Below are positions 1 through 64,000 of a stretch of 64,000 nucleotides of DNA, piece after piece. How positions within the stretch are numbered: the stretch's first letter is position 1; each line of letters begins with the position of its first letter. The stretch is from assembly GCA_963697085.1 (NCBI GenBank), contig CAVOMR010000002.1, positions 464,442 through 528,441 of the forward strand, given 5' to 3'. Source of the stretch: Candidatus Dormiibacterota bacterium. GTDB taxonomy: Bacteria > Chloroflexota > Dormibacteria > Aeolococcales > Aeolococcaceae. The position numbers and the translations under genes are program-made. The notes under the pieces are model-generated. The model was not told the origin of the DNA. It worked only from the letters and a program-made list of their open reading frames with translations, and made no database searches.

Positions 1-127
1 CCTCCTCGGTGAGAACGCGCGCAATCTCGACCTTCATCTTCGACACCGGGATCTCCACGGTGCGGTGATGGGCCTGGTTGGCGTTGCGGATGCGGGTGAG
101 CATATCCGCGATGCTGTCACTGGTCAT
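1..127 (-). CDS. rpsH: 30S ribosomal protein S8, 5' portion (gene runs past window start)
   Basis: Minus-strand translation [42 protein letters not shown] matches the S8 N-terminus; sits immediately upstream (operon order) of S14. Confidence 0.85.
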
Positions 128-130
128 GGG

Positions 131-316
131 TCACCACGAACTCTTCTGGACGCCAGGAATCTGACCGATGCTGGCGAGTTGACGGAAACAGATCCGGCAC
201 ATGCCGAACTTGCGCATGTAGGCACGCGGGCGACCGCACACACCGCACCGGTGATGCGCCTGCGTGGAGTAACGGGCCGGTCGATTCGCCTTGGCGATCA
301 ACGACTTCTTTGCCAT
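131..316 (-). CDS. rpsZ: 30S ribosomal protein S14 type Z (61 aa, zinc-binding)
   Basis: [48 protein letters not shown] with CxxC..CxxC; the N-terminal 28 aa of ORF 131..400 in the track is a spurious upstream extension. Confidence 0.9.
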
Positions 317-318
317 GC

Positions 319-882
319 CTAGCTCTTCCTGAAGGGCATGCCGAGCCCCGTGAGGAGAGCTCTGCCCTCCGCGTCGGTGCGGGCCGTCGTCACGATGCAC
401 ACCTCCAACCCGCGCAGTTTGTCGATCTTGTCGTAGTCGATCTCGGGGAACACGAGCTGCTCACGCAGCCCGAGCGTGTAGTTGCCGTGGCCGTCGAATG
501 CTTTCGGGTCGACGCCGCGGAAGTCGCGGATTCGGGGAAGCGCGACGTTGAGCAGCTTGTCGAGAAAGTCATACATGCGCCGGCCGCGCAGCGTCACCTT
601 GATGCCGATCGGCATCCCCTCGCGCAACTTGAACGCGGCGACCGACTTGCGCGCGCGGATCACGATCGGCGCCTGGCCGGTGATCTGCTTGAGATCGGCG
701 ATCGCGGCGTCGATCGCTCGCGCGTTGGTGATCGCCTCGCCCATGCCGATGTTCACGACGACCTTCTCGATCGACGGCACCTGCATGGCGTTGAGGTAGC
801 GGAACTCGGCGACCAGCGACGGCACGATCTCGTCGACATAGCGACGGCGGAGACGGGGCAGCTCTGCGACTTCGACTGCCAT
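319..882 (-). CDS. rplE: 50S ribosomal protein L5
   Basis: [27 protein letters not shown]...[23 protein letters not shown]; start taken at MAVEV; ATGA overlap with rplX stop. Confidence 0.9.
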
Positions 883-1286
883 CAGACCTGTGCCCTGTCG
901 TAGTGCTCGCCGCACTTCTTGCAGACGATCACGCTGCGGCCGAGCTCGTCGAGCCCGTGCGCGATCCGCGTCCGCTTGTCGCAGCGGTTGCAGACCAGCA
1001 TCACGTTGCTGTAGCTGATCGGCCCGTCGAAGTCGACGATGCCGCCCTGGATGTTGCCTTTCACGCCGGACTTGGTGTGGCGCTTGAGCACGTTGACGCC
1101 GCGCACCGCGACGCGCTGCTGCTCCGGGAGCAGGCGCTCGACGATGCCGCGCTTGCCCTTGTCCTTGCCGCTGAGGATCTCGACGTTGTCACCCCTGCGG
1201 ATGTCGAGTGCGCGCACATGCCCACCGGCCCAGCCCTCGTGGCGGAGAGTGGCCCGGCGCTTGCGTTCGACGCGTGGCGTCGGCAT
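882..1286 (-). CDS. rplX: 50S ribosomal protein L24 with C-terminal Cys4 zinc-ribbon-like extension
   Basis: [43 protein letters not shown] core L24, then ...[37 protein letters not shown]; N-terminal 25 aa may be an over-extension. Confidence 0.85.
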
Positions 1287-1287
1287 G

Positions 1288-1656
1288 TCAGATGACCTCC
1301 GGCGCGAGGCTGACGATCTTCATGAAGTTGCGCTCGCGAAGCTCGCGCGCGACGGGTCCGAAGATGCGCGAGCCACGGGGGTTGTTCTGCGGGGTGATCA
1401 GCACTGCCGCGTTCTCGTCGAAGCGGATGTTGCTGCCGTCGGGCCGCTTGTACTCCTTGGTGGTGCGCACCACGACCGCGCGCACGACGTCGCCCTTCTT
1501 CACCTGCGCGTTCGGTGTCGCCACCTTCACCGCGCCGATGATCACATCGCCGACCGAGGCGTACTTGCGATAGCTGCCGCCGAGCACGCGGATGCAGAGC
1601 AACTCGCGGGCGCCGCTGTTGTCTGCCACTTTGAGCACGGATTCCTGCTGGATCAT
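1288..1656 (-). CDS. rplN: 50S ribosomal protein L14
   Basis: [28 protein letters not shown]...; canonical L14. Confidence 0.95.
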
Positions 1657-1934
1657 GTCAGCGAGCCTTCTCCAGCACTTCCGCGACGCGCCAGCGAATC
1701 TCCTTGGAGATCGGGTCGCGTCTCGATGATCCGGACGCGATCGCCGACGCTGCAGCTCTCGTCGTCGTGCACCTTGAAGCGCGTGCTGTGCCGGACGACC
1801 TTCTTGTAGAGAGGATGCGGCTTGCTGATCTGGACCAGCACGATCACCGTCTTCTCCATCTTGTCGCTCACGACGACGCCGTCACGCACCTTGCGGCGCG
1901 GGCGCGGTGCCGGAGTCGCGTCACTCATCGACAT
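1653..1934 (-). CDS. rpsQ: 30S ribosomal protein S17 (apparent 1-nt frameshift near 3' end)
   Basis: [22 protein letters not shown]...[11 protein letters not shown], then the canonical C-terminus [18 protein letters not shown] is only read in the +1 frame after an extra C at about 1712 (homopolymer). Confidence 0.85.
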
Positions 1935-2331
1935 CCTCCTCGACGCCGGTGGTGTCGGCGATCTGCTCCTCGGGCTCCGGGGATTCGGCGGCGGGCACGG
2001 CTGCGGGAACGACCGCCGGGACCTGCAGGCGCGGTGTCGCCGGCTTTGCCTTGGGCTTGGGTTTGGCTGGCGCCTTCGCGGGCGTGGCCGCGGGAGTGGA
2101 CGCGGCGAGGACGAGCTCGGGACGGAGCCCGCGCTCGATCTCGATCTTCACGGTCATCGCACGCGCGATCTCGTGCCGGATCTCACGCACCTGCCGGTGG
2201 TTCTCGACCTGCCCCGTCGCCTGCTGGAAGCGCACCTCGAAGAGACGCCTGCGCTGCTTGCTCAGGTAGTCGTCGAGCTCGGGCATGGTGAGGCGGCGCA
2301 ACTCGATCAGCGACTCGGTCTGCTTGGTCAT
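1921..2331 (-). CDS. rpmC: 50S ribosomal protein L29 with about 68-aa Ala/Pro/Lys-rich then acidic C-terminal tail
   Basis: [62 protein letters not shown] = L29; embedded at the C-terminal end of the spurious 411-aa ORF 1921..3156; ATGA overlap with rplP. Confidence 0.85.
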
Positions 2332-2768
2332 ACCGTCGTCGCCTCGAGATCGGCGCCGGTCTCCTCGCGCTGCAGGAAGCGGGTCTTGATCGGCAGCTTG
2401 AACGCGGCGAGGCGCATCGCCTCCTGGGCGGTCTCGCGCGTGACGCCGGCCATCTCGAAGAGCACCCGTCCGGGAAGCACGACGGCGACCCAGCCCTCGG
2501 GCTGGCCCTTGCCGCTTCCCATCCGGGTCTCGGCCGGCTTCTTCGTGAAGGCGTGGTCGGGGAAGATCCGGATCCAGATCTTGCCGCCGCGCTTGACGTG
2601 ACGGGTCATCGCGCGCCGGGCTGCCTCGATCTGGCGGTTGGTCATCCAGCACTGCTCGACCGCCTGCAACCCGTAGGTGCCGAAGTCGAGCTTGTTGCCA
2701 CGCTGCGCGGCGCCGGTCCGGCGTCCGCGATGGAGCTTGCGATGCTTGGTTCGCTTGGGCATCAGCAT
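2328..2768 (-). CDS. rplP: 50S ribosomal protein L16
   Basis: [36 protein letters not shown]... Confidence 0.95.
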
Positions 2769-2770
2769 CG

Positions 2771-3787
2771 CTACTCCTCCTCTTCCTCGACGGTCTCGGC
2801 GGGGACGTCGGTCTTCTTGATCGCCTTCTTGGGCGCGCGAGCCACCGACGTGGGCTTCTTGGCGACGACCGGCTTGCGCCGGGCGGGCGCCCGCTTGGGC
2901 GTGAGCTTCTCGACCTTCTCGCCGTCCGCGGCGGGGTCGACGCCTGCCGCCGCGATGATCTCCGCGTCCTCATCGATCTCGACGACGTCCTCGGCCGGGG
3001 TCTCGACCTCGACCTCCGCCTCGGGCTCGGCGACCTCGAGCGACACCTCCGCGGTCTCCACCTGCGCCTCGGTCGCGATGCGCGGCGCGGCTGCCGGCAC
3101 GCGGTCCTCGAGGCCGCGGTCCTCCGTGCGGTCCTTGCCCGCCGCGATCGGCTCACCGGTCGCGGTCACGAAGTCACCGAGATACAGCCAGCACTGGACG
3201 CCGATGCGGCCGAACGTGGTGCGCGCCTCTGCCTTGCCGTAGTCGATGTTGGCGCGCAGGGTGTGGAGCGGCACGCGACCGTCGCGGTCCCACTCGCGGC
3301 GGGACATCTCCGAGCCGCCGAGCCTGCCGCTGACCTGGATCTTCACGCCCTTGGCGCCGGCACGCATGCTCCGCATCAGTGTCTGCTTGAGCGCGCGGCG
3401 GAACGCGATGCGCTTCTCGAGCTGCGAGGCGACGTTCTCGGCGACGAGCGTCGCGTCCAGCTCCGGCGTCTTGATCTCGTGGATGGTGACGCGCACCTTC
3501 TTGCCGGAGATCCGCTCGAGCTCGTCACGGAGCGCGTCGACGGACGCACCCTGCTTGCCGATGACGATGCCGGGCTTCGCGGTCTGGATGATCACCGTGA
3601 GCTGGTTGGCGCTGCGCTCGGTCTCGATACGCGCGAGGCCGGCGTTGCGCAGACGGCTGCTGATCAGCCGGCGCATCGCGATGTCCTCGTGCAGCAGCTT
3701 CGTGTAGTCCTTGTCGGCGTACCAGCGCGCATCCCAGTTGCGGTAGATGCCGAGCCGGAAACCGATCGGATTGACTTTCTGACCCAT
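2771..3787 (-). CDS. rpsC: 30S ribosomal protein S3 with about 110-aa low-complexity acidic/basic C-terminal extension
   Basis: [28 protein letters not shown]... KH domain; tail [28 protein letters not shown]...[29 protein letters not shown]. Confidence 0.92.
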
Positions 3788-4294
3788 CTACTCGGCCTCT
3801 TCCTTGGGTGGCTTGGGTGCGCGGCGGCGCGCGGGTCGCGGAGTCGCGGGAGCGGCGGCGCCCGCTGCGGGGGTTGCGGCTGCCGCGGGCGCGACCACCG
3901 GCGTCGGCACGACGGTGCGCGGCAACTTCACGGCGCTGCGACGCCGCACGTTGTCGGGCATCTCGTCATCGGTGACGAATGCGCGCAGATGGCTGGTCCG
4001 CTTGAAGATGCTGCCCGCCATGCCACGCGGCTTGGCGCGCCAGCGCTTGATGATCATCGCGCCGTCAACCTCGACACGCGCGACGCGCAGCGACGATGCG
4101 TCGAGGTTGTAGTTGTGCTCGGCATTCGCGGCCGCGGACTTGATCACCTTCGCGATGTCCACCGCGGCGGAACGCGGCGAGTAGCGCAGCACGACGAGCG
4201 CCTCGGCGACGGGCAGCCCGGTGACCATCGCGGAGACGAGGCGAGCCTTGCGAGCAGTGGTGCGAACCCATTTCGCGGTTGCGACGACTTCCAT
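3788..4294 (-). CDS. rplV: 50S ribosomal protein L22 with Ala/Pro-rich C-terminal extension
   Basis: MEVVATAKWVRTTARKARLVSAMVTGLPVAEALVVLRYSPRSAAVDIAKVIKSA...; start set at MEVVA inside track ORF 3788..4489. Confidence 0.9.
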   Translation of the reverse strand: MEVVATAKWVRTTARKARLVSAMVTGLPVAEALVVLRYSPRSAAVDIAKVIKSAAANAEHNYNLDASSLRVARVEVDGAMIIKRWRAKPRGMAGSIFKRTSHLRAFVTDDEMPDNVRRRSAVKLPRTVVPTPVVAPAAAATPAAGAAAPATPRPARRRAPKPPKEEAE

Positions 4295-4302
4295 CCCAAC
4301 CC

Positions 4303-4587
4303 CTACTTCAGCGCCGTGCTGCGTTCGGTGTGGTGCCCGTGCCCGCGATACCTGCGGGTGTGGGCGAACTCGCCGAGCTTGTGGCCGACCATCGTCTCGG
4401 TGATGAGCACGGGCACGTGCTTGCGTCCGTCGTGCACGGCGATCGTGTGGCCGACCATCTCCGGGAAGATGTCGCTGCGTCGCGACCACGTCTTGATGAT
4501 TCGCTTCTCACGCGACATGTTGAGCTGCTGCACCTTCTTGAGAAGGTGGTCGTCGCAGAACGGTCCTTTCTTGAGCGAGCGGCCCAT
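4303..4587 (-). CDS. rpsS: 30S ribosomal protein S19
   Basis: [23 protein letters not shown]...[16 protein letters not shown]. Confidence 0.95.
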
Positions 4588-4589
4588 GG

Positions 4590-5414
4590 CTACTTGTCCC
4601 GCCGGCGCACGATCAGGCGATCAGTGCTCTTGTTGTGACGTGTCCGGAAGCCGAGCGCCGGCTTGCCCCAGGGCGTCTGAGGATGGCCACCGGCACCGCT
4701 GCGTCCCTCACCACCACCGTGGGGATGGTCGAACGGGTTCATGGTCATGCCGCGCACGGAGGGACGGATGCCCCGCCAGCGCGACTTGCCGGCCTTGCCG
4801 ATGACTTCGTTCTCGTGGTCGACGTTGCCGACCTGGCCGATCGTCGCCCGGCAGCGCACGTCGACGAGACGCACCTCGCCACTGGGCATGCGCACCTGCG
4901 CATACGAGCCCTCCTTGGCGAGCAGCTGTGCTGCCGTCCCCGCACTGCGCACCAGCTGGCCGCCGCGCCCGAGCTTGACCTCGAGGTTGTGGATCGTGGT
5001 GCCGAGCGGGATGTTGGCGATGGGCAGCGCGCACCCGGGACGGATCTCGGCGGCGTCGCCCGAGCTGACCACATCACCGACGCTCAGCCCGTGCGGCGAG
5101 AGGATGTAGCGCTTGTCGCCGTCCGCGTAGACGACGAGCGCGATGCGCGCGCTGCGGTTCGGATCGTATTCGATGGTCTTCACCTTGGCCGGGACGCCGT
5201 CCTTGAGGCGCTTGAAATCGATGATCCGGTAGGTCTTCTTGTGACCACCGCCCTGATGTCGCACCGTGATGCGGCCGGACGCGTTGCGCCCGCTGTGCTT
5301 CTTGAGGTGCTCGACGAGTCCTCGTTGCGGTGCCTCCTTGGTGACACCTTCGAAGCTGCTCACCGACATGAAGCGGCGGCCCGGGCTGGTTGGCTTGTAT
5401 TTCTTCGTTGGCAT
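4590..5414 (-). CDS. rplB: 50S ribosomal protein L2
   Basis: [26 protein letters not shown]...[30 protein letters not shown]. Confidence 0.95.
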
Positions 5415-5420
5415 TACTGA

Positions 5421-5741
5421 CTAGACGCCTTCAAACAGGCCTTCGATCTTCTGGCCCGCGCCGAGAGTCACGATTGCCTTCTTCCACTTGGGGCTCGCTC
5501 CGATGACGCGCGTCTGACCGCGTGACCGGCGACGCGTCTTGCCGCGCACGTTGACGGTGTTGACGTCGACGACGGTGATCTTCTGGTCGGCGAACGCCTC
5601 TTCGAGCGCCCGCCGGATCTGGATCTTCGTGGCCGACGGATGGCAGCGGAACACGTAGCGTCCCGACGCCATCGATGCGTATGACTTCTCGCTGATCACC
5701 GGGAGCACGAGCACCTGCTCGAAGCTGCGCTCGCCACTCAT
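5421..5741 (-). CDS. rplW: 50S ribosomal protein L23
   Basis: [50 protein letters not shown]...; C-terminal part of track ORF 5421..6371; ATGA overlap with rplD stop. Confidence 0.9.
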   Translation of the reverse strand: MSGERSFEQVLVLPVISEKSYASMASGRYVFRCHPSATKIQIRRALEEAFADQKITVVDVNTVNVRGKTRRRSRGQTRVIGASPKWKKAIVTLGAGQKIEGLFEGV

Positions 5742-6361
5742 GCGAAGGCCTCCTCGATGTGCTCGATGGCGTCGCGGGTGACGATCACGGTTTCCGCCAT
5801 GAGCAGGTCGCGCACCGAGAGGTTGCCGGCGAGCGTCACCTGGACCTCGGCGATGTTGCGGGCGCTCTTCTCGAGCATCTCGTTGTGCGAGCCGAGGACG
5901 ACGAGCACGCGCCTGCCCGCCTCGACGCTGCGGAGGAGATCGGTCACGGCGCGGGTGTGCGGCACCTCGAGCGTGAACGCGTCGAGGACGACCACCCCCC
6001 CGTCCTGAGCCTTGGACGACAGCGCGCTGCGCAACGCGAGGCGCCGCTGCTTGCGCGGCATCTCCATGCGGTAGGAGCGTGGATGCGGACCGAAGACGAC
6101 GCCGCCACCCTCCCAGTGCGGAGCACGGCTCGAGCCCTGACGAGCGCGACCGGTGCCCTTCTGGCGCCACGGCTTGCGACCGCCGCCACGCACATCGCTG
6201 CGGGTCTTGGTCGATGCGGTGCCCTGGCGTCCGTTGGCGAGCTGGCGGAGCAGCGCCTGGTGCATCACGGGCTCGTTCGGCTCGATGCCGAAGATCGACT
6301 CGGGGAGCTCGACGTTGCCGGTCACAGCGCCGGCCTGGTCGACGACGCGCGCGCTGCTCAT
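5738..6361 (-). CDS. rplD: 50S ribosomal protein L4
   Basis: ...[39 protein letters not shown]... Confidence 0.95.
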
Positions 6362-6999
6362 TGTGCGTCACCGAGCGTTGCGGAGCGGTCGGAGTCGCGC
6401 ACCATCACCACCGCGTTCTTGTGCCCGGGCACGGATCCGTGCACGAGGAGCAGATTGCGCTCGCCGTCGACGCGGACCACCTCGAGGTTGCGCACGGTCA
6501 CCTGCGACGCGCCGTGATGGCCCGCCATCTTCAATCCCTTGAAGACGCGCGCGGCATCGGTCGACCCGATCGAGCCCGCCTGCTTGATGTTGTGCGAGCC
6601 GTGCGAGACCGGGCCGCGATGAAAGTTGTGGCGCTTGTGCTGGCCCGAGAATCCCTTGCCCTGGCTCACACCGGTGACATCGATGCGCTGCCCGGCGCTG
6701 AACATCTCGACCGTGAGGCGGGTGCCGACCGCGACGTCGCCGGCGTCGCGCAGCTCCTGGAGCGTGTTCTGCGGCTGAAGCCCGGCGCGCTTGTAGTGAC
6801 CGCGCATGGGCTTGGGTGTGCGCTTGAGCGTCTTCTCGCCGAAGCCGAGCTGCACCGCCTCGTACCCGTCGACGGGCACGGTCTTGCGCTGCACCACGTT
6901 GCACGTGTCGGCCTCGAGCACCGTCACGGGAACCGACGTTCCCTGCGGCGTGAAGATCTGGGTCATGCCCACCTTGCGGGCGAGAATCCCTTTGCTCAC
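6358..6999 (-). CDS. rplC: 50S ribosomal protein L3
   Basis: [29 protein letters not shown]...[23 protein letters not shown]. Confidence 0.95.
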
Positions 7000-7301
7000 A
7001 GCTTGATCTCGATGTTGACGCCACTCGGCAGGTTCAGGCGCATGAGCGCGTCGACCACCTTCGGGTTCGCGTCGAGGATGTCGAGGATCCGCTTGTGCGT
7101 GCGCATCTCGAACTGCTCGCGCGAGTCCTTGTCGATGAACGGCGACCGCACGACCGTGTACTTGTTGATGGTCGTCGGCAGCGGCACCGGTCCCGCCACA
7201 CGCGTGCCCGTCCGGGTGGCCGTCTCCACGATCTTGGACGCGGCCTGATCGAGGACGCGGTGATCGTATGCCTTGAGGCGGATGCGGATCTTCTGGGGCA
7301 C
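6996..7301 (-). CDS. rpsJ: 30S ribosomal protein S10
   Basis: [43 protein letters not shown]... Confidence 0.95.
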
Positions 7302-7340
7302 GGCGGTTCTGGTGTTCCTCTGCTCTCTGTCTGGTCTTGC

Positions 7341-8531
7341 CTATTTCTCGATGCTGGTCACGGCGCCGGCACCCACGGTGCGACCGCCTTCGCGGATCGC
7401 GAAGCGCATGCCGTCCTCGACCGCGATCGGGGTGATCAGCTCGATGCCCATCTCGACGTTGTCACCGGGCATGCACATCTCCTGGCCGTCCGGGAGCGCG
7501 ATGGTACCGGTCACGTCGGTGGTCCTGATGTAGAACTGCGGACGGTATCCGGTGAAGAACGGCGTGTGCCGTCCACCCTCGTCCTTGCTCAGCACGTACA
7601 CCTGGGCCTTGAACTTCGTGTGCGGCGTGATGGTTCCCGCCTTGGCGAGCACCTGGCCACGCTCGACGTCCTCGCGCTTGACGCCGCGCAGCAGGCAGCC
7701 GACGTTCATGCCCGCCTCACCCGCGTCGAGCAGCTTGTGGAACATCTCCACGCCGGTGACCGTCGACTTGGTGGTGTCCTTGATCCCGACGATCTCGACC
7801 TGCTCGTTCACCTTGACGATCCCGCGCTCGATGCGGCCGGTGACGACGGTCCCGCGACCTTCGATCGAGAACACGTCCTCGATCGGCATCATGAACGGCT
7901 TGTCGACCGGCCGGGTCGGCACGGGGATGTAGGTGTCGACTGCGTCCATGAGCTTGAGGACGCCCTCGACGGCTTCCTTGTCGCCTTCGAGCGCCTTGAG
8001 AGCGGAGACGCGCACGACGGGGATGTCGTCGCCGGGGAAGTCGTACTTGCTGAGCAGCTCGCGGATCTCGAGCTCGACCAGCTCGAGCAGCTCCTCGTCA
8101 TCGACCGCGTCGCACTTGTTCAGCGCGACGACGATGTACGGCACGCCGACCTGCCGCGCCAGCACGATGTGCTCGCGTGTCTGCGGCATGGGACCGTCGG
8201 TCGCCGCGACCACGAGGATCGCGCCGTCCATCTGGGCTGCGCCGGTGATCATGTTCTTGATGTAGTCGGCATGTCCGGGGCAGTCGACGTGCGCGTAGTG
8301 GCGCGTCTTCGTCTCGTACTCGACGTGCGCGGTCGCGATCGTGATACCGCGCGCCTTCTCTTCCGGAGCGTTGTCGATCTTGTCGAACGACACGAAGGCG
8401 TTGTCGCCACCGACGCTCTCCTGGAGGGCCTTGGTGATGGCAGCAGTCAGCGTGGTCTTCCCATGGTCGATGTGACCGATGGTTCCGACGTTCACGTGCG
8501 GCTTGGTGCTTGCGTATTTCTTCTTGCCCAT
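7341..8531 (-). CDS. tuf: Elongation factor Tu
   Basis: [36 protein letters not shown]...; 396 aa, G1-G5 motifs. Confidence 0.97.
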
Positions 8532-8572
8532 TTCGTGCCTCTACTGAACTCCTGCTCTCTCCGTTGTCTCAG

Positions 8573-10661
<2,089 letters not shown>

Positions 10662-10663
<2 letters not shown>

Positions 10664-11132
10664 AGTACCGGAAATGCGAGAAGGCCTTGTTCGACTCGGC
10701 CATCTTGTGGGTGTCTTCCTTGCGCTTGATCGACGCGCCGACGCCGTTCGCGGCATCCATCAGCTCGCCGGCGAGCTTCTCGGACATGCTCTTGCCACCG
10801 CGGCCACGGGCGTAGCGGATGATCCAGCGCCGGGCGAGCGCCTGACGGCGGTCGTGGCGGATCTCAACAGGGACCTGATACGTCGCGCCGCCGACCCGCT
10901 TGGGCTTGACCTCGAGGATCGGGGTGACGTTGCGGATGGCCTGGTCGAAGACGTCGAGCGGCTCCTTGCGCGACGACTTGCGGATCTTCTCGAAGGAGTC
11001 GTAGACGATCTTCTCGGCGATGCTCTTCTTGCCCGCGAGCATGATGCAGTTCACGAATTTCGCCAGTCCAACGCTCCCGTAGATCGGGTCGGGCAGGATG
11101 ACGCGTTTCTGGACGCGGGCGCGGCGTGGCAT
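10662..11132 (-). CDS. rpsG: 30S ribosomal protein S7
   Basis: [44 protein letters not shown]... Confidence 0.95.
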
Positions 11133-11140
11133 GAGGTGTC

Positions 11141-11521
<381 letters not shown>

Positions 11522-11882
11522 GACCCGTCCGTTTATGAGAATTGCGCGAAGCCACGAATCAGCGCGCGCGAATACGAGGAACGCTCGTGGAGCGAAGCGA
11601 CAGCCTACCAGAGGTTGAGTTCACACGTCAAACCGGAATTGGCGGCTCCGCTCAGAGGATCCGCCGGTCGCGGCACACGGCACCAACCGGGCGACCCTGC
11701 TACGATTTCGGCCTTCCAGCAGACGACATGCCGTCGTCCGTTCGCCGAAGACCGCAGGCGCGGAACTCGCTCCGCTCAATCTCCTGCGCAGGTGGGCAAG
11801 GCTGCCGGATCGTGCCCTCGGGCGCGGCCCAGCGCCGTACTCCCGCCGTCGGCGGAGGCACGGCACCCGACGGAGGCAGCCG
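11522..11882. promoter_or_regulatory. Divergent intergenic region between rpsL (minus) and rplJ (plus); expected to hold both promoters and an rplJ leader; GC-rich hairpins present (e.g. gacgac-atgcc-gtcgtc near 11724-11740, ccgtcgg...ccgacgg near 11835-11865)
   Basis: 361-bp gap with no convincing ORF; inverted repeats read directly from the sequence; promoter -10/-35 elements not confidently placed. Confidence 0.35.
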
Positions 11883-12433
11883 ATGGCGTCCAGCACCGAC
11901 AAGGCTCAGGTGACCCGAGCAGGCGCGCGCAAGGTCGCGTCGGTCACGCACCTGACCGAGTTGCTCTCGAAAGCGACCTCCGCGGTGGTCACCGACTATC
12001 GAGGGCTCACCGTTCGACAGCTCGAGGACCTCCGCGGCAAGCTCCGCAACGAGGGCATCGACTACGTCGTCGTCAAGAACACCCTCGCCCGCCGCGCCGC
12101 GGTGGACTCGGGCTCCGCGGATTTCGCCACCGTGCTCACCGGCCCGTGGGCCTGGCGATCGGGTACGGCGATCTCTCGGCGCCGGCCCGCATCCTGTTCG
12201 AGCACTTCCGCTCGACGCGAACCCTGCCGCTCGTCGCCGGGCTTGCCGAAGGGCAGGTCCTCGACGCCAACGAGGTTCGCACCCTCGCCGAGCTGCCGTC
12301 TCGCGACGTGCTCCTCGCCCGTCTCGCCGCCGCCCTGCTCGGGCCGCTCTCCGCGCTGGCCGCGGCACTCGACTCACCTCAATCCACGCTCGCGGCGACC
12401 CTCGAGGCCTACCGCGACAAGCTCGCCGCCTAG
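11883..12433 (+). CDS. rplJ: 50S ribosomal protein L10 (apparent -1 frameshift near 12146)
   Basis: N-terminal part [88 protein letters not shown] in frame 0; conserved remainder [39 protein letters not shown]...YRDKLAA* in frame 2 (inside track ORF 11234..12433). Confidence 0.85.
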
Positions 12434-12473
12434 TCCGGCACCAGCCCTCACGCACAGTAATCAAGGAGAAGCA

Positions 12474-12860
12474 ATGGCAACCAAGACCCTGACCCCCGAG
12501 GAGTTCGTCGACGCGCTGCAGACCTGGACGGTTCTCGACGTCGTCAACGCCGTGAAACTCATGGAAGACAAGCTCGGCATCAAGGCCGCAGCCCCGGTCG
12601 CCGCGGCTGCCGCACCGGCCGCCGCCGCAGAGGCCGCCGCCGAGGAGCAGACCGAGTTCTCGGTCATCCTGCTCGGACCCGGCGACGCCAAGATCAACGT
12701 GATCAAAGCCGTTCGCGAGATCACCGGCCTCGGCCTGAAGGAGGCCAAGGACCTGGTCGACGCCGCCCCGAAGGCGATCCGCGAGGCGATCCCGCGCGCC
12801 GAGGCGGACGCGCACAAGGCGAAGCTCGAGGAGGCCGGCGCCAGCGTCGAGATCAAGTAG
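12474..12860 (+). CDS. rplL: 50S ribosomal protein L7/L12
   Basis: [128 protein letters not shown]; preceded by AAGGAGAAG RBS. Confidence 0.95.
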
Positions 12861-12874
12861 TCGAATGCAAGGGC

Positions 12875-12904
12875 TGCAGGCGTCCGGGTGGGCGGGCGCC
12901 TGCA
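12875..12904 (+). terminator. Putative rplL-rpoB attenuator hairpin (8-bp perfect stem tgcaggcg / cgcctgca, about 14-nt loop)
   Basis: Inverted repeat read directly 15 nt after the rplL stop; no strong U-tract, so probably a partial terminator/attenuator like the one known between rplL and rpoB in other bacteria. Confidence 0.35.
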
Positions 12905-13113
12905 CGCCGCGTGCCGTTTGAAGACACGCTGCCGGTGGTAAAGACCATCGGCAACATGTTCTTCGGATCCGTCAGCATGCCCCGGAGCCAGAGCGCGCCA
13001 ATCAGGCCGAACGAACTCTGAAGGCTTCCCAGCGCAGGTTTTTGCTACGATACGGGATTGTGCCCGTCGCCGCGCATGCCCGCGCGCATTCCTTCTCGGG
13101 GGAACTCTAGCAT

Positions 13114-16100
13114 ATGGTGCTTTCTCTTTCCACTACTGGCGCCCGCAAGTCGTACGGCCAGATTGCAGACAAGCTCGAGGTCGGAAACCTTATCCAGACC
13201 CAGCTTGAACTCGTTCGAGTGGTTCAAGAAAGAGGGACTGAAGGAGCTCTTCAGCGAGCTCAACCCGATCACGGATTACACCGGCAAGAACTACGAGCTG
13301 CGCTTTCTCGATTACGAGTTCGGCGAGCCCAAATACGACGAGGAGGACTGCCGCCAGCGCGACATGACCTTCTCGGCGCCGCTGCGCGTCAACACCCGGC
13401 TGCACATCAAGACTGGCGAGAACGCCGGCGAGATCAAGGAAGCCGAGGTCTTCATGGGCGACTTCGCGATGATGACCGGCGCCGGAACGTTCGTCGTGAA
13501 CGGCACCGAGCGGGTGGTCGTGTCGCAGCTCGTGCGCTCGCCCGGCGTGTACTTCACGAGCAGTGAGGACCGGACGACCGGGCGGCTGCTCTTCGCCGCC
13601 AAGCTCATCCCCAACCGCGGGGCCTGGCTCGAGGTCGAGACGTCGAGCAAGGACATCCTCACGGTCAAGATCGACCGCAAGCGCAAGGTGCCGGTCACCA
13701 CGCTGGTCCGCGCGATCGGCTATGCGAGCAACGACGACATCCGCGCCTTCTTCGCTGACGTCGACGACGACCCCGAGCACCAGTACATCAACGCGACGCT
13801 CGAGAAGGACAGCAGCACGAGCGTCGAGGAGGCGCTCGTCGAGCTCTACCGCAAGATCCGGCCGGGCGATCCGCCAACCGTCGACAACGCGCGCACCTTG
13901 CTGAACTCGCTGTTCTTCAACGCCCGCCGCTTCGACCTCTCCAAGGTGGGCCGGTTCAAGCTCGACAAGAACCTCGGCATCAGCGAGGAAGAGGCACGCG
14001 AGCGCGCCTGGGACAAGGACCGCCGCGTCCTCGACAACCAGGACTTCGTCTCGATCATCCGCAAGGTCATCCAGCTCAACAACGGCCACGGTGAGGCGGA
14101 CGACATCGACCACCTCGGCAACCGTCGCGTGCGCGCCGTCGGCGAGCTCCTGCAGAACCAGTTCCGCATGGGCCTGATCCGCATGGAGCGGATCATCAAG
14201 GAGCGCATGACCATCAGCAACTCGGGGACGATCACGTCCGCGAGCCTGATCAATGCGCGTCCGGTGGTCGCGGCGATCAAGGAGTTCTTCGGGTCCAGCC
14301 AGCTCTCGCAGTTCATGGACCAGACCAACCCGCTCGCGGAGCTGACTCACAAGCGCCGCCTCTCGGCCCTTGGTCCAGGCGGGTTGTCCCGCGAGCGCGC
14401 AGGGTTCGACGTGCGCGACGTGCACCAGAGCCATTACGGCCGGATCTGCCCGATCGAGACCCCGGAAGGTCCGAACATCGGGCTCATCGGCTCGCTCGCG
14501 ACGTTCGCGCGTGTCAACGAGTTCGGCTTCATCGAGACCCCGTTCCGTCGCGTCATCAAGGAGGCGAACGGCACGCCCTGGGTCAGCGACGAGATCGTGT
14601 TCCTGTCCGCCGATGAGGAGGACAAGTACACCGTCGCGCAGGCCAACGCGCCCGTCGACGACAAGGGTCACTTCGCGGTGCAGCACGTCGCGTGCCGCAC
14701 GCGTCACACGTTCAAGGATCTGCCGATCATCGACGTCGATTTCATGGACGTCTCACCGAAGCAGATCGTCAGCGTGGCGACGGCACTCATCCCGTTCCTC
14801 GAGCACGACGACGCGAACCGCGCGCTGATGGGCTCGAACATGCAGAAGCAGGCGGTCCCGCTGCTCGTGGCCGAGTCGCCGATCGTCGGCACCGGAATGG
14901 AGGGACACGCCGCGCGAAACTCGGGCGAGATGGTGCTGGCACGCAAGGCCGGCACGGTGGTCGGCGTCGGCTGGCCGGAGCCCGCGGACAACGACCGCTC
15001 GGTCGAGAAGATCCTCAGCGGGCAGGACAGCGGCATCGGCATCCTGGTGCGTCCCGACGACGGTGGGCCCGACCAGTGGTACGGCGTGCACAAGTTCGTG
15101 CGCAGCAACCAGGGCACCTGCCTCTCGCAGCGCATGACCGTGTTCAGCGGCGCCCGCGTCAACGCCGGCGACGTCCTCGCTGACGGCCCGTCGACCGACG
15201 ACGGCGAGCTCGCGCTCGGACGCAACCTGCTCGTGGCATTCATGCCCTGGGAGGGCTACAACTTCGAGGACGCGATCCTCATCAGCGAGTCGGTCGTGCG
15301 TGAGGACAAGTTCACCTCGATCCACATCGAGGAGTTCGAGATCGAGGCGCGCGACACCAAGCTCGGCGCCGAGGAGATCACGCGCGACCTCCCCAACATC
15401 AATGAGGAGTCGCTGAAGAACCTCAACGAGCGCGGCATCATCTATGTCGGCGCGGAGGTCAACCCGGGCGACATCCTGGTCGGCAAGATCACCCCCAAGG
15501 GCGAGTCGGAGCTGTCGGCGGAAGAGCGTCTGCTGCGCGCCATCTTCGGTGAGAAGGCGCGCGAGGTCCGCGACTCATCGCTGCGCGTCCCGCACGGAGA
15601 GCGCGGCATCGTCGTCGACGTCAAGGTGTTCAGCCGCGAGAGCAATCACGAGCTCCCGCCGGGCGTCAACGAGCTGGTCCGCGTCTACGTTGCCCAGAAG
15701 CGAAAGATCGCCCAGGGCGACAAGATGGCCGGACGTCACGGCAACAAGGGCGTTGTCGCTCGAATCATGCCGATCGAGGACATGCCGTACCTGCCGGACG
15801 GCACCCCCGTCGAGATCGTGCTCAACCCGCTGGGTGTGCCGAGCCGCATGAACCTCGGCCAGGTGCTCGAAACGCATCTCGGATACGCCGCGCATGCGCT
15901 CGGCCTCAAGGTCGCGTCGCCGGTCTTCGACGGCGCGTCGGAAGAGCTCATCGAAAGTGAGCTCGCGCGAGCCGGGCTCCCCAGCAGCGGCAAGGAGCGT
16001 CTCCGCGATGGACGCACCGGCGAGTACTTCGACCGCGAGGTCACCGTCGGCTACATCTACATGCTCAAGCTCCATCACCTCGTCGAGGACAAGATCCACG

Positions 16101-16501
16101 CGCGCAGCACGGGTCCCTACTCGCTCGTCACCCAGCAGCCGCTCGGTGGCAAGGCGCAGTTCGGTGGACAGCGTTTCGGCGAGATGGAGGTGTGGGCGCT
16201 CGAAGCCTACGGCGCGAGCCACATCCTGCAGGAGATCCTCACCGTCAAGAGCGACGACATCGTCGGCCGCGTCAAGGCGTACGAGGCGATCGTCAAGGGC
16301 GAGAACACGCTCGAGGCCGGCATCCCGGAGTCGTTCCGGGTGCTCGTCAAGGAGCTCGAGGGCCTCGCGCTCGGCGTGGAGATCCAGTCCGACGACGAGC
16401 ACCAGATCCTCCTCGGTGAGGAGGACATCCCCGACATTCCACTCGATCTCGGGATCCACCTCGAGCGCGACGAGCGCGACGACGTGGACGACATTCGATA
16501 G
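13114..16501 (+). CDS. rpoB: DNA-directed RNA polymerase subunit beta (apparent frameshift near 13205)
   Basis: True N-terminus [31 protein letters not shown] (track ORF 13114..13566, frame 1) continues as [26 protein letters not shown]... in the 1147-aa ORF 13058..16501 (frame 2); remainder is a canonical beta subunit ([13 protein letters not shown]). Confidence 0.9.
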
Positions 16502-16525
16502 CAGCAATCGGTAGTTAGGAATCAC

Positions 16526-20892
<4,367 letters not shown>

Positions 20893-20996
20893 GCGAGCAC
20901 GCGGAGCGCAAACAGCACTCACGATCCGGTGACGGCGTCATGGCTGTTACCGGATCGTGAACTGTTGCGTCGCAACCCCGGGATAGGCTTTGCCCG

Positions 20997-21323
20997 ATGC
21001 TCCTTCTCCTCGCAGCGGCTGCGCACGCCTCGAAGTCCTCAGGCTCGATTCCCGGAGACGTCTACCTCGCAGCGACCGGCGCGCTGGTCTGCTGGGTTGT
21101 GGTCTACCTCGTCTACAAGGTCGTCATGACCGGACGCAAGGACTTCGGGATGCCGGTGAAGCGCAGGCTGCTCTGCAAGCGTCTTCGCGTCGACCACGAC
21201 CAGAGCGCCGAGGTCCCCATCTGGTGGACCGACCTCCAGGTCCAGCGAGCCGTCAAGGCGCACTGGCGGCACACCCTGCGGCTCCCGTTCGGTTCAGCGC
21301 CCGAGCCGAGGCCCCAGTTGTAG
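20997..21323 (+). CDS. Hypothetical small membrane protein
   Basis: 108-aa ORF with one hydrophobic segment (GALVCWVVVYLVYKVVM); no recognisable family. Confidence 0.3.
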   Translation: MLLLLAAAAHASKSSGSIPGDVYLAATGALVCWVVVYLVYKVVMTGRKDFGMPVKRRLLCKRLRVDHDQSAEVPIWWTDLQVQRAVKAHWRHTLRLPFGSAPEPRPQL

Positions 21324-21437
21324 CGTTCCCGCACAGTCATGTGACGGGCAGGGCCATTTCGGGAGCATCGGCGACCATATCCGGGTCACGCGACCGATCG
21401 CATAGTCGGGAGCGGTGACGGCGGAGGAACCCCCCAC

Positions 21438-22544
21438 TTGGCTCGAGTCCTGGTCGTGGAAGATGACGTGCTGACGCGGCGCTTCATCCAGCAGACCCTT
21501 GAATCCGCGGGGCACGACGTGATCACCGCGACCAACGGGGTGGCGGCGGTGGTCACCGTCGATGCGCCAGGCTGCTTCGATGCGGTGATCACCGACTTCG
21601 CGATCCCGCATGTCAACGGTGTCGACCTCGTCGCGCATGCGCAGCGCGTCGATCCGATGATCGTGTGCATCGTCGTCACCGCATTTCGCGACCTCGACCT
21701 CGCCATGCAGGCGATGCAGGCCGGGGCGGTGGCCTTCATTCCCAAGCCGTTCAAGTCGTCGCACCTGCTCACCGTGCTCAACGGCGCGCTGCAGCGCCGC
21801 GAGCTCGCCGACGAGGCGCTGCGGCTGCGCTTTCTCGCACCCATGCTCGAGCGCTTCACGATGGTGCTCGCCAACGCCCTCGAGTCAAAGGACTACGAGA
21901 CCCAGGAGCACTCGACGCGGCTCGTCGGCATGTCGGACGCGATCGCCCGGCACATCGGGCTCGATGACGGCGAGCGCAGCGTGGTCAGGTTCGGCGCGTG
22001 CCTCCACGACATCGGCAAGGTCGCGATCCCGGAGGCTTTGCTGCGCAAGCCGTCAGCGCTGACACTCGAGGAGCGCGACATCGTGCGAACGCATCCCGAG
22101 GTCGGCGCGAGCATCCTCGCGGACATCGACACCTGGGAGGACGTGCGCCTCATCGTCCGCCACCATCACGAGCATTTCAACGGCGCCGGGTATCCGGACG
22201 GCCTCCACGGGGGACGCATCCCGATCGGCGCCCGCATCGTGTCCGTGGTCGACGCCTTCGACGTGATGCGGACGGGCCGCCCCTATCAGTCGGCGCGCTC
22301 GATCGACTGGGCGCTCGCGGAGCTGCACCGCGAGAGTGGGCGCCAGTTCGACCCCGAGCTGGTCCGTGCGCTGATCGCCGTCCTCCCGACCGACGGGAGC
22401 TCGATCGAGCCGGCTCCGCTCGATCTCGACCTGCTGCCGGATCGCCGGGCGGCCGTCGGACGCAGACAGACGGACGTCGCGATCGCGGCATGGCTGCGCG
22501 GTGAGCCGGGGTCGATGGTCCGGATGCCGCTGACCCGCAACTGA
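21438..22544 (+). CDS. Response regulator, receiver domain fused to HD-GYP phosphohydrolase domain (RpfG-like, putative c-di-GMP phosphodiesterase)
   Basis: MARVLVVEDDVLTRRFIQQTLESAGHDVITATNG...DFAIPHVNGVDLV (REC) then ...HSTRLVGMSDAIA...CLHDIGKVAIP...HHEHFNGAGYPDGL (HD and GYP motifs). Confidence 0.85.
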   Translation: MARVLVVEDDVLTRRFIQQTLESAGHDVITATNGVAAVVTVDAPGCFDAVITDFAIPHVNGVDLVAHAQRVDPMIVCIVVTAFRDLDLAMQAMQAGAVAFIPKPFKSSHLLTVLNGALQRRELADEALRLRFLAPMLERFTMVLANALESKDYETQEHSTRLVGMSDAIARHIGLDDGERSVVRFGACLHDIGKVAIPEALLRKPSALTLEERDIVRTHPEVGASILADIDTWEDVRLIVRHHHEHFNGAGYPDGLHGGRIPIGARIVSVVDAFDVMRTGRPYQSARSIDWALAELHRESGRQFDPELVRALIAVLPTDGSSIEPAPLDLDLLPDRRAAVGRRQTDVAIAAWLRGEPGSMVRMPLTRN

Positions 22545-22552
22545 GACGAGGT

Positions 22553-23254
22553 TCAGCCGGCGAGCGGGCTGAGCGCCGTCAGCGCTCCCAGGTCCCCGGC
22601 CAGGAGGGCGTCGGCGAGATCCGCGACACCCTTGCCGTTGGGCCTCGTGAGCACCACGTCGGCCCGGACCTTCAGGACGTCGACGGCGTTGGCGACGGCG
22701 ACCGAGACACCGGCGATGGCGAACAGCGCCACGTCATTCTCTCCGTCGCCGACGGCGACCGTGGCAGACGGGAGCTCGCCGATCGCGCGGAGCGCCACCT
22801 CGAGCCCGGTCCGTTTGCTGATCCCCGGAGGCAGGACCATCGCGGAATTGCGGTTGCGGACCACCTGGCGGTCGATCCCGAGCTTGGCGATCGCGGCGAG
22901 GAGCTTGGGCTGCTGGCTGACGGCCGTCGAGCAGAGCACGCGCCCGATGATCAGCGGGTCGACGCCCTGCCGGCGCAGCTCGTCGACGAGCGATCGCGGC
23001 AGGCGTGGCGCGAGCAACGTCTCCTCTCCCCCGGCCGTCTCGATCACCACTGCCCCGTTCTCGACGATCATCGCCGCGAACAGGTTCCCGGGGTCGAAGA
23101 CCTCGTAGAGCTCCTCGCGGGTCCTGCCCGTGACCAGGATCAGGCGGATCCCCGAGTGCGAGATCCGCTCCAGGGACTGGACCACGGACTGCGAGACGAC
23201 GCCGTCGGTGGCGAGCGTCCCGTCGTAGTCGCAAGCCAGAACCCGGTGACGCAT
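22553..23254 (-). CDS. HAD-superfamily hydrolase (Cof/HAD-IIB-like phosphatase)
   Basis: MRHRVLACDYDGTLATDG (motif I DxDGTL)...LILVTGRTREEL...VAVGDGENDVALFAIAGVSVAVANA (motif IV); start chosen at MRHRV inside track ORF 22553..23341. Confidence 0.8.
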   Translation of the reverse strand: MRHRVLACDYDGTLATDGVVSQSVVQSLERISHSGIRLILVTGRTREELYEVFDPGNLFAAMIVENGAVVIETAGGEETLLAPRLPRSLVDELRRQGVDPLIIGRVLCSTAVSQQPKLLAAIAKLGIDRQVVRNRNSAMVLPPGISKRTGLEVALRAIGELPSATVAVGDGENDVALFAIAGVSVAVANAVDVLKVRADVVLTRPNGKGVADLADALLAGDLGALTALSPLAG

Positions 23255-23337
23255 CGCCTCCATTGTCCCGGGCACGTACCGGATGGGGCTCCCCGGCTCA
23301 GCGACCGCCCGTCTCACCGGTCGCGCGACAACCGCTT

Positions 23338-24429
23338 TCAAAGGTCGAACGTCGCCCGGACCTCGGTCCCCTTGCCGATCTGGGAGCGGATCTCGAGCTT
23401 GCCCTGGTCCCCGTCGGCGCGCTCGCGCATCGTGAGCAGCCCGAAGTGACGGGTGCGATCAACTGTCGCCTCGGTCGCCTCGACGTCCATGCCGACGCCG
23501 TCATCCCGGATCACCGCGCTGATCTGAGTCGGCAGGAAGGTCACCACAACCTCAACATTGCTCGCCTTTGCGTGTTTGCGCGCGTTGTTGAGGGACTCCT
23601 GGATGATCCGGAAAAGGGTCTGCTCGAGCCCGCCGCCGATGCGGATCTCCTCGCCGACGACGCGGAGGTGGGCATTGATCTTGTTCTGCTCGCCGAACTC
23701 GGCGACGAACTTCCGCAACGTGGGCACGAGGCCGAGATCGTCGAGGGTCATGGGGCGAAGGTCGAAGATCAGCCGCCGGGTGTCGTCGAGGACCGCGCGA
23801 ACGCCGTTCTTGAAGTCGGCGAGCTCGCTCACGACCATCTGCGGGTCCCTGGCGATGAGCCGCTCGATGATCTCGGCCTGGAGCACGAGGTTCGCCATCG
23901 ACTGCGCCGGCCCGTCGTGCATGTCGCGAGCGATGCGCATCCGCTCTTCCTCGATGATCTGGAACACCTGCCGCGATGCGTCGCGCAGACGGGCGGTCCC
24001 GTTCGAGGGCCCCGCGCTCGAGGCGCTCAGGTCGTCGAGGCTCCGGTAGACGGCGCGGAGCACCTCCTGCTCGGCGCGGATGCTCGTCAGACGCGTCCCC
24101 AGCTCCACCTGGCGTTCCTCGGTCGCGGCGAGGTCGGCGCGCACCTTCGCAAGGGCCCGGAATGCGCCGTCGATCTCGTCAACGTCGCCGGCCGGGAGCA
24201 CGCTCAGCAGCGCTCCCCAGCGGGCTTCAGCCGCACTCTGCTCGGTGCGAAGCTCCTGCAGGCGCGTGGCCACCGCGGCAAGCTCATCGTCGAGCGCGCT
24301 CGCGGAGGAGTCGAGCTCTTCGATGCGCTTGGTCACCAGGAATCGCACGCCGGACAGGGCCGACGGGTTCATGGTGGGGACAGCTTCGACTTCGCTCACC
24401 AGCTTCATCATGTCACCGCAGAGTCGCAC
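23338..24429 (-). CDS. Sensor histidine kinase, DegS/NarX-type (HisKA_3 + HATPase_c), soluble with coiled-coil N-terminus
   Basis: ...EERMRIARDMHDGPAQSMANLVLQAEII (H-box of HisKA_3)...LFRIIQESLNNARKHAKASNVEVVV...IRDDGVGMD...GLLTMRERADGDQGKLEIRSQIGKGTEVRATF; no TM segments seen. Confidence 0.85.
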   Translation of the reverse strand: MRLCGDMMKLVSEVEAVPTMNPSALSGVRFLVTKRIEELDSSASALDDELAAVATRLQELRTEQSAAEARWGALLSVLPAGDVDEIDGAFRALAKVRADLAATEERQVELGTRLTSIRAEQEVLRAVYRSLDDLSASSAGPSNGTARLRDASRQVFQIIEEERMRIARDMHDGPAQSMANLVLQAEIIERLIARDPQMVVSELADFKNGVRAVLDDTRRLIFDLRPMTLDDLGLVPTLRKFVAEFGEQNKINAHLRVVGEEIRIGGGLEQTLFRIIQESLNNARKHAKASNVEVVVTFLPTQISAVIRDDGVGMDVEATEATVDRTRHFGLLTMRERADGDQGKLEIRSQIGKGTEVRATFDL

Positions 24430-24484
24430 CCTGCCGTCAGTTCACAAATGGCTGTGACAGGCCTGTTGCACGACGAGCCGCCAG

Positions 24485-24982
24485 TTGCGGCCAGCGTATA
24501 ACCAGATCGAAGTTGAATCGCCTCACCAGGAATCGGACACGCATATGACACACGGCGAACCCCCTCGGATTCTCATCGCGGAGGATGACGACTCTCTGCG
24601 ACGACTCCTCGAGCTGCGCCTCGCCGCAGATGGGTTCGACGTCCGGTGTGCCGAGGACGGCATGGAGGCTCTCGAGATCGTCATCAAGGGCTGGCTGCCC
24701 GACGCAGTCGTCTGCGACGTGATGATGCCGCGATTGAGCGGACTGTCGGTGTGCCGCGAGCTGCGCGCGCAGACGAAGACGGCCGACACACCGATCATCC
24801 TGCTCACGGCGCGGTGCTTCGACGAAGACATTCAAGCGGTAATGGGTCTCGGCGGGATCACATACATGGGCAAGCCCTTCGAGTTTGCGCATCTGCTCAA
24901 GATGCTCTGGTCGTCGGTCGGGCTCGAACAACCGGGTGATGCGAACGCAGCCCGCGTGATCTCGGGAGCATCACAGATCTGA
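24485..24982 (+). CDS. Standalone response-regulator receiver domain protein (CheY-like)
   Basis: PRILIAEDDDSLRRLLELRLAADGFDVRCAEDGMEALEI...PDAVVCDVMMPRLSGLSVCRELR...PIILLTAR...GKPFEF; real start probably MTHGEPPRIL (about 24545). Confidence 0.8.
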   Translation: MRPAYNQIEVESPHQESDTHMTHGEPPRILIAEDDDSLRRLLELRLAADGFDVRCAEDGMEALEIVIKGWLPDAVVCDVMMPRLSGLSVCRELRAQTKTADTPIILLTARCFDEDIQAVMGLGGITYMGKPFEFAHLLKMLWSSVGLEQPGDANAARVISGASQI

Positions 24983-25004
24983 CAGCAGGCGGCGGGCACA
25001 TCGT

Positions 25005-26654
25005 ATGAGCAGCGTGGCGGCGGCGGTCGACGAGCGACCACGGGGATTTCGCGAGCGTCTTGATTCGCTCACTGCACCGAGCGGGCTCTTCCTCGCAGCG
25101 GTGCTGATCATCGTCGCGCTGCCGGTCACGCGCACCATTCAGGACCCTGACTTCTGGTGGCATCTTCGCGCCGGTCAGCTGATCATCCAGCACGGTGGAC
25201 TGCTCGGCAACGACCCGTTCACCTACACGGTCGCGAACCATCACTGGACGATGCACGAGTGGCTGAACGAAGTGCTGTTCGCGATCGAGTACGCCGTCGG
25301 CGGACTCGGCTTGATCGTGCTCATCCTCTCCGCGATCACGTGGCTCGGTGTCATGGCGGTGATGCAGAAGGCACGCATGCGGAACCCGGGACGGGGCGTG
25401 CTCGGATTCGGCATCCTCATCGCGGTGGTCGCGGGCTACCCGATCTGGGGACCACGGGTGCAGATGTTCACGTTCGCCTTCGTGGCACTCACGCTCTGGC
25501 TCGTCGAGCGCCACCTGGTCCGCGGGGGAAAGGCCATATGGGTGCTCGTTCCGTTGTTCGTGTTCTGGAGCAACGTGCACGGCGAGTTCGCCGTCGGGCT
25601 CGCGTTCATCGCGCTGATCCTGGTCGCCGAGCTGGTCGGTGGATGGCTCCACATGCCCGAGCAGGCGCCGCGCGAGCGACTGCGCCCACTGCTCTACCTG
25701 TTGATCGCCTGCACGCTCGTCAGCATGATCAACCTCAACGGGCCGTCGATCCTGTTCTACGCGATCGGAACGCAGGCGTCTGCCGCGCAGCAGTCGTTGA
25801 TCGAGGAATGGTTCTCGCCGAGCTTCCATGACTGGGAAGTGGTCGCGTACGGGGTGATGCTGCTCGTGCTCGCGATGCTGGTCGTGTCCAACCGCCGCAT
25901 CCGCGCCCGCGACGCCGCCCTGGTGCTCGCCACCACGGCGCTGTCCCTGCAGTCCGCGCGCCACATCGCGCTGTTCGTCGCGGCGTCGACGCCGGTGTTC
26001 ATCGATCAGCTTTCGATGGCGATGCCGCGCATCCGCGCGGCGGTGCGTCGCGCGCGTCGCGGACGCGACCGAGCACGCGTCCGCACCCAACCGCCGCTGT
26101 TCTTCCGGGCGGTGGCGTCGGGAATCGTGCTCGTCCTGCTCGGCGGTGTGGCACTGGCATGGCTGATTCCGAAGATGCAGGTGCAGGCGTACTCACTCGT
26201 GTACGCACAGGAGTTCCCGGTGTGCGCCGCCCAGTGGTTGAAGGGCGCGCCGGAGCCACTCAAGATCTTCAACCAGTACGGCGAGGGCGGCTACCTCTCC
26301 TACGAGCTGTCCTCGCGCGGCGACAAGGTCTACATCTTCGGCGACGCGGCCCTGATGGGCGACGCGCTCCTCCTCCAGTACGCGAAGGTCGAGACCGCCG
26401 AGCCGCAGTGGGACTCCATCATCCGCAACGCCGGAACCGACATCGTCCTCTACGACGTCAACACGCCCCTCGCCGACGTGATGGAGCACAGCGCGGGCTG
26501 GGTGAAGGTCTACCAGGACAAGCTCAGCGTCGCCTTCGTCCCGACGGACAAGCTCGCGTCCCTGCACCTGCCGCCGCAGCCGGCGTCCTACCCGGCGAAC
26601 AGCGTCTGCGGCGAGCTCGCGAAGCAGCCCGCGGGCGCAGGGTCGAGCTCGTGA
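25005..26654 (+). CDS. Polytopic integral membrane protein (GT-C-like putative glycosyltransferase/unknown function), paralog 1
   Basis: 549 aa, about 10-12 hydrophobic helices; N-terminal loop motif DPDFWWHLRAGQLI; C-terminal soluble domain about 150 aa. Confidence 0.6.
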   Translation: MSSVAAAVDERPRGFRERLDSLTAPSGLFLAAVLIIVALPVTRTIQDPDFWWHLRAGQLIIQHGGLLGNDPFTYTVANHHWTMHEWLNEVLFAIEYAVGGLGLIVLILSAITWLGVMAVMQKARMRNPGRGVLGFGILIAVVAGYPIWGPRVQMFTFAFVALTLWLVERHLVRGGKAIWVLVPLFVFWSNVHGEFAVGLAFIALILVAELVGGWLHMPEQAPRERLRPLLYLLIACTLVSMINLNGPSILFYAIGTQASAAQQSLIEEWFSPSFHDWEVVAYGVMLLVLAMLVVSNRRIRARDAALVLATTALSLQSARHIALFVAASTPVFIDQLSMAMPRIRAAVRRARRGRDRARVRTQPPLFFRAVASGIVLVLLGGVALAWLIPKMQVQAYSLVYAQEFPVCAAQWLKGAPEPLKIFNQYGEGGYLSYELSSRGDKVYIFGDAALMGDALLLQYAKVETAEPQWDSIIRNAGTDIVLYDVNTPLADVMEHSAGWVKVYQDKLSVAFVPTDKLASLHLPPQPASYPANSVCGELAKQPAGAGSSS

Positions 26655-28195
26655 CGCCGACGGAACTCGTCGTGATCGACGCCGAGCGCGAGCGCCGCGC
26701 GACCCAGGCGGGCCGGCTCGCGTGGATCGGCGCCGCGGCCATCGTCGTCCTGGTGCTCGCCGTGCAGCCCTTCCGGGACACGGACGTCTGGTGGAACCTC
26801 GCGCTCGGACGGCTGATCACCACGAGCGGCATCCCTGCCCACGAGCCGTTCAGCTTCCTCTCCGCCGCGCACGCCTGGATCGGCCAGCAGTGGCTGTACG
26901 AGGTCACGCTCGCGGGACTGGTCGGAGCGGGCGGCGCCGGTCTGGCCTCGCTGGTGATGGGCCTGGTCGCCACCGCCGCCGTGGTGATTGCCGCACTCTC
27001 GGTCCCCACCGCCGCACGCGTCACCGGGCCCTGGCTGGCCCTGGCGATGGTCATCACCGGGGTCGTCCTCACCGCGGTGGTCGGCGTCAGCAGCACGGAG
27101 ATCACCGTGCTCGGCGTTGCGATCGTCCTCTTCGTCCTCTGCCGGTGGCGCGAGGGCCGCACCGCCGCTGTCTGGAGCCTGCCCCCGCTCTTCCTCCTCT
27201 GGGCCAACATGGACACCGGTTTCGCCGCGGGGCTCCTCATCCTCGTTGCGGGGCTGCTGCTGATCAAGCCCGCAGCCGGCGGCAGCCGCCGCCAGCTCGC
27301 GATCGCAGTCGCAGTCAGCGCGGTTGCGGCGCTTGCCAACCCGCTCGGCCTCGGGATCTACGCCTCGGTGATCGCCGGCGTGATCAGCCCCGGCGCCGCG
27401 CAGAACCTCACAGGCTGGGCCTCGCCGAATTTCCATGAGTGGTCGGATCGCATCTTCGAAGCCGAGATCGTGCTCGTGATCATCCTCTGGACGGTCTCCG
27501 GAGGCCCCGACCGCTTCAGCGCGATCGCCGGCTTCTCGCTCCTGATCGCGACTCTGTTCGCGCAGGAGAACCTCGGGATCCTCGCCATCTTCCTGGCGCC
27601 GGAGCTGGCGGTCCATGCGTCGCGCGCCTGGAGGCACCACGTCGCGCCGCGGATCGCGACCCACCGGTGGAGCACGCGCCGGCACCTGCATCCGATCGCG
27701 ACGAGCGCCGTCCTCGTGGCGATGACCGCCGCGATGGCTGTGGTGCTCATCCCGCAGCTGACCCCATCGGCCGCGGCCTCATATCAGGCAAGCACGTATC
27801 CCGAGGCTGCGGCGAGCTACGTCGCCGCCCATTTCCCGGGACAGCGGATCTACACGGTCGACACCTGGGGCGGGTACCTCGCCTACCGGTTTCCCGATTC
27901 GCGGGTCGTGTTCCTCTACGACGAGCCCGCGGTGTTCAGCACCAGCGCGCTGCAGCAGTACCTCGCGATCGATCAGCTGCAGCCCAACTGGGTCCATGTG
28001 CTGACGACCGAGCACATCGAGCACGCGATCCTTCCTTCTGACGCGCGCGAGGCGTCGGCCATGCATGTGCTCGGCTGGACGATCGACTGCTACGACCCGG
28101 CCAGCAGCAGCATGGTGATGTCGGCGCCGCCTCCCGGGACTCCGGCGTCGACGGCGGGACTCACCATCCCGCCGCCCGGCGTTCCCGACTGCTGA
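26651..28195 (+). CDS. Polytopic integral membrane protein, paralog 2 of the upstream gene
   Basis: VTPTELVVIDAERERRATQAGRLAWIGAAAIVVLVLAVQPFRDTDVWWNLALGRLITTSG... shares the D(P/T)D(F/V)WW(H/N)L motif and overall topology with 25005..26654; GTG start overlaps the upstream stop (GTGA); the R-rich N-terminus of track ORF 26159..28195 is spurious. Confidence 0.6.
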   Translation: MTPTELVVIDAERERRATQAGRLAWIGAAAIVVLVLAVQPFRDTDVWWNLALGRLITTSGIPAHEPFSFLSAAHAWIGQQWLYEVTLAGLVGAGGAGLASLVMGLVATAAVVIAALSVPTAARVTGPWLALAMVITGVVLTAVVGVSSTEITVLGVAIVLFVLCRWREGRTAAVWSLPPLFLLWANMDTGFAAGLLILVAGLLLIKPAAGGSRRQLAIAVAVSAVAALANPLGLGIYASVIAGVISPGAAQNLTGWASPNFHEWSDRIFEAEIVLVIILWTVSGGPDRFSAIAGFSLLIATLFAQENLGILAIFLAPELAVHASRAWRHHVAPRIATHRWSTRRHLHPIATSAVLVAMTAAMAVVLIPQLTPSAAASYQASTYPEAAASYVAAHFPGQRIYTVDTWGGYLAYRFPDSRVVFLYDEPAVFSTSALQQYLAIDQLQPNWVHVLTTEHIEHAILPSDAREASAMHVLGWTIDCYDPASSSMVMSAPPPGTPASTAGLTIPPPGVPDC

Positions 28196-29576
28196 GCTGA
28201 GACCCCGCGCGCGAGAGCGCGCTCAGGCTCCGGTCGGATTCACCACCGAACGCGCCGCCTCGAGACCCGCCTCGAGCCGTGTGGTGCTCGCCTTGGTGCG
28301 ATCGGGTGCCGTCTTCGACGCCGGCCCCGAACCCGGCGAGACCACTTCCGCCAGGTCGTCGCGCTCGAGAAGCCGGTAGATCTCCGCGGCCCCCTCGTTC
28401 GCGGGTCGGGCGACATCCTCGAGTCCGGCCCGCCCCGCCTCCGCGCCGACCAGGAGCAGGGTCGACGGCGCAGGCCTCGAGATCGTCCTGGCCCATCGAC
28501 AGCGTCACCGCCTGCTCCGCATAGCCGAGCGCGCGCAGCAGCGCGCCACGGCGCAGCGCGACCTCGGCGAGCGCTCGCGACCCGGAGGCGGCGAGCGGGT
28601 CGAGGCCGAGGCTCCGGGAGATGACGACGCTCTCGGTGAGCCGTGACGCCGCGTCGTCGTAGGCGCCGCCGTTCATCGCGATACGGCCGAGGTCGTGGAG
28701 CGTCTCCGCGGCAAGCGTCAGGTCATTCGATCTCCGAGCACTCTCGAGCAGCTCCTCGCCGTACCGGGCGGACGCGGCGAGATCGTTGCGCGAACGGGCG
28801 AGGCCGCTGAGCGCGGCGAGCGTGCGCTCGCGGATCTGGCGGTCGGCGCTGCCGCTCAGCGAGAGCGCCTGCTCGAGGCACAGCTCGGCGTGCGCGGTGT
28901 CGCCGTTGTGGAATGCCTCCGCGGCAACGTCGATGAGCAGACCCGCGGTTGCTCCGCGAAGATCTCCGCGCTGATCGCGCGCGAGCGCCTCGCCGATGTT
29001 GCGCATGGCGTGACCGCCGCGGCCGGCGTCGAGCTCCACGCGCGCCAGGTTGACGAGCGCCTTGGCGACGATGGGGTCGTCGCCGGCGCGGCGCCCGAGC
29101 TCCGCCGACTTCTCGAGCAGCGCCACGGCGGTCACGGCGTCACCTGCCCGGGCAGAGTGCCGGCCCCACTCACCGGCGACAGCCGCCTGGAGGACGACAT
29201 CCCCGCTGCGTTCCGCAAGCCGGAGCGCGGCCTGCCAGTACGAGTCGGCGGCGCCGTTGTTCGCCCCCGACAGCGCCGCCGCGAGATCTGACATCGCGCT
29301 CGACGCCCAGTCCGCCCGAGCGAGCGACCAGACGTTCAGTGCGCCGAGAACGTCTGCCGTCGCAGCCGAGAGATCCCCGAGCAACTGGTGCGCGAGACCC
29401 CGGGCGAGGAGCGCGGCCCCACGCTGCTCCGGATGTCCCTCCGCCGAAAGGCGGTCGAGCGCACGGTCGTACGCGGAGACCGCGTCGGCCAGGCGTCCGT
29501 CCCGAAGGGCGGCGGCGCCTGCGGCGAGATCATCAGGCCGATCCGGCTGCACTGAGGCGTTTGGTTGAAGAGACAC
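28161..29576 (-). CDS. TPR-repeat protein (C-terminus probably continues in another frame; likely real stop near 28223)
   Basis: Repeated ...ALLARGLAHQLLGDLSAATADVLGALNVWSLA..., ...AKALVNLARVELDAGRGGHAMRNIGEALARD... TPR-like helices; after MGQDDLEA the track frame becomes Gly/Arg junk while an alternate frame reads STLLLVGAEAGRAGLEDVARPANEGAAEIYRLLERDDLAEVV...NPTGA*. Confidence 0.6.
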   Translation of the reverse strand: MSLQPNASVQPDRPDDLAAGAAALRDGRLADAVSAYDRALDRLSAEGHPEQRGAALLARGLAHQLLGDLSAATADVLGALNVWSLARADWASSAMSDLAAALSGANNGAADSYWQAALRLAERSGDVVLQAAVAGEWGRHSARAGDAVTAVALLEKSAELGRRAGDDPIVAKALVNLARVELDAGRGGHAMRNIGEALARDQRGDLRGATAGLLIDVAAEAFHNGDTAHAELCLEQALSLSGSADRQIRERTLAALSGLARSRNDLAASARYGEELLESARRSNDLTLAAETLHDLGRIAMNGGAYDDAASRLTESVVISRSLGLDPLAASGSRALAEVALRRGALLRALGYAEQAVTLSMGQDDLEACAVDPAPGRRGGGAGRTRGCRPTRERGGRGDLPASRARRPGGSGLAGFGAGVEDGTRSHQGEHHTARGGSRGGAFGGESDRSLSALSRAGSQLSSRERRAAGW

Positions 29577-30030
29577 GGCTGACCTGAAGTTTCCAGGACT
29601 GAGGCATGCATGCGTTCGCCTGTAACAGTGGGTGGTGCGGCATCGTTACGAGACCTTCGTCTGCCGACCGGGATTGGCCGCTTAGGCTCACCAGAGTGAG
29701 CGAGGCCATCCGCGACCGATCGCGCGCATCTGACTGTCGTGGCTGAGGCTGTGAGCCGGGAGCTCACGCAGCCCGCGACGACGCGCACCCCCGGGAGCTC
29801 CGACCGACCCGCCGGCCGCCTGCCGATGCGCAGACCGCGCGCGGAAGCCACGGCCATGCCGACCCGCGATCGCAGGATGGGCATCGAGCGGACGATCGAG
29901 CTCAGCCGCTGGATGGTGCTCATCTTCGCCGCAGTCGCCAACAACTTTCCCGGAACTCGCGACCGGACAATCCACCGCGGCCGTCAACCTGGTCCTCGGC
30001 AGCTGGGGCGTCTTCAACCTCGCGGCGACG

Positions 30031-31122
30031 GTGATGCTCCTCGCGCACCGCGTCCCGGGCCGCAGCCTGCAGCTTGCGACGATCGCGCTCGACCTCGCAG
30101 TGTCGAGCGGGCTCGTGTACCTCACCGGGGGATACAACTCGGACCTCGCCATCACGTTCTTCATCGTGGTGATCGCGAGCAGCCTGCGGTTCGGACTCGC
30201 CGGCAGCATGGCGTGCGCGCTCGTCGCCGGGTTGTCGTACTTCATCGTCGGATTCAACGTCGCCAATCACCATCTCAACACGCCGCTCGTCGATGCGCTC
30301 GTGTCGCGTCTGTTCCTGCTGTTCGTCGTTGCGTTGAGCAGCAACCTGCTTGCCCGCGAGTTGGTTGGCGAGCGCGATCGTCAGGTGCGCCGATCCATCG
30401 AGCTCGAGCACGCCGCGTTCGCGGAGCTGCGCGAGGTTGACCGGATCAAGAGCGAATTCATGATGCTGGCATCACACGAGCTGCGCACGCCGCTCACAAA
30501 GATCAAGGCGTGGCTCACGCTGATGCACGACGCGGGCGATCGTCTCCCGCAGGATGCGCGCGACGAAGGACTGCACGAGCTGCGACTGGAGGCCGAGCAC
30601 CTCGCGCGCCTCACCGACAACCTGTTGTGCATCGCGCAGCTCGAGTCAGGTGAGATCCGTCTCAAAACAGCCGCGGTCGACCTCGAGAATGTCTTCCGTG
30701 AGGTGATCGCGCGGTTCGTCGAATCCGCCGACCACGATCGCTTCGCGATCACCGTCGCGCCGGATGCGCAGCGCGTGCTCGCAGACCACGAGCGCCTCGC
30801 GCTGGTCGTCGCCTGCCTCATCGACAATGCATTGAAGTTCTCACCCGAGTCGGAGCCCGTGCGCGTCACGACGTACCGCGCCGTGAACAAGGTGCACGTC
30901 GAGGTGCGCGACAACGGACGGCGCATCCCGGACAGCGATGTCGACCGCGTGTTCGCATCGTTCTATCAGGTGGAGTCGCCGCTGTTGCGTCAGCGCGGTG
31001 GCTTCGGTGTGGGCCTCTATCTCGCCCGGCAGCTCATCGAGCGCATGGGCGGCAGGATCTGGATCGACAACTCGCGCGCCAGGGGCAACACGTTCGTGGT
31101 TGCGCTGCCGGTGCACGTGTGA
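30031..31122 (+). CDS. Membrane-bound sensor histidine kinase (HisKA + HATPase_c); N-terminus probably extends to about 29877 across a frameshift near 29955
   Basis: TM helices (ITFFIVVIASSLRFGLAGSMACALVAGLSYFIVGF) then EFMMLASHELRTPLTKIKAW (H-box)...IDNALKFSPES...VRDNGRRIPDSDVDRVFASFYQ...GGFGVGLYLARQLIERMGGRIWIDNSRARGNTFVVALP; upstream MGIERTIELSRWMVLIFAAVANNFP (frame 0) fits as an extra TM segment. Confidence 0.85.
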   Translation: MMLLAHRVPGRSLQLATIALDLAVSSGLVYLTGGYNSDLAITFFIVVIASSLRFGLAGSMACALVAGLSYFIVGFNVANHHLNTPLVDALVSRLFLLFVVALSSNLLARELVGERDRQVRRSIELEHAAFAELREVDRIKSEFMMLASHELRTPLTKIKAWLTLMHDAGDRLPQDARDEGLHELRLEAEHLARLTDNLLCIAQLESGEIRLKTAAVDLENVFREVIARFVESADHDRFAITVAPDAQRVLADHERLALVVACLIDNALKFSPESEPVRVTTYRAVNKVHVEVRDNGRRIPDSDVDRVFASFYQVESPLLRQRGGFGVGLYLARQLIERMGGRIWIDNSRARGNTFVVALPVHV

Positions 31123-31234
31123 TCACCACGACACCGCGAGACGTCGACGGCTCGCTTGTGATCCGGTTGCAGACGCGTAAAGACGGGCAACGCCTGCGTA
31201 ACCACCGCAGAGGCATCCGCGCTGCGGTGCTACC

Positions 31235-32095
31235 TTGCGGCGGTGGGCACGTTTGGTGCGCTCGACCCGAAGTGAAGGACAGATGACGACGTTCACCGAA
31301 TCCATCCTGGCTCCGCTCGGACACGGCGTGGTCCGGGCCCCCGCGGAAGCGACGGTGCTGGTCATCGACGATGACCCGGCGATGCGCGACATCCTCTCGA
31401 CGGTTGCACAGCAGCACGGGTTCGGCCTGCAGTTCGCCGAGGACGGCGCCGAAGGGCTCCGCCTTGCCGAGCAGAGCGACGTCGACCTCATCCTCCTCGA
31501 CCTCAGCCTGCCGGGCATGCCCGGCCTGGACGTATGCAGGCGGCTGCGCGGGGCCGGCGTCGAGGTGCCGATCATCATCCTGTCGGCAAGCACCGACACC
31601 GTCGATGTCGTCGTCGCGCTCGAGATCGGGGCCGACGACTACATCGCGAAACCCTTCGAGATCCGCGAGCTGGCGGCGCGAGTCAACGCGAAGCTGCGCC
31701 GGCAACGGACCACGCAGTCGCAGGTGCGTCCTGGGCGTCTCAAGTTCCCCGGCCTCATCGTCGACATCGGCAGGCACGAGGTCCTCCGTGACGGTGAGTC
31801 GGTGAACCTCACCCCCACCGAGTTCGATCTCCTCGCGCTGCTCTCCGCGTCACCGGGCCGGGTGATCTCGCGCTCCGAGATGATCCAGAAGGTCTGGGGC
31901 CAGGGCGCCGACCTGGACCTGCGCAGCGTCGACGCGCACGTCTACCGCCTGCGCAGGAAGATCGAGCCGATCGGCCCGAGGCCAACCTACATCCACGCGG
32001 TCCCCGGGATCGGCTACCGCTTCGAGCGCCGGGGCCTCAACGAGCGGCTGTCGCGGAGCGCGACGGAGTCCGAGGAGACCGGTCTAGCCAGCTGA
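31235..32095 (+). CDS. OmpR-family response regulator (REC + winged-helix Trans_reg_C)
   Basis: ATVLVIDDDPAMRDILSTVAQQHGFGLQFAEDGAEGLRLA...LILLDLSLPGMPGLDVCRRLR...IIILSAS...DDYIAKPFEIRELAARV...VNLTPTEFDLLALLSASPGRVISRSEMIQKVWG...IHAVPGIGYRF; real start probably MTTFTESIL (31283). Confidence 0.88.
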   Translation: MRRWARLVRSTRSEGQMTTFTESILAPLGHGVVRAPAEATVLVIDDDPAMRDILSTVAQQHGFGLQFAEDGAEGLRLAEQSDVDLILLDLSLPGMPGLDVCRRLRGAGVEVPIIILSASTDTVDVVVALEIGADDYIAKPFEIRELAARVNAKLRRQRTTQSQVRPGRLKFPGLIVDIGRHEVLRDGESVNLTPTEFDLLALLSASPGRVISRSEMIQKVWGQGADLDLRSVDAHVYRLRRKIEPIGPRPTYIHAVPGIGYRFERRGLNERLSRSATESEETGLAS

Positions 32096-32455
32096 CGGTG
32101 GCGGCACGCTCAACCTGGCGCGGTTCGTCAGGCTGCGCGGCAGCGGCCGGCGGGGCTCGGCGTCCTCGACGAGGACCAGTTGCCCGCGTTCGTTCAGTGT
32201 CGCCGGGCGGGCTTCAACGATCTGACCACGGAGGAGCGAGAGCGGGCGGCCGTGCGGTCGCTGGAACTCGAAGCACACGGCTTCGTGTCCGTCCCAGAGC
32301 CGGCGTCTCGAGGAGCCGGTGAAGACGGCAAGGCTCCGCGTCACCCGACGCTGCTGCGGGGTACGCAGGCTGTACGAGATCCGGTACATCTCACCACGTC
32401 GCAGCTGGACGCCCTCCACCTCTCCGTGATGGTCTGCACTTTGTGCATTCATCAT
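32084..32455 (-). CDS. Hypothetical protein
   Basis: 123-aa ORF, no recognisable domain; competing plus-strand ORF 32180..32506 looks less protein-like. Confidence 0.3.
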   Translation of the reverse strand: MMNAQSADHHGEVEGVQLRRGEMYRISYSLRTPQQRRVTRSLAVFTGSSRRRLWDGHEAVCFEFQRPHGRPLSLLRGQIVEARPATLNERGQLVLVEDAEPRRPLPRSLTNRARLSVPPPSAG

Positions 32456-32563
32456 TACTTTGGAAGTATTGACGCGTTCTGTGCTCCGGCCTCCGACCCC
32501 GAGTGACGCTCGAGTGACAGAGCGCCATCGTGTCGCCCGCCGTCCATCTCAGGGCGACCTGCC

Positions 32564-33388
32564 TTGGCTATCGAGTTGCGGTGCAAACTATCGTGCAGGG
32601 GACAAGTGACCACATCCATCGCATGCGTGTCCGGAAAGGGCGGGGTGGGCAAGACCACGACCGTCATCAACCTCGGCGCCGCGCTCGCCGAGCAGGGCAA
32701 ACACGTCCTGCTCGTCGACTGTGATCCGCAGTCGAACCTGACGAGCGGCGTCGGGCTCGACCCGTACGACGAGCGCCCCGGGATTGCAGCGGTCATGGCC
32801 GGCAGCGTCGATGCCGCCGCCGCGATCGTCGAGACGGGCTGGGCGAACCTCTCGGTGCTCCCCGCGTCACCCGACCTCTCGGCCGTCGAGGGCGAGCTTG
32901 CCTCCTCCATCGACAAGGAGCTGGTCCTCCGTGACGCGCTGCGCCGCGACGGCACTCGCGCCACCTTCGACTACGTCCTGTTCGACACGCCGCCGAGCTT
33001 CGGCTTTCACACCATCAGCGCGCTGGCGGCTGCCAGCGAGGTCCTCATCCCGGTGCAGATGTCCGGGTTCGCCATCCGCGGGCTCAAGGAGGTGCTGCGG
33101 ACCGTCCACCTGGTGCGCAGCCGCCTCAATCCGGACCTCGCGATCCTCGGGATCGTGCCGACCTTCGTGAACCTCCGCACCAAGTTCAGCCGTCAGCTGC
33201 TCGACGGGCTCTGCGAGCTCGCCAACATCCGCGTCTTCGCGACCGTGATCACGCCGACCGTCAAGCTCCAGGAAACGTCGCTCGCCGGGGTCCCGATCAC
33301 CGCGTACGCATCGTCCTCGAAGGCCGCGGCCGCGTATCGTGAGCTTGCCGGCGAGGTCGTGGGCGGCGAGGTGGAAGCCGGTGTCTGA
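32564..33388 (+). CDS. parA: ParA/Soj-family partitioning ATPase
   Basis: [46 protein letters not shown] (deviant Walker A)...[28 protein letters not shown]...; start probably the GTG at about 32606. Confidence 0.88.
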
Positions 33389-34058
33389 GATCGAGGAGCG
33401 ATCGGCGCAGGGGATCAACGGTCCGCCGCTGTCGGGCCCGATGGCACGCTGGCTCGCACCCACCTCGGAGTCGCGCGTCGAGCGGATCCCGATCGATGCC
33501 GTGCACGACCGGCCGTGGTGGCCGGGCAGTGACGTCGATGCGGCGACGCTCGGGGCCCTGAAAGCGAGCATCGCGTCCCGCGGGATCATCGAGCCCCTCC
33601 TGCTCCGCCGCCGCGGGAGTGACAGCTTCGAGGTCGTCTGCGGTTCGCGCAGGCTGCGCGCCGCGCGCGAGCTCGGTCAGGCGCATATCCCGGCGATCGT
33701 TCGCGAGCTCTCGGAGCGCGAGGCCCTGCTGGTCGCCGCATGGACCACCGTCGAGCGAAGGCAGCACACCGGTGATCGCACCGCGCTCAGCGAGCGCCTC
33801 CTCGCAGCCGGGTTCACCCAGGACGAGACGCGAGTGCTCGCCGACCAGCCGTCGCTCGCCGCCGGGCAGCCGGTGGTCCACCGTCCCGCCCCGTCCTTCG
33901 TGCTCCGCCCCGAGCCGCTCTCGCGTCCACGACGGTTCGCCGCCGACATCGCGTTCGAGCTTCCCCATGCCGAGGTCCTGCCACTCATGGCGCCGGAGGC
34001 GCTGGCCGCCGCGCTCGCTGCCCTTGACGGAGTGAGCCCGGTCGCCCTCGTGCGGTGA
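33381..34058 (+). CDS. Compact ParB-like protein (ParB N-terminal/Srx domain + HTH, no canonical C-terminal dimerisation domain; Pro-rich tail)
   Basis: [120 protein letters not shown]; GTG start overlaps the parA stop. Confidence 0.75.
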
Positions 34059-34558
34059 GCACTGTCCCGCGCCACTCCGAGGAAGAGCTCCGCCAGCAGT
34101 GGGCGTTCCTCGACGCGCTCGTCGAGCGTCAGGCCAGCAGCTTGAAGTCGGGAGTCCAGGATCCCGAGGAGGAGGATCTCCCGGTGGCGGCGGTGCAGAT
34201 CGACGGCCACTACCAGGAGGAGATCTCCGCGCTTACGCAGCGGGTGACCAGCCTCGAGAGCGAGCGCACCTCGCTGCTGCGCCGCATCGATCTTTCGGAG
34301 CAGGCGCGCATGGCGGCCGAGACCGCCCGGATGGCCGCCGAGGCAGCGCGGGTCTCGGCCGAGCGCGCCCTCGCGCAGGAGCGGCTCGGTGCCGGACTGG
34401 CCGCAGCGCCGCTCGCCTCGGTCGCCAGTCCGCCGGCCCCGGTGACGCCGCGGGTCCCTCAGCCTCCAGCCGCCACTTCCCAGCCGCTGCCGGCGCGACC
34501 CGTCGCCACCGCCCCGCGTGCCCGGCGCCGGAGCTGGTGGCAGCGATTCAGGGAGTAG
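34055..34558 (+). CDS. Coiled-coil protein with Pro/Ala-rich C-terminus (possible partition-complex accessory protein)
   Basis: [26 protein letters not shown]...ISALTQRVTSLESERTSLLRRIDLSEQARMAAETARMAAEAARVSAERALAQERL then PPAPVTPRVPQPPAATSQPLPARP; start overlaps the ParB-like stop (GTGA). Confidence 0.5.
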   Translation: MSTVPRHSEEELRQQWAFLDALVERQASSLKSGVQDPEEEDLPVAAVQIDGHYQEEISALTQRVTSLESERTSLLRRIDLSEQARMAAETARMAAEAARVSAERALAQERLGAGLAAAPLASVASPPAPVTPRVPQPPAATSQPLPARPVATAPRARRRSWWQRFRE

Positions 34559-35351
34559 CCGCCCCCGCGGGCTTCGGCCGGCGTCCCTGCGCCATGCCGA
34601 CGAACTGGCGCAGCGCCTCCGTCGGCGAGGGGCGCGTCGCAACCTCGCGAAGCAGCATCTTGCTCTCGGTGAGGAGCTCGGCGTCGGGCAGCTCGCCGCG
34701 GCCGGAGGTCGCGACGACCCACCCCGGCGAGTACCAGAGCACGGTCTCGAATGCGAGGCCGCTCAGGGTCAGGCCGTTGAGGAGCGAGTTGGTGATTCGT
34801 GACAGCGGCCGTTTCGCGTTGGTGACAACGATGCCTCGGATCCGGTCGAGCACCTCGAGCTGCTGAGCCAGTCCGACGGTCAGCGCCGCCGCGCGCAGCG
34901 AGAGGATGTCGAGCGCGGTCGGGACCACGATCCGGTCGGCGGCGCCCATCGGCCCGATGAGCGACGGCTCGTGGGGGTGGGTGTCGAGCAGGATGATGTC
35001 GCAATCGTCACGAACGTCAGCGAGCATCTCATCGAGCTGCTCCTTTGACGGTGATTCGTCATTCAGGCTTCGATGTGACGCCACCGTTCGGATCCCGAGT
35101 GGGTGATCGATGAGCGCGTCGCGGAGGCTGACCCTTCCGTGCAGCACGTCGATGACCGTGATATTGCGCTTCGCGCGTTCCAGCGCATTGCTCAATCCGC
35201 CTGTCGGATCGAGGTCGATGGCGATGACTCGGAGACCACCGGCCGCCGCGGCGGCGCACAGCGCATAGCTGCTGGTCGTCTTTCCGACACCACCTTTTAG
35301 CGACGCTATCGTGATGACTTCTGCGGGCACGTCGGTAGAATATCCGCACAT
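34548..35351 (-). CDS. Second ParA/MinD-like ATPase (orphan, divergent from the giant acidic protein gene)
   Basis: [47 protein letters not shown]...CDIILLDTHPHEPSLIGPMGAADRIVVPTALDILSLRAAALTV...; start chosen at MCGYS inside track ORF 34548..35402. Confidence 0.8.
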   Translation of the reverse strand: MCGYSTDVPAEVITIASLKGGVGKTTSSYALCAAAAAGGLRVIAIDLDPTGGLSNALERAKRNITVIDVLHGRVSLRDALIDHPLGIRTVASHRSLNDESPSKEQLDEMLADVRDDCDIILLDTHPHEPSLIGPMGAADRIVVPTALDILSLRAAALTVGLAQQLEVLDRIRGIVVTNAKRPLSRITNSLLNGLTLSGLAFETVLWYSPGWVVATSGRGELPDAELLTESKMLLREVATRPSPTEALRQFVGMAQGRRPKPAGAATP

Positions 35352-38300
35352 GGCCACTGCGGCGCCCCATGTCAAGCTACTGCGACAGCTTGCCAGCGCC
35401 AAAGATGATTATTTGAGTGGCGCGTTCGACATTTCCTGGGACGGCGCCAAAGCAACGCTCTACCTGGTCTTCGGACGGCCAAGCCACGCTGTCTTCGATA
35501 CGGACCAGGCGCAGATCGAAGGGGAAGCAGCGATCGACGCGCTGCTCGCCGAGCTGCCGAGAACGTTCGTGGTTTCGGACTGGCGTCGCGCGATGTCACC
35601 GCAGGAAACGCTTTCGATCTCCATCGACGAGCTTGCAGGCCCGTTTGTGCGGCTTGCGGGCTCCTACGCAGACGATCCCGTCAGCGATGAGAACCCCGAA
35701 TGGTGGAGCTCCGATGACAGCTCGCCGGACCTCGCGTTCGGACTCGCGGACTTTCCGCTGCTGCCCGGCGGACGTCCGCTCTGGGCGGAAACCTCCCCGG
35801 AAAACGTCAACCTCGCCGAACGTCTCGCAGAGCTGCCTCCGTCCATCCTGATCCTCACCGGCGCGAAGTTGCGCGCGGCGGCGGTCGTGAGCGGCGGCGA
35901 CATCATCGATGCGGTCTGGATCGACGATGAGGACCAGGCTCGCGGTGAAGCCGCCGGCATGGCGATTCTCGGCGCCAGCAAGGGGACGCTCGCCGGGTAC
36001 GCACTCGACGACCCGCGCGTTGCGGAGGCGCTCACCATGCTCTGGCGCCTGCCGCGCGCCGTCGACGGCATCGAGATGGCATGGCTCGACCCCGCGTCGA
36101 TGCTGGCGGCATTTCGGGCGGACGGGCTTGACCGTGTGCTCGTCATCGATGCGCCAGTGCGCGGCATCGCCCTCTTCAGTCGTGGTGGCCTCGTGGCGGT
36201 GTACTCGGAGACCCAGCGTTCGGCGGTCGCGTCGCCGGAACGGCTGCGGTCGCTCCTGTCGCAGGCGAGAGGACGGCTCACCGTCATGGAGCGCAAGCCG
36301 CGGCCGGTCGCCGCGGGTGCGGCGCACACGATCCCGAGCGCGGTCGACTTCTTCTCCGTGGTCGCGGAACCCGAGCCTGAGGCCGAGGCTGCAAGCGCTG
36401 CAGAGCCTGAGGCGGCCAGCGAACACGCGGCGCCCGCTGTGGCGGATGCGACGGCGGTGCCTGCCGTCGCGGATGAAGTGGCGACCGCTGTCGCCGAGCC
36501 CGAATCCGCCGAGGCGACCGTCAGCGAGCCTGCCGGTCGGACCGGGCCGGCTCAGGGCTCGGTGGCAGAGGAAGCGGCTGAGACTGAGCCCGGCGCTGAG
36601 GCACCCGCCCAGGCCTTTGCAGCTGCGGAGCCCGCCGCCGGTACGACGGACACCGAGCCGGAATCTGCGACGACCGAGCCGGAATCTGCGACGACCGAGC
36701 CGGAATCTGCGACGACCGAGCCGGCCGTGGAGCACGCGACCGAGGCTGTGGCGACTGGCCCCGAAAGCGAAGCGGACGCTCTCCCGCCGCCTCCTCCAGG
36801 AGACGCCGGCGTCGCAGCCGCCGAACACGCACCTCCCCCGCCCGCGCCGGAAGGCGTCGCGGAGCCCGCGCGCAAGGCCAAGCGACATTGGTGGGCGTTT
36901 GGCACGCGGCGCAAGAGCTCGACACAGGCACCATCAGAGGCAGACAGGGCGGCCGCCGAAGCGGCCGCGGCCCGGGAGGCGGCCGAGGCCGCGTCGTCCG
37001 CGGGCTGGGGAATTCGCCAGCTCGATGCCGGTGCTCCGCCGCCCTGGACGCGCCCACGCGACTACGTCCTCGGCGACACCGAGACTGCTGACGACGGCAC
37101 GGAGGCTCCGCCGCCGGCGCCCGAAGCCGCAGCCGAGGAGACGGCCACCCAGGAGCCGGCCTCGACGTGGTCGGTGATCGAACCGGGAGCGACCCACACT
37201 CACTGGCCTGTCAGCGCCACCACCGAGGCGAGCGGCGACGCGCAGCAAACCGAGCCGGCGGCGGCGAGCCCCGCCGACGAGGTCTCGGCACCGCCCGCGA
37301 CCGAGCCTGCCGAAGGCGAGGCGGCGCCCAGCGGTGAACCCGATGAGAGCGACGCCGCATCCACCGGCGAACCGGCCGCAGCAGCAGGCGCCCCCGAAGT
37401 CGAAGCGGTTGCTGCGCATGCAGAGGACACGGGCAGCACGGAACCCGCTTCGGTGGCAGCCCCAGCGTGGTCCGCGCGAGAGGTGATCGCCGATTCAGTC
37501 AGCTGGTACCAGCCGCCGCAGCACCCCGATGCCTCGTCCGAGGCTCCCGCCGATGCAGCGCAGGACGCTGCAGAGGACAGTGGGGCCGGCGATGCCGTTG
37601 CCGGGGTTGACCACGAGCTTCCTGCGCCCGGCGACGACGAGCAGGAGACGCTCGCCGCGGCCGAGCACGAACCCGCTGCCGAAGACGACCAGAAGGCCCC
37701 TGCGGAAGCCGACCACGACGTCGCCGCGGCCGAGCACGAACCCGCTGCCGAAGCCGACCACGACGTCGCCGCGGCCGAGCACGAACCCGCTGCCGAAGCC
37801 GACCACGAGGCCTCGACGGAAGCCGACCACGACGTCGCCGCAGAGAGTGCCGACATCCCTGCAGCAGAAGCCTCGCCCGACACAACTGGCGAGCAGCATG
37901 AGCACGACGAAGGCGAGGAAGAGATCGAGCCTGTCGCTGATGCGCATCCCGAGACGGACACGGCACGTGATTTCTGGGCCGAGTTTGCGACGCCCGATCA
38001 CGACGCTTCAGCCGAGGATCAGGAGCAGGAGCCCGAACCGCTGGCGGTCACCGAGACGACGGCCGGCACCGACGAACATATAGAAGATGAGTCCGAGGCG
38101 GCAGTCGAGCCTGATTCGGAAGCTGAGCACGCGCCCGTCGCCGCCGACGATGCCGAGCCTCTGAAGCGCAAGTCGTCGGGAAGGACCTTCGCACCGTGGA
38201 ACTGGCCGCTTGCCGAGGCGGAGACGCCGGTCGCTCCCGCTTCCGTCGGGAGGCCGGCCCCGGTCGTCGACGAGGAGCCCGCGCTCGTCACGGCAGAGGC

Positions 38301-38634
38301 CGCGACTGAGCCGGCGCCACATGACGCGGAACCGGACGACCATTCCGCCGCGGATCAGAGCTTCTTCCAGCGCGACGAGCCGGTCGGTTCACAGTTCGTC
38401 GACTTCGACGAGGTTCGCAAGGAACTGGTGCAGATCGGCGTCGTGTGGCTGGGTGAGCGCAACGCCATCCCGGTGACCGCGCTCCTCGTGAAGACACGTT
38501 CCACCATCGACGACTTCGTCGCGACCATCGACACGATCCGAGGCCTGCACGTGGACGGACAGGACCCCGCATCGATTCAGGCGATGGCGCGCGAGATGCA
38601 CCAGCAGGCTGCAGAGCGGCTCTGCGGAGCATGA
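35311..38634 (+). CDS. Giant acidic protein (1107 aa): N-terminal about 330 aa with 2-3 DUF4388-like repeats, about 650-aa Ala/Glu/Pro/Asp-rich disordered region with tandem repeats, conserved about 100-aa C-terminal domain
   Basis: N: LSGAFDISWDGAKATLYLVFGRPSHAVFDTDQAQIEGEAAIDALLAELPRTFVVSDW; GGDIIDAVWIDDEDQARGEAAGMAILGASKGTLAGYALDD; GLDRVLVIDAPVRGIALFSRGGLVAVYSE; middle: TEPESATTEPESATTEPESATTEP, AAAEHEPAAEADHDVAAAEHEPAAEADH; C: FVDFDEVRKELVQIGVVWLGERNAIPVTALLVKTRSTIDDFVATIDTIRGLHVDGQD; likely start MATAAPHVKLL (about 35350). Confidence 0.7.
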   Translation: MMTSAGTSVEYPHMATAAPHVKLLRQLASAKDDYLSGAFDISWDGAKATLYLVFGRPSHAVFDTDQAQIEGEAAIDALLAELPRTFVVSDWRRAMSPQETLSISIDELAGPFVRLAGSYADDPVSDENPEWWSSDDSSPDLAFGLADFPLLPGGRPLWAETSPENVNLAERLAELPPSILILTGAKLRAAAVVSGGDIIDAVWIDDEDQARGEAAGMAILGASKGTLAGYALDDPRVAEALTMLWRLPRAVDGIEMAWLDPASMLAAFRADGLDRVLVIDAPVRGIALFSRGGLVAVYSETQRSAVASPERLRSLLSQARGRLTVMERKPRPVAAGAAHTIPSAVDFFSVVAEPEPEAEAASAAEPEAASEHAAPAVADATAVPAVADEVATAVAEPESAEATVSEPAGRTGPAQGSVAEEAAETEPGAEAPAQAFAAAEPAAGTTDTEPESATTEPESATTEPESATTEPAVEHATEAVATGPESEADALPPPPPGDAGVAAAEHAPPPPAPEGVAEPARKAKRHWWAFGTRRKSSTQAPSEADRAAAEAAAAREAAEAASSAGWGIRQLDAGAPPPWTRPRDYVLGDTETADDGTEAPPPAPEAAAEETATQEPASTWSVIEPGATHTHWPVSATTEASGDAQQTEPAAASPADEVSAPPATEPAEGEAAPSGEPDESDAASTGEPAAAAGAPEVEAVAAHAEDTGSTEPASVAAPAWSAREVIADSVSWYQPPQHPDASSEAPADAAQDAAEDSGAGDAVAGVDHELPAPGDDEQETLAAAEHEPAAEDDQKAPAEADHDVAAAEHEPAAEADHDVAAAEHEPAAEADHEASTEADHDVAAESADIPAAEASPDTTGEQHEHDEGEEEIEPVADAHPETDTARDFWAEFATPDHDASAEDQEQEPEPLAVTETTAGTDEHIEDESEAAVEPDSEAEHAPVAADDAEPLKRKSSGRTFAPWNWPLAEAETPVAPASVGRPAPVVDEEPALVTAEAATEPAPHDAEPDDHSAADQSFFQRDEPVGSQFVDFDEVRKELVQIGVVWLGERNAIPVTALLVKTRSTIDDFVATIDTIRGLHVDGQDPASIQAMAREMHQQAAERLCGA
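36652..36723 (+). repeat. Coding tandem repeat, 3.4 x 21 nt (accgagccggaatctgcgacg = TEPESAT) inside the giant acidic protein gene
   Basis: Read directly: ...gacaccgagccggaatctgcgacgaccgagccggaatctgcgacgaccgagccggaatctgcgacgaccgagccggcc. Confidence 0.9.
37661..37848 (+). repeat. Coding tandem repeat, about 4 x 45 nt (gccgagcacgaacccgctgccgaagccgaccacgacgtcgccgcg = AEHEPAAEADHDVAA) inside the giant acidic protein gene
   Basis: Protein shows AAAEHEPAAEDDQKAPAEADHDVAAAEHEPAAEADHDVAAAEHEPAAEADHEASTEADHDVAAE; nucleotide repeats visible at 37661-37848. Confidence 0.85.
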
Positions 38635-38638
38635 TCCG

Positions 38639-39082
38639 GTGAGCAGCCAGGTGGTGAGCTGGATCCAGGATCACTCGGTGCTGATCCTGGCGGCGCTCGC
38701 CGTGGTCGAGGGGATCATCTGTGCCTCGCTGCTCCGCATGGCCCGGCACGCGCGCCACGAGATGAAGGCCGCCCAGGCCGCCGCCATCGAGGCGGCACGA
38801 GCCGCGGCGCTCGCGGCTCCCGGGGCCATCGACCCCGAAGCGGTGCTCGCGCTGCTGCGGCAGGGGCATGCCCCGACGCTCGACAATGTGTACGCGATGA
38901 TGCGCCGGCGCGAGGCCGAGTCCGAGGCGGCGGTGCCGGCGCCCGTGGCGAAGCCAACCGGATCCGGGAAGGCACAGTCAGGGGGCCGGGGAGCTCAGGC
39001 CGTGGCACCGGCGACGGCGCCCGCGAGCACATCGCTGACCAGTTCCGAAGTCGAGGAGCGCCTGCGCCAGTACGAGCGCTGA
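38639..39082 (+). CDS. Small single-pass membrane protein with Ala-rich helical cytoplasmic part
   Basis: VSSQVVSWIQDHSVLILAALAVVEGIICASLL (TM) then ARHEMKAAQAAAIEAARAAALAAPG...; GTG start 5 nt after the giant-gene stop. Confidence 0.5.
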   Translation: MSSQVVSWIQDHSVLILAALAVVEGIICASLLRMARHARHEMKAAQAAAIEAARAAALAAPGAIDPEAVLALLRQGHAPTLDNVYAMMRRREAESEAAVPAPVAKPTGSGKAQSGGRGAQAVAPATAPASTSLTSSEVEERLRQYER

Positions 39083-39090
39083 CGGCCGGG

Positions 39091-39756
39091 CTACCTCGGG
39101 TGCTTTCTCCGCTCGAGCGAAGCGGGGCGACCCCGGCCACAGGCCTCGGCAGCGGCAAGGAACGCCATGGCGACAGCATCCTCGCGCAGACGCGCGATCG
39201 CATCCTCTGTTCTGTGGAGGACGGCGACGCTGTTTCGAATCGTCCACCCGGAGCGTCCGGACATGGTGGGCGGCAGGAGCGCCTCGCCCGGGGAACGGAC
39301 CGACCAGCTCCTGGGCTGCGCCGACGTCGAGGTCGATTCGCCGCGTGAGGAATACGGTCGCGACGCCTCGGCGGAGGCACCCGGGCGCTGCACCTCCTCG
39401 AAGACGTTGTCGGCCTCGGGGATCGCGATGATCGGCCAGCTGACCTCCGCCACCTCGGGCGCGATCTCGGTGTGCGCGACGCCCGCGAGGGCGAACAGTG
39501 CCGCGGCGAGGTCTTCGCCCGAATCGAAGGCGCTCCCCTCTCCGAACCACTCGTCGTCCGGAACCTGGGCCACCCCATTGCCGGCCACGGTCACGGTACT
39601 CATCACAGCCACCTGATCGTACCTGTCGGAGTTAACAACTCGTGGATGTCTCGAACGCTCGCGGAATCGAAGCTGTATCGAACCGGTTGCTCCCGTCAGA
39701 TCGTCAAGCGCCACCGGCCACAATCGGCGCGGAACCGCTATCTGACCGAATTCCAA
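39091..39756 (-). CDS. Hypothetical protein (acidic, no recognised domain)
   Basis: 221-aa minus-strand ORF between two plus-strand genes; high-GC codon usage plausible, but function and reality uncertain. Confidence 0.3.
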   Translation of the reverse strand: MEFGQIAVPRRLWPVALDDLTGATGSIQLRFRERSRHPRVVNSDRYDQVAVMSTVTVAGNGVAQVPDDEWFGEGSAFDSGEDLAAALFALAGVAHTEIAPEVAEVSWPIIAIPEADNVFEEVQRPGASAEASRPYSSRGESTSTSAQPRSWSVRSPGEALLPPTMSGRSGWTIRNSVAVLHRTEDAIARLREDAVAMAFLAAAEACGRGRPASLERRKHPR

Positions 39757-39769
39757 GGAGCACCCTCAC

Positions 39770-40939
39770 GTGAGCATGGCAGCCGTCCCGCACAAGCTCG
39801 ACAGCCGGTATCTCGAGGCTCTCGGCCCACTGCGCCCGCTGGTCGATGACGACAGCCTCACCGAGATCATGGTCAACGGACCGGAGATGGTCTACGTCGA
39901 GCGCAAGGGCAAGATCCTTCTCACCGACATCCGTTTCGACGACGAGGCTCACCTCATGCGGGTGATCGACACGATCGGCGCCGCCGTCGGCCGCCGCATC
40001 GACTCCCGCACGCCGCTCATGGATGCGCGCCTCCTTGACGGATCCCGCGTGAACGCGGCAATTCCGCCGGTCGCACTCGACGGTCCCATCCTCACCATTC
40101 GTAAGTTCAGCAAGGATCCATACCAGGTCTCCGACCTGATCGGATTCGGCACACTGACGCAGGAAGCCGCGGCCTTCATCCAGGCATGCGTGCTCGCCCG
40201 CGCGAACATCCTCGTGTCGGGTGGAACCGGCACCGGTAAGACAACGCTCCTCAACGTCTGCTCGGGATTCATTCCCATCGATGAGCGCATCGTGACCATC
40301 GAAGACGCAGCCGAGCTCCAGCTGCACCAGGAACACGTCTGCCGTCTTGAGTCACGTCCCCCGGACGTCAACGGCGAAGGACGCATCGCGATCCGCGAGC
40401 TCGTCATCAACTCCCTGCGCATGCGGCCTGACCGCATCGTTGTTGGAGAGTGCCGTGGCGGTGAAGCCCTCGACATGCTCCAGGCGATGAACACCGGCCA
40501 CGACGGGTCGCTCACCACGATCCATGCGAACAGCCCACGCGAGACCCTGTCGAGGCTCGAGACACTGGTCCTCATGGCCGGACTCGACTTGCCCCTCAAG
40601 GCAATTCGCCAGCAGATCGCCGGCGCGATCAACCTGATCATCCAGCTGAACCGTCTCAAGGACGGATCGCGCAAGGTCGTCTCCATCACCGAGGTCATCG
40701 GCATGGAGGGCGAGATGATCACCGTGCAGGAGATCTTCAAGTTCGAGTCCCGCGGCGCGGATCCGTCGACCGGAAAGATCATCGGCGACTTCGAGCCGAC
40801 GGGCATCCGGCCGCGCATCATCGACAGGCTGTTCGACATGGGCATCCCGTTGCCGCCGCGCCTCGCGCAGATCTTCCCGGACCGCCGCCAGGTCGGTGTC
40901 GCCACCGAGAAGAACGGCCACCTCAGCGGAGTCGCGTAG
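39770..40939 (+). CDS. CpaF/TadA/VirB11-family secretion ATPase, compact form (389 aa, lacks the long N-terminal domain)
   Basis: LVSGGTGTGKTTLLNVCSGFIPIDERIVTIEDAAELQLHQEHVCRLESRPPDVNGEGRIAIRELVINSLRMRPDRIVVGECRGGEALDMLQAMNTGHDGSLTTIHANSPRETLSRLETLVLMAG; Walker A, Asp box, Walker B, His box. Confidence 0.88.
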   Translation: MSMAAVPHKLDSRYLEALGPLRPLVDDDSLTEIMVNGPEMVYVERKGKILLTDIRFDDEAHLMRVIDTIGAAVGRRIDSRTPLMDARLLDGSRVNAAIPPVALDGPILTIRKFSKDPYQVSDLIGFGTLTQEAAAFIQACVLARANILVSGGTGTGKTTLLNVCSGFIPIDERIVTIEDAAELQLHQEHVCRLESRPPDVNGEGRIAIRELVINSLRMRPDRIVVGECRGGEALDMLQAMNTGHDGSLTTIHANSPRETLSRLETLVLMAGLDLPLKAIRQQIAGAINLIIQLNRLKDGSRKVVSITEVIGMEGEMITVQEIFKFESRGADPSTGKIIGDFEPTGIRPRIIDRLFDMGIPLPPRLAQIFPDRRQVGVATEKNGHLSGVA

Positions 40940-40955
40940 CCACCTCCGACCGGGC

Positions 40956-41588
40956 ATGTCTCGGAAGGGTGCGCGCGATCGAGTGCTCGTGCCACGGCGT
41001 AGCGCACTCGTGCCGTGCCTCGCACTGCCGTTGCTCGCCGCGTGCGGCAGTGGCGCCACACCCACGGCGACGGTGACCGCGGCGCCGGTGAGCATCGCGT
41101 CGACGCCGACGCCGGCGCCGACCGCAACTCCGATCCCCGAACCGCCGATCGGTGACGCGTGCGTCGTCGGCACCTGGACCGTCACCACCGGAACGATCGT
41201 GGTCGCGTTCCAGACGCAGAAGGGCGCGGTCATCGCCGTCTCAGTCACGGGCGGAGCCGGCATGTTGGAGCATCTCTTCAGCAACGGGTCGCTCGTGGAA
41301 GAGCTGACCGGTACGCCGTTCACGGGCACCGCCAAGGGGTATCGCGTGGTCGTGCGTATGCGGGGCGAGATGCGCTCGCCGATCACCTTTCTGAGTGGGT
41401 CCGCGGCACTCGAGCCCATCGACCTGTCGCAGGCGCACGCGACCATCTCGGTCGACGGCGGGGAGACGAAGAATCTGCCGCTCGCGAACTACGAAATCCT
41501 CACGTACACGTGCACCGGAACGTCACTGACGGAGTCCGACGGCAACGGCAACAGCTATACGTACCAGCGGGTTTCGACGACTCCCTGA
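40956..41588 (+). CDS. Secreted lipoprotein, unknown function
   Basis: MSRKGARDRVLVPRRSALVPCLALPLLAACGSGATPTATVTAAP (signal peptide + lipobox LAAC) then Thr/Pro linker and a beta-rich domain. Confidence 0.6.
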   Translation: MSRKGARDRVLVPRRSALVPCLALPLLAACGSGATPTATVTAAPVSIASTPTPAPTATPIPEPPIGDACVVGTWTVTTGTIVVAFQTQKGAVIAVSVTGGAGMLEHLFSNGSLVEELTGTPFTGTAKGYRVVVRMRGEMRSPITFLSGSAALEPIDLSQAHATISVDGGETKNLPLANYEILTYTCTGTSLTESDGNGNSYTYQRVSTTP

Positions 41589-41657
41589 CCTGGTGGGACG
41601 GGTGCCACGTGGGCGCGCAGCGGACCCTCAAGCGCAGTCACAGCGTGCCGGTTGTCG

Positions 41658-41759
41658 TCAGGGAGGCGGTTCCACAACGGGAAGGCCGTCAGCCATGTGG
41701 ATGCGCCAGCCCTGCTCGTGCACCGCACGGTGGTGTCGCCGGCACAGCGAGACCAGGTT
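41658..41759 (-). pseudogene. 3'-terminal fragment of a REP13E12/DUF222-type HNH endonuclease gene (NLVSLCRRHHRAVHEQGWRIHMADGLPVVEPPP*)
   Basis: Minus-strand translation gives the canonical HNH tail (NLV-LC-RHH-VHE-GW); collinear with HNH pieces at 50252..50365 and 52191..53222. Confidence 0.75.
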
Positions 41760-41902
41760 GGTCGTCATCTACTGGCACTGACCGGCGGGCGCGGGGGATG
41801 TCATGTAGATAGCCCGCGTGCGCCTCTTCATAGGCAGCGGACGCGTTATCCCGGAACGCAGCTTCCGCGAACCAGACCGGCTCCACTTTAAGGGATGGTG
41901 CG

Positions 41903-43180
41903 ATGGAGCGAGACCAGATAGGTCGACATGAGCATATCGACACCGTCATAGCGCGTCAGGCGCGATGCAACACGGGCCTGCTTCCACATCGGCGCCATTT
42001 ACCGTTCCGGTGGCGACGGTCGCAGGTCACGTGGCCAGGCATCGCCACGCCACTGGTGGCAAGCCTCGTGCTGGCGGCCTGTGGCGCGAGCGCCACGTCA
42101 CCGGCCGCGGCGACCCCATCGGTCACGACCCCATCGGTCAACCCAACACCCTCAGCCGTTGCGCCCGCCGCAGAGCTGCAGCACCTCTGGATCGGCGCGC
42201 CACGCGTGGTCGCCCAGATCGGGACGGACCCGGTGCTCCCGGTGCTATCGATCGCCGGCAGCGCGATCTCGCTGAACATCGACCTCGGGCCGGTGGTCCT
42301 GGCATCGGACGCCGCAGCCAGCGGCCCGGGCACGCTGTCGCTCACGCTGCGCTCGCCCATGTACGGCTGCGCCACGGGCGCCGCAGGGACGTACGCGTGG
42401 TCCCTCGCGCCGGGCGGGGGCACCCTCACCTTGACCGCGAGCAACGATGCCTGCGCCGCGCGCGCGGCGGCCTTCGTCGGTACGTGGACCCGCTCGGATT
42501 GTCGCAACACCGCCGACGACTGCCTCGGGACGCTCCAGGCCGGGACACACGCGTCCACCTTCTTCGACGGACGCGACGCGTCGGCCGCCGTCCCCACCGA
42601 CGGGGCCTATGGCCAACTGCGATACACGGTGCCGGCCGGCTGGGCCAACAGCGAGGACTTCCCAATCGACTACGACCTCATGCCGGCGGCCGACTATGCC
42701 GGCGCGGCCGGCGTGACCGATGGCTCGGCCTACCACGGGATCTACATCTTCGCCCGGCCAGCGGCCCAAGCCGACAACGCGAGCTGTGCCAACCAGCTCG
42801 CGCCAGGCGTCGGCCAGACGCCGGCCGCCCTCGCCGCCTGGGTCGCCAACCGGCCCGGCGTTATCGCTACGAAGCCAACGGCCATCACGATCGGCGGCGA
42901 CCCGGGCTTCATGCTCGACCTCCACCTCGCGCCGAACCGCACGAAGCGGTGTCCCGGTGACAGCTTCCCCTCGCAAGGGCTCCTCGTCGACGCCGGTGGT
43001 GCGACCGACGGCTGGAACTGGGGCATCGGCGGCACCGAACAGCAGCGCCTCATCCTCTTGGCGATCGGCGGTGGCCACACCGTGGCCATCTTCGTCGACG
43101 ACAACTCCAGCCCGTCACGCTTTGGCGAACTCGTCGCCCAGGCGATGCCCATCATCACCACGTTCCAGTTCCCGCAATGA
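41903..43180 (+). CDS. Secreted lipoprotein, unknown function (Cys-containing extracytoplasmic domain)
   Basis: ...VTWPGIATPLVASLVLAACGASATSPAAATPSVTTPSVNPTPS (lipobox LAAC); real start probably the GTG near 42030; 425-aa track ORF. Confidence 0.6.
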   Translation: MERDQIGRHEHIDTVIARQARCNTGLLPHRRHLPFRWRRSQVTWPGIATPLVASLVLAACGASATSPAAATPSVTTPSVNPTPSAVAPAAELQHLWIGAPRVVAQIGTDPVLPVLSIAGSAISLNIDLGPVVLASDAAASGPGTLSLTLRSPMYGCATGAAGTYAWSLAPGGGTLTLTASNDACAARAAAFVGTWTRSDCRNTADDCLGTLQAGTHASTFFDGRDASAAVPTDGAYGQLRYTVPAGWANSEDFPIDYDLMPAADYAGAAGVTDGSAYHGIYIFARPAAQADNASCANQLAPGVGQTPAALAAWVANRPGVIATKPTAITIGGDPGFMLDLHLAPNRTKRCPGDSFPSQGLLVDAGGATDGWNWGIGGTEQQRLILLAIGGGHTVAIFVDDNSSPSRFGELVAQAMPIITTFQFPQ

Positions 43181-43323
43181 TCGACGGCCAGGGCGGCGGT
43201 GGACCGACGTTGGCCCCGCATCGGCGGCCGACGCCCAGGCCAGAGATCCGTCCGTCGATCCGCTCAGCCTTCCTTATTGCCGATGGGCGCAATGGCCGGA
43301 CGTGACGACGTGGGGAATATCCG

Positions 43324-43869
43324 GTGTGGGTCGGGATCATGATGCGGGCAGCAATGGCTGGCGAGCAGCGGGCGCTGAGAGACGAGGGAGACGCGAGTTT
43401 CGAAGCGTGTTTCACTGCCGAGGAGCACCGTCTTTTTGCGATCGCCATGTCGATCCTACGCGACCCGGCAGAGGCTCAGGACGCGACCCAGGAGACGGCA
43501 TTGATCGGATGGCGGCGGTGGAGTTCACTCCGGGATCCCGCGCGCTCAGGGGCGTGGCTGGCAAAGATCTGCGTGCACCACTGCGTGCGGCGCAAACGCT
43601 CGCTCGTCCGGTGGCTCAGTTTCGACCCATCCGTCCAGCAAGTTCGTGCGGAGGCAGATTTCCATATGCAGGATGGGGGGCGATTTGCCGATATGGACCG
43701 AGCCTACACACGGCTTTCGGCGCGCCAGCGCGCCGTCGTCAGCCTGCACTATCACCACGGCTACACGCTCGTCGAATGCGCGGATCTCATGGGGTGCAGC
43801 CCCGGATCCGTGTCGCAGCACCTCGCGAGAGCGCTCCGGTCGTTGCGAAGGGACCTCAGCGATGAATGA
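43324..43869 (+). CDS. ECF-type RNA polymerase sigma-70 factor
   Basis: Region 2: FEACFTAEEHRLFAIAMSILRDPAEAQDATQETALIGWRRW; region 4: LSARQRAVVSLHYHHGYTLVECADLMGCSPGSVSQHLARALRSLRRDL. Confidence 0.85.
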   Translation: MWVGIMMRAAMAGEQRALRDEGDASFEACFTAEEHRLFAIAMSILRDPAEAQDATQETALIGWRRWSSLRDPARSGAWLAKICVHHCVRRKRSLVRWLSFDPSVQQVRAEADFHMQDGGRFADMDRAYTRLSARQRAVVSLHYHHGYTLVECADLMGCSPGSVSQHLARALRSLRRDLSDE

Positions 43870-45002
43870 CAATCTTCAGAACTCGGCTCGACGCCTATCT
43901 CAACCGCTTCGAGACTTTTACGTCGCCACCGCTCGCCGTCAGGATCCCCGGGAGGCGCGCCAGACGACTGAACTTCCTGGCCGCCGCCGCTCTCGTTGCG
44001 GTCGTTGCCGTGGTTCTGGCCGCTCCAATCCTACTGTGGAGATTGGACGTCCGACACACGGCGCCAGCGGTGCCGCCGCTCCACCACAACGGGCAGATCG
44101 TGACGGGGCTCGGGAGCACCTTGGTCGCGTTGAACCTCGCCACCGGCGAGCAGCATGTGATCTTCTCCGACCCCGCGGGCGACGCAGTCCTCGATCCCGC
44201 GTACTCGCCGGATGGCACGAAGATCGCGTACCTCGAGGGTACCCTGCTCGACCACGGCATCGTGACAAACCCCACTTCGATTTGGGTCCTCGACACAACG
44301 ACCGGGCACACCCGGCTCCTCACGAGGTGTAGCGGGTGCGACATCTCCGACTACATCAGCTGGTCACCTGACGGTTCGCGTCTGGCCTTCTCTCAGGCTG
44401 ATCAGCGGGGAAGCCTGCAGCTCTATCTCATCGACGCCGACGGCAGCCACCTGACCCAGCTGACCCACTTCCCGGCTGCTCAGAACGCGGCGCAACCGAC
44501 GTGGTCCCCCGACGGCACGCGCCTTGCGTTCACTCTTTTCGGTATTGGAAACATCCCCAACCAGGGGGTGGTCTACACATCGGTCGACCTCGATGTCATC
44601 CGGGCCGATGGCACTGGGCTTGCCACGCTCCTCGCCAGTGGTCAGAACAGCAGCAACTTCACCATCTCCCAATACCTATTCCCGGCGTGGTCGCCAAACG
44701 GCTCTCGGATCGCGTACGTCCTCCTTGACCCGCCAGTGGCGGGCGGAGTCCCCCAGGCCCAGGTGTGGCTCATGAATCCCGACGGCTCGCATCGCACCGC
44801 GATCTTTTGGCAGAACGGCTGCTGCAGCGGCCTGGTGTGGTCACCCGATGGGACGCGGATGGTTGCCGCGACATTTGGTGGCGCTGGTTCTGGCGCGAAC
44901 CAGTCCGGGCTCTGGGTGATGAACGCCGACGGGTTTGCGGAAAAGGACACGAGCGAGATCAGCGACTACCTCGGCCGCCCGGCCTGGCAGCCAGTGCCGT
45001 GA
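43866..45002 (+). CDS. Membrane-anchored TolB-like beta-propeller (PD40 repeats) protein; candidate anti-sigma factor for the upstream ECF sigma
   Basis: ATGA overlap with the sigma gene; N-terminal cytoplasmic segment, TM (LNFLAAAALVAVVAVVLAAPILLW), then repeated ...SPDGTKIAYL..., ...WSPDGSRLAFS..., ...WSPDGTRLAFT..., ...WSPNGSRIAYV..., ...WSPDGTRMVA... Confidence 0.75.
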   Translation: MTIFRTRLDAYLNRFETFTSPPLAVRIPGRRARRLNFLAAAALVAVVAVVLAAPILLWRLDVRHTAPAVPPLHHNGQIVTGLGSTLVALNLATGEQHVIFSDPAGDAVLDPAYSPDGTKIAYLEGTLLDHGIVTNPTSIWVLDTTTGHTRLLTRCSGCDISDYISWSPDGSRLAFSQADQRGSLQLYLIDADGSHLTQLTHFPAAQNAAQPTWSPDGTRLAFTLFGIGNIPNQGVVYTSVDLDVIRADGTGLATLLASGQNSSNFTISQYLFPAWSPNGSRIAYVLLDPPVAGGVPQAQVWLMNPDGSHRTAIFWQNGCCSGLVWSPDGTRMVAATFGGAGSGANQSGLWVMNADGFAEKDTSEISDYLGRPAWQPVP

Positions 45003-45203
45003 CAAACCGTCAGGGCTATCCCAGCGGCAGCACCAGGGGGAACTGGTGGGCGATGACGCCTCGACGGTATCGATCATTCACGAGTGATGGGACTTCGTTG
45101 GGCTCATGATGATGCGCGCCGACGGCTCCGACCGCATGGTGACCTGGCATCCCACGCCACACACAGACAGATCCACACGCGGCCGGGTCTGGGGTAGCGC
45201 CCC

Positions 45204-46499
45204 ATGATGGAACGCCTGGGAACATCTGGCCCTCACACCCGGCGGAGGGCGATGCTGCGCCTCGCGGTTGTCGTCGTGATCGTTGGCGTTGCGTCATGGC
45301 TTGCCACTGGGCAGATCGGGCGCGCCGGGCAGCATTCAACGTCCGCGTCCTCGATCACCAGGTCTTCAGCGTCACCATCCTCGATCACCGGGTTCACAGC
45401 GTCACCATCCTCGATCACCGGGTCTTCAGCGTCACCATCCCTGACGTTGCCGGAGATCGGCCTTCTGTCCGGCGTGACCTGCGTGAGTGCACGAGATTGT
45501 TGGGCAGATGGTTCCAACGGATCATCAACACTGATGGTCCATTACGCCGGGAGTGGCTGGGCCTTCGTCACCGCTCCTTACCCGGCAGGGTCCACTGCTG
45601 CGTTGAACGGGGTGACCTGCGTGAGCGCTGACGATTGTTGGGCGGTTGGGAGTTCTGGCCCGGCGGGGCAGCCCGGTGATGCACCGCTGATCGAGCGCTA
45701 CACCGGGAGCAGCTGGACGATCGCCTCCGCCCCCGACCCTCGCCTCGGTCCGAACGTCGTGCTGAATGCAGTGGCCTGCATGAGCGCTGGGGAATGTTGG
45801 GCGGTTGGCGACTCCGGAAACGCCAGCGCCACCAGCCCACTGGTCGAGCGCTACACGGGGGGCCGCTGGGTGATCGTCGGCATCTCCAACCCGAGCCCGG
45901 ACCCGTTTGCTGTCTTGAATGGGGTGGCCTGCATGAGTAATGGGGAGTGTTGGGCGGTCGGCTACTCAGGCAATGTCAGCATCACCCGCCCATTGATCGA
46001 GCAGTACACGGGAAGCCGCTGGATCATCGTCGACGCGCGGAACCCCAGCGCAGCCCCCTTCGTCGCGCTGAATGCGATCGCCTGTGTTGGCCAACAGTGT
46101 TGGGCGGTTGGCTCGTCCGGCATCGGCGAGCCGGCGCTGCTCGAACACTTCACCGGAAGCACGTGGGTCATCGGCGCCCAATCCAGCGGGGGGGTCGCGA
46201 TCGGGGTGAGCTGTCCAAGCGTCGAGGACTGCTGGGCGGTTGGTCAGACCCAGCAACCAGCGATCGCCCAAGGTCCGCCGATGATCGAGCACTACAACGG
46301 GATCAGCTTGACAGCCGATCACACTCCAAACCAGATTGCGGGCGAAACCGGGGCCGTCTTAACTGGGGTGTCCTGCGTGAGTGTCTCGGACTGCTGGGCG
46401 GTGGGCTTTGGTGGGGGGGAGGGCAACCAGGGAACAATCATCGAGCAGTACACGGGGAGTGACTGGCGCGTGATTCGTGCTCTGAGCCACGGGCCGTGA
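45204..46499 (+). CDS. Signal-anchored secreted repeat protein with about 8 copies of a roughly 46-aa 'LNGVxCxSxxxCWAVG' repeat (novel; beta-propeller-like) after a Ser-rich linker
   Basis: LSGVTCVSARDCWADG / LNGVTCVSADDCWAVG / LNAVACMSAGECWAVG / LNGVACMSNGECWAVG / LNAIACVGQQCWAVG / GVSCPSVEDCWAVG / LTGVSCVSVSDCWAVG, each followed by ...ERYTGS(S/R)W(T/V)I...; N-terminal TM MLRLAVVVVIVGVASWLATG. Confidence 0.7.
   Translation: MMERLGTSGPHTRRRAMLRLAVVVVIVGVASWLATGQIGRAGQHSTSASSITRSSASPSSITGFTASPSSITGSSASPSLTLPEIGLLSGVTCVSARDCWADGSNGSSTLMVHYAGSGWAFVTAPYPAGSTAALNGVTCVSADDCWAVGSSGPAGQPGDAPLIERYTGSSWTIASAPDPRLGPNVVLNAVACMSAGECWAVGDSGNASATSPLVERYTGGRWVIVGISNPSPDPFAVLNGVACMSNGECWAVGYSGNVSITRPLIEQYTGSRWIIVDARNPSAAPFVALNAIACVGQQCWAVGSSGIGEPALLEHFTGSTWVIGAQSSGGVAIGVSCPSVEDCWAVGQTQQPAIAQGPPMIEHYNGISLTADHTPNQIAGETGAVLTGVSCVSVSDCWAVGFGGGEGNQGTIIEQYTGSDWRVIRALSHGP
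45344..45442 (+). repeat. Coding tandem repeat, about 3 x 33 nt (tcaccatcctcgatcaccgggtcttcagcg) encoding Ser-rich linker SASPSSITG-
   Basis: Protein: SASSITRSSASPSSITGFTASPSSITGSSASPS; nucleotide repeats read directly at 45344-45442. Confidence 0.8.
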
Positions 46500-46686
46500 C
46501 CGACGGCTCCCACACGTCGAGATCTGGCATCGCAACCCGAGCATGAACCTCGTTCATTCAGGCTAAGCTTGGGCCACTGCACCATGATGCAGCGGGCTGA
46601 GACGTCAGCATCGTATGGCCGGCGGAGTGCCGCGGATGCACGCGAGGCTTCGTCGTGAGCGTGGGGTGGTGTCCGGTGGGATTACG

Positions 46687-46716
46687 GAGGGGTTGTATTA
46701 ACGACGGACGAGGTTG
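46687..46716 (+). repeat. 30-bp direct repeat, copy 1 (gaggggttgtattaacgacggacgaggttg); 25/30 identical to 50241..50270; att-like
   Basis: Direct comparison of the two 30-mers; the shared 3' 11-mer ggacgaggttg is the reverse complement of the HNH codons for N-L-V. Confidence 0.7.
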
Positions 46717-46774
46717 ATCAATACCCTCTGCCGGGTCTAGATGCCTCCCTTGTCGCGGAGCGCCTGCAGCGCCT

Positions 46775-46978
46775 TCAGCGCAGCCAGTCGGCTTCGGAAT
46801 TGGGCTTCATCCGAACGAGAACGTCTCGAGCACGGAGGCAGTAACCGCACGTAGCACACTTCGAGCTCGGGCGGGCTGCAGGTAGATCACGTATCCCGAC
46901 GCTGGACTTCTGATATGTGAGCGGAACGAGTCGGGTCGAGTGACATCGCGGACATAGCAGCAAGGTTCCGTGGAGCAT
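46775..46978 (-). CDS. Small Cys-rich ORF (CxxC...CxxC zinc-ribbon-like), possibly a degraded gene remnant
   Basis: MLHGTLLLCPRCHSTRLVPLTYQKSSVGIRDLPAARPSSKCATCGYCLRARD; lies in a locally low-GC, gene-poor stretch. Confidence 0.2.
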   Translation of the reverse strand: MLHGTLLLCPRCHSTRLVPLTYQKSSVGIRDLPAARPSSKCATCGYCLRARDVLVRMKPNSEADWLR

Positions 46979-47034
46979 GCAGAATTTCGCAGGAGTGGGC
47001 CGTTGGCCGTTTTCGGTCGAGAATGGAGGCGGTA

Positions 47035-47280
47035 TTAGTAGATGTGGGCGGTCCGGACCATCCTCACCAAGTCCGTGAGGCGTGAATCGACGGCAATTCT
47101 CGTTGCACGACCCGCCAAGTCGCTGAGTTCACGATCAATATGATCGAGAATCGCGCTCACTTCGTCGTCGTTGAGCGAGAAGCCGACCACCGCGGCGGCG
47201 GCATCGATGTCCTGACTTCGGATGGTGACCGGGATCCGCACCTCGCGCGTCATTGCAGTGCTAACCATGGCGAGTATCAT
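47035..47280 (-). CDS. Hypothetical small protein (81 aa)
   Basis: MILAMVSTAMTREVRIPVTIRSQDIDAAAAVVGFSLNDDEVSAILDHIDRELSDLAGRATRIAVDSRLTDLVRMVRTAHIY; no confident family. Confidence 0.3.
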   Translation of the reverse strand: MILAMVSTAMTREVRIPVTIRSQDIDAAAAVVGFSLNDDEVSAILDHIDRELSDLAGRATRIAVDSRLTDLVRMVRTAHIY

Positions 47281-47726
47281 CGTCCTCCAGGGCGGGGCGG
47301 GAGGTGTAGTGGGCTTGTACGCCCGTTCCGTCTGGCATCCATCGTTTCCGAACGAGCGCCGATGCACAAGAGCCGAAGGTCCCGTTTGGCAGAACGGGAG
47401 GAGAGCCGATTGTCACATCGAAAACCGTCCGAACGACGAGGAGGAGCGTGCTGGCTGATCCCACTGTCGATGAGGACCGTCACCGCACCTGCTCAGAAGT
47501 CACGTCGCAGCGAGTTCTGCCGACCAGCGACGTCATGCGACGGAAGGGCCAATTACGATCGGCGAGTGAAGCTACCGCCTCTCGGCGTTACCCCCTGAAC
47601 ATTCGAAAGACGGCAAGCACCGGTGACGACCTTGGCTCGCCGACAAGTGACTGCACCCCAGCGTCCTTTCTCACAAAACAGACATCCGGCGCCATGTTCG
47701 CGATGATCTTCACCGACTGCCGGAAG

Positions 47727-48318
47727 TCACTTGACGACACCCGCGCCTGCCGCGTTGACGACTTCCCAGCGAGCTCCGAAGGCGTCGATCCCCTCGCCGT
47801 TCGCCACGCCCGGCGCCGAATCGGCGATGAAGTAATAGAGCGGATGACCGTCATAGGTAACTTGGGTCGTCCCGTTCTGGCGCTTGGTCGTGCCGAGCTG
47901 ACTCTGCAAGACGCCGCTCGTCGCTCGTGGGGCACCAATCGTGGTCAAAGGGGGCCAGTTCTGCGCGCACGCCCCTTACAGGTGGACGTCGTGCCTGCGT
48001 CACCCAGGAAGAGATATAGGGTTCTGCCGTTGCCTCCGACGAGGATCTGCCCCAGGTCACCGACGCTGCGCAAGGCCATTGCCGTGCCCGTCGCCGGAGC
48101 GGACGGTGCGGGCGTCGACGTCGGCTTGGCCGTGGCGTCGGCGTGGTTACAGTTGTCGGCGTCGGTGGCGGCGTTGTGGAAGATGGGGCAGTCGGGGTTG
48201 GAGATGTTCCGCCGATTGTGCCGGTGGTTGCAGACCCGCAGGCGGCGAGGATAAGCAGACTAAAGGTACCGCCCAACATCACGAGGTTCCGTGTCATCTG
48301 TCCGTGCTCCGCGGTCAT
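47727..48318 (-). CDS. COG4315-family secreted lipoprotein (Yx(F/Y)xxD motif family); frameshifted around 47990
   Basis: N-terminus MTRNLVMLGGTFSLLILAACGSATTGT... (lipobox) in ORF 47851..48318; C-terminus GTTQVTYDGHPLYYFIADSAPGVANGEGIDAFGARWEVVNAAG in ORF 47727..47948; the middle (LVGGNGRTLYLFLGDAGTTSTC...) is readable only by shifting frame at a GGGG run. Confidence 0.7.
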
Positions 48319-48503
48319 GGCCGCATATCCCGTTGACTCCTGAGTGGGTCACGAACCTCAATACGAGCGGCAGTTACGGATTACGGGAAACGACATCGGC
48401 GCCGCTACATTTCGCCGTCTGGCCCTGTAACTCAGCGCCGTACGAGGAGCGTTTCTGAGCGGTCGACTCCTCACGGTGCCCCCGTCGTCTCGCTACCCTT
48501 CTC

Positions 48504-49058
48504 GTGATGGTCGATCCTCTTCCTAAATCCGAGAGTGCCACCCAAGTGATCACGTGGAATGTGATCCCCGGCCGGGAGGCTGCCTTCGAGAACTGGGCAC
48601 ATGACATGACAACCCTCGCAACGCGCCAGGAGGGTCACATGGGCGCCGCGTGGTTGCGTCCGGAGGCTCGCGGTGGGGCCTACCACGTGGTCTTCCGGTT
48701 CACCACCACCGAGCTACTGCAACAGTGGATGGGCTCGGATGAACGGGCCGGAATGGTGGCGAACCTCAAAGGAATCGCAACCCAACAAGGCCACCAACAG
48801 ACGGGCTTGGAGACCTGGTTCAGCCTCCGTGGTCAGACCAACTTGCCTCCTCCAAAATGGAAAATGGCTCTCGTGACCTTCGGTGCGGTGTATCCGCTCA
48901 GCATCCTGTTCACCTGGCTCGTGGTGCCCTCGGTGCAAAGCTGGTCCATCGTTTGGCGCGCCGCGTTATTCCCCCTCGCTCTCGTTCCCCTGTTGACGTT
49001 CGTGATCATGCCGCGATTGAGTGGGCTGCTCAGACACTGGCTCTACGGAACAAGGTGA
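48504..49058 (+). CDS. ABM (antibiotic-biosynthesis-monooxygenase-like) domain protein with C-terminal transmembrane segment(s)
   Basis: QVITWNVIPGREAAFENWAHDMTTLATRQEGHMGAAWLRPEARGGAYHVVFRFTTTELLQQWMGSDERAGMVANL then WKMALVTFGAVYPLSILFTWLVVP...LFPLALVPLLTFVIMPRLSGLL. Confidence 0.6.
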   Translation: MMVDPLPKSESATQVITWNVIPGREAAFENWAHDMTTLATRQEGHMGAAWLRPEARGGAYHVVFRFTTTELLQQWMGSDERAGMVANLKGIATQQGHQQTGLETWFSLRGQTNLPPPKWKMALVTFGAVYPLSILFTWLVVPSVQSWSIVWRAALFPLALVPLLTFVIMPRLSGLLRHWLYGTR

Positions 49059-49222
49059 TGTTGATAAGGGCCGGGGACGATTCGTTTAACAGCCCGAGGG
49101 ACTGCCGATACGGGCACTACGAGAAATCAGTCGCATCGACAGCGCCACACCGAGCGAGTACTCGCGCGTTGTCGTCGTTGGCGTCGTCGCTTGCCGCAAT
49201 GAGGTCGTAGGAAGGAGCGAGC

Positions 49223-50083
49223 ATGGAACCCAGGGCGATCAACCCGATCGACTTCCGCGAGGCGCAGCACAAGCACTGGGACTCGGCTGCGGTCGGATGG
49301 ATGGAGTGGAGCGAGTTCAATGACAACGCCGACAGGCACATCAGCGAACGGCTCGTAGAGCTCGCTGATGTGCAGTCGGGAAGCCGGGTGCTGGACGTCG
49401 CCGCCGGCTACGGCGAACCGGCCCTCACCGCAGCGCGTAGGGCGGGCCCGGGTGGCCGCGTTGTGGCCACGGACATCTCCGCCGAGATGCTCGCGTTTGG
49501 GCGTGTACGCGCGGCCAAGGCCGGGTTGCGCAACATCGAGTTCTTGGAGTCCGACGCCTACAGCCTCGATTTTCCCGACGCGAGCTTCGACGCTGCCGTC
49601 TCGCGCTGGGGAATCATCTTCGAGCCTGACGCGGAGGCCGCCGCGCGGCACATCCGAGGCTTCCTCAAGCCGGGCGCACGGTTGGCGATCAGCTCCTGGG
49701 GCGAGCCCGCTCGGGTCCCCTTTCTCTCGATTCCTTTGAGGACCACGATGGAGCGGCTGGGCGTGCCTACGTCCCCAGCCGGAACGCCTGGGCCTCTCTC
49801 CCGGCCCACCCCCGCTGCCATCGGTGCGTTGCTCGAAGGAGGTGGGTTCTCGAAGGTCGCCGTGGAGCAGGACGAGGTCACCTTCGAGTTCAACTCCCCG
49901 GAGCACTTCACCGCCTACATCAGGGCGATCTCCGCGCCGATTCGGGCGATGATCGAGCAGTACGCGGGCGAGGCCCAGGAAGAGGCTTGGGACGCGATCA
50001 CGCACGCTGCAGCCAATGTGGGGGGTGGCTCGAACCCGCTTAGCTTCTCGAACGTGGTGCTGCTGGCCTCGGCAACCGCATAG
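49223..50083 (+). CDS. Class I SAM-dependent methyltransferase
   Basis: SRVLDVAAGYGEPALTAARRAGPGGRVVATDISAEMLAFG...IEFLESDAYSLDFPDASFDAAVSRWGIIF (motifs I, post-I, II). Confidence 0.8.
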   Translation: MEPRAINPIDFREAQHKHWDSAAVGWMEWSEFNDNADRHISERLVELADVQSGSRVLDVAAGYGEPALTAARRAGPGGRVVATDISAEMLAFGRVRAAKAGLRNIEFLESDAYSLDFPDASFDAAVSRWGIIFEPDAEAAARHIRGFLKPGARLAISSWGEPARVPFLSIPLRTTMERLGVPTSPAGTPGPLSRPTPAAIGALLEGGGFSKVAVEQDEVTFEFNSPEHFTAYIRAISAPIRAMIEQYAGEAQEEAWDAITHAAANVGGGSNPLSFSNVVLLASATA

Positions 50084-50240
50084 CCTCCCCTCGCGCTAAG
50101 AACCGCCTCGGGAATCCGGGAGAACTCAGGGGTGGCATCGTTGAGCGCGGGGTGGCATGGCTCGGTTCAGGTACGCCGTCGGGGCGTCAGGTGACGAGCC
50201 CGTTCCTCAGCCGTGGCTGATCTCACTCGGTGGGCTCCGC

Positions 50241-50270
50241 CAGGGGATGTACTAAGGATGGACGAGGTTG
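50241..50270 (+). repeat. 30-bp direct repeat, copy 2 (caggggatgtactaaggatggacgaggttg), at the junction between inserted DNA and the middle HNH fragment
   Basis: 25/30 identity with 46687..46716; 3' part encodes N-L-V of the HNH gene on the minus strand; the related core gaccaggttgg also occurs at 41751..41761. Confidence 0.7.
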
Positions 50271-50365
50271 TCGAGCTCGGTGGGACCGCCATCTGCCCAG
50301 TGGATGATGTGGTGGCCGTCGGTCCATTCAATCGGCCGGTCGCATCCCGGGAAACGGCAGCCCCG
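50252..50365 (-). pseudogene. Middle fragment of the REP13E12/DUF222-type HNH endonuclease gene (RGCRFPGCDRPIEWTDGHHIIHWADGGPTELDNLV-HP*), fused in frame to truncated istB
   Basis: Canonical HNH motif CxFxGC...HHIxHWxxGGxTxLxNLV; preceded without a stop by IstB ...TSNRGFGDWNQ. Confidence 0.8.
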
Positions 50366-51019
50366 TTGATTCCAGTCACCGAAGCCGCGGTTACTGGTGA
50401 GCACGATCGAGGCCTTCTCGTAGCGCCGGCTGACCATCTGAAAGATCCAGTTCGCCGACGCCTGATCGAGGGGCAGGTAGCCGAGTTCGTCGACCACCAG
50501 CACTGACGGACCGGTGTAGGTGCGCATCTTGTAGCTGGCCGTGCCCTCGAGGTGCGCCGACTGGAGGTTGGCCACCAGGTCGGCGGCGGATGTGAAGTAG
50601 GTGCGATAGCCGGCCTCGGTGGCGGCGATGCCGAGTGCAATGGCGAGATGCGATTTGCCCACACCGGGTGGCCCGAGCAGGATGACGTTGCGGCGCTCCT
50701 CGACGAAGCGCAGCGTGGAGAGTTCGGCGAGCACCGTGCGGTCGAGCGAGGGCTGGAAGTCGAGGTCAAACTCGGCGAGCGTCTTGTGAATCGGGTAGCG
50801 CGCAAAGCGCAGCCGTCCGCGCAGCCGACGTGCCCGGGTTGCATCCGCTTCGATCGCCATGAGGCGTTCCAACACCTGCGTCGCCGAGGCCTGCTCGCGC
50901 GTGCCGCGGTCGAGCTCGTCGGCAAGATGCTCTGCGGCGGCGCTCATTTCGAGGTACGCAAGATGTTCGCGCAGGCGCTGATACGCGCTGGGGTCCGAGC
51001 TGCTGGCACGCGGGCTCAC
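50366..51019 (-). CDS. istB: IS21-family transposition helper ATPase IstB (about 219 aa retained, C-terminally truncated)
   Basis: RNVILLGPPGVGKSHLAIALGIAATEAGYRTYF (Walker A)...SVLVVDELGYLPLDQASANWIFQMVSRRYEKASIVLTSNRGFGDWNQ. Confidence 0.85.
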
Positions 51020-52047
51020 AACGCCACCTCGTAGGCGCTGAGCGGACGCACCTCAACCTGCTCGCCGAGCTGACGTTGCGCGGCATCGACCACGTGCAGA
51101 ACGGGGCGCGCAGCGTCGTCGCCGGCAAAGCGTTCGAGCAGATGGCGGGGCACGGCGCTGAGCAGACGGCGTTCCTCGGCCCAGGCCTCGCCGATGATCC
51201 GCTGGGTGGTGCGGTGGCGGCGCGGCAGGATGCGCTCCCGGATCCAGCGCAGCGCGAAGGCGTCGTAGTCGGCGATGCTCGGCCGAGGCGGCAGCACCTG
51301 GCCGGTGAGCCAGCAGCGAAAGCTCTGCTCGACCTCACGGTTCTCGCGTTCGACCTTGCCTTTGGTTTTGGCGCGGTATGGCCGGCACGCACGGGGCACC
51401 GTGCCCAGCAGTGCGCAGAGGTCGATCCACTCGGGGACGAACAGTGGGCCGTCGGCGGCGTGGTTGCAGAACACCGTATCGCGGTCGGTGAGCAGCTCCC
51501 GCGTGACCCCACCGAGGTCGTCGAGGCAGCGCACCAGGCGCTCGAAGCTCACCTCCCGCGTGCAGCTGGCAGCGATCCGGATCGCGGGCATGCGGCTGTG
51601 CCCGAGGATCGCCACCATGGCGTGGAGCTCGACCAGCTCCTCGCCGAGCGGCCAGCTCCCGATGTGCTTCCAGTCCGCCTGGGTCTGCACACCGGGCAAC
51701 GTCTCGAAGCGCACCTCGGGGTCATGTGGCAGGGCGGGCCGGAGCGGACGGACCTGACGCAGGAAGGTCCAATAGCTGCCCGCATAGCCGTATTCGGTGC
51801 GCAGCTCGTGGTGCAGGTCGGTGCTGCGCAGCACCGGACAGACCAGCAGCCGGCATTCGATGTGGGCCAGCTGCGCTTCGTTGAGCGGGTGGCGCGGGGC
51901 GCGCTGCGGGTACCGAGACGGGCGCTCGGCGTCGAGCTCCCTGCGCACCGTGCGCCGGTTCAGCTTGAAGTGGCGGGCGAGCGCACTGACGCTCCATCCG
52001 TGTTGGTGCAGGACATGCAGTTCCATCCAGAGTTCCTCAAACTCCAC
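51016..52047 (-). CDS. istA: IS21-family transposase IstA
   Basis: MEFEELWMELHVLHQHGWSVSALARHFKLNRRTVRRELD (HTH)...WKHIGSWPLGEELVELHAMVAILGHSRMPAIRIAAS...TDRDTVFCNH...YRAKTKGKVERENREV (DDE domain). Confidence 0.85.
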   Translation of the reverse strand: MEFEELWMELHVLHQHGWSVSALARHFKLNRRTVRRELDAERPSRYPQRAPRHPLNEAQLAHIECRLLVCPVLRSTDLHHELRTEYGYAGSYWTFLRQVRPLRPALPHDPEVRFETLPGVQTQADWKHIGSWPLGEELVELHAMVAILGHSRMPAIRIAASCTREVSFERLVRCLDDLGGVTRELLTDRDTVFCNHAADGPLFVPEWIDLCALLGTVPRACRPYRAKTKGKVERENREVEQSFRCWLTGQVLPPRPSIADYDAFALRWIRERILPRRHRTTQRIIGEAWAEERRLLSAVPRHLLERFAGDDAARPVLHVVDAAQRQLGEQVEVRPLSAYEVAL

Positions 52048-52190
52048 GGCGGTCCCTCTTGGTGCTGGTGGCGTTGAACACCGTCCAGCTTGCCCGGAGG
52101 GACTGCCTTTTTTCCGATCACGATCAGGTCCGATCCACCCCTGAGGACCTGTGCACTATTGTGTCAGAACTGCGCATATTCTGTAAAGAG

Positions 52191-53222
52191 GTCGCGCACC
52201 ACCAGCGCAGTGCGGATGTGCACCGGGATGGTGCGCGCGGCGCGACCCACCGAGAGCGGCACCACCGGCGTCGTGACTGCCGAGAGCCACGCATCGGTAC
52301 CATCCGCACTATCCGAAGACAGCGGCACGGTCACCTCGGTCTTGACTGCGTCGCAGGCGATACGGCGTGCGGTCTCAGGATGGATCGGCCCCGCACCCTG
52401 GAGCGTCGCGGCCTCCGCATCCGCATCATTGCGCAGCGCTGGAGCACTCACCGTGACGGTGAGATGCGGCCGCTGCCCGTGCATCTCGGGAAGCGCAGCA
52501 GAGCGCAACTGCGAGGCAGCATGGTCGACCAGCGCATCCGCACGACGCTGCGACGCACTGCGCGTGTCCCCAGGACGGGGCATCTCGGTGATCGCATCGA
52601 GCCAGGTCTTGACCAGGGCGCCGCTTTCGGTGTCGAACTGCCCCTGGGAGAACCACTCACCGCCGTACGACTGATCGAGGTTGAACCAGCGGCGCTCGTG
52701 GGCACGGTTGTCAGCGGCAAGGACCCCGTCGGGATCGACCCGGAGCCGGGTTGCCTGGATGACGGTGCGCATCGGCCCGGCCTCGAGGGTCTCCGCCGCT
52801 CCCACCAGGATCATCTCCAGTGGAGCGATCTCCGCCACCCCGACCTCCTTGGCGAGGGAGGCAATCTGGGTCACGTTGCTCAACGAGGCACGGCCGGCAC
52901 GAGCGCTGTCGAGCGTGGCCGGCAGTTCGCTCAGGGTCCGCGCCAGATGCACGCGTTCGGCAGCCGCCTTCCCGGTCATGGCGCAGTGATGGCGCACCCA
53001 GGAGGTCGTGCTCACGCCTCCATCGGCGAGCGCACCGTGGGCGCGGTCGAAACGTCCCAGGCGACGCAGGCACTCAGCCTCGAGCCGGTCGATCAGCAGC
53101 CGGATGTCGATCACGTCCGCGCCCAGTGCGTGCGTCGAAAACCCCTCGATGGGCTCGGCGACGAGAGCATCAACCGCGCTCGTGAGACGGTCTCGGGCAT
53201 CGGGAATTGCGAACGCTTCCAT
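52191..53222 (-). pseudogene. 5' portion (DUF222 domain) of the REP13E12-type HNH endonuclease gene, interrupted after ...ALVVRD by the IS21 element
   Basis: MEAFAIPDARDRLTSAVDALVAEPIEGFSTHALGADVIDIRLLIDRLEAECLRRLGRFDRAHGALADGGVSTTSWVRHHCAMTGKAAAERVHLARTLSELP... typical DUF222; track ORF 52164..53222 ends LFTEYAQF*, which is IS-derived. Confidence 0.8.
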
Positions 53223-53596
53223 TCACGGAAGTATAGCAAACATGTGTTCGCCAATGCCTGGACTCAACACGGACAATGTGTGTCCGTGTCGACTTATTGC
53301 CATCTTCGGCAATAACAACCTCCCGCGTAGCTGGGACCATCGCCGACGACGACAACTCCCGCCTGCTTGTGCGCGAAGAAGCCCTGCACGGGAGGCGTCG
53401 CCGCCGAGTAGAACGGCCAACTCAGCGGAGTCGCGAAGCCCTTTCCGCGGCCGGCGTCAGTGACGATGCGCGCCTGCGCGCGCGCCGATCGGACTACCGC
53501 TCTTCTCGAGATGGTTCGTGGCGCGCGCGGTGGTATGCGACCAGGCAGAGAACGGCCGCGTATTCCAGGGAGGGCATCCCCGCACCGGAGCCGCGA

Positions 53597-55252
53597 CTAC
53601 GCGGAGCCGACCCCGTCCATCACGTGGATGGGCTGGAAGATGTCCTCGGAGATCTCCTCACCGGAGGTCGTCAGATGCTCGAGGAACGTGGGCAGCACGC
53701 CGGTCGGCATGTACGAGCCGACGACCTTCCCTTCCTCGTCGACGCCCACCTGCTTGTACGTGAAGATGTCCTGGAGCTGCACCTCGTTGTTCGTGCAGCC
53801 GAGCACCTCGGTGATGCTCACGATCTTGCGTGTGCCGTCGCGAAGACGCGACTGCTGCACGACGACGTTGACCGCGGAGCCGATCTGCTCGCGAATCGCT
53901 CGCGAGGGCAGCTCCGCGCCGGCCATGAGGACGAGCGTTTCGAGACGGCTGATGCAGTCGTGGGCGTTGTTCGCATGGAGCGTCGTCAGCGACCCGTCGT
54001 GGCCGGTGTTCATCGCCTGGAGCATGTCCAGCGCCTCACCGCCACGACACTCTCCGACGACGATGCGGTCGGGCCGCATGCGCAGCGAGTTGATCACGAG
54101 GTCTCGGATCGACACGCGGCCACGACCTTCGACGTTTGCCGGTCGCGTTTCGAGCGTCACGACATGGTCCTGGCGGAGCTGGAGCTCGGCGGCGTCCTCG
54201 ATCGTGACGATGCGCTCATCCTCGGGGATGAAGCTGCTGAGGATGTTGAGCGTCGTCGTCTTCCCGGAGCCGGTGCCACCACTCACCACCACGTTGAGCT
54301 TGCCGCGCACGCACGCGCGCAGGAACCTGACCATGTCCTCGGTGATCGACCCGTACTTGACGAGATCCTCGATGGTCAGCGCTTCCTTGGCGAACTTCCG
54401 AATGGTCATGGTCGGCCCGCGCAGCGCGAGCGGAGGGATGATCACGTTGACACGGGATCCGTCCTTGAGCCGTGCATCGACCATCGGCGACAACTCGTCG
54501 ACACGTCGGCCGATGCTGCTGACGATCCGGTCGATCACCTGCATCAGCTGCTGATCGCTCTCGAATGTCACCGGGCTCAGGGTCAACTTGCCATGCTGCT
54601 CAACATAGATCTGCTTGTAGCTGTTGATCATGATTTCGGTGATGTCCTCGCTCGCGAGCAGCTCCTCGAGCGGGCCGAGTCCGAGCACATCGTTGGTGAG
54701 GATCTCGACGAGACGCAACCGGTCCGGCCTGCTCATCGTGATGTTCTGCTCGGTGATCACATCGTTGAGCAGCTCCGCGATGCGCTGTCGAACGGTCTCC
54801 GGCGGCACCGAGTCGGTGCCCTGCGCCAGCTCCTCGACGAGACGCTGATGCACCTTGGCGCGGAGCGCGACATGCGTGTTGGTGTGCCCGCCCATCTTGC
54901 TGAGCCCCGGACGGCTGAGACCGCTCGCGCCGCTCGAGCGGTTCAGGAGCGAGGGTGCACGCTGCGGTTCCGCGGCGGCGGGCCGCTCAGCCTCGAACGG
55001 CCGTGGAGCCGGCGCCGCGGGCCGCACCGGTGCTGGTGCGGGTGCAGGTGCCGGCGCGGGGGCGGGCTGCTGCTGCTGTGGCGGGGACGCCGGCCCGGGG
55101 CCCTGGCGTTGCTGCCAGCCAGCTGGACGGTACCGATCGTTCTCGACGTCCGGGGTACGCTCGGGCGACGGGGCCGGGCCCGCCGGAGCGGCTGGGGTGG
55201 AGGGCGCGGGACCTCCCTCTGCCTTGCGCTGAACTCGGTCGAGCAACGACAT
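53597..55252 (-). CDS. cpaF: CpaF/TadA-family pilus/secretion ATPase, full-length form with Pro/Ala-rich N-terminal region
   Basis: ...VVSGGTGSGKTTTLNILSSFIPEDERIVTIEDAAELQLRQDHVVTLETRPANVEGRGRVSIRDLVINSLRMRPDRIVVGECRGGEALDMLQAMNTGHDGSLTTLHANNAHD...; N-terminus QQQQPAPAPAPAPAPAPVRPAAPAP. Confidence 0.9.
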   Translation of the reverse strand: MSLLDRVQRKAEGGPAPSTPAAPAGPAPSPERTPDVENDRYRPAGWQQRQGPGPASPPQQQQPAPAPAPAPAPAPVRPAAPAPRPFEAERPAAAEPQRAPSLLNRSSGASGLSRPGLSKMGGHTNTHVALRAKVHQRLVEELAQGTDSVPPETVRQRIAELLNDVITEQNITMSRPDRLRLVEILTNDVLGLGPLEELLASEDITEIMINSYKQIYVEQHGKLTLSPVTFESDQQLMQVIDRIVSSIGRRVDELSPMVDARLKDGSRVNVIIPPLALRGPTMTIRKFAKEALTIEDLVKYGSITEDMVRFLRACVRGKLNVVVSGGTGSGKTTTLNILSSFIPEDERIVTIEDAAELQLRQDHVVTLETRPANVEGRGRVSIRDLVINSLRMRPDRIVVGECRGGEALDMLQAMNTGHDGSLTTLHANNAHDCISRLETLVLMAGAELPSRAIREQIGSAVNVVVQQSRLRDGTRKIVSITEVLGCTNNEVQLQDIFTYKQVGVDEEGKVVGSYMPTGVLPTFLEHLTTSGEEISEDIFQPIHVMDGVGSA

Positions 55253-55336
55253 GTGGGCTCAAACCACCTCATGTGATCGCGTTCGGATACCTGCCCGGAG
55301 GCTGGAATCAAGCATCCCCGGGATGCAGGGTCAGCG

Positions 55337-56383
55337 GTGCAACGATCCTGTCGAAGCAGAGTCCCAGGGGCTCTGAGGGGATTAGATAGGGGCCGGCCGG
55401 AAAGGGTCGGTCCTATTCAGTTGAGGAATATCCGTATGGAGTGTCGGCCGGAGCCGTCGGCGTGGGATGAGCTGCGGCGAACCGCGGACGCGGTGCGCGC
55501 AGAGCCGGCGGTCGCGATAGCGCCACGCCAGGGCATGCGCCTCCGTCACGCGTTACGCCCGTCGCTCACGAGCGCCGGGGTGCTCGCCGCGTGCGCGCTT
55601 GCCGCCCTCCACCTGGCCGGCACGACCAGGGTGGCCGACGCAAACTCCAGTGCCAACTCGTCGCTCTTCTCGTTCACGAACAGCGACCGGACGAGCAACG
55701 GGGTGCACGCGCTCACCTTCAGCGGCACGCTCGAGGCGATCGGCGAGAACGCGCGATACGACTGCAACGGGATCACCGTCGACGGCCGTTCCTACGACAT
55801 GATCCACCGCGATTACTTCGCGCACCCGATCCTGGGCTGCGGGCAGTACGTGTTCTCGATGATGCAGGCGTTCGGCATCCACTACCAGTCGGCCGGTGAG
55901 AACATCGGCTGGGTGAGCGGCAACCTGAGCACCGGCGCTGCCGCGAGCTACATCAACGGCGCGTTCATGGGCAGCCCCGACCACCGCTCCAACATCCTCG
56001 ACTCCCGCTACACGGAGATGGGCGTCGGGTCCGACGAGAGCGCCCCAGGGGTCGTCTGGACGGGCGTCTCCCCCGGCCAGACAGGCGTCTGGATGTTCAG
56101 CGAGGAGTTCGCCCAGGTGGGTTCCTCGTCGCCTCCCCCAAAGAGGACGCCGAAACCCGGGCCGTCGGGCGGCGGGCAGAACTCGCCGCATCCCGCAACG
56201 CCGGGCGTGCCTGCGGCAACGACCGCGCCAACTCCAGTTGCCACCGCCGTCCCAACCCCCACACCCTTCGCGTTCCCGGCCGGCAGCCTGCCGGAGAACC
56301 TCGCGGTTCCTCCCGTCGCCGAGTACGAGGGCCTCCTGCCCAACAGCATCGAATCCGTTCTCGAAGCATTCCTGACTCTCTAA
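55337..56383 (+). CDS. Secreted CAP/SCP/PR-1-like domain protein with Pro/Thr-rich C-terminal region
   Basis: Signal-like MRLRHALRPSLTSAGVLAACALAALHLAG; CAP core ...FAHPILGCGQYVFSMMQAFGIHYQSAGENIGW...GSPDHRSNILDSRYTEMGVG...; real start probably about 55532. Confidence 0.7.
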   Translation: MQRSCRSRVPGALRGLDRGRPERVGPIQLRNIRMECRPEPSAWDELRRTADAVRAEPAVAIAPRQGMRLRHALRPSLTSAGVLAACALAALHLAGTTRVADANSSANSSLFSFTNSDRTSNGVHALTFSGTLEAIGENARYDCNGITVDGRSYDMIHRDYFAHPILGCGQYVFSMMQAFGIHYQSAGENIGWVSGNLSTGAAASYINGAFMGSPDHRSNILDSRYTEMGVGSDESAPGVVWTGVSPGQTGVWMFSEEFAQVGSSSPPPKRTPKPGPSGGGQNSPHPATPGVPAATTAPTPVATAVPTPTPFAFPAGSLPENLAVPPVAEYEGLLPNSIESVLEAFLTL

Positions 56384-56396
56384 GAGGGCCCCAACC

Positions 56397-57227
56397 CTGA
56401 CTCAGCTCAGCACCGTCGCGCCGTCCACCGACGCTCCCGACGGCCGCATCGTCGTCGCCTCGGGTCTCCACAAGGTCTACCGGGTGAGCCGGCCGCCGCG
56501 TGAGGCCATCCGGGATGTCTCCCTGACCGTCGGCTCGGGGGACTTCGTTGCGATCATGGGACCGAGCGGCTGCGGGAAGAGCACGCTCCTGCACATCCTC
56601 GGCGGCCTCGAGCCACCGGACCAGGGGACGGTCGAGATCCAGGGGATCGACGTCTACGCGCTCGCCGACGAGCAGCGCTCGGCGTTCCGCCGCGATCACA
56701 TCGGCGTTGTCTTTCAGTTCTTCAACCTCCTGCCCACGCTCACCGCCGCGGAGAACGTAGCCCTGCCGCTTCGCCTCCGCAACGAGGCGCCGGCGAGGCA
56801 CGGGCAGAAGCTTTCCCGGCAGGCGATCCGCGATCGCGTCGACGCCCTCATGGCGCAGCTGAACCTCCATGGTCTTCAGGGGCACGGCCCCGAGGAGATC
56901 TCCGGAGGAGAGCAGCAGCGCGTGGCGCTGGCGCGCGCCCTCGCGGCCTCACCCTCGCTCCTGCTCGCCGACGAGCCCACCGGCAACCTCGACTGGACGA
57001 GCGGCCACGAGGTGATGGCGCTGCTCACCCGCCTCTGCCGTCAGGAGCACCAGACCGCCGTGCTCGTGACCCACGACGCACGCGTCGCCGCGTACGCCGA
57101 CCGCGTCCTCATCATGCGCGACGGTGCGGTGATCGACGACGTCACCCTGAGCCACGACGGCCGGGCGCCGGATGCCATCCCCGATCCGGGAGTGCTCGTC
57201 GCCAGGCTGGCCAAGCTCGACCTGTGA
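56397..57227 (+). CDS. ABC transporter ATP-binding protein (MacB/LolD/FtsE-like)
   Basis: ...[56 protein letters not shown]...[32 protein letters not shown]...VLVTHD; track ORF starts at GTG 56484 but homology extends upstream in frame (start codon unclear). Confidence 0.85.
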
Positions 57228-59711
57228 GCGGGATCTGGCTGCTGGCGGTCCGGGCCGTCCGCGCGCGGCCGCTCCGCAACGCGCTCACCGCCACGGCGGT
57301 CGCGATCGGCATCGCGGTGGTGCTCGCCGTGCAGATCGCGATCCAGGGGCTCACCGTCCAGGCGCAGGAGGCGCAGGCGCAGCTGGCAGGCGCCTCCTCC
57401 CTCGACGTCCGAGTCGATGCCGGGTCGGGCCTGACCCCTGCGGACGTCACCACCCTCGCGGAGCTCCCCGGCGTGGTCCAGGCGATCCCGTTGCACGAGA
57501 AGCAGGTCGCGGCCGGTCCTGCCGGCGGCACCCTCGAGGGTGATGCGGTCACGCTGGTCGGCCTCCAGGACTCGACCGCGGCCCTGCGGAGCGTCGCAGT
57601 GGTCGAAGGAAGGCTCCCCCTTCCGGGCAACACCACCGAGGTCGCGATCGACCAGGGGCTCAGCTCGTCGCTGACCGGTGGGGCCGCCGCGATCCAGATC
57701 GGCCAGAAGATCCAGATGATCACCGCCACCGGTCCCGACGTCTTCACGGTCGTCGGATTCACGGCGGGGACGAGCGGTGGTCCGTCCTTCACCCGCAACG
57801 CCGTGTTCATCGACGACGCGGCGATGACCGGCACGTTCTCGCTGGGGCTCCGCACCCCGCTGGCGGCGCTTCGCTTCGGCCCGGGCGCGACGGTCGCTGA
57901 GGTGTCCAGCGAGGTCCATGCGAAGCTCGGTGCGAGCGTCACCACGTACGACCCGCGCGCCGGCTCGAGCTCTCCGTTGCAGGACCTCGAGCCCCTCCTC
58001 CTGCTCGTCACGGTCCTGAGCCTCATCGTCGGCGCGGGCGTGACCGCCAACAGCGCCGCCCTCGCGGCGTTCGAGCGCCGCCGCGAGATCGGTCTGCTGC
58101 GCGCCGCCGGTGCGTCGTCGCGTCAGGTCTTCCGGCTCTTCGCGGCCGAGGTGGGAGTGGTGGCCCTCGCCGGCGTCCCCATCGGGATTCTCGGGGGCTT
58201 CGCGCTCGGCGCGATCTTCCAGGCGAGCATCGCCCCGGGAGACCTTGCCGCGCCGTCGCTGATGCCGAGCGCTCTCCAGGTGCTCGCGGCAGTCGTCGCG
58301 GGGCTCGGCGCTGCGCTGGCCGGGGGTCTCCTGCCGCTCTTCGCCGCGGCGCGACTGCCCATCCTCGACGCGTTGCGACCCCATCCGATCAGTGACCACC
58401 AGCGGTCGGGGCCACTCGTGATGGTCGCCGCCCCGGCGCTGTTGATCATCGCCGCGTTCTGCTTCATCAGCACCGACAGCGGCGTCGTGGCGCTCGGCGT
58501 GGTGTCGTTCCTGCTCGGGGTGGTCATGGCCCTCCCGGTGGTCGCGCCGCTCATCATCGGCCTGATGGCGAAGGCCCTGTCCCCCTTCGTCGCCGGCGCG
58601 GAGCCGGGGGCGGCTCACCTCGCGCGCGCCAGGAACCGGACGGCGATGACCGCGGCGGGGCTGGCCGTGAGCGTCGCCACCGCTGTCGGTGTCAGCGCCC
58701 TGAGCGCGGGGGCCCTGACGGCGAGCGACAGCTGGATCTCGCACCTGTTCGCGGGCAACGTGTTGATCACCAGCCCGGTGACCCAGGAGGACCAGGTGGC
58801 CTCGGCGATCCAGAGCAGCCCAGGTGTTGCCCGGGCCACACCCCTTCGCCTCCTCTCGGAAACCGTCGCCGGAGCCTCCGAGGGCGTCGCGGCCATCGAC
58901 CCCGCGGCATACGCGTCGCTGGGCGGCTTTGACTTCGTCACACCCAGCCGCGCGACAGCGCTCGCCGAGCTGGAGGACGGGCCGAGCTTCATCGAGCCCG
59001 CCGGGCTCGCCGCCGCGACCGGGTGGACCGTCGGCTCCCAGGTGCCGGTGGAGACCCAGAAGGGCATCGTGTACTTCACGATCGTCGGCGTCGTGAGCCA
59101 CTCCTTCCCTGCCGGCGACGGCAGCGAGAGCCTCGTGATGGCGGATGACCTGGCCCGCACGTACTTCGGACTCGCGGCGGACGGGTTTGACGATCTGGTG
59201 GTGACCACGCAGGGATCCGACTCGACGGTCGTGGCGACTGCCGCCACCTACGGGATGCAGGCGGTGCCCGTCGCCGTCATCGCCGCCGACGCGCGCGACG
59301 CCGTCGGGCACTCGATCGGTTTGGTGCTCGCAGTCGCGGTCATCGCCGTCGTCATCGCGATGCTCGCCGTGGTGAACACCCTGCTCGTGAACGTGCGGCA
59401 GGGAACGCGTGAGCTCGCCCTGCTCCGCGCGGTCGGACTCGGCAGCCGGCAGGCGATGCGTCGGGTCCTCACCGAGTTCGGGTCTTCTGGCCGCAACGGC
59501 CACGCTGATCGGCGTCGGCGCCGGCTGCATCATGGCGCTGCCGATGCTGCGCGCCAGCACCACCCCCGCCTTCATCCCCGGGTTCGTGTTCCCGATCGAG
59601 ACCGTGGTCGTCCTTATCACGGTCGTGGTCCTCGGCGCCGTTGTCGCCACCATCGGTCCAGCTCGCAGAGCCGTGCGAACCTCAGTGCTCAGCGCGCTGC
59701 GACACGAGTAG
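57224..59711 (+). CDS. ABC transporter permease with two FtsX domains (MacB/DevC-like); frameshift near 59480
   Basis: N-terminal TM + periplasmic domain + FtsX (LLLVTVLSLIVGAGVTANSAALAAFERRREIGLLRAAGASSRQVFRLF...); second FtsX ends ...VLAVAVIAVVIAMLAVVNTLLVNVRQGTRELALLRAVGLGSRQAMRRVLTEFG, joining LLAATATLIGVGAGCIMALPML...LSALRHE* in ORF 59409..59711; GTGA overlap with upstream ATPase. Confidence 0.8.
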
Positions 59712-59717
59712 CCCGCG

Positions 59718-60329
59718 GTGCGCCCCGTCGGCGGGTGGGGGCTTGCCGTGCTTGCGCTCGTTGTCGCGATCTCCGGGTGCGGCAACGCCGACTCGGGCCT
59801 TGCCACCGGCGATCCTCTCCACTACCTGATCACGATCGACCAGCTGACCGTGTCCGACTTCAGCGTGTTCAGCGCAGCGAAACACGTCGACGCCGCAACG
59901 CTCGCAGGCGGTGACGCGACCATCGGAGCGGCATTGACCAAGGACGGCCTGCAGGCGGCAGCGAGCGTCGAGTACCAGCGCGCAGTCGACTTCTCCACCT
60001 CCAACGGACCGCTCGACATCGTCGCCACGATCGCGCGTTTCGCGACCGTCGCCGGCGCAACGAGCGCGTTCAACACCGGCGTCGGTCAGCTCGGTGCCGT
60101 GCCCGGCGCGGTCGCCGCGTCAACCGGACCGCTCGGCGACGAGGCCCATTCCATCAGCGTCGTCAAGCCGACGCCGGGCGGAATCTCGGCGGTCGAGATC
60201 ACCGTCGAATGGCGGGTCGGCAACCTGCTCAACATCATCGTCGCCCGCGGCCGGTACGGCGGGACGCGTCTCGATGACGCCCTGGTGCTGGCCGGCGTGC
60301 AGACCCAGAACGAGCCCGGATCCGGCTGA
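59718..60329 (+). CDS. Lipoprotein, possibly accessory to the MacB/FtsX-type exporter
   Basis: VRPVGGWGLAVLALVVAISGCGNADSG (lipobox ISGC) then soluble domain. Confidence 0.55.
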   Translation: MRPVGGWGLAVLALVVAISGCGNADSGLATGDPLHYLITIDQLTVSDFSVFSAAKHVDAATLAGGDATIGAALTKDGLQAAASVEYQRAVDFSTSNGPLDIVATIARFATVAGATSAFNTGVGQLGAVPGAVAASTGPLGDEAHSISVVKPTPGGISAVEITVEWRVGNLLNIIVARGRYGGTRLDDALVLAGVQTQNEPGSG

Positions 60330-60335
60330 CGCCGC

Positions 60336-61109
60336 TCAGCTCTTGCGCGGCTCCCAGCGAAAGCGCAACGCGGCGAGGATCACCGCGCCGGCGCCCCACG
60401 CGGCCATGATCAGCAGATCGGTGCCGTTGAAACCGGTGCTCGACTGATGCCCGGGGTCGAACGCGGTGAACATCCCATCGATGAAGTGACGCACCGGGAA
60501 CCACTCGGCGATCTGCGCGAGGATCGATGACGAGGGAACGGGGAAGAACGTTCCGGAGATGAACACGATCGGCAGGAACACCCCGTTGACGATCGCCGGC
60601 GCCGCTTCCGCATTGGGAATCGCGATCGTCATCGCCATGCCGAGTGCGCAGAACGACAATGCGCCGACGCCGATCGTCGCCGCAGCCGCGCCGATGTGCA
60701 GGGGCACGTCGATGCCGTAGACGACGATGCCGAATCCGGTGGTCAGCAGCGCGAGAACGATGCTGACGATGATCGACGAGCCGACGACGCCAGTGATGAA
60801 CGCCCACGGTGGAAGCGGGGTGCCGCGCAGCCGCTTCAGGATGCCGTTGTCCCGTCGCAGTGACAGTCCGATCGAGATGTTCGTGAAGCACGCACCCATC
60901 ACTCCGAACGCCACCAGCGCCGGGATGTAGTAGTTGTCATACGTCGTGCTGACCGTGGCGATCTGGACGTGCTGACCCTTGAACAGCGTGGCGAACACCA
61001 CCAGGAAGATGATCGGGAACAGGAACGCGAAGAACGCGCTTGCGGGGTTGCGCCAGAACGATTTCTGCTCGAAGACGACCTGGCGTGCCGCGATGCCGCT
61101 GCTACTCAT
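60336..61109 (-). CDS. ABC-2 type transporter permease (6 TM)
   Basis: ...FWRNPASAFFAFLFPIIFLVVFATLF...IPALVAFGVMGACFTNISIGLSLRRDNGILKRLRGTPLPPWAFITGVVGSSIIVSIVLALL... Confidence 0.8.
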   Translation of the reverse strand: MSSSGIAARQVVFEQKSFWRNPASAFFAFLFPIIFLVVFATLFKGQHVQIATVSTTYDNYYIPALVAFGVMGACFTNISIGLSLRRDNGILKRLRGTPLPPWAFITGVVGSSIIVSIVLALLTTGFGIVVYGIDVPLHIGAAAATIGVGALSFCALGMAMTIAIPNAEAAPAIVNGVFLPIVFISGTFFPVPSSSILAQIAEWFPVRHFIDGMFTAFDPGHQSSTGFNGTDLLIMAAWGAGAVILAALRFRWEPRKS

Positions 61110-62106
61110 TCTTGGTCAACTCCAGGTACACGTCTTCGAGTGACGGTCGGGCGACCTCGAGGTTCTCGAGCTCGAGTCCGTGTGCAACCGCCCACGTGGT
61201 CAGATCGTTGAGAGTCCGCGTCGGAGTCTTCGTCTCGATGATCGCCGTGCCCTCCGTCAGGCGCACCTGGAGCGGCAGTGCCGCAACGTCGACGCCGCTC
61301 GGCAGCTCGAAGCGGATGTGGGTCAGCTGGTCGGTGCCGGCGCGGAGCGTCTCCGGTCTGCCCTGGGCGACCACCTGACCGGCTGCGATGACGCAGATGC
61401 GATCGGCGAGATACTGCGCCTCATCCATGTAGTGCGTCGTCAGCACGATCGTCTTGCCGAGGGTCCGCATGTTGCGCACGACCTCCCAGGCAGCTCGCCG
61501 AGCGGACGGGTCGAAGCCCGTGGTCGGCTCGTCGAGGAAGATGAGCTCCGGGTCGCCGACCAGGCCGAGTGCGACGTCGAGACGGCGCTGCTGGCCACCG
61601 GACAGCTTGCGGACCCGCTCCCCCGCTTTCTCGGTCAGCCCGACCAGTTCGATGATCTCGGCGGCCGGACGGGGTGACGGATAGTAGCCGCGATAGAGCT
61701 CGACGAGCTCGGTGACCGAGAGCATCGGAGGGACGGCCGCCTCCTGGAGCACGAGACCCACACGCTCCCGGAGCTTCCTCCCACCGCCGTGCGGATCGAT
61801 CCCGAGGACCGTGACGTGACCGGCGTCGCGAGTCCTGTAGCCCTCGAGAATCTCGATGGTCGTGGTCTTGCCTGCACCGTTGGGCCCGAGGAGTCCGAAG
61901 ACCTCTCCCTCCTGCACCGTGAAGGAGATCCCGCGCACGGCTTCGACGGCGCCGTACGACTTGCGCAGGCCCTCCACGACGATGGCTGTCACTGGAACTG
62001 ACTCCCCTGTATGACGAGCGGTCACAGATTCGTTGCGCCATGGTGCCAGAGACTGGCGTCGGCGCCGACCACAATTGGCCGCAGCGCATGACCATGACCA
62101 CAACAA
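61102..62106 (-). CDS. ABC transporter ATP-binding protein (ABC-2/DrrA-like), partner of the 60336..61109 permease
   Basis: VTAIVVEGLRKSYGAVEAVRGISFTVQEGEVFGLLGPNGAGKTTTIEILEGY...LSGGQQRRLDVALGLVGDPELIFLDEPTTGFDP...VLTTHYMDEAQYLADRICVIAAG; real start probably the GTG near 61995. Confidence 0.85.
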   Translation of the reverse strand: MLWSWSCAAANCGRRRRQSLAPWRNESVTARHTGESVPVTAIVVEGLRKSYGAVEAVRGISFTVQEGEVFGLLGPNGAGKTTTIEILEGYRTRDAGHVTVLGIDPHGGGRKLRERVGLVLQEAAVPPMLSVTELVELYRGYYPSPRPAAEIIELVGLTEKAGERVRKLSGGQQRRLDVALGLVGDPELIFLDEPTTGFDPSARRAAWEVVRNMRTLGKTIVLTTHYMDEAQYLADRICVIAAGQVVAQGRPETLRAGTDQLTHIRFELPSGVDVAALPLQVRLTEGTAIIETKTPTRTLNDLTTWAVAHGLELENLEVARPSLEDVYLELTKNE

Positions 62107-63692
62107 ACGTGGAGATCCTGCGCCAGGGCTGGCTCGATGCTGCCTCCGCCCTGGCGCCTGGCCTCGAGAACCTTCCCGAATCTCTTGAGAACGGCCTCGA
62201 CGCAGCCGTCGTCGACGAACGCCTGGACGAGCAGTCGCTGCTCAGGGTCGTCACCGACGTCACGTCGGCGGCCGCCAACTCGCTGCCCGCCGAGGAGCTG
62301 TACTTCCTGACCAGGCGCCTCCAGCGCGCCGTGTATGAGTACCTGCTGTCGCTCGACGCGCTCCCCGAGCCTCCGCTCCGGCGGGACACCAACGGTCATG
62401 GGCCTGCCGACACCACGCTGATCGGCGCGGAGGAGGTCGCGGCGCTCGGCCGCAACGGCGCCACCAAGACCAAGGCCGACCCCAACCATGTGCTCCAGAC
62501 CGTCGCCCGGCCCGAGCCCAAGCCCGAACCGCACCACGAAGCCGAGCCGCAGCCGGAGCTGAAGGCCGCTCCGAGCCCGGAGGACATGGAGGCGGGGCTC
62601 GCCGAGCTCGACGCCCAGCTCACCCCGGACGACTCCTTCTATGAGACCGAGGCGGCCGAGGTCGAGGCCGAAGCGGCCACGGCGACCGAGGCGGCGCCCG
62701 CGGAGCCTGTCGCCGAGAAGGATCCGGCGCCGGTCGAACCCAAGGCGACGCGTCCCGCGTTCACCCTCTTCCGCCGCACGGGCGCCAAGGCAACGCAACC
62801 CGCGCCCGAGTCCAACGGCCACGCGACCGTCGACGCGGAGGCATCCCCTTCGCCGGAGCCGGTCGCGGAGTCAAACGGCCATGCCACGGCGGCCACAGAG
62901 GAACCCGTGGCGACCGACGCCGACGCGCCAGAGGCCGTGGTCGAGCCGGACGGCGAGGAGTCCTTCGTCGCGCCGCGCGACGGCTTCCATCTCAGCGATC
63001 TCGCCGACTTTGCAGTCGTGCAACGGGCGCCGGCGCCGGCCACTCCGGTGGAAGCCGCCGTCGAGGAGCTGGTCGCGACCGTCGCCGAGGACGAGCCGGC
63101 GCAACCCGAGGCCGTCGCGGATGCCCAGACGGCACCCGCCGCACAGGAGGGACCGAGTGGCGCTGCGGCGCGTGGATGGAGGCTTCGTGATGACGAGGTC
63201 GACCAACAGGACGCAGCGTCCGACCGGTCTGCCGAGGACGATCGATTCGAGACGGACCCCGAGGTCGTCGAGGCGCGCCTCGAGATCAATGACCGGCTCC
63301 GGCGCCGGCGCTGCGACGAGGCAGCGGCACTGCTCCAGCGCCTTGCCAACGACGTCGGGGGCCGCGCGCTCGCCGAGCTCGCACTCGACGCCGGCGACCG
63401 CTGCCGTGCACTCGGCAAGGGCAACGCCGCGTTGAGCTGCTACCTGGCCGCATCCCGCGCGGACCCGGTGCACGAGACGCCACTGCTTCGTCTCGCGGAC
63501 ATTTGCATCGACGATCACGACATCGACCTTGCAGTCTCCTACCTCGAGCGCGTCACGCGACTGCGCCGTCTGCGCAATGACGACAAGGGCGCATTGAAGC
63601 TGTACCGGAAGATCGTGACGATCGCGCCGTACCGCGACGACATCCTCGCGATGTTGATGCGCGCGCAGGCCAACGGTCGCTTCGACGAATAG
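62040..63692 (+). CDS. Hypothetical protein: structured N-terminal domain, long acidic/Pro-rich disordered middle with ESNGHAT repeats, C-terminal TPR-like helical domain
   Basis: MTMTTTNVEILRQGWLDAASALAPGLENLPESLE...; ...PAPESNGHATVDAEASPSPEPVAESNGHATAATEEPVA...; C-terminus ...LLRLADICIDDHDIDLAVSYLERVTRLRRLRNDDKGALKLYRKIVTIAPYRDDILAMLMRAQANGRFDE. Confidence 0.5.
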   Translation: MVPETGVGADHNWPQRMTMTTTNVEILRQGWLDAASALAPGLENLPESLENGLDAAVVDERLDEQSLLRVVTDVTSAAANSLPAEELYFLTRRLQRAVYEYLLSLDALPEPPLRRDTNGHGPADTTLIGAEEVAALGRNGATKTKADPNHVLQTVARPEPKPEPHHEAEPQPELKAAPSPEDMEAGLAELDAQLTPDDSFYETEAAEVEAEAATATEAAPAEPVAEKDPAPVEPKATRPAFTLFRRTGAKATQPAPESNGHATVDAEASPSPEPVAESNGHATAATEEPVATDADAPEAVVEPDGEESFVAPRDGFHLSDLADFAVVQRAPAPATPVEAAVEELVATVAEDEPAQPEAVADAQTAPAAQEGPSGAAARGWRLRDDEVDQQDAASDRSAEDDRFETDPEVVEARLEINDRLRRRRCDEAAALLQRLANDVGGRALAELALDAGDRCRALGKGNAALSCYLAASRADPVHETPLLRLADICIDDHDIDLAVSYLERVTRLRRLRNDDKGALKLYRKIVTIAPYRDDILAMLMRAQANGRFDE

Positions 63693-63896
63693 CGCGCGCA
63701 TGTCCATCTCCGGTGACACGTTGCGTGTGCAAGCTCGTCCGCTGTGCGATGCGTTTGTTACCGAAAGGCGATGAACCGCAGGGCAGATTCGCTCCACACT
63801 CGATTGCGGCCGTCATCCGGTACAGAACGCTGTGCTGGGCGAGCGCAGCCGTAACGGCGTAAACCGACACAAATTGAGACAACCGAGGAGAACAGG

Positions 63897-64000
63897 TGGC
63901 CATCCAGGCGAATAAACCGAACAGCCGAGTCTTCTTGCTTCTTGGCATCGTGCTGGCGGCGGCGGCGGCGGTGGCCGTGCTGCTCCTGGTCCGCTCGAAT
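63897..64000 (+). CDS. Possible CpaB/RcpC-like Flp pilus assembly protein, N-terminal fragment (runs off window end)
   Basis: VAIQANKPNSRVFLLLGIVLAAAAAVAVLLLVRSN resembles the CpaB N-terminal signal-anchor; only 35 codons visible. Confidence 0.3.

What the first reader, a model, noticed from the sequence alone, without database searches (positions are those of the whole stretch)
1700..59500. Pervasive single-nucleotide frameshifts at G/C homopolymers, including essential genes
Frame switches are needed to read canonical proteins in nine genes: rpsQ (about 1712, gagatCggg), rplJ (about 12146), rpoB (about 13205), rpoC (about 19411 gggAtac and about 20734 gggCctc), the TPR gene (about 28470), HK 30031 (about 29955), the COG4315 lipoprotein (about 47990, a GGGG run missing one G), and the FtsX permease (about 59480). 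Several essential single-copy genes cannot all be pseudogenes. The pattern is typical of homopolymer indel errors in long-read assemblies. Any apparent pseudogene or truncated ORF in this window should be treated with caution.
Basis: seen in the sequence. Interest (0 to 1): 0.55.

Follow-up and report, generated by a model that had tools for sequence, protein, structure and literature searches.

The report
Sequencing-error frameshifts in a Dormibacterota contig
The broken reading frames in rpoB, rpoC, ribosomal-protein and other genes are real in the sequence, but they are almost certainly consensus errors of a long-read (Nanopore-type) metagenome assembly, four of them at one short motif (GAGTC/GACTC), so the genes should be treated as intact.

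Summary
All nine reported frame breaks exist, each within 15 nt of the stated position. I found a tenth, a second break in the lipoprotein gene, giving ten breaks in eight genes.

The window is a 67% GC chromosome piece of Candidatus Dormibacteraeota. After every break the protein continues in the new frame at 79-100% identity to relatives, so none of these genes is decaying.

In the same genes of relatives, 23 short-read or other loci (398 kb) have no genuine frame break. The 26 Flye-named Microflora Danica loci, which are Nanopore-only assemblies, have 123 breaks in 477 kb, with insertions outnumbering deletions about 4:1. The window shows 7 insertions and 3 deletions.

The "G/C homopolymer" part holds for only 3-4 of the 10 breaks. 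Four breaks are an extra A directly after the GA of GACTC or GAGTC. That motif is the only strongly enriched k-mer at 98 insertion sites across the window and relatives (22 observed, 1.1 expected, p=5e-22). It recurs at the same orthologous sites in independent assemblies.

The most likely cause is a systematic basecalling or polishing error, probably at a modified base. This last step is inferred, not shown.

Verdict: an artefact of low biological interest, with practical value as a warning about database quality.

The parts
1713..1716 (-). +1 nt in rpsQ (S17, gene 1658-1934). The window reads GATCGGGTCGCG where ten relatives read GATCGGN-CGNG. The last 18 residues are in the frame shared with rplN.
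12141..12145 (+). -1 nt in rplJ (L10, gene 11883-12433) within GGCCC. As written, the ORF runs on into rplL as a false 325-aa fusion.
13207..13212 (+). +1 A in rpoB (gene 13114-16501). The window has GAACTC where all ten relatives have GACTC or GATTC. The first about 31 residues are in another frame.
19403..19408 (+). +1 T in rpoC (gene 16526-20892). The window has GACTTC where relatives have GACTC. The identical insertion is present in relative L003/L012 (MFD03346.bin.2.59).
20727..20729 (+). +1 C in rpoC: GGGA[C]CGGG. L003 has a +1 within 3 nt of the same place.
28463..28465 (-). +1 nt in the TPR gene (28223-29576, minus strand). This is not a run extension, and the window alone carries it among 37 aligned sequences.
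29953..29958 (+). +1 A in the histidine-kinase gene (about 29739-31122). The window has GAACTC where relatives have GGACTC or GGNCTC.
47972..47975 (-). -1 nt in the Lipoprotein_15 / Yx(FWY)xxD lipoprotein gene (47727-48297, minus strand). The run is GGGG where five G restore C-K-G-A-C-A-Q-N-W-P-P.
48135..48136 (-). -1 nt in the same lipoprotein gene, in the Thr/Pro-rich linker. It separates the signal peptide from the first repeat.
59474..59479 (+). +1 T in the MacB/FtsX permease gene (57224-59711). The window has GAGTTC where L086 has GAGTC. As written, the ORF is a false 896-aa protein against 828-829 aa in relatives.

Best explanation
The ten single-base frame breaks are errors in the consensus sequence of a long-read, Nanopore-type metagenome assembly of a Candidatus Dormibacteraeota genome. 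The organism's genes are intact.

There are two error classes.

(1) A systematic class. An extra A is called directly after the GA of GACTC or GAGTC, which appears as an extra T on the other strand. Four of the ten breaks belong here. The most likely cause is that the adenine in this motif is modified in this lineage (for example N6-methyladenine from a GAGTC- or GANTC-type methyltransferase), and that the basecaller and polisher misread the altered signal.

(2) A scattered class typical of thin coverage. It comprises three 1-nt deletions in short G/C runs and three non-motif insertions.

What is shown: the breaks exist, the downstream frames are conserved, short-read relatives lack such breaks, Nanopore relatives have them in abundance, and the motif is strongly enriched. 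What is inferred: that the window itself comes from Nanopore data, and that base modification causes the motif effect.
For: Conservation after the break:
- Every break sits inside a gene whose downstream part continues in the shifted frame at high identity to relatives. Values are rpoC 94.6% over 442 aa and 84.7% over 59 aa, rpoB 95.3%, rplJ 86.9%, rpsQ 100%, FtsX 79%, TPR 93.7%, HK 98%.
- No in-frame stops occur in real genes.

Comparison with relatives:
- The closest relative, L011, is an Illumina assembly at about 90% nt identity. Over 17 kb it has none of the four window breaks it spans, and the other length differences are multiples of 3, compensated, or intergenic.
- 26 Flye-named MFD loci have 123 breaks in 477 kb, ranging from 0 to 11 per 10 kb. 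23 short-read or other loci have 6 in 398 kb. All six of those are NN scaffold gaps or intergenic artefacts.
- Insertions outnumber deletions 100:27 in the MFD loci and 7:3 in the window.
- MFD long-read MAGs are Nanopore-only R10.4.1 assemblies made with Flye and one round of Medaka 1.8.0 (PMC12313526).

The motif:
- GACTC/GAGTC is the top 5-mer at 98 insertion sites, with 22 observed against 1.14 expected (p=5e-22).
- 25 of 98 insertions create GAACTC/GAGTTC or GAAGTC/GACTTC, against 0.85% of random positions.
- In the window, 4 of 7 insertions are at the motif (p about 7e-7).
- The same orthologous sites are hit in independent MAGs: window 19407 and L003 2146; L022/L032/L034 near 8570; L045/L047 at 10819; L014 13474 and L042 13478.

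Literature: modification-induced error-prone sites that persist in Nanopore-only assemblies are documented (PMC11610603; PMC12392509).
Against: - No reads are available, so no error is proven at read level.
- The source contig was not found in the searchable collections, so its sequencing platform is inferred from the error signature only.
- Published modification-linked Nanopore errors are mainly substitutions, whereas these are insertions.
- GASTC is not under-represented under a maximal-order Markov model, with observed/expected of 0.93 in relatives and 0.84 in the window. There is therefore no restriction-avoidance signal.
- No DNA methyltransferase is encoded in the window. The only methyltransferase, at 49223-50083, is a UbiE-like small-molecule type.
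- At the rpoC site, four other Nanopore MAGs carrying GACTC are correct, so the error is probabilistic rather than deterministic.
Confidence: 0.9

Rival explanations
1. The GASTC-linked insertions are a generic k-mer bias of the basecaller or polisher models (Guppy/Dorado sup g615 plus Medaka 1.8) in high-GC context, and involve no DNA modification. The frame breaks are still artefacts.
For: No methyltransferase or modification was observed, and there is no motif avoidance. The error is probabilistic, since other Nanopore MAGs read the same GACTC correctly. The share of breaks at GASTC differs only weakly between clean and noisy loci, 30% against 13% (p=0.057).
Against: R10.4.1 isolate assemblies are reported as near-perfect for many species, with residual error sites tied to modification. 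A universal GAGTC insertion bias would be conspicuous in those benchmarks. GAATC/GATTC, at similar background frequency, account for only 1 of 91 events in relatives against 19 for GASTC. That specificity resembles an enzyme's recognition site.
Confidence: 0.3
2. The indels arise from collapsing several co-existing strains into one consensus (mosaic assembly), rather than from basecalling.
For: Soil metagenomes are strain-rich, and the error load varies 0-11 per 10 kb among MFD MAGs, as it would with coverage and heterogeneity.
Against: Strain mixing gives substitutions and in-frame differences. It does not explain a 4:1 insertion bias or a single 5-mer motif. Short-read MAGs from equally complex samples show no breaks.
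Confidence: 0.05
3. The frameshifts are genuine mutations, meaning a decaying genome with pseudogenised rpoB, rpoC, rplJ, rpsQ and others.
For: The indels are present in the deposited sequence. The window also holds truly decayed elements, namely a truncated IS21 and a split DUF222/HNH gene.
Against: Five breaks lie in single-copy essential genes. Downstream frames are conserved at 79-100% with no secondary lesions or stops. No short-read relative has any such break. The motif and insertion bias match Nanopore MAGs.
Confidence: 0.03
4. Programmed ribosomal frameshifting or transcriptional slippage restores the frames, as real recoding.
For: Two rpoC sites coincide between the window and L003.
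Against: - No slippery heptamer or long A/T run is present at any site (contexts).
- The sites are absent from all other relatives, including the closest.
- Both directions (+1 and -1) occur, and ten events in eight unrelated genes is unprecedented.
- The coincidence at 19407 is explained by the shared GACTC motif. The one near 20728 lies at no GASTC motif and is unexplained.
Confidence: 0.01

Closest known systems
Indel errors in Nanopore-only metagenome-assembled genomes (Flye plus Medaka), as in the Microflora Danica long-read MAG catalogue (PMC12313526)
   Same: - Single-base frame breaks occur in otherwise conserved genes.
- The load varies between MAGs.
- The breaks are absent from short-read assemblies of the same lineage.
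- The relatives that share the signature come from this catalogue.
   Different: The window's own provenance could not be established. The classical description is homopolymer deletions, whereas here insertions dominate and more than half do not lengthen a run.
Modification-induced (methylation-motif) systematic errors in Nanopore R10.4.1 assemblies (PMC11610603; PMC12392509; PMC12506013)
   Same: The errors concentrate at one short motif, recur at the same sites in independent assemblies, and persist after long-read polishing.
   Different: The reported cases are mostly substitutions such as C-to-T and G-to-A. Here the error is a 1-nt insertion (GA to GAA) that breaks reading frames. The motif GAGTC/GACTC and the lineage (Dormibacteraeota) were not found in the papers I read. 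The modification itself was not observed.
GANTC (CcrM/HinfI-type) and GAGTC (PleI/MlyI-type) adenine methylation
   Same: The affected motif GA[C/G]TC is a subset of GANTC and equals the GAGTC site read on both strands. The extra base is called next to the adenine these enzymes methylate. That adenine assignment rests on my own knowledge of the enzyme specificities; GANTC/CcrM is mentioned in PMC12392509.
   Different: GAATC/GATTC are not affected (1 of 91), so this is not plain GANTC. No methyltransferase gene was identified, and there is no motif avoidance.
Programmed frameshifts and pseudogenes of reduced genomes
   Same: Frame breaks occur in essential genes.
   Different: There are no slippery sites, no conservation across relatives and no sequence decay.

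Membership tests
Long-read (Nanopore) consensus indel artefact | The reading frame is broken by a 1-nt indel while the protein continues, conserved, in the new frame | tested here: met
   All ten sites meet this. Downstream identity to relatives is 79-100%, and no stops occur in real genes.
Long-read (Nanopore) consensus indel artefact | The indel is absent from accurate (short-read) assemblies of close relatives | tested here: met
   L011, an Illumina assembly at about 90% nt identity, lacks the breaks it spans. 23 short-read or other loci have no genuine break in 398 kb.
Long-read (Nanopore) consensus indel artefact | A comparable error load and direction is seen in Nanopore-only assemblies of the same lineage | tested here: met
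   26 MFD loci have 123 breaks in 477 kb, with +1:-1 of 100:27. The window has about 1.6 per 10 kb and 7:3.
   Only 3-4 of 10 window breaks are length changes of G/C runs. 43 of 98 insertions equal a neighbouring base, and only 12 give runs of 3 or more.
Long-read (Nanopore) consensus indel artefact | Read-level evidence that accurate reads disagree with the consensus | not testable with these tools
   No reads are available, and the source record was not found.
Modification-motif-linked Nanopore error | Errors are enriched at one specific short motif | tested here: met
   GACTC/GAGTC is seen 22 times against 1.14 expected (p=5e-22). 25 of 98 insertions fall at the motif against a 0.85% background. 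In the window, 4 of 7 insertions do so (p about 7e-7).
Modification-motif-linked Nanopore error | The error recurs at the same orthologous sites in independent assemblies | tested here: met
   Shared sites are window 19407 and L003 2146; L022/L032/L034 at 8569-8572; L045/L047 at 10819; L014 13474 and L042 13478; L024 1897 and L030 1886.
Modification-motif-linked Nanopore error | The motif is demonstrably modified, or a cognate methyltransferase is present | not testable with these tools
   No signal data are available. No DNA methyltransferase is encoded in the window, and the motif is not avoided.
Programmed ribosomal frameshift / transcriptional slippage | A slippery sequence is present and the site is conserved in relatives | tested here: not met
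   The contexts contain no X XXY YYZ heptamer or long A/T run. The sites are absent in relatives.
Pseudogene | Relaxed constraint, shown by several lesions, stops or divergence downstream | tested here: not met
   Searches show one or two clean 1-nt indels per gene, no stops, and 79-100% identity downstream.

The most novel reading that the evidence does not exclude
The error signature reports on biology and on a tool flaw together. Many Dormibacteraeota would carry a modified adenine in GAGTC/GACTC. Nanopore R10.4.1 basecalling with Medaka 1.8 would turn part of those sites into GAAGTC/GAACTC. The result would be motif-specific frameshifts, even in otherwise clean and circular MAGs, across a public catalogue of thousands of soil genomes. 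This would be an insertion-type modification error that I did not find described.
Probability: 0.45. Interest if true: 0.4.

Novelty: not a real feature. Interest (0 to 1): 0.2.

Why it matters
Biologically the finding is ordinary: the organism almost certainly has intact rpoB, rpoC, rplJ, rpsQ and the other genes.

Practically it matters for anyone using this window or related Nanopore-only MAGs.
- About 1.6 frame breaks per 10 kb would mean several hundred split or falsely fused genes in a genome of about 3.2 Mb. That extrapolation is my inference from relatives' chromosome sizes.
- Examples in this window are the false 325-aa rplJ-rplL fusion, an 896-aa FtsX, and an rpoC written as overlapping ORFs in three frames.
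- A quarter of the insertion errors across the window and its Nanopore-assembled relatives sit at one motif. A targeted correction at GAACTC/GAGTTC/GAAGTC/GACTTC, or re-polishing with modification-aware models, should remove them.
- The same signal could be used to infer methylation motifs from assembly errors alone.

Tried and rejected
- **Finding the source contig.** Exact-protein look-ups found nothing on record for CpaF (53597-55252), rplD and the 108-aa protein at 20997-21323. The platform therefore had to be inferred.
- **First codon-usage scan.** The scan, trained on highly expressed genes, was too noisy outside the ribosomal region. I replaced it with a codon-position HMM, which still fails in the low-GC island at 44.9-49.2 kb.
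- **First tblastn frame-break screen.** Searches missed rpsQ, rpoB and FtsX because of HSP thresholds. They also produced recurrent false positives at gene boundaries. I fixed this by discarding events shared by more than 15% of targets and by direct checks.
- **Candidate break at 32596.** This is an intergenic extra A in L011, not in the window.
- **HMM frame switches at 26637, 31292, 33375, 34051, 38608 and 41133.** These are ordinary gene boundaries or misassigned minus-strand genes.
- **Motif avoidance as evidence for a restriction-modification system.** A dinucleotide model suggested 2.5-fold depletion of GASTC. A maximal-order Markov model removed it, giving 0.84-0.93, so the apparent depletion probably reflects codon usage and local sequence composition.
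- **Per-site comparison of GASTC sites with relatives.** This was uninformative because gaps were placed outside the motif.
- **Other palindromic or control motifs.** GATC, CCWGG, GCNGC, CGNCG, GTNAC, CANTG and GGNCC show no enrichment.
- **A second motif around GGGAC/GGGTC.** It is not significant: GGGA/TCCC is seen 11 times against 4.6 expected (p=0.006) before correction for 112 tests.
- **ORF 42720-43865.** It has no homolog among 1.8 billion representative proteins, so it gave no test for further breaks in the island.
- **Literature.** Neither GAGTC nor Dormibacteraeota is mentioned in the Nanomotif preprint.
Full report
**What the window is**

The window is 64 kb at 62-73% GC. Positions 1-11.5 kb on the minus strand hold the str/S10 ribosomal-protein cluster, running from rpsL, rpsG, fusA, tuf and rpsJ through to rplN, rplX and rplE. 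Positions 11.9-20.9 kb on the plus strand hold rplJ, rplL, rpoB and rpoC. The rest encodes the following:
- a response regulator with an HD domain;
- a TPR protein and a histidine kinase;
- ParA/ParB-like proteins;
- two CpaF-type ATPases;
- ABC transporters.

Record titles of the 75 related loci found with the histidine kinase place the window in Candidatus Dormibacteraeota. The nearest relative is an Illumina MAG, L011 (MFD05778_ilm_asm_bin2), at about 90% nucleotide identity. The source contig itself is not in the searchable collections.

**Checking the observation**

I used intact proteins from relatives recovered with the window's own rpsL as tblastn queries. Each of rpsQ, rplJ and rpoB splits into two frames and rpoC into three, while the 16 other proteins of that stretch that were tested (fusA, tuf, 13 other ribosomal proteins and the 107-aa protein downstream of rpoC) align as single pieces. 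The same test with proteins of a short-read relative shows the FtsX permease split at 59478-59482 and every other gene of 31-41 kb and 53.6-64 kb intact. The TPR gene and the kinase split at 28462/28464 and 29941-29954.

Homologs of the lipoprotein are 190 aa long and up to 88% identical to my reconstruction. A reference-free codon-position HMM independently switches frame at 12144/5, 13223/4, 19413/4, 20730/1 and 59480/1.

Nucleotide alignments resolve the events:
- 1713-1716: +1
- 12141-12145: -1 in GGCCC
- 13207: +1 A
- 19407: +1 T
- 20728: +1 C
- 28463-28465: +1
- 29955: +1 A
- 47972-47975: -1 in a G run
- 48135-48136: -1
- 59477: +1 T

This makes ten breaks in eight genes, seven insertions and three deletions. 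All nine claimed sites are within 15 nt of the true position.

**Are the genes dead?**

They are not. After each break the protein continues in the new frame at 79-100% identity to relatives. For rpoC this is 94.6% over 442 residues. No real gene contains an in-frame stop. Five breaks are in single-copy essential genes. No site has a slippery sequence, and apart from L003, which shares the two rpoC sites, no relative has a break at any of them.

**A control with relatives**

I translated ORFs from short-read assemblies and searched them against all fetched loci. I counted adjacent HSPs in different frames and discarded events that recur in more than 15% of targets, which are gene-boundary artefacts.
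- Twenty-six loci from Flye-named Microflora Danica (MFD) MAG contigs carry 123 frame breaks in 477 kb. The range is 0 to 11 per 10 kb, with 100 insertions and 27 deletions.
- Twenty-three short-read or other loci carry 6 in 398 kb.
- All six are NN scaffold gaps or intergenic positions near start codons.

The MFD long-read MAGs are Nanopore-only R10.4.1 assemblies made with Flye and one round of Medaka 1.8.0 (PMC12313526). The window has about 1.6 breaks per 10 kb and a 7:3 insertion bias. That falls inside the distribution of the Nanopore MAGs and outside that of the short-read MAGs.

**The errors are not mainly homopolymer errors**

I placed 117 of 137 events at nucleotide resolution. Of 98 insertions, 55 do not repeat a neighbouring base and only 12 produce a run of three or more. 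Its 4-mer and 6-mer sub- and super-strings follow, and nothing else is comparable.

Twenty-five of the 98 insertions create GAACTC/GAGTTC (17) or GAAGTC/GACTTC (8). Only 0.85% of random positions lie in such hexamers. The event is therefore an extra A called directly after the GA of GACTC or of GAGTC. GAATC/GATTC, which are about as frequent, account for 1 of 91 events in relatives.

In the window the rpoB, first rpoC, kinase and FtsX breaks are of this kind. Four of seven insertions gives a binomial p of about 7e-7. This also explains why the window and L003 carry the identical rpoC insertion. Other MAGs from different samples share hits at the same orthologous motifs. The share of motif-linked breaks tends to be higher in otherwise clean MAGs, 30% against 13% (p=0.057, suggestive only).

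**Mechanism**

The breaks are consensus errors of the kind seen in Nanopore-only assemblies. A systematic sub-class occurs at GASTC.

I infer that the adenine of this motif is modified in these bacteria and that the basecaller and polisher misread it. Error-prone sites caused by modification that persist in Nanopore-only assemblies are documented, though mostly as substitutions (PMC11610603; PMC12392509). A plain k-mer bias of the models cannot be excluded:
- no methyltransferase was seen;
- the motif is not avoided once local composition is modelled;
- other Nanopore MAGs read the same rpoC GACTC correctly.

The remaining six breaks are three deletions in short G/C runs and three non-motif insertions. 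They look like ordinary low-coverage errors.

**Verdict**

The "G/C homopolymer" mechanism is only partly right. The feature is not biological, and its value is as a quality warning and a possible handle on a methylation motif.

Noticed in passing
window 40895-53447: About 12.5 kb is inserted here compared with relatives. In them the T2SSE/CpaF-like gene (window 39770-40936) lies directly next to cpaF (53600-54895). The insert is flanked by an imperfect 54-nt direct repeat (40895-40948 and 53394-53447, 85% identical) that includes the 3' end of the ATPase gene, which looks like attachment sites. It has lower GC and atypical codon usage. It carries lipoproteins, a PD40 propeller protein, a UbiE-like methyltransferase, IS21 genes and a DUF222 gene.
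   Followed up: partly
window 50255-53222 (minus strand): IS21 istA (51016-52047) and istB (50252-51019) lie between the DUF222 part (52164-53222) and an HNH motif. IstB stops matching its family at profile position 201 of 238 and runs straight into the HNH motif (CRFPGC...HHIIHW...GG). This looks like a truncated IS21 inside a split DUF222-HNH endonuclease gene, which would be real decay unlike the 1-nt breaks. A further sequencing error was not excluded.
   Followed up: partly
window 11521-11883 and loci L001-L010: rpsL-rpsG-fusA-tuf and the S10 cluster are transcribed divergently from rplJ-rplL-rpoB-rpoC, with about 360 nt between rpsL and rplJ. This arrangement is kept in nine of the ten relatives fetched with rpsL; L010 has a kinase gene between rpsL and rplJ.
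   Followed up: no
window 45204-46499: This 431-aa ORF is built of about 150-nt (50-aa) tandem repeats, six to eight copies at 66-81% identity. It has only a faint beta-propeller-like Pfam hint.
   Followed up: no
window 42720-43865: This 381-aa ORF ends directly before the ATG of the PD40 gene. It has no homolog among 1.8 billion representative proteins and is probably not a gene. The stretch 43177-43968 remains unannotated, so further frame breaks in the island cannot be excluded.
   Followed up: partly
window 39770-40936 and 53600-54895: Two convergent CpaF-type ATPase paralogs are 58% identical at protein level and form long imperfect inverted repeats (40500-40702 against 53798-54000).
   Followed up: no
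loci L015, L025/L088, L046, L077: The record titles call these contigs Candidatus Acidiferrales, Saccharimonadales or Binatia. Three of them (L015, L025/L088, L077) carry a kinase 94-97% identical to the Dormibacteraeota one, and L015 and L025/L088 were also seen to share the gene order; L046 (Binatia) is only 68% identical and was not compared. They are probably mislabelled or mis-binned MAGs.
   Followed up: no
L014 (OY970307.1, circular MFD04463.bin.c.11), locus 9817, 13474, 15102: Even a MAG deposited as a complete chromosome has frame breaks in this 21-kb stretch, all three resolved ones at GAACTC. The motif error therefore does not appear to be cured by high coverage.
   Followed up: partly
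window 20727-20729 and L003: The window and L003 both carry a +1 within 3 nt of each other in GCCGGGAC(C)GG of rpoC. This is not a GASTC site. A second, weaker error-prone context (GGGAC?) is possible but not statistically supported.
   Followed up: partly
window, whole: There are no tRNA genes and no Rfam family at gathering threshold in 64 kb. No ribosomal-protein leader was detected upstream of rplJ or rpsL.
   Followed up: no

Follow-up and report, generated by a model that had tools for sequence, protein, structure and literature searches.

Genes and signals at the locus

The window, a stretch of 64,000 nucleotides from a Dormibacterota bacterium (contig CAVOMR010000002.1), carries a cluster that includes two ParA-like ATPases, a giant acidic protein and two CpaF-type ATPases. 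All seven genes named in a preliminary description of this DNA are genuine and lie in the frames given there, as borne out by GC3 frame plot, Pfam/NCBIfam and PDB sequence matches; three more genes (orf123, orf221 and CpaF2) had been overlooked. As described earlier, rpoB and rpoC (recognised by ORF size and RpoC motifs) and a two-component pair are situated near the locus, and the window ORFs that were scanned show no dnaA or rsmG context.

The sensor histidine kinase (30031..31122, + strand; HisKA and HATPase_c domains) is a syntenic neighbour present upstream in 52 of 54 loci. The equally syntenic OmpR-family response regulator (31235..32095, + strand; Response_reg and Trans_reg_C domains), a candidate regulator of the cluster, was found in 53 of 54 and shows 78% identity in distant loci. 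The product of orf123 (32084..32455, - strand) is small and basic (pI 11.4) and has an SH3/Sm/WYL-like beta-barrel. Upstream of parA1, a direct repeat GTGACG-N5-GTGACA (32503..32519, + strand) might serve as a site for an OmpR-type regulator; it is the sole exact match in the window, and a related repeat occupies the equivalent place in orthologous loci.

ParA1 (32606..33388, + strand, 260 aa; AAA_31 7e-50) is a Soj-type deviant Walker A ATPase, most likely starting at GTG 32606, with PDB matches to Soj/ParA at 1e-42 to 1e-47. The degenerate ParB-like protein of 205 aa (33441..34058, + strand) matches ParB_N only (2.9e-18) and starts at ATG 33441, where conservation sets in. It has more than 120 orthologs of 205-233 aa. 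The protein displays an N-terminal LARWLAPTS at the place of ParB's ParA-activating peptide and mostly retains GxRR. GSRRLRAA is retained, and threonine stands at both positions aligned to E and N of the Spo0J ENLQRE box, the catalytic E/N being absent. An N-terminal ParB domain and the lack of a C-terminal dimerisation domain had been described correctly; the reported HTH, however, is a remnant devoid of a recognition helix. A search for parS that allowed up to 3 mismatches found none in the window or across the 1.09 Mb of orthologous loci. Since recognition helix and catalytic E/N are missing and no parS was found, the locus is not a canonical parABS, as had been proposed, although it shares with chromosomal ParABS the Soj-like ParA1 and, in the ParB-like protein, the ParB N-terminal fold and GxRR box. 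The start of the next gene, encoding a coiled-coil-like protein (34055..34558, + strand), overlaps the ParB-like stop codon (34055 versus 34058), as was noted before. Ortholog alignment of this protein reveals a conserved N-terminal motif SEEELxxQWAFLDxLVERQA, a helical middle part that varies in length, and a basic tail rich in tryptophan (RSWWQRF / HGFWHFGRR).

ParA2 (34548..35330, - strand, 260 aa), a ParA/MinD-like ATPase encoded divergently from the giant gene, matches AAA_31 (4.6e-21), MipZ and MinD, and weakly the Ssd/CpaE model TIGR03815. The gene had been recognised correctly but placed with a start at 35351; this position and 35402 were rejected in favour of GTG 35330. A putative back-to-back promoter region (35314..35349) is the sole sigma70-like site found in 31.9-41.7 kb. 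On the + strand it reads ATGACT-16-TAGAAT, 8 nt before the giant ATG, and on the - strand TATTCT, 6 nt before the ParA2 GTG. Between start codons 19 bp apart the -10 boxes overlap, and both genes appear leaderless. The 19-bp spacer with GTAGAATATC is kept across most of Dormibacterota, with GGATAATCC in one clade.

The giant hub protein (35350..38634, + strand, ATG start at 35350) opens with three alpha/beta modules (about aa 1-320) and closes with a C-terminal helical bundle (about 1001-1094); the acidic disordered linker between them covers about aa 321-1000. The acidic, disordered repeat region reported earlier is real, but comprises about 680 rather than about 650 aa, and the whole protein 1094 rather than 1107 aa. 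The linker has a net charge of -137, contains short tandem repeats and varies in length among orthologs, which are 430-1094 aa long; for a short-linker ortholog (P0016) the AF2 model reaches pLDDT 85.5. The family numbers 73 homologs, a profile search yielded 294 clusters, and its architecture is fixed: a PATAN-like module, two more alpha/beta modules, the linker and the bundle. The hub does not turn out to be a known division or FHA protein; it belongs to no family of Pfam, NCBIfam or PADLOC, and PDB folds gave no meaningful match. As to its supposed DUF4388-like N-terminus, the window protein has no DUF4388 match and falls below every DUF4388 threshold; nevertheless, 8 of 13 orthologs match weakly (best 7.2e-5) and two distant members bear a bona fide DUF4388 at the position of the first module (dom1). 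On these sequence matches the first module may be called weakly DUF4388/PATAN-like. Internal repeats find weak support in the sequence (best hhalign E 0.0023).

Five nucleotides past the giant stop codon starts the gene of a single-pass membrane protein (38639..39082, + strand), probably co-transcribed with the giant gene. Its one hydrophobic segment, read by eye, lies near the N-terminus and is followed by a conserved AAPGGIDPExVxxLLRxGxxPTLD motif. Orf221 (39091..39606, - strand; GC3 phase matches the strand) fills the 'gap' before CpaF1. It matched no family; in the aligned orthologs a DEWFGEGSAFDSGEDLAAAL motif is seen, the middle is disordered and the C-terminus forms a helix.

CpaF1 (39770..40939, + strand, 389 aa; T2SSE 1.9e-61) is a short CpaF/TadA-type hexameric ATPase, aligned to residues 147-488 of C. 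crescentus CpaF (PDB match, E about 1e-116). It had been considered truncated, lacking its N-terminal domain. Because the short form is kept in the three divergent orthologs examined (L037, L059 and L074; 373-389 aa), CpaF1 is evidently naturally short. Its long paralog CpaF2 (53597..55252, - strand, 551 aa) is 57% identical to it. For both, the best NCBIfam model is 'TadA family conjugal transfer-associated ATPase' (TIGR03819), with scores of 311 (CpaF1) and 326 bits (CpaF2) under the cut-off of 373. CpaF2 is syntenic with the cluster, in relatives lying convergent with CpaF1, usually about 0.3-4 kb after it and up to about 5.5 kb.

Conservation of the cluster and its distant relatives

Synteny in relatives had been named beforehand as a test of the cluster. 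The gene block was found syntenic in 63 species genomes of Dormibacterota, an uncultured soil phylum, which excludes chance. Throughout the phylum it keeps the same chromosomal position and the same housekeeping neighbours. Gene order is kept here in a single phylum, and inheritance rather than function may partly account for it.

ParA2 adjoins the giant gene divergently in 60 of 61 loci, in line with the pairing suggested earlier, and shows 75% identity in distant loci. The membrane protein and the short CpaF, whose co-occurrence with the giant protein had been put forward as a check, accompany it in 46 and 45 of 48 loci, respectively (an intact CpaF1 call is missing in L013 and L043), and orf221 was found in 45 of 48. 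CpaF1 shows 86% identity in distant loci and in L074, against 48% for the hub N-domain in distant loci. Far from being an odd addition, as the secretion-type ATPase had seemed, it is the most constant and most conserved partner.

ParA, on the other hand, does not define the cluster as previously assumed. The deep lineage L074 (22 kb) possesses orf123, the giant, the membrane protein, a gene at the orf221 position, CpaF1 and CpaF2, and zero ParA; in L061 ParA2 is missing beside the giant gene, within which the contig stops; and six further loci are devoid of the ParA1, ParB-like and coiled-coil genes, present in 48 of 54. L037 contains only the response regulator, ParA2, giant, CpaF1 and CpaF2. 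The hub is linked to both CpaF ATPases in nearly all Dormibacterota loci, including the one without any ParA. An exception is L054, where ParA2 and hub are kept and a CpaF homolog is absent from the entire 14.9-kb locus, 11 kb of it downstream. The window and the 63 Dormibacterota loci yielded no TadB/C-like, CpaB-like, Flp prepilin, T4CP or VirB4 gene; the machine for these ATPases is therefore missing locally.

Distant hub homologs adjoin ParA2-type ATPases, TadA/VirB11-type ATPases and VirD4-type coupling proteins. A ParA gene is located beside them in L066/67, L068 and L071 (divergently in L068 and L071, co-directionally in L066), and ParA2 is 31-34% identical to the ParA proteins beside distant homologs (E 1e-31 to 1e-34). 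An HTH-bearing ParB_N protein joins the ParA in L068 and L066, and CpaE-like genes occur nearby in L069 and L072. A dom2-only subfamily has a VirD4-like T4CP neighbour in 12 loci and, in about 10, an adjoining block of sortase, TadZ-like protein, TadA-like ATPase and two proteins of about 300 aa, multi-TM by eye. VirB4-like, sortase and M23 peptidase genes are also neighbours of distant homologs. Both the hub-ParA and the hub-TadA/T4CP association turn up repeatedly in unrelated lineages, whose GC content ranges from 32% to 74%.

Known systems and competing explanations

The preliminary description could name no corresponding system, but there are nameable kin in the TadZ-TadA and PATAN-PilB relationships. 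TadZ localises the Tad machine. As in the Tad (Flp) pilus pairs TadZ/CpaE-TadA/CpaF, including mycobacterial Ssd (Rv3660c)/Rv3659c, a ParA/MinD-family and a CpaF/TadA-family hexameric ATPase are encoded together, CpaF1 matching C. crescentus CpaF and ParA2, weakly, the Ssd/CpaE model. However, ParA2 has no receiver-like N-terminal domain, which defines TadZ/CpaE; TadB/C, CpaB, Flp pilin and prepilin peptidase were not found near the present locus; there are two convergent CpaF paralogs; and the constant partner is a large hub protein of a kind that described Tad loci do not have. The PATAN (DUF4388) regulators of Synechocystis (PixE, PixG, PatA-type) bind the type IV pilus motor. The likeness to them is a PATAN-like module whose gene accompanies that of a PilB/GspE-superfamily ATPase. 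By itself the PATAN domain is sufficient for binding to PilC and to the N-terminal domain of PilB1, the latter interaction offering a mechanism (bioRxiv 10.1101/2021.06.11.447907). The hub differs in lacking a receiver domain, in scoring under the Pfam threshold in the window, in its two additional alpha/beta modules, long acidic disordered linker and C-terminal helical bundle, and in having a partner of CpaF, not PilB, type.

HubP/FimV of Vibrio and Pseudomonas are very large, highly acidic, repeat-rich polar hubs to which several ParA-like ATPases are recruited, as are components of type IV pili. Their likeness to the giant hub would be a functional analogy only, not homology: the latter has no LysM domain, FimV C-terminal motif or Pfam match, and the TM segment resides on a separate small protein. 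McdAB, PomXYZ and PpfA/TlpT likewise join a deviant Walker A ATPase to a partner that is of low complexity or forms a coiled coil, and in Myxococcus (PadC-bactofilin-ParA) PadC acts as a ParA adaptor on a scaffold, to which a ParB/Srx-fold protein without DNA binding, beside a coiled-coil protein, might be compared. Yet no sequence relationship to McdB, PomX/Y, TlpT or PadC was found, secretion-type ATPases seem to be the cargo in the present case, and ParA is dispensable in some lineages.

The transfer-type genes beside distant homologs (VirD4-like T4CP, VirB4-like, sortase, M23 peptidase, TadA/VirB11-like), the HTH-bearing ParB_N neighbours in L068 and L066 and the best NCBIfam model of both CpaF proteins would suit a domesticated remnant of a monoderm conjugative or Tad-like T4SS element, whose hub, ParA2, ParB_N protein and TadA-like ATPases still serve DNA transfer or uptake or element partition. 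We consider this unlikely, as T4CP, VirB4 and sortase homologs were found neither in the window nor in the 63 loci, the scanned ORFs of the window include neither a relaxase nor a cluster integrase, both CpaF scores stay under the TIGR03819 cut-off, and the cluster is under strong purifying selection at a position fixed across the phylum between constant housekeeping neighbours.

It is equally improbable that the locus is a chromosome-segregation and division-site system in which ParA1 and the ParB-like protein segregate DNA, ParA2 is a MinD/MipZ/Ssd-like division regulator and the hub a polar landmark. The Soj-like ParA1, LARWLAPTS and the mostly kept GxRR, the MipZ, MinD and weak Ssd matches of ParA2, and the precedent of mycobacterial orphan ParA/MinD homologs, reportedly with a role in septum placement, are consistent with it; the missing parS and the ParB-like defects described above, the loss of the ParA1 cassette in 6 of 54 loci and of all ParA in L074 are not, and the tight linkage to two CpaF ATPases is left unexplained. 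That unrelated units (parA1 operon, parA2, hub operon, cpaF genes) are neighbours by descent only, with no shared function, seems very improbable. A single phylum stands behind all Dormibacterota loci, p678, TPR, HK/RR and ABC transporter neighbours are syntenic too, and cassettes can be lost independently; against this, the hub associations recur in unrelated lineages, the -10 boxes of ParA2 and hub overlap between start codons 19 bp apart, and translational coupling is found at the ParB-like/coiled-coil and hub/TM junctions.

A proposed scaffold for CpaF-type ATPases

Because the ParA-less deep lineage keeps the scaffold and the CpaF ATPases, and distant homologs adjoin ParA2-type, TadA, VirB11 and VirD4 genes, the scaffold and CpaF ATPases look like the core, with ParA2 as a TadZ-like layer and the ParA1-ParB-like-coiled-coil genes as a later cassette. 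The alpha/beta modules would bind the N-terminal domains of the CpaF hexamers, by analogy with PATAN-PilB1 in Synechocystis, while tethering or oligomerisation of the hub at the membrane may fall to the helical bundle together with the small TM protein and orf221, and the acidic linker may act as spacer or multivalent platform. ParA2, functionally TadZ-like in our interpretation and presumably co-regulated with the hub through the overlapping divergent leaderless promoters, would set the place or time of hub assembly, much as TadZ/CpaE does for TadA/CpaF. The ParA1 cassette, with its degenerate ParB_N, could be a later add-on whose ParB-like protein works as an adaptor, comparable to PadC with bactofilins, rather than as a centromere binder. 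The neighbouring HK/OmpR pair probably controls expression.

Given that the distant homologs are embedded in Tad/T4SS-like clusters, the system is better described as a CpaF/TadA-type ATPase scaffold with ParA layers. Our tentative reading, held with somewhat less than even confidence, is that Dormibacterota possess a chromosomally fixed, phylum-wide module in which a hub protein may organise two CpaF/TadA-type motor ATPases.

Gene content and conservation of the cluster

The window, with a GC content of ~67%, has its relatives in Candidatus Dormibacterota MAGs throughout. All seven genes named in the preliminary description proved to be real as judged by the GC3 frame plot, translations and domain searches, although several of their starts had to be corrected: that of ParA1 to 32606, of the ParB-like gene to 33441, of ParA2 to a GTG at 35330 (leaving 260 aa, ATPase domain only) and of the giant gene, hereafter the hub, to an ATG at 35350. 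Three further genes had been overlooked. These are the conserved orf123 (32084..32455, minus strand), the conserved orf221 (39091..39606, minus strand), which occupies the supposed gap preceding CpaF1 (39770..40939, plus strand), and CpaF2 (53597..55252, minus strand), encoding 551 aa with 57% identity to CpaF1 and a T2SSE match of 3.8e-64. Nothing was found when the window was scanned for Rfam families and tRNAs, and PADLOC anti-phage defence models gave only short local P-loop matches.

Elsewhere in the window, rpoC (16526..20759) is frameshifted at 19395-19410 within a universally conserved motif (GACTTCGGGATACCTCAC, apparently with one T too many), and at about 19380 the high-GC3 signal moves to another frame. 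An assembly indel is the most likely cause, so that other gene calls in the genome may hold indel errors as well. The str/S10 ribosomal-protein, fusA and tuf operons (319-11521, minus strand) and rplJ/L-rpoB-rpoC (11883-20759, plus strand) are transcribed away from each other and lie ~360 bp apart; most bacteria have the two sets co-oriented.

A synteny scan restricted to one genome per species returned 63 loci, and the counts given here come from loci with enough flanking sequence. The conserved order is p678, TPR(-), histidine kinase (HK), response regulator (RR), orf123(-), ParA1, ParB-like, coiled-coil, ParA2(-), hub, TM, orf221(-), CpaF1, and it persists down to 42-48% identity of the hub N-region. 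The genes that had been grouped into one module on sight do stay together among relatives: ParA2 is adjacent to and divergent from the hub gene in 60 of 61 loci, and the membrane protein (TM) and CpaF1 accompany the pair in 46 of 48 and 45 of 48, respectively. Orf123 is found in 52/54 loci, orf221 in 45/48, and the cassette of ParA1, ParB-like and coiled-coil genes in 48/54. CpaF2 is syntenic too, lying convergent with CpaF1 in about 50 loci and usually ~0.3-4 kb (up to ~5.5 kb) after it. In the window the two are separated by ~12.7 kb of variable DNA, an island (40900-53500) of lipoprotein-like genes, an ECF sigma factor (43324..43869), a PD40 beta-propeller, a repeat protein, a methyltransferase, an IS21 element (istA/istB, 50252..52047) and a DUF222/HNH gene (52164..53222). 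The cluster is among the most conserved non-housekeeping loci of Dormibacterota.

Upstream of the cluster, p549 and p678 (25005-28195) are paralogous genes for large membrane proteins, ~25% identical and syntenic even in the most divergent arrangement, that of locus L074. Since the longest p678 ORF overlaps the end of p549, the true p678 start is probably near 26650. Four loci (L006, L007, L038 and L056) reside on contigs filed under other lineages, namely Gaiellaceae, Acidiferrales and Saccharimonadales MAGs at 89-95% identity to the window and, in the case of L038, Binatia, where the locus is present in full synteny at 49%. Mis-binning of Dormibacterota DNA is the probable explanation.

Median identities in distant loci (CpaF1 86%, RR 78%, ParA2 75%, ParA1 69%, hub N-region 48%, ParB-like 45%, orf221 36%) indicate that the ATPases are under the strongest constraint. 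Gene content is nested across loci. Three of them (L034-L036) are devoid of ParA1, ParB-like and coiled-coil genes, so that orf123 abuts ParA2; L059 has the ParB-like and coiled-coil genes and no ParA1; and L037 consists of RR, ParA2, hub, CpaF1 and CpaF2 only. Locus L061 is without ParA2, its contig ending within the hub gene. L074 has no ParA gene at all, its hub being 37% and its CpaF1 86% identical to those of the window; the order there is HK, RR, orf123(-), hub, TM, a 197-aa gene (-), CpaF1, CpaF2(-), CAP, ABC, FtsX. The 197-aa gene holds the position of orf221, with no detectable similarity to it. Nearly all loci share the hub and the two CpaF ATPases, to which ParA2 has been added widely and, as a further addition, the ParA1 cassette. 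The notion of a module centred on ParA, put forward in the preliminary description, is therefore not borne out by the nested content and the ParA-free L074; its centre is the scaffold together with the CpaF ATPases.

The ParA2 GTG and the hub ATG are 19 bp apart. This spacer, GTCGGTAGAATATCCGCAC, is kept across most of the phylum and reads GGATAATCC in one clade. The sole sigma70-like promoter found in 31.9-41.7 kb, ATGACT-16-TAGAAT, ends 8 nt ahead of the hub ATG, and on the opposite strand TATTCT is placed 6 nt ahead of the ParA2 GTG. These positions suggest that ParA2 and the hub are two leaderless genes transcribed from promoters with overlapping divergent -10 boxes. Upstream of parA1, a direct repeat GTGACG-N5-GTGACA (32503-32519) occurs just once in the window, and orthologous loci have a related one at the corresponding position. 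Its 11-bp periodicity would fit a regulator of the OmpR type, for example the adjacent RR.

Products of the small genes have conserved traits of their own. Orf221 combines an acidic motif, DEWFGEGSAFDSGEDLAAAL, with a C-terminal helix that is conserved. The TM gene (38639..39082) starts 5 nt past the hub stop codon, and its product has one hydrophobic segment near the N-terminus, located by eye, followed by a conserved AAPGGIDPE...PTLD motif. The three small proteins, these two included, match nothing in any library. For orf123 a PilZ domain was considered and rejected, because the model displays an SH3/Sm/WYL-like barrel and PilZ motifs are missing.

The ParA1 cassette, ParA2 and the CpaF ATPases

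ParA1 (32606..33388) is a Soj-type ATPase (AAA_31 7e-50; PDB Soj/ParA matches 1e-42 to 1e-47) with the deviant Walker A motif (KGGxGK[ST] pattern) expected of the ParA of a ParABS system, and with a DPQSNLT box. Its neighbour (33441..34058) is less orthodox. ParB_N is the sole domain detected in the ParB-like protein (2.9e-18). The preliminary description had credited it with an N-terminal domain plus HTH and with no dimerisation domain; a C-terminal dimerisation domain is indeed missing and the tail is Pro-rich, but the HTH is incomplete, the alignment to Spo0J stopping after the first HTH helix. GSRRLRAA is kept, while both residues aligned to the catalytic Glu/Asn of the Spo0J ENLQRE box are Thr, at odds with a ParB CTPase. 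Even the GxRR pair varies among orthologs (RQ in L031, QR in L059). A conserved N-terminal LARWLAPTS is retained where ParB has its ParA-stimulating peptide, and the best 120 homologs are all short orthologs of 205-233 aa.

When the canonical parS consensus TGTTTCACGTGAAACA was searched for with up to 3 mismatches, no site was found in the 64-kb window or in 1.09 Mb of the 63 orthologous loci, and neither dnaA, rsmG nor the like was seen among the subset of window ORFs scanned. The earlier view that this is not simply the chromosomal parAB with parS nearby thus stands, given the degenerate ParB-like protein and the lack of canonical parS in window and loci alike; as judged from these sequences, the cassette is not a canonical parABS. 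We read the ParB-like protein as an adaptor of ParA1 rather than a centromere binder. The coiled-coil gene (34055..34558) does start on the ParB-like stop codon, as had been described. Its product, co-translated with the ParB-like protein and possibly a scaffold, begins with a conserved motif, continues in a helical stretch whose length varies and ends in a basic, Trp-rich tail.

ParA2 (34548..35330, minus strand) is a more divergent ParA/MinD-like ATPase (AAA_31 4.6e-21) with MipZ matches and weak Ssd/CpaE matches; against TIGR03815 it scores 24 bits, the cut-off being 154. It differs from the TadZ/CpaE of Tad/Flp systems, which has a receiver-like N-terminal domain, in possessing the ATPase domain alone. 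The CpaF/VirB11-like nature assigned to the 389-aa ATPase was well founded: CpaF1 is a genuine CpaF, whose alignment to the C. crescentus protein in the PDB covers residues 147-488 of the latter (E about 1e-116), and both CpaF1 and CpaF2 qualify as the CpaF/TadA ATPase of a Tad/Flp system.

Other components of such machines were sought. No T2SSF match, indicative of TadB/TadC, and no relaxase family appeared among the window ORFs scanned (the latter against Pfam); the platform genes TadB/TadC may be encoded elsewhere in the genome. A six-frame scan of the window and 63 loci for the Flp prepilin motif G/xxxxEY gave 0 matches. Equally, tblastn with the VirD4-like coupling protein (T4CP) and VirB4-like protein of L066 and L076, two distant hub-bearing loci, returned nothing from the window or the 63 loci. 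The same search space contains no homolog of the ~300-aa putative membrane proteins of L076 (TM segments by eye), nor of any T4SS/Tad structural gene of the distant clusters. In a phmmer comparison of the small window proteins with the Tad/T4SS cluster proteins of L076, CpaF proteins were the only matches.

The hub protein and its distant relatives

Neither the hub, a 1107-codon ORF before correction of its start, nor the TM protein matched any family in Pfam or NCBIfam. Homologs of the hub are usually 430-720 aa long and share one architecture, in which a conserved N-region (~320 aa) is joined by a disordered linker, whose length varies widely, to a conserved C-terminal domain of ~90 aa, which ends in HxHAAERLCGA in Dormibacteria orthologs. 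The longest linkers are those of the window protein and of L002, L005 and L007, its nearest relatives. That of the window protein spans ~680 aa, is rich in Ala, Glu, Pro and Asp and has a net charge of -137; units such as TEPESAT and a 15-aa DH/AE stretch are repeated in tandem in it. It also carries a basic-Trp motif, KAKRHWWAFGTRRKS (aa 507-523, 36870-36920), and GWGIRQ (aa 551-556, 37000-37015), which resemble the RSWWQRFRE of the coiled-coil tail (34520-34555) and the GWTIRNS of orf221 (39180-39200). When compared with partner-gene presence, these basic-Trp and GWxIR linker motifs turned out to be conserved solely inside the window's own clade.

The designation of the hub as DUF4388-like is partly borne out, by members of the family rather than by the window protein, which does not match PF14332 (DUF4388/PATAN) at E up to 5. 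At that threshold 8 of 13 orthologs give weak matches, the best at 7.2e-5, and the distant homolog P0317 reaches 23.9 bits, the gathering score being 25 bits. Two distant members, P0326 (86.9 bits) and P0335 (62.4 bits), contain a bona fide DUF4388/PATAN domain exactly at the position of module 1; the family profile finds both at about 1e-17. Internal repeats in the N-region were considered and dismissed on a weak hhalign signal (best E 0.0023). In its acidic linker the hub is reminiscent of HubP and FimV, proteins that recruit pilus components as well as ParA-like ATPases. This likeness is confined to composition and partners, however, as the hub matches no Pfam family and lacks their LysM domain, TM segment and FimV C-terminal motif.

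A search of 1.84 billion representatives with the family profile yielded 294 hub-family clusters in several divergent subfamilies. In L068 (GC 40%) ParB_N and ParA genes diverge from the homolog P0302, in L071 a ParA gene diverges from P0325, and in L066/L067 (GC 32%) the order is ParA, ParB-like, P0317, with a VirD4-like coupling protein close by. The ParA proteins of these loci are 31-34% identical to ParA2 (E 1e-31 to 1e-34) and match ParA1 far more poorly. The low-GC L066/L067 element, perhaps conjugative and belonging to a distant lineage, also has a Dam methylase, a PDDEXK nuclease, a 577-aa Walker-A protein and a 503-aa protein. Dormibacterota themselves possess a hub paralog (P0288, P0273; L072/L073 and probably L065). 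It is divergent from a GAF-GGDEF gene, a context that hints at a link to c-di-GMP signalling. Near the L072/L073 paralog, in the same MAG as L059 (GCA_027365835.1), are a pentapeptide protein and a CpaE-like receiver-ParA protein, and that of L065 adjoins a sortase and a VirD4-like T4CP. In L070 a CpaF-like gene is found 5 kb from the hub homolog.

One subfamily has only modules 2-3 and the C-domain. Metagenome scanning with a four-sequence alignment of it gave 35 loci, 12 of them with a VirD4-like T4CP directly adjoining the homolog. In ~10 loci the homolog stands beside a block of sortase, a 507-aa TadZ-like protein (KGGVGKT), two ~300-aa proteins (multi-TM by eye) and a TadA/VirB11-like ATPase. 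The L076 cluster additionally comprises CpaB-like, M23 peptidase and VirB4-like genes, and the M23 gene occurs in L082 too. Taken together, these contexts identify ParA/MinD/TadZ-type ATPases and hexameric ATPases of the secretion superfamily as the recurrent partners of the hub.

A proposed hub-centred module

The best-supported reading of these data is a module centred on the hub. CpaF1 and CpaF2 would dock onto the PATAN-like and related modules of this protein. There is a published precedent (bioRxiv 10.1101/2021.06.11.447907), in which a PATAN domain by itself binds PilC and the pilus ATPase PilB1, the latter through its N-terminal domain. ParA2 would place or time assembly, as TadZ/CpaE does, and the cassette of ParA1, ParB-like and coiled-coil proteins would add a further spatial layer.

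Three rival readings deserve attention. The cluster might be a domesticated conjugative or Tad-like element, and distant hub homologs do occur in conjugative monoderm T4SS clusters; VirD4- and VirB4-like genes were nevertheless not found in the window or the 63 loci, nor was a relaxase family among the window ORFs scanned, and no platform, pilin, coupling-protein or VirB4 gene near the cluster points to what the ATPases would drive. It might instead be a system for segregation and division, to which the Soj-type ParA1 and the MipZ matches of ParA2 could be assigned; against it stand the degenerate ParB-like protein and the ParA-free locus. Or the genes may share a mere inherited neighbourhood, for which their common order within one phylum could be quoted; against this, hub homologs in distant contexts keep company with the same classes of ATPases.

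The preliminary observation stands with corrections, and its interpretation is supported in part: the module is real, conserved and uncharacterised, and it brings together relationships of the TadZ-TadA and PATAN-motor kinds and a hub family not described before. A bolder proposal would make the hub, with its PATAN-like module, two alpha/beta modules, acidic disordered linker and helical bundle, an undescribed cross-phylum class of scaffolds coupling positioning ATPases of the ParA/MinD type to CpaF/TadA and VirD4 hexamers, and its Dormibacterota version a chromosomally fixed, platform-less machine with two CpaF proteins, overlapping divergent leaderless promoters and a new cellular role, for example that of a HubP/FimV-like polar hub; in this full form we consider it rather unlikely.

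Dormibacterota are abundant in soil. To our knowledge they have no cultured representative, and their cell biology is largely unexplored. The cluster offers a first functional handle on the hub family, which comprises at least 294 sequence clusters, is covered by neither a Pfam nor an NCBIfam model and repeatedly accompanies ATPases of ParA type and of TadA/VirD4 type in several lineages. If the hub binds the motors, the link between PATAN and pilus motors would extend beyond cyanobacterial phototaxis and take in Tad and conjugation-type machines, the recruitment of ParA ATPases for positioning membrane machines would gain a new case, and the hub would become a candidate for a missing accessory component of monoderm Tad/T4SS-like systems.

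Follow-up and report, generated by a model that had tools for sequence, protein, structure and literature searches.

The window analysed here, a stretch of DNA of 64,000 nucleotides, carries on its minus strand a DUF222-HNH nuclease gene that is broken at two points, and the two cassettes filling the second break are, judging by sequence comparison, members of a non-autonomous cassette family common in Dormibacterota. The explanation that fits best, and which we consider probable, is that integrase-less, site-specific cassette arrays landed in the HNH gene and that an IS21 fragment was captured separately. We demonstrate the anatomy of the sites, the recurrence of the breakpoint, the array organisation and the reassortment of cassettes at the core; on our best reading the arrays are integron-like in logic without being integrons, and the HNH gene is their landing pad. 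We found no published description of such a cassette-array system.

When joined, the minus-strand pieces 53222-52191, 50365-50261 and 41759-41658 yield a single DUF222-HNH protein of 409 aa. Piece 1 (52191..53222) comprises codons 1-344 with the DUF222 domain and ends in ALVVRD, piece 2 (50261..50365; 35 aa) comprises codons 345-379, from RGCRFPGC to TELDNLV, and piece 3 (41658..41759; 33 aa) comprises codons 377-409 and the stop codon, from NLVSLCRRHH to EPPP. Pfam detected DUF222 (E=3.7e-24) and HNH (E=2.1e-9, profile positions 3-46 of 47) in the concatenate, and ten intact homologs aligned to it over the full length at 72-85% identity. Intact homologs of 403-430 aa were 83-85% identical end to end, with zero residues lost or repeated, and the protein junctions ALVVRD/RGCRFPGC and TELDNLV/SLCRRHH showed neither gap nor duplication in the alignment. 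The original prediction of three collinear pieces of one REP13E12-type gene, together forming a complete protein, was thus confirmed, and our translations were identical to those it gave. DNA alignment with two intact genes (L001 and L002) placed the breakpoints at 52191, ~50362-50365, 50261 and 41759. The gene is homologous to intact copies from ~95 nt before its ATG onwards, which defines a 5' leader (53223..53316, minus strand) of a 1.36-kb DUF222-HNH mobile unit; the leader, conserved in 17 copies, contains a hairpin (GTTATTGCC-gaagat-GGCAATAA; 53316-53294, minus strand), a second hairpin and a TATACT -10-like box (53235-53230). With 6256 homologs the family is highly multicopy, and one genome holds several copies that are 90-98% identical. 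The host is a soil bacterium of the phylum Dormibacterota, and the gene is a multicopy selfish nuclease.

The first gap contains, on the minus strand, a 9-nt filler (CTCTTTACA; 52182..52190) next to piece 1 and then an IS21-family fragment (50366..52181) with inner left-end repeats, a full-length istA (51016-52047; 343 aa, homologs named IS21 family transposase) and an istB truncated after codon ~218 (50366-51019; Pfam IstB_IS21, E=2e-62, profile positions 3-201 of 238), but no right end. In L182 the intact IstB is 46 codons longer and is followed by terminal repeats, and the homology of both L182 and L186 to the fragment ends at 50367-50372. At the other side, homology to the IS21 left end of L185 begins only at 52181, and the 13 outer nucleotides (TGTTGGTGAGCAG) are absent from the window. 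The IS21 element proposed earlier is therefore IS21-derived DNA, as stated, but an internal fragment that lacks both termini and a target duplication and so is not the product of normal IS21 transposition; we infer that it may have entered at a DNA break, by capture and not by transposition.

The second gap had been described as an 8.5-kb insertion, and the overlap on the N-L-V codons as consistent with a short target duplication. Some 8.5 kb of accessory genes are indeed present, but as two tandem cassettes of 3.5 and 4.9 kb whose boundary is marked by a copy of the core and left end at 46715. The shared NLV codons are likewise real, but are not a duplication made by insertion, since the 8-nt core AACCT(C/G)GT is present three times on the minus strand (at 50269, 46715 and 41759) and not twice; the overlap appears instead to be the recombination core of a widespread cassette-site family. 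At junction J1 (50215..50269) the core AACCTCGT (50269-50262) is followed by box1 CCATCCTTAGTACATCCCC and box2 CCGAGTGAGATCAGCC (50230-50215), and at J2, the A/B boundary (46689..46715; repeat family D11), the core AACCTCGT is followed by box1 CCGTCGTTAATACAACCCC, HNH sequence being absent upstream. At J3 the core AACCTGGT (41759-41752) adjoins HNH piece 3. Core plus motif would be expected to occur 0.00 times by chance in the window, and a profile built from the sites of other genomes only retrieved exactly two full sites, J1 (E=5e-15) and J2 (E=3e-10).

Both cassettes lie on the minus strand and start with the conserved left end, AACCTCGT plus CCATCGTTAATACAACCCC and then the second box. Cassette A (46716..50261; 3.5 kb), examined with Pfam, encodes a methyltransferase (49223-50083, plus strand) and an ABM-domain membrane protein (48504-49058, plus strand), together with a putative lipoprotein (47851-48318) and small ORFs (47035-47367 and 46775-46978), all on the minus strand. 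Its right end (46716-46790, minus strand) is a fragment of an MDR/quinone-oxidoreductase gene matching L038:20434-20507, where GQKVLIN continues into GASGGVG; in cassette A the fusion falls at ATCAAC/CTCGTC. This fragment has four of the five key left-half site positions and CAAC, as expected of a pseudo-site. Cassette B (41760..46707; 4.9 kb), likewise examined with Pfam, encodes on the plus strand a CWAVG-repeat secreted protein (45204-46499), a PD40 beta-propeller anti-sigma-like protein (43866-45002) and an ECF sigma factor (43324-43869), and a lipoprotein of 425 aa (41903-43180). Another cassette, in L157, has sigma/anti-sigma genes with 80% identity to these. GC content is 0.61-0.65 in the cassettes versus 0.69-0.73 in the flanks.

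The same breakpoint recurs elsewhere: in seven other Dormibacterota genomes the same motif interrupts the HNH gene at this codon. When one genome was scanned for each species, seven of the 80 loci matched the HNH protein only as far as residue 379, the V of NLV, and all seven then continued with the same motif and unrelated DNA; the HNH 3' piece was found 1.2-4.5 kb downstream in four of the seven, and the inserts hold further core and motif copies in the same orientation. A metagenome scan returned 95 stretches with sites. We counted 127 distinct sites across 178 loci, most of them belonging to head-to-tail arrays with a spacing of 0.14-8 kb, and all sites were on one strand in 36 of 37 multi-site loci. 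The bounded cassettes (57, from 141 bp to 8 kb; median ~1.4 kb) carry accessory genes (e.g. GNAT, glyoxalase and SnoaL-type), and longer occupied sites in L031 and L079 contain defence-like genes and IS elements. Arrays are also present away from HNH genes. The view of this gene family as an integration hotspot was correct.

Each cassette begins with the 8-nt core AACCTCGT, box1 CCATCGTTAATACAACCCC and a second box, ~CCGAGTGAGATCAGCGTCGGCTG, at +38 to +43, and stops just before the next copy of the core. In most cases, ~20-28 nt similar to the HNH coding sequence GG.T.L.(D) lie ahead of this right end. Most intact genes and 5/5 J3 junctions have CTG as the Leu codon, whereas 114/124 sites have CTC, which places the exchange inside (C)AACCT. 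Conservation reaches 28 nt upstream of the core: 90% of sites have A at -22, 85% have G at -27, and the base before AAC is C or G. Ancestry in HNH genes, and not function, may explain this left-half conservation, and the right end at J3 in the window, read by eye, matched only one of the five key positions. By eye, the core is flanked by a 5-bp inverted repeat that is weak at best; the site shows no convincing structure and no hairpin at the putative nick site, unlike a classic tyrosine-recombinase core or attC.

Cassettes are reassorted at these boundaries. A 600-bp glyoxalase cassette is 93-100% identical in two different arrays (L069 and L097) with unrelated flanks on both sides, the identity beginning and ending inside AACCTCGT. 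One right end precedes four different left ends, and one left end follows three different right ends. The right end of cassette B (41760-41968) recurs in L096 (92% identity over 228 nt to L096:843-1068), where it is joined to the left end of another cassette and not to the HNH 3' piece.

Pfam searches revealed no recombinase in the window or its cassettes, in agreement with the original prediction that the accessory genes include no integrase, and no degraded recombinase fragments were found in the window. Recombinase families were absent from the 25 commonest of the 77 Pfam families matched by cassette cargo, and no integrase-bearing member occupied the HNH site among ~100 loci; the only integrase near any site (L133) is part of a tRNA-Phe island. 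Neither an excised circle nor an empty/occupied polymorphism at the same locus was seen. Under the explanation we favour, one copy of the 1.36-kb mobile unit would have been inactivated twice, by the filler and the 1.8-kb internal IS21 fragment between codons 344 and 345, and by the two head-to-tail cassettes inserted at the N-L-V codons of the HNH motif. Conservative site-specific recombination, catalysed in trans, would bring cassettes in and out by exchange inside (C)AACCT, a cassette site pairing with the matching HNH sequence, with another cassette site or, occasionally, with a look-alike in an ordinary gene. A conserved, dispensable, multicopy selfish gene would offer a safe landing pad.

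An unlikely alternative is one-ended transposition by a rolling-circle or single-strand mechanism (HUH-type; IS91/ISCR-like or IS200/IS605-like), in which an origin-like left end is nicked after AAC, copying proceeds through arbitrary adjacent DNA and terminates at a sequence resembling AAC/CTSGTC, such as the HNH NLV codons, and the product inserts 3' of an xAAC target. Such a mechanism would account for strong conservation at the left end only, heterogeneous right ends, widely variable cassette lengths, strictly head-to-tail arrays and the ending of cassette A in an ordinary gene at ATCAAC, and the CAAC or GAAC before the junction resembles the IS91 target, GAAC/CAAG. The HNH 5' sequence at right ends, whose lengths are discrete and range from 0 codons to the entire 5' part of the gene as far as the NLV breakpoint, also fits termination at HNH genes followed by trimming. 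However, the 25 Pfam families most common in 70 cassette ORFs include no Y1/Y2 transposase, nor was one present in ten large near-site ORFs scanned singly or in the window cassettes; in IS91/ISCR elements the transposase gene adjoins the origin end and moves with it, an arrangement not seen here. Moreover, conservation as far as 28 nt upstream of the core exceeds the need of a 4-nt target, and the putative nick site is without a hairpin.

Less probable still, the arrays may be the wreckage of once-autonomous elements (phage, ICE or tycheposon-like, all originally with an integrase) that integrated successively at an HNH attB and later lost their integrase modules through deletions, leaving integrase-less remnants between att repeats, as in CIME elements. 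Tandem accretion at a single attB, att-like repeats at every boundary, the contents of L031 and L079 and the role of REP13E12 as a known prophage target in M. tuberculosis all point this way, but none of ~100 loci has an integrase-bearing member at the site, a 600-bp cassette moves as a unit, and the cassettes are small, each with an intact conserved left end, which is unexpected under random decay. We regard as very improbable that the three pieces derive from different HNH paralogs, joined by rearrangement or mis-assembly of a multicopy gene, even though copies of 90-98% identity coexist in one genome, pieces 2 and 3 are too short for best-hit assignment to one paralog, and the exact window proteins were not traced to other assemblies. 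All three pieces share one strand and follow the order of the protein, no residue is missing or duplicated where they meet, and a chimeric join in a repeat would be expected to leave the gene looking intact rather than interrupted. No further HNH remnant lies beside piece 3: no significant degraded HNH sequence was detected upstream of it (score 24 vs a shuffle mean of 23.8), a result that speaks against piece 3 as what is left of another paralog that has decayed. Finally, 7 independent genomes and 95 metagenome stretches show this breakpoint with this motif, which indicates that this type of junction is biological.

Several known systems share features with the cassette arrays. Akin to phiRv1 of Mycobacterium tuberculosis, which uses REP13E12, they have the DUF222-HNH (13E12 repeat) family as attachment site, a multicopy target giving several alternative sites; but phiRv1 is prophage-like with its own large serine integrase (Rv1586c), whereas here the units are small cassettes with no integrase, and the parallel is best taken as an analogy of target only. 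IS91/ISCR elements similarly lack classical inverted repeats and have one well-conserved end, variable mobilised length and a short target of xAAC type, but here no Y2 transposase lies beside the conserved end and conservation also extends across the junction. The pdif modules (IMEX), which depend on host XerC/D, are likewise recombinase-less, with short conserved boundary sites reassorted between contexts, but the sites described here bear no convincing similarity to dif by eye, are direct repeats rather than alternating in orientation, and have a landing site other than dif. The CIMEs of Streptococcus ICESt1/3 and the cargo-only tycheposons at Prochlorococcus tRNA genes are integrase-less tandem satellites, also cargo-only, flanked by att repeats, in tandem at one attB and served by a recombinase from another element; here the cognate integrase-bearing element was not found, and the attB is an internal HNH coding segment rather than a tRNA gene or gene 3' end, and the gene is not restored. 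Integron cassettes (attI x attC, IntI), which the arrays resemble in logic, are also small recombinase-less units of accessory cargo (GNAT, glyoxalase and SnoaL-type genes) with one recombination site each; they too stack head-to-tail at a single landing site, and a given cassette can turn up in different arrays with its boundaries exact. The present arrays differ in that there is no IntI beside the landing site, that the site is conserved in sequence rather than structure and is without R''/R' boxes (RYYYAAC / GTTRRRY), that genes are oriented either way, with up to ~five in a cassette, that arrays are not confined to HNH genes, and that the landing site lies inside a mobile multicopy nuclease gene, so that a genome offers many of them.

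The three collinear minus-strand pieces of the interrupted HNH gene, piece 1 (53222–52191; a DUF222 N-terminal domain ending ALVVRD), piece 2 (50365–50261; encoding RGCRFPGC...TELDNLV) and piece 3 (41759–41658; encoding NLVSLCRRHH...EPPP and the stop codon), gave a protein of 409 residues when joined with NLV counted once. In this joined protein, Pfam detected the DUF222 domain over residues 51–296 (PF02720, E=3.7e-24) and a nearly full-length HNH motif (PF01844, positions 3–46 of 47); the ORF in which istB is fused to piece 2 holds positions 3–34 only, and it is the joining of pieces 2 and 3 that completes the motif. The joined protein has 6256 relatives among 5.8 billion searched proteins; the nearest intact ones come from Candidatus Dormibacterota, are 403–430 residues long and show 83–85% identity over 100% of the query. 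Multiple alignment to intact homologs was collinear and seamless over the full length, with all invariant residues of the HNH region present and with neither a gap nor a repeated residue at the two junctions, while DNA alignment to two intact genes fixed the breakpoints. The original prediction of a single broken DUF222-HNH gene was therefore right as a structural observation, and the finding turned out to be more interesting than stated. A local alignment seemed to extend past the upstream limit of piece 3 into another, decayed HNH copy, but this was rejected, as the upstream part alone scored no better than shuffled sequences. An intact homolog was modelled with AlphaFold2, but at a mean pLDDT of 54.6 the result was too poor for a fold search; a PDB search by sequence matched the HNH domain of IscB alone (E=0.01).

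Between pieces 2 and 3, where a single insertion of approximately 8.5 kb had been proposed, accessory DNA indeed interrupts the gene, but as two cassettes with an internal copy of the core rather than as one insert. A repeat search (family D11) showed that the 43 nt across the piece 2 terminus have another copy at 46716–46674, at a distance of 3.5 kb; the repeated stretch reads CAACCTCGTCC(A/G)TC(C/G)TTA(G/A)TACA(T/A)CCCCT, its chance expectation is 0, and upstream of the copy at 46716 there is no HNH sequence. A direct-repeat core, AACCT(C/G)GT, stands at 50269, 46715 and 41759 (junctions J1, J2 and J3) and bounds the inserts in the manner of att-like repeats, giving the minus-strand order HNH 5' part, core, cassette A (50261 to 46716), core, cassette B (46707 to 41760), core, HNH 3' part. 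GC content is lower across the cassettes (0.61–0.65 over 43000–50000) than in the flanking chromosome (0.69–0.73). The terminal 210 nt of cassette B match a stretch in locus L096 at 92% identity; there, AACCTCGTC and a different cassette's left end follow, where the window has the HNH 3' piece. The sigma/anti-sigma genes of cassette B have 80% identical copies in another cassette (L157). Cassette A terminates on the right in part of a quinone-oxidoreductase-type gene (…GQ.VLIN), with the fusion between ATCAAC and CTCGTC, a junction that reads as a look-alike site in an ordinary gene. The sites of the window are somewhat degenerate, box1 of J1 (the motif that follows the core at the left end of a cassette) being three changes from consensus and J2 having no box2, so that this array may be a fossil.

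Two further features of this region were recorded. Cassette B encodes a 431-aa secreted protein (45330–46470) with about seven 153-nt (51-aa) repeats bearing a C-W-A-V-G motif, preceded by three 30-nt repeats with an SSITG-type motif; no Pfam family matched it above threshold, and there was only a weak hint of a Rax2 beta-propeller. In addition, a 47-nt direct repeat (42/47 identical; plus strand, 40895–40941 and 53394–53440) flanks the whole 12.5-kb segment that comprises a lipoprotein ORF, the HNH unit, the IS21 fragment and the cassettes. One copy coincides with the 3' end of a CpaF/T2SSE ATPase gene, the first of two (39770–40939), and the other lies just outside the HNH unit; a larger integration at the cpaF 3' end could have left this pair. 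A second, paralogous ATPase gene (53597–55252, minus strand) faces the first (inverted repeats I1 and I2).

The same breakpoint recurs elsewhere. When genomes, one per species, were scanned with the joined protein, 80 loci were kept, seven of which match up to residue 379 only, the V of NLV. All seven continue with AACCTCGTC, then CAT(C/G)GTTA(A/G)TACA(A/T)CCCC and then unrelated DNA; the 3' piece was found downstream in four, at 1.2, 2.1, 3.9 and 4.5 kb, and the inserts hold extra copies of core and motif, always in gene orientation. A pattern scan of metagenome contigs added 95 further stretches, for 127 distinct sites in total, with 0 matches in viral contigs and a single, irrelevant Arthrobacter match in the plasmid collection. 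In 36 of the 37 loci with at least two sites, all sites lie on one strand. The 57 bounded cassettes range from 141 bp to 8 kb (median ∼1.4 kb), carry genes in both orientations and encode SnoaL, Vgb lyase, SMP-30, ABC transporters, hydrolases, GNAT, sigma factors and TIR, GGDEF and HD domains; their arrangement, head-to-tail arrays of mobile cassettes without a recombinase of their own, is of the integron type.

These cassettes act as self-contained units. One of them, a glyoxalase cassette of 600 bp, is 93–100% identical between two loci (L069 and L097) whose flanking DNA is unrelated on both sides, and the identity starts and stops within AACCTCGT. Likewise, one right end (…PYAGATKLD) precedes four different left ends, and one left end stands after three different right ends. 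We conclude that the 8.5-kb insertion is one local instance of a cassette-array system, widespread in Dormibacterota, that takes the NLV codons of a selfish HNH gene as its landing pad.

Two long occupied HNH sites (L031, 12946–21122; L079, 14017–20907) carry cargo of a defence-like kind, with a TIR-domain protein, a helicase-like ORF of 971 aa, an ORF putatively resembling a DNA methylase and, as judged by eye, putative IS110- and IS256-type transposases; no 3' HNH piece was met within 10 kb at either. Related Dormibacterota also share a variable island at tRNA-Phe, after dtd (L178/L179, 9751–19000; L181–L183; L133), with a tyrosine integrase and, in some cases, a large serine recombinase as well as a gene resembling rolling-circle Rep. 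The islands also contain arrays of the same cassette sites, 5–8 kb away and with no HNH gene, and the arrays are thus not confined to HNH genes.

In a search for the recombination site that was anchored on box1 alone, AACCTCGT is invariant in ∼120 of 124 sites. Conservation extends upstream to −28 (G at −27 in 85% and A at −22 in 90%, then CC, T at −15, G at −13 and C at −11), at positions that correspond to the HNH coding sequence GG.T.L.(D). The HNH-like stretch upstream falls into length classes of 0, ∼6, 9, 14 or 19–21 codons, or is the full 5' portion up to the NLV breakpoint, and a common non-HNH right end, CGATGGTTTGCAAGACGCAGTTGGATGGCC, retains five key positions as read by eye. Insertion 3' of a specific tetranucleotide, with no target duplication, is a trait of IS91/ISCR rolling-circle elements; within the core, AAC is invariant and preceded by C in 90/124 sites and by G in 29/124, but both partners share the whole of AACCTCGT, and the upstream conservation reaches −28. 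The Leu codon after AAC reads CTG in the majority of intact genes and at each of the five 3' junctions, whereas it is CTC in 114/124 sites, which places the exchange within (C)AACCT. A second box (∼CCGAGTGAGATCAGCGTCGGCTG) occupies +38 to +43 in about one third of the sites.

Box2 forms a weak hairpin at best, and a structured RNA or DNA at the left end was discarded as an explanation: the consensus fold reached −0.23 kcal/mol with five weak pairs, and no curated RNA family (Rfam) matched at gathering threshold anywhere in the window. Terminal inverted repeats were likewise dismissed as a general feature, since GATCTCAC at right ends faces GTGAGATC at left ends in only ∼9 of 127 sites. In the 19–21-codon class of right ends (L091, L095, L101, L130, L133, L138, L145 and L148), the region ∼60–100 nt upstream of the sites has a conserved ...CAACNTACATTTGTGGATTGAC before the HNH-like stretch and, further upstream, GATCTCAC, the reverse complement of the left-end box2 core; this class may be a sublineage with inverted terminal motifs.

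The HNH gene itself has the properties of a mobile unit. The closest intact homologs sit amid unrelated housekeeping genes, contexts that rule them out as an orthologous locus. Within single related genomes, copies in unrelated contexts are 90–98% identical, with homology running from ∼95 nt upstream of the ATG to 3–10 nt past the stop codon, so that in these genomes the gene forms a dispersed multicopy repeat unit of ∼1.4 kb, as in the REP13E12 family. Its leader opens with a conserved hairpin (GTTATTGCC-N6-GGCAATAAC), and a TATAAT-like box follows. The unit (1.36 kb) has sharp ends (53294–53316 in the window; around position 9900 in related loci L001–L057), and neither a target duplication nor terminal inverted repeats are obvious. 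The Dormibacterota unit agrees with the published picture of the mycobacterial REP13E12/13E12 family, a multicopy, SOS-induced repeat family that is the target of phiRv1 and a source of inversion breakpoints.

The first gap had been attributed to an IS21 element. Its DNA is IS21-derived, with istA and istB in tandem, but it is not a proper insertion, as it has no termini and no target duplication. IstB was recognised by Pfam (IstB_IS21, E=2e-62); the rve match of IstA (343 aa) scored 29.4 bits, under the Pfam cutoff of 32.6, but its homologs at 73–91% identity carry the name IS21 family transposase, and the gene is full length for its IS21 subfamily. istB ends ...SNRGFGDWNQ and then runs in frame into HNH piece 2, while in an intact relative (in L182) istB continues for 46 more codons, and a right end bearing repeated GGCGACTTTTCGTGATCA motifs follows; this right end is absent from the rest of the window. 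At the left end, the fragment (50366–52181) keeps the inner repeats and lacks the outer 13 nt (TGTTGGTGAGCAG, with the TGT terminus); homology to a copy with its flank (L185) starts at 52181, and nine unrelated nucleotides (CTCTTTACA, 52182–52190) replace the missing end. Terminal inverted repeats at both ends, as in intact IS21, were not found; the flanks, ...GTGCGCGAC and CGGGGCTGC..., have nothing in common that could be a target duplication of 4–8 bp, and the HNH gene resumes beyond the fragment without a repeated residue. The nonanucleotide, between HNH codon 344 and the shortened IS21 left end, matches neither partner and resembles filler at an end-joining junction. As two independent deletions restoring the HNH frame exactly are improbable, we infer that this anomalous fragment and its filler were captured together at a DNA break between codons 344 and 345.

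The original claim that the 8.5 kb carries no recognisable integrase held: the window's cassette ORFs have no recombinase domain in Pfam, Phage_integrase included, tblastn with two tyrosine integrases gave nothing below E=0.2 anywhere in the window, and no degraded recombinase was found in it. Recombinase families were also missing from the 25 commonest of the 77 Pfam families matched by 70 cassette ORFs. A tyrosine integrase at L133 (PF00589, 0.8 kb from a site) was considered as the cassette enzyme and set aside, since its homologs are invariably neighbours of tRNA-Phe at a single chromosomal position, which is also that of L133.

The identical 8-nt core on both sides of each unit, the conservation on both sides of the core together with the strict head-to-tail arrays, and the reassortment of whole units with occasional use of pseudo-sites are the signature of conservative site-specific recombination, by which these non-autonomous cassettes probably move; no excision product was seen. 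The strongest alternative, rolling-circle or single-strand transfer, would fit the strong conservation of one end, the heterogeneity of the right ends and the xAAC junction. Against it speak the conservation upstream of the core and the absence of any HUH transposase, such as the Y2 enzyme that adjoins the conserved origin end in IS91/ISCR elements, both from the window cassettes and from the 25 commonest cassette Pfam families. Mis-assembly or mixing of paralogs is very unlikely, as the identical junction recurs in independent genomes.

On the reading of conservative site-specific recombination, each cassette would carry a site of ∼55–75 nt, the left half of which mimics HNH coding sequence, and cassettes would insert, stack and reassort at the 8-nt core. 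The DUF222-HNH gene, as a multicopy and horizontally spreading selfish gene, would be the landing pad, every copy being a potential array site, and cassettes could hitch-hike on it. The reaction would be catalysed by a new, dedicated recombinase in trans or, on a more speculative view, by the DUF222-HNH protein. That these elements (integrase-less cassettes of 0.14–8 kb, the HNH landing pad and such an enzyme) make up an undescribed integron-like system of Dormibacterota is a possibility that we advance tentatively, at somewhat less than an even chance.

Dormibacterota are an abundant, essentially uncultured phylum of soil and permafrost. To our knowledge, few systems outside integrons collect and reshuffle small recombinase-less gene cassettes at a defined site, and we know of none described for this phylum; literature searches found neither an account of HNH genes with cassette arrays nor the position of the phiRv1 crossover. 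If true, our interpretation would provide a sequence-searchable handle on the exchange of accessory genes in Dormibacterota (sigma factors, hydrolases, transporters, resistance-type and defence-type genes), would make a selfish nuclease gene of a family known from M. tuberculosis a genome-wide landing pad, and would define a short recombination site whose enzyme, findable by phyletic profiling, might serve genome engineering. For annotation, shortened ‘DUF222’ ORFs ending ...NLV-HR and a stop should be taken as marks of cassette arrays and not as simple pseudogenes.

Among known systems, phiRv1 is a self-encoded integrative element, whereas the Dormibacterota cassettes have no integrase. Resemblance to dif/Xer sites and to integron core sites was unconvincing by eye. 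The cassette system is not an integron. Integrons have IntI beside the landing site, and none was found here by ORF domains or by tblastn of the window. Their attC sites are imperfect palindromes with R''/R' boxes (RYYYAAC...GTTRRRY) and are conserved in structure, whereas the Dormibacterota site is conserved in sequence, and GTTAATA and GTTAGTA, read by eye, do not fit the R' box GTTRRRY; cassette genes pointing in both directions are a further difference. CIME or tycheposon satellites and pdif modules differ in target and site but would be alike in having their enzyme supplied in trans. With integron cassettes and with integrase-less satellites in tandem arrays, the Dormibacterota cassettes have their recombination logic in common.

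Follow-up and report, generated by a model that had tools for sequence, protein, structure and literature searches.

The three genes described here form a cassette that is probably an uncharacterised form of a standard bacterial stress switch, in which an ECF sigma factor is paired with a membrane protein, its probable inhibitor. In the window, as the whole analysed stretch of 64,000 nucleotides is called below (Table 1), two convergent cpaF genes enclose the variable island that contains the cassette; the chromosome is most similar to MAGs of Candidatus Dormibacteraeota. It is reasonably probable that it works as an envelope-sensing sigma/anti-sigma unit carried in that island.

Table 1. Coordinates of the cassette, its parts and the surrounding variable segment, in positions of the window.
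Feature	Position	Strand	Basis or remark
Candidate autoregulated ECF-type promoter block	43296..43338	+	Shared by 10 orthologous loci
ECF (group 4) sigma factor, 176 aa	43339..43869	+	Pfam r2, r4, Sigma70_ECF; TIGR02937
Partner gene, PD40 membrane protein	43866..45002	+	Predicted N-in single-pass; Pfam PD40
Cytoplasmic N-terminal tail (predicted), residues 1-34	43866..43967	+	LDAYLNRFxTF motif; Arg-rich stretch before TM helix
Single TM helix, residues 35-61	43968..44048	+	AF2 helix and sequence
TolB-like PD40 beta-propeller, residues 78-378, predicted extracytoplasmic	44097..45002	+	Pfam, Foldseek
Remnant, 3' end of deleted second PD40 (lipoprotein-type) gene	45094..45207	+	tblastn
CWAVG membrane-anchored seven-bladed propeller protein (predicted), 431 aa	45204..46499	+	AF2; no Pfam family
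Variable segment, 12.65 kb	40949..53600		In window, absent from syntenic relative L094 (blastn)
Direct repeat, left copy, 47-nt imperfect	40895..40941	+	Last 15 codons of first cpaF gene; left edge of variable segment
Lipoprotein genes, two	40896..41588 and 41903..43180		Inside variable segment
IS21 istB	50252..51019	-	Inside variable segment
IS21 istA	51016..52047	-	Inside variable segment
DUF222 gene	52164..53222	-	Inside variable segment
Direct repeat, right copy, 47-nt	53394..53440	+	In-frame TAG; ~155 nt before stop of second cpaF gene
Second cpaF gene, convergent	53597..55252	-	Right flank of island

The first gene encodes an ECF sigma factor, as an earlier note on this DNA had proposed. 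Its product matches the Pfam profiles of region 2 (PF04542, Sigma70_r2, 3.6e-9) and region 4 (PF04545, 3.3e-12; PF08281, 7.7e-12), and it exceeds the cutoffs of TIGR02937 (sigma70-ECF; 69.3 bits vs 42.9) and PF07638 (21.5 vs 21.1). Region 3 had no match in the Pfam scan, and the protein and its orthologues (176-181 aa) show the layout of sigma2 and sigma4 with sigma3 and sigma1.1 absent. All ECF subfamily models stayed below their cutoffs, including SigE-fam_strep (90.9 vs 141.55), and the closest solved relative is SigL of M. tuberculosis (E 1e-10). The maximal open reading frame begins at a GTG at 43324 that is merely the first in-frame start; the ten orthologous loci indicate the ATG at 43339 (MMRAAMA...). 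Orthologues are 81-86% identical and share an invariant CVHHC (C78, C82), HYHH and the pair C147/C153.

This sigma factor is translated together with a single-pass membrane protein whose N-terminus is predicted to lie on the inside. The two genes overlap by ATGA, as had been claimed, the junction reading ...GATGAATGACA with the sigma stop TGA at 43867-43869 and the partner ATG at 43866-43868. In most homologues the partner start (MND...) lies one codon further upstream and the overlap measures 8 nt; the window has a 1-nt frame difference at this place. A sigma gene lies directly upstream of the PD40 gene, with stop and start overlapping, in all ten related loci of a sample reached from the PD40 side (L001, L004, L006, L007, L008 and L088-L092).

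Domain checks with Pfam, AF2 and Foldseek agree with the earlier description of the partner as a signal-anchored protein with a PD40/TolB-like propeller. PD40 (PF07676) is matched at 4.2e-24, and the [WY]SP[DN]G-x-[RK]-[LIM]-[AV]-x motif, of which five or more copies had been announced, occurs exactly five times (residues 113, 166, 213, 275 and 325). The AF2 model (pLDDT 80) consists of a helix at residues 2-12, the TM helix and the propeller, and its best PDB matches are TolB (Foldseek E 2e-16, TM 0.6). The positive-inside rule, applied to an RRARR stretch N-terminal to the TM helix, predicts an N-in/C-out topology. Four cysteines of the propeller (C155-x2-C158 and C319-C320) are invariant in the family. 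An identical product of the window's PD40 gene is absent from the contig index searched.

An anti-sigma role of the partner is likely. Putative anti-sigmas have been defined operationally by position +1, conservation within the ECF group, usually one TM helix and mostly the lack of a Pfam match (Casas-Pastor et al., 2021; PMC7826278). Encoded at +1, overlapping in 10/10 loci and with a single TM helix, the partner fits this definition, a point in favour of the anti-sigma reading. The earlier anti-sigma claim is partly supported: the overlapping upstream sigma gene favours it, whereas a tail of 34 residues with a low-confidence helix and no Pfam or PDB match speaks against it.

The tail itself is a candidate minimal sigma-binding element. 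Its Y11, L12, R14, T17 and F18 are invariant in ten sequences, and its mean identity is 0.58, vs 0.59 for the propeller. The ten include the protein of locus L095, in which a 66%-identical sigma precedes a partner that keeps the tail motif but has an unrelated ectodomain, one with no PD40 or other Pfam match. Class I anti-sigma domains comprise about 80-90 aa, and with only 34 residues the tail is too short for one; a class I domain of the zf-HC2 or RskA type was rejected on the 34 cytoplasmic residues, the lack of a profile match and the presence of only one short helix. This helix (residues 2-12) has low pLDDT in the AF2 model and is not a folded anti-sigma domain. Searched against Pfam, the tail matched no family even at E = 10, and its profile found chance TM matches alone among PDB sequences, with no anti-sigma chain and no CnrY chain at E up to 10. 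A phmmer search with the 64-residue tail plus TM helix, a query too short to map a family, returned a single relative (P0013) from 1.84 billion representatives. Among distant ECFs, +1 partners combine a 'MTDRELExRLRAWY' tail and a TM helix with a PD40, PD40+Kelch or BNR ectodomain, and the two tail types align weakly (hhalign probability 50%, first 13 residues/columns).

The conservation of the tail to the same degree as the propeller, and its retention in L095 despite a replaced ectodomain, which would be unexpected for a mere signal anchor, argue against a reading in which the PD40 protein is only a co-transcribed target, an envelope propeller binding peptides or cell-wall material, and the sigma factor is controlled otherwise. 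Such a target would suit a partner without a recognisable anti-sigma domain, and the operon has other extracytoplasmic propellers, clearly no anti-sigmas themselves (the second PD40 protein, a lipoprotein, and the CWAVG protein); the +1 position with its stop/start overlap is nevertheless strict in 10/10 loci, while those other propeller genes come and go. The invariant CVHHC, HYHH and C147/C153 of the sigma factor could also sense redox or metal directly, and for ECF57 a link between sigma2 and sigma4 through conserved Cys pairs has been suggested (PMC8999054). On balance this reading is considered unlikely. Tight coupling and a short conserved tail would suit any obligate partner, inhibiting or activating, and the sigma factor could instead need its partner in order to be active, the partner serving as pro-sigma or activator in the manner reported for FecR-type N-termini, or having both roles. 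Only a slim chance is given to this, as the Pfam scan of the whole partner revealed no FecR-type similarity and the +1 single-pass partners of ECFs are mostly inhibitors (PMC7826278).

A short block upstream of the sigma gene is conserved in the ten orthologous loci, and farther upstream their DNA is not alignable. The block is a candidate promoter of the sigma factor's own operon, with the pattern GGAGAAC-N16-GATC. It contains ACGTGACGACGTGG at 43300-43313 and a -35-like GGGGAAT at 43312-43318 (consensus GGAGAAC), from which a 16-nt spacer leads to an invariant GGATC (43334-43338) that abuts the sigma ATG. With the proposed -10 in this place, the transcription start would fall inside the annotated first codons. 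A second GGAGAAC-N16-GATC copy does not occur in strict form in the 64-kb window, where loose matches are at chance level, as were the scans for sigma-70 promoters and terminators. The AAC-N16-17-CGT pattern suggested in the earlier note is absent, in its strict form, upstream of 43324 and of 45204, and no ECF-type promoter was found before 45204, where the spacer is a gene remnant.

This spacer separates the partner stop from the start of the third gene by 201 nt. The translation of 45094-45204 corresponds to the last 37 residues of the relatives' second PD40 protein (62% identity, E 1.6e-15), and tblastn with this protein from L089, L006, L001, L007 and L090 gave 46-62% identity over 36-38 residues (E 1.6e-15 to 3e-10). 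Judging from these alignments, the spacer is not plain intergenic DNA but what a deletion has left of a second PD40 gene; the stop TGA of the remnant overlaps the ATG of the CWAVG gene (ATGA), and in L001 and L089 the CWAVG gene likewise overlaps the gene before it.

The product of this third gene had been described as a downstream cell-surface repeat protein, and the 201-nt gap, a TM anchor and seven C-x(4-5)-C-W-A-[VD]-G units are in accord with this. In its AF2 model (pLDDT 80), a TM helix (13-34) is followed by a disordered Ser/Thr/Pro linker, encoded with a 30-nt tandem repeat in three copies, and by 28 strands that may be read as seven blades; C-x(4-5)-CWAVG and LIEHYTG recur in every blade. 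The protein belongs to no Pfam or NCBIfam family, its more than 1,500 homologues are all named hypothetical, and the best PDB match is the CylK propeller only (E 3e-10). Elsewhere, CWAVG propellers form the ectodomain of two fusion proteins composed of sigma, zf-HC2 and TM (P0161 and P0228). The co-conservation of all three genes had been expected; it holds for the sigma/PD40 pair (10/10) but not for the CWAVG gene, which lies downstream on the same strand in only five of the eight close loci (the window, L001, L088, L089 and L090) and is missing from L004, L006 and L007 and from both distant loci, L091 and L092. In relatives, the genes downstream also encode a beta-helix-like protein besides the PD40 lipoprotein.

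In the mechanism proposed for the envelope-sensing unit, the 34-residue tail would be a minimal anti-sigma element, unlike class I domains, and would bind the sigma factor and sequester it at the membrane through its conserved amphipathic N-terminal helix (LDAYLNRFxTF). The propeller would read a ligand or the state of the envelope, and its four invariant cysteines could make this sensing disulfide- or metal-dependent. A signal could then free the sigma factor through proteolysis of the anchor or a conformational change. The free sigma factor would transcribe its own operon from the GGAGAAC-N16-GATC block, and read-through would express the downstream surface propellers, namely the CWAVG protein here and the PD40 lipoprotein and beta-helix-like protein in relatives.

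The earlier placement of these genes in an inserted or variable segment is supported by the relative L094, in which the two flanking cpaF genes lie ~290 nt apart with nothing of 40949-53600 between them; blastn synteny breaks at 40948 and 53601. The segment has some of the marks of a site-specifically integrated genomic island, being present or absent at a defined site with a 47-nt repeat (89% identity between copies, E 2e-11, blastn) that occurs twice in the window and once in the empty site of L094. The repeat is also single-copy in L095, where another sigma/partner pair occupies this chromosomal site without the repeat duplication. An integrase or recombinase at one end, often at a tRNA target, would be expected of such an island, but the ORFs scanned contain neither a tyrosine nor a serine recombinase, and the 64-kb window holds no tRNA genes or Rfam matches. 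The sole rve-type (DDE transposase) match is IS21 istA (1e-6, below the Pfam cutoff), which adjoins istB and the DUF222 gene; terminal inverted repeats of this IS21 were not definable. Besides the cassette, the segment holds decayed genes and ABM and methyltransferase genes.

In this setting, the cassette could have lost its function as a unit and be decaying within a degraded island. Its three genes have a lowered GC3 (0.73-0.80, compared with about 0.85 for genes on the flanks), only a 37-codon stump is left of the second PD40 gene, the partner start shows the frame difference noted above, the neighbouring Lipoprotein_15 gene is frameshifted, and IS21 adjoins the DUF222 gene, past which an HNH-like stretch hints at a DUF222-HNH gene that was disrupted. 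The sigma, partner and CWAVG frames are nonetheless complete and can be aligned with their homologues over the entire length, their codon-position GC bias is kept and the upstream block is intact, and decay of the cassette itself is judged improbable.

Dormibacterota are a largely uncultured phylum for which a full-text literature search ('Dormibacteraeota' with 'sigma factor') retrieved no publication dealing with sigma factors or signalling. If the short tail is the sigma-binding element, a compact anti-sigma module with an easily searchable signature would join the known classes, and ECF sensors would be seen to diversify through ectodomain swaps. More tentatively, the ~25-residue N-terminal motif (M-x-D-x-x-L-x-x-x-L-D-A-Y-L-x-R-F-x-T-F in this clade, MTDRELExRLRAWY in the wider clade) may represent a new class of minimal anti-sigma element that is paired with its own ECF lineage and serves soil bacteria, including Dormibacterota, as a universal adaptor for interchangeable propeller ectodomains (PD40, Kelch, BNR and the disulfide-rich, hitherto undescribed CWAVG type), with whole cassettes exchanged at hotspots such as the cpaF-cpaF gap. 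For the CWAVG propeller, with its many relatives and no family name, ECF-linked surface sensing is a first functional context. The cassette extends the well-known ECF scheme and overturns nothing in current understanding.

The design is less unusual than the earlier note held, as soil metagenomes repeat it: roughly ten distinct ECF sigmas (33-38% identity) are followed by an ATGA-overlapping +1 gene whose product joins a PD40 ectodomain through one TM helix to a short N-terminus. A literature search for ECF/anti-sigma pairs with a PD40, TolB-like or beta-propeller sensor found no relevant study, the one matching paper, on Leptospira, being unrelated. Among known systems, the class I pairs RseA-sigmaE, RsiW-sigmaW and RslA-SigL share the order of sigma and translationally coupled +1 partner, as well as an N-in single-pass partner with an extracytoplasmic sensing part; in contrast, the partner here has a 34-aa tail with one predicted helix and no zf-HC2, RskA or other anti-sigma Pfam match. 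The class II anti-sigma CnrY (CnrH/CnrY/CnrX) binds its sigma factor with a very short cytoplasmic peptide on a single-pass protein, which makes a minimal anti-sigma element feasible. However, CnrY is almost without ectodomain and depends on the separate sensor CnrX, whereas the partner here carries its own propeller. Similarly, the RsgI-type anti-sigmas of Clostridium thermocellum and the sensor kinase PknD, with its six-bladed NHL propeller, are single-pass signalling proteins with interchangeable extracellular ligand-binding modules; they are likened to this cassette by architecture only, as their cytoplasmic modules and the sigma family differ.

With TolB of the Tol-Pal system, the partner shares the propeller fold and PD40 repeats at ~20% sequence identity, and a tail with a TM anchor replaces the N-terminal alpha/beta domain of TolB. 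Membership in Tol-Pal was rejected (TIGR02800, 98.6 bits vs a cutoff of 343.15, the best stretch covering profile positions 190-296, propeller only), and the scanned part of the neighbourhood contains no tol/pal genes; the likeness is one of fold, not of system. Beta-propellers are already coupled to ECF signalling in ECF57, which has WD40-like C-terminal extensions (PMC8999054; PMC8567305), and ECF52 is described with the architecture sigma + Zn finger + TM + ectodomain (PMC5826349), which the CWAVG fusions P0161 and P0228 resemble. Compared with these groups, the sigma factor and its sensor are here two proteins, the propeller is built of PD40 and not of WD40 repeats, and the host belongs to another phylum.

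Around the sigma/propeller cassette, high-GC chromosomal DNA extends throughout the window, rpoB and rpoC included. The PD40 protein has a database entry of 100% identity. Its relatives, like the relatives of CpaF nearby, carry the annotation Candidatus Dormibacteraeota or Dormibacteria MAG (the phylum name in the NCBI taxonomy is Candidatus Dormiibacterota). The three ORFs named in the earlier note are present on the forward strand. ORF 1 encodes an ECF sigma factor in which Pfam recognises Sigma70_r2 and r4 and no r3; it scores above the TIGR02937 cutoff, all subfamily models remain below theirs, and the nearest solved structure is M. tuberculosis SigL. Alignment of ten orthologous upstream regions makes ATG 43339, not GTG 43324, the likely start. 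A conserved 43-nt block (consensus CCGGACGTGACGACGTGGAGAACATTCGCCGCAGGTCCGGATC) abuts this ATG on its 5' side at ten loci and includes GGAGAAC-N16-GATC, an ECF-like geometry that reads GGGGAAT-N16-GATC in the window. The window version (43312-43338) is a tentative candidate for an ECF-type promoter, tentative because its -10 element would abut the start codon. The sigma motifs CVHHC (residues 78-82) and HYHH (137-140) and cysteines 147 and 153 are invariant in five orthologues, with the cysteines retained in the syntenic relative L095, and could form a redox or metal site inside the sigma factor itself.

Features of the cassette, its surroundings and related loci (window coordinates unless stated otherwise)
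Feature	Position or loci	Strand	Remarks
rpoB	13058..16501		Pfam-confirmed
rpoC	16526..20479		Pfam-confirmed
47-nt repeat copies	40895-40941 and 53394-53440		right copy with in-frame TAG
ORF 1, sigma	43339..43869	+	
ORF 2, PD40 membrane partner	43866..45002	+	
Cytoplasmic tail	ORF 2 product, residues 1-34		34 residues, Arg-rich
TM helix	ORF 2 product, residues 35-61		single
Propeller	ORF 2 product, residues 78-378		five WSPDG motifs; PD40 E 4e-24; AF2 pLDDT 80
CxxC and CC codons	44328-44339 and 44820-44825		partner residues 155-158 and 319-320
ORF 3, CWAVG gene	45204..46499	+	
Lipoprotein_15 (PF03640) gene	47727-48318	-	two frames: 47851..48318 and 47727..47948
istB	50252..51019	-	strong IstB_IS21 match
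istA	51016..52047	-	weak rve match (1e-6), below Pfam cutoff
DUF222 gene	52164..53222	-	adjoins IS21 element
L095 sigma/partner region	L095 12603-14555		sigma frameshifted, paralogous
PD40#2 (lipoprotein-type) after pair	L001, L006, L007, L089, L090, L091, L092		
~570-aa protein without Pfam match after pair	L001, L004		
CWAVG gene after pair	window, L001, L088, L089, L090		

Sigma stop and ORF 2 start overlap as ATGA. That the signal-anchored ORF 2 product carries a PD40/TolB-like propeller, as first proposed from sequence, is borne out by the PD40 match, the AF2 model and best structural matches to TolB (E 2e-16). In this extracytoplasmic domain a CxxC at 155/158 and a vicinal CC at 319/320 are invariant among 21 family members. 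P0093, from a Latescibacteria MAG, naturally joins an ECF sigma and PD40 repeats in one polypeptide with no obvious TM helix, which is another way of coupling these domains.

The proposal that ORF 2 is the anti-sigma factor stands in part. The product fits operational criteria for putative anti-sigmas, namely +1 position, single TM helix and conservation, and most candidates of this kind likewise have no Pfam match (PMC7826278). Against the role, the tail gives no Pfam match and no PDB sequence match, so that no anti-sigma domain is recognisable, and AF2 models it as one helix of low confidence. Orthologous sigmas are 81-86% identical and their partners merely 52-67%, with mean identity in the partner of 0.58 for the tail versus 0.59 for the propeller; Y11, L12, R14, T17 and F18 of the tail are invariant. 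At the same chromosomal site in L095, a sigma 66% identical to that of the window has an overlapping partner gene whose product starts MMNDETVNARLVDYLGRYTTF and continues with a TM helix and ~400 residues without PD40 or other Pfam match; the frameshifts there may be long-read assembly errors. The tail, kept with an unrelated ectodomain in L095, thus behaves as a module. Furthermore, searching from the sigma side recovered many metagenomic ECFs (33-38% identity) with ATGA-overlapping +1 genes, the products of which combine an 'MTDRELExRLRAWY...' tail and one TM helix with a PD40, PD40+Kelch or BNR/sortilin ectodomain. The two tail types align weakly over their first 13 residues. We conclude from these comparisons that the tail is probably the sigma-coupled element and the ectodomain a swappable sensor. 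An architecture that had been called unusual recurs among metagenomic ECFs, and no description of it was found in the literature searched.

Co-conservation of all three genes had been set as a check, and it holds for the first two. Loci were sampled from the PD40 side (L001, L004, L006, L007, L008, L088, L089 and L090, with the more distant L091 and L092), and at every one (10/10) an ECF sigma lies directly 5' with overlapping stop and start. The genes 3' of the pair differ between loci, the CWAVG gene following in the window and the four loci tabulated. L089 has sigma, partner, PD40#2 (a further PD40 gene, of lipoprotein type) and CWAVG in that order, with overlap between the last two. The 201-nt "spacer" before ORF 3 in the window encodes the last 37 codons of PD40#2 (62% identity to L089, E 1.6e-15), and the TGA of this remnant (45094-45207) overlaps the CWAVG ATG as ATGA; the cassette in the window thus derives, by deletion, from an operon of four genes. 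Three in-frame ATGs in the remnant (45106-45114) could serve to start a stump ORF of 33 codons, which ends in ATGA with the CWAVG start. A check for an ECF-type promoter upstream of 45204 had been suggested; none was found ahead of the CWAVG gene, which is most likely expressed by read-through from the genes before it.

The cell-surface repeat protein predicted for ORF 3 is supported by a TM helix and seven CWAVG blades: AF2 places a disordered Ser/Thr/Pro linker between the helix and a seven-bladed propeller with C-x(4-5)-CWAVG in each blade. No Pfam or NCBIfam family matches it, its PDB matches are generic propellers only, and its homologues (>1,500) are all named hypothetical. The linker, SSIT(R/G)(S/F)(S/T)ASP, is encoded by three tandem 30-nt units (45337-45440). 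The public annotation (P0121) is a 321-aa product without TM helix and linker; the longer 431-aa reading from 45204 is supported by homologues P0122, P0123 and P0124.

The location of these genes inside an inserted segment was confirmed by comparison with two relatives, L094 and L095, which are collinear with the flanking DNA at ~80% identity. L094 has its convergent genes cpaF#1 and cpaF#2 ~290 nt apart and no counterpart of 40949-53600. The 12.65-kb segment is flanked on both sides by a 47-nt imperfect direct repeat formed from the 3' end of cpaF#1, of which L094 (11131-11177, the empty site) and L095 have a single copy. Some genes in the segment have lowered GC3. The istB ORF has an HNH-like stretch at its C-terminus, across the IS21 element from the DUF222 gene, which suggests that IS21 interrupted a DUF222-HNH gene; terminal repeats of the element were not definable. 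Just 3' of the CWAVG gene, 46674-46716 is a direct repeat (43 nt, 77% identity) of 50228-50270 at the istB-proximal IS21 end and may be a solo IS-end remnant. The stretch 46.5-48.5 kb has few genes and a GC of ~0.60, and the split of its Lipoprotein_15 gene reflects either a pseudogene or an indel in the assembly. Between the cpaF genes, the empty site of L094 holds a Cys-rich, zinc-ribbon-like small ORF of 64 aa (11185-11379, reverse strand), and a similar 67-aa ORF lies at 46775..46978 (reverse strand) in the window. Both CpaF-type ATPases (the second at 53597-55252) have no recognisable tadB/tadC neighbours; 32564-40939 contains a ParA/ParB pair, a second ParA-like gene and a maximal 1107-aa ORF without Pfam match, and the ParA/ParB-CpaF layout is kept in L094 and L095. 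The site is best described as a variable hotspot, because L095 has a different sigma/partner pair there, L094 lacks the segment, no integrase was found in the segment and no tRNA was found. Sigmas from unrelated loci of other MAGs resemble the window sigma more closely (81-86% identity) than the syntenic L095 sigma does (66%), a pattern compatible with cassette exchange.

Among known systems, TolB shares the propeller of ORF 2, but its N-terminal domain is absent from ORF 2, and orthology was rejected (98.6 bits versus 343 required). A class I anti-sigma domain was likewise rejected, the tail being far too short. The original observation is confirmed; its interpretation is supported in part. 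With its minimal cytoplasmic tail and propeller sensors, and its place in a variable island, the cassette probably represents an uncharacterised variant on the ECF sigma/anti-sigma scheme. Two CWAVG homologues, P0161 and P0228, join ECF sigma, zf-HC2 zinc finger, TM helix and CWAVG propeller in one chain, an ECF52-like layout (PMC5826349), and independently tie this propeller type to cell-surface sigma signalling.
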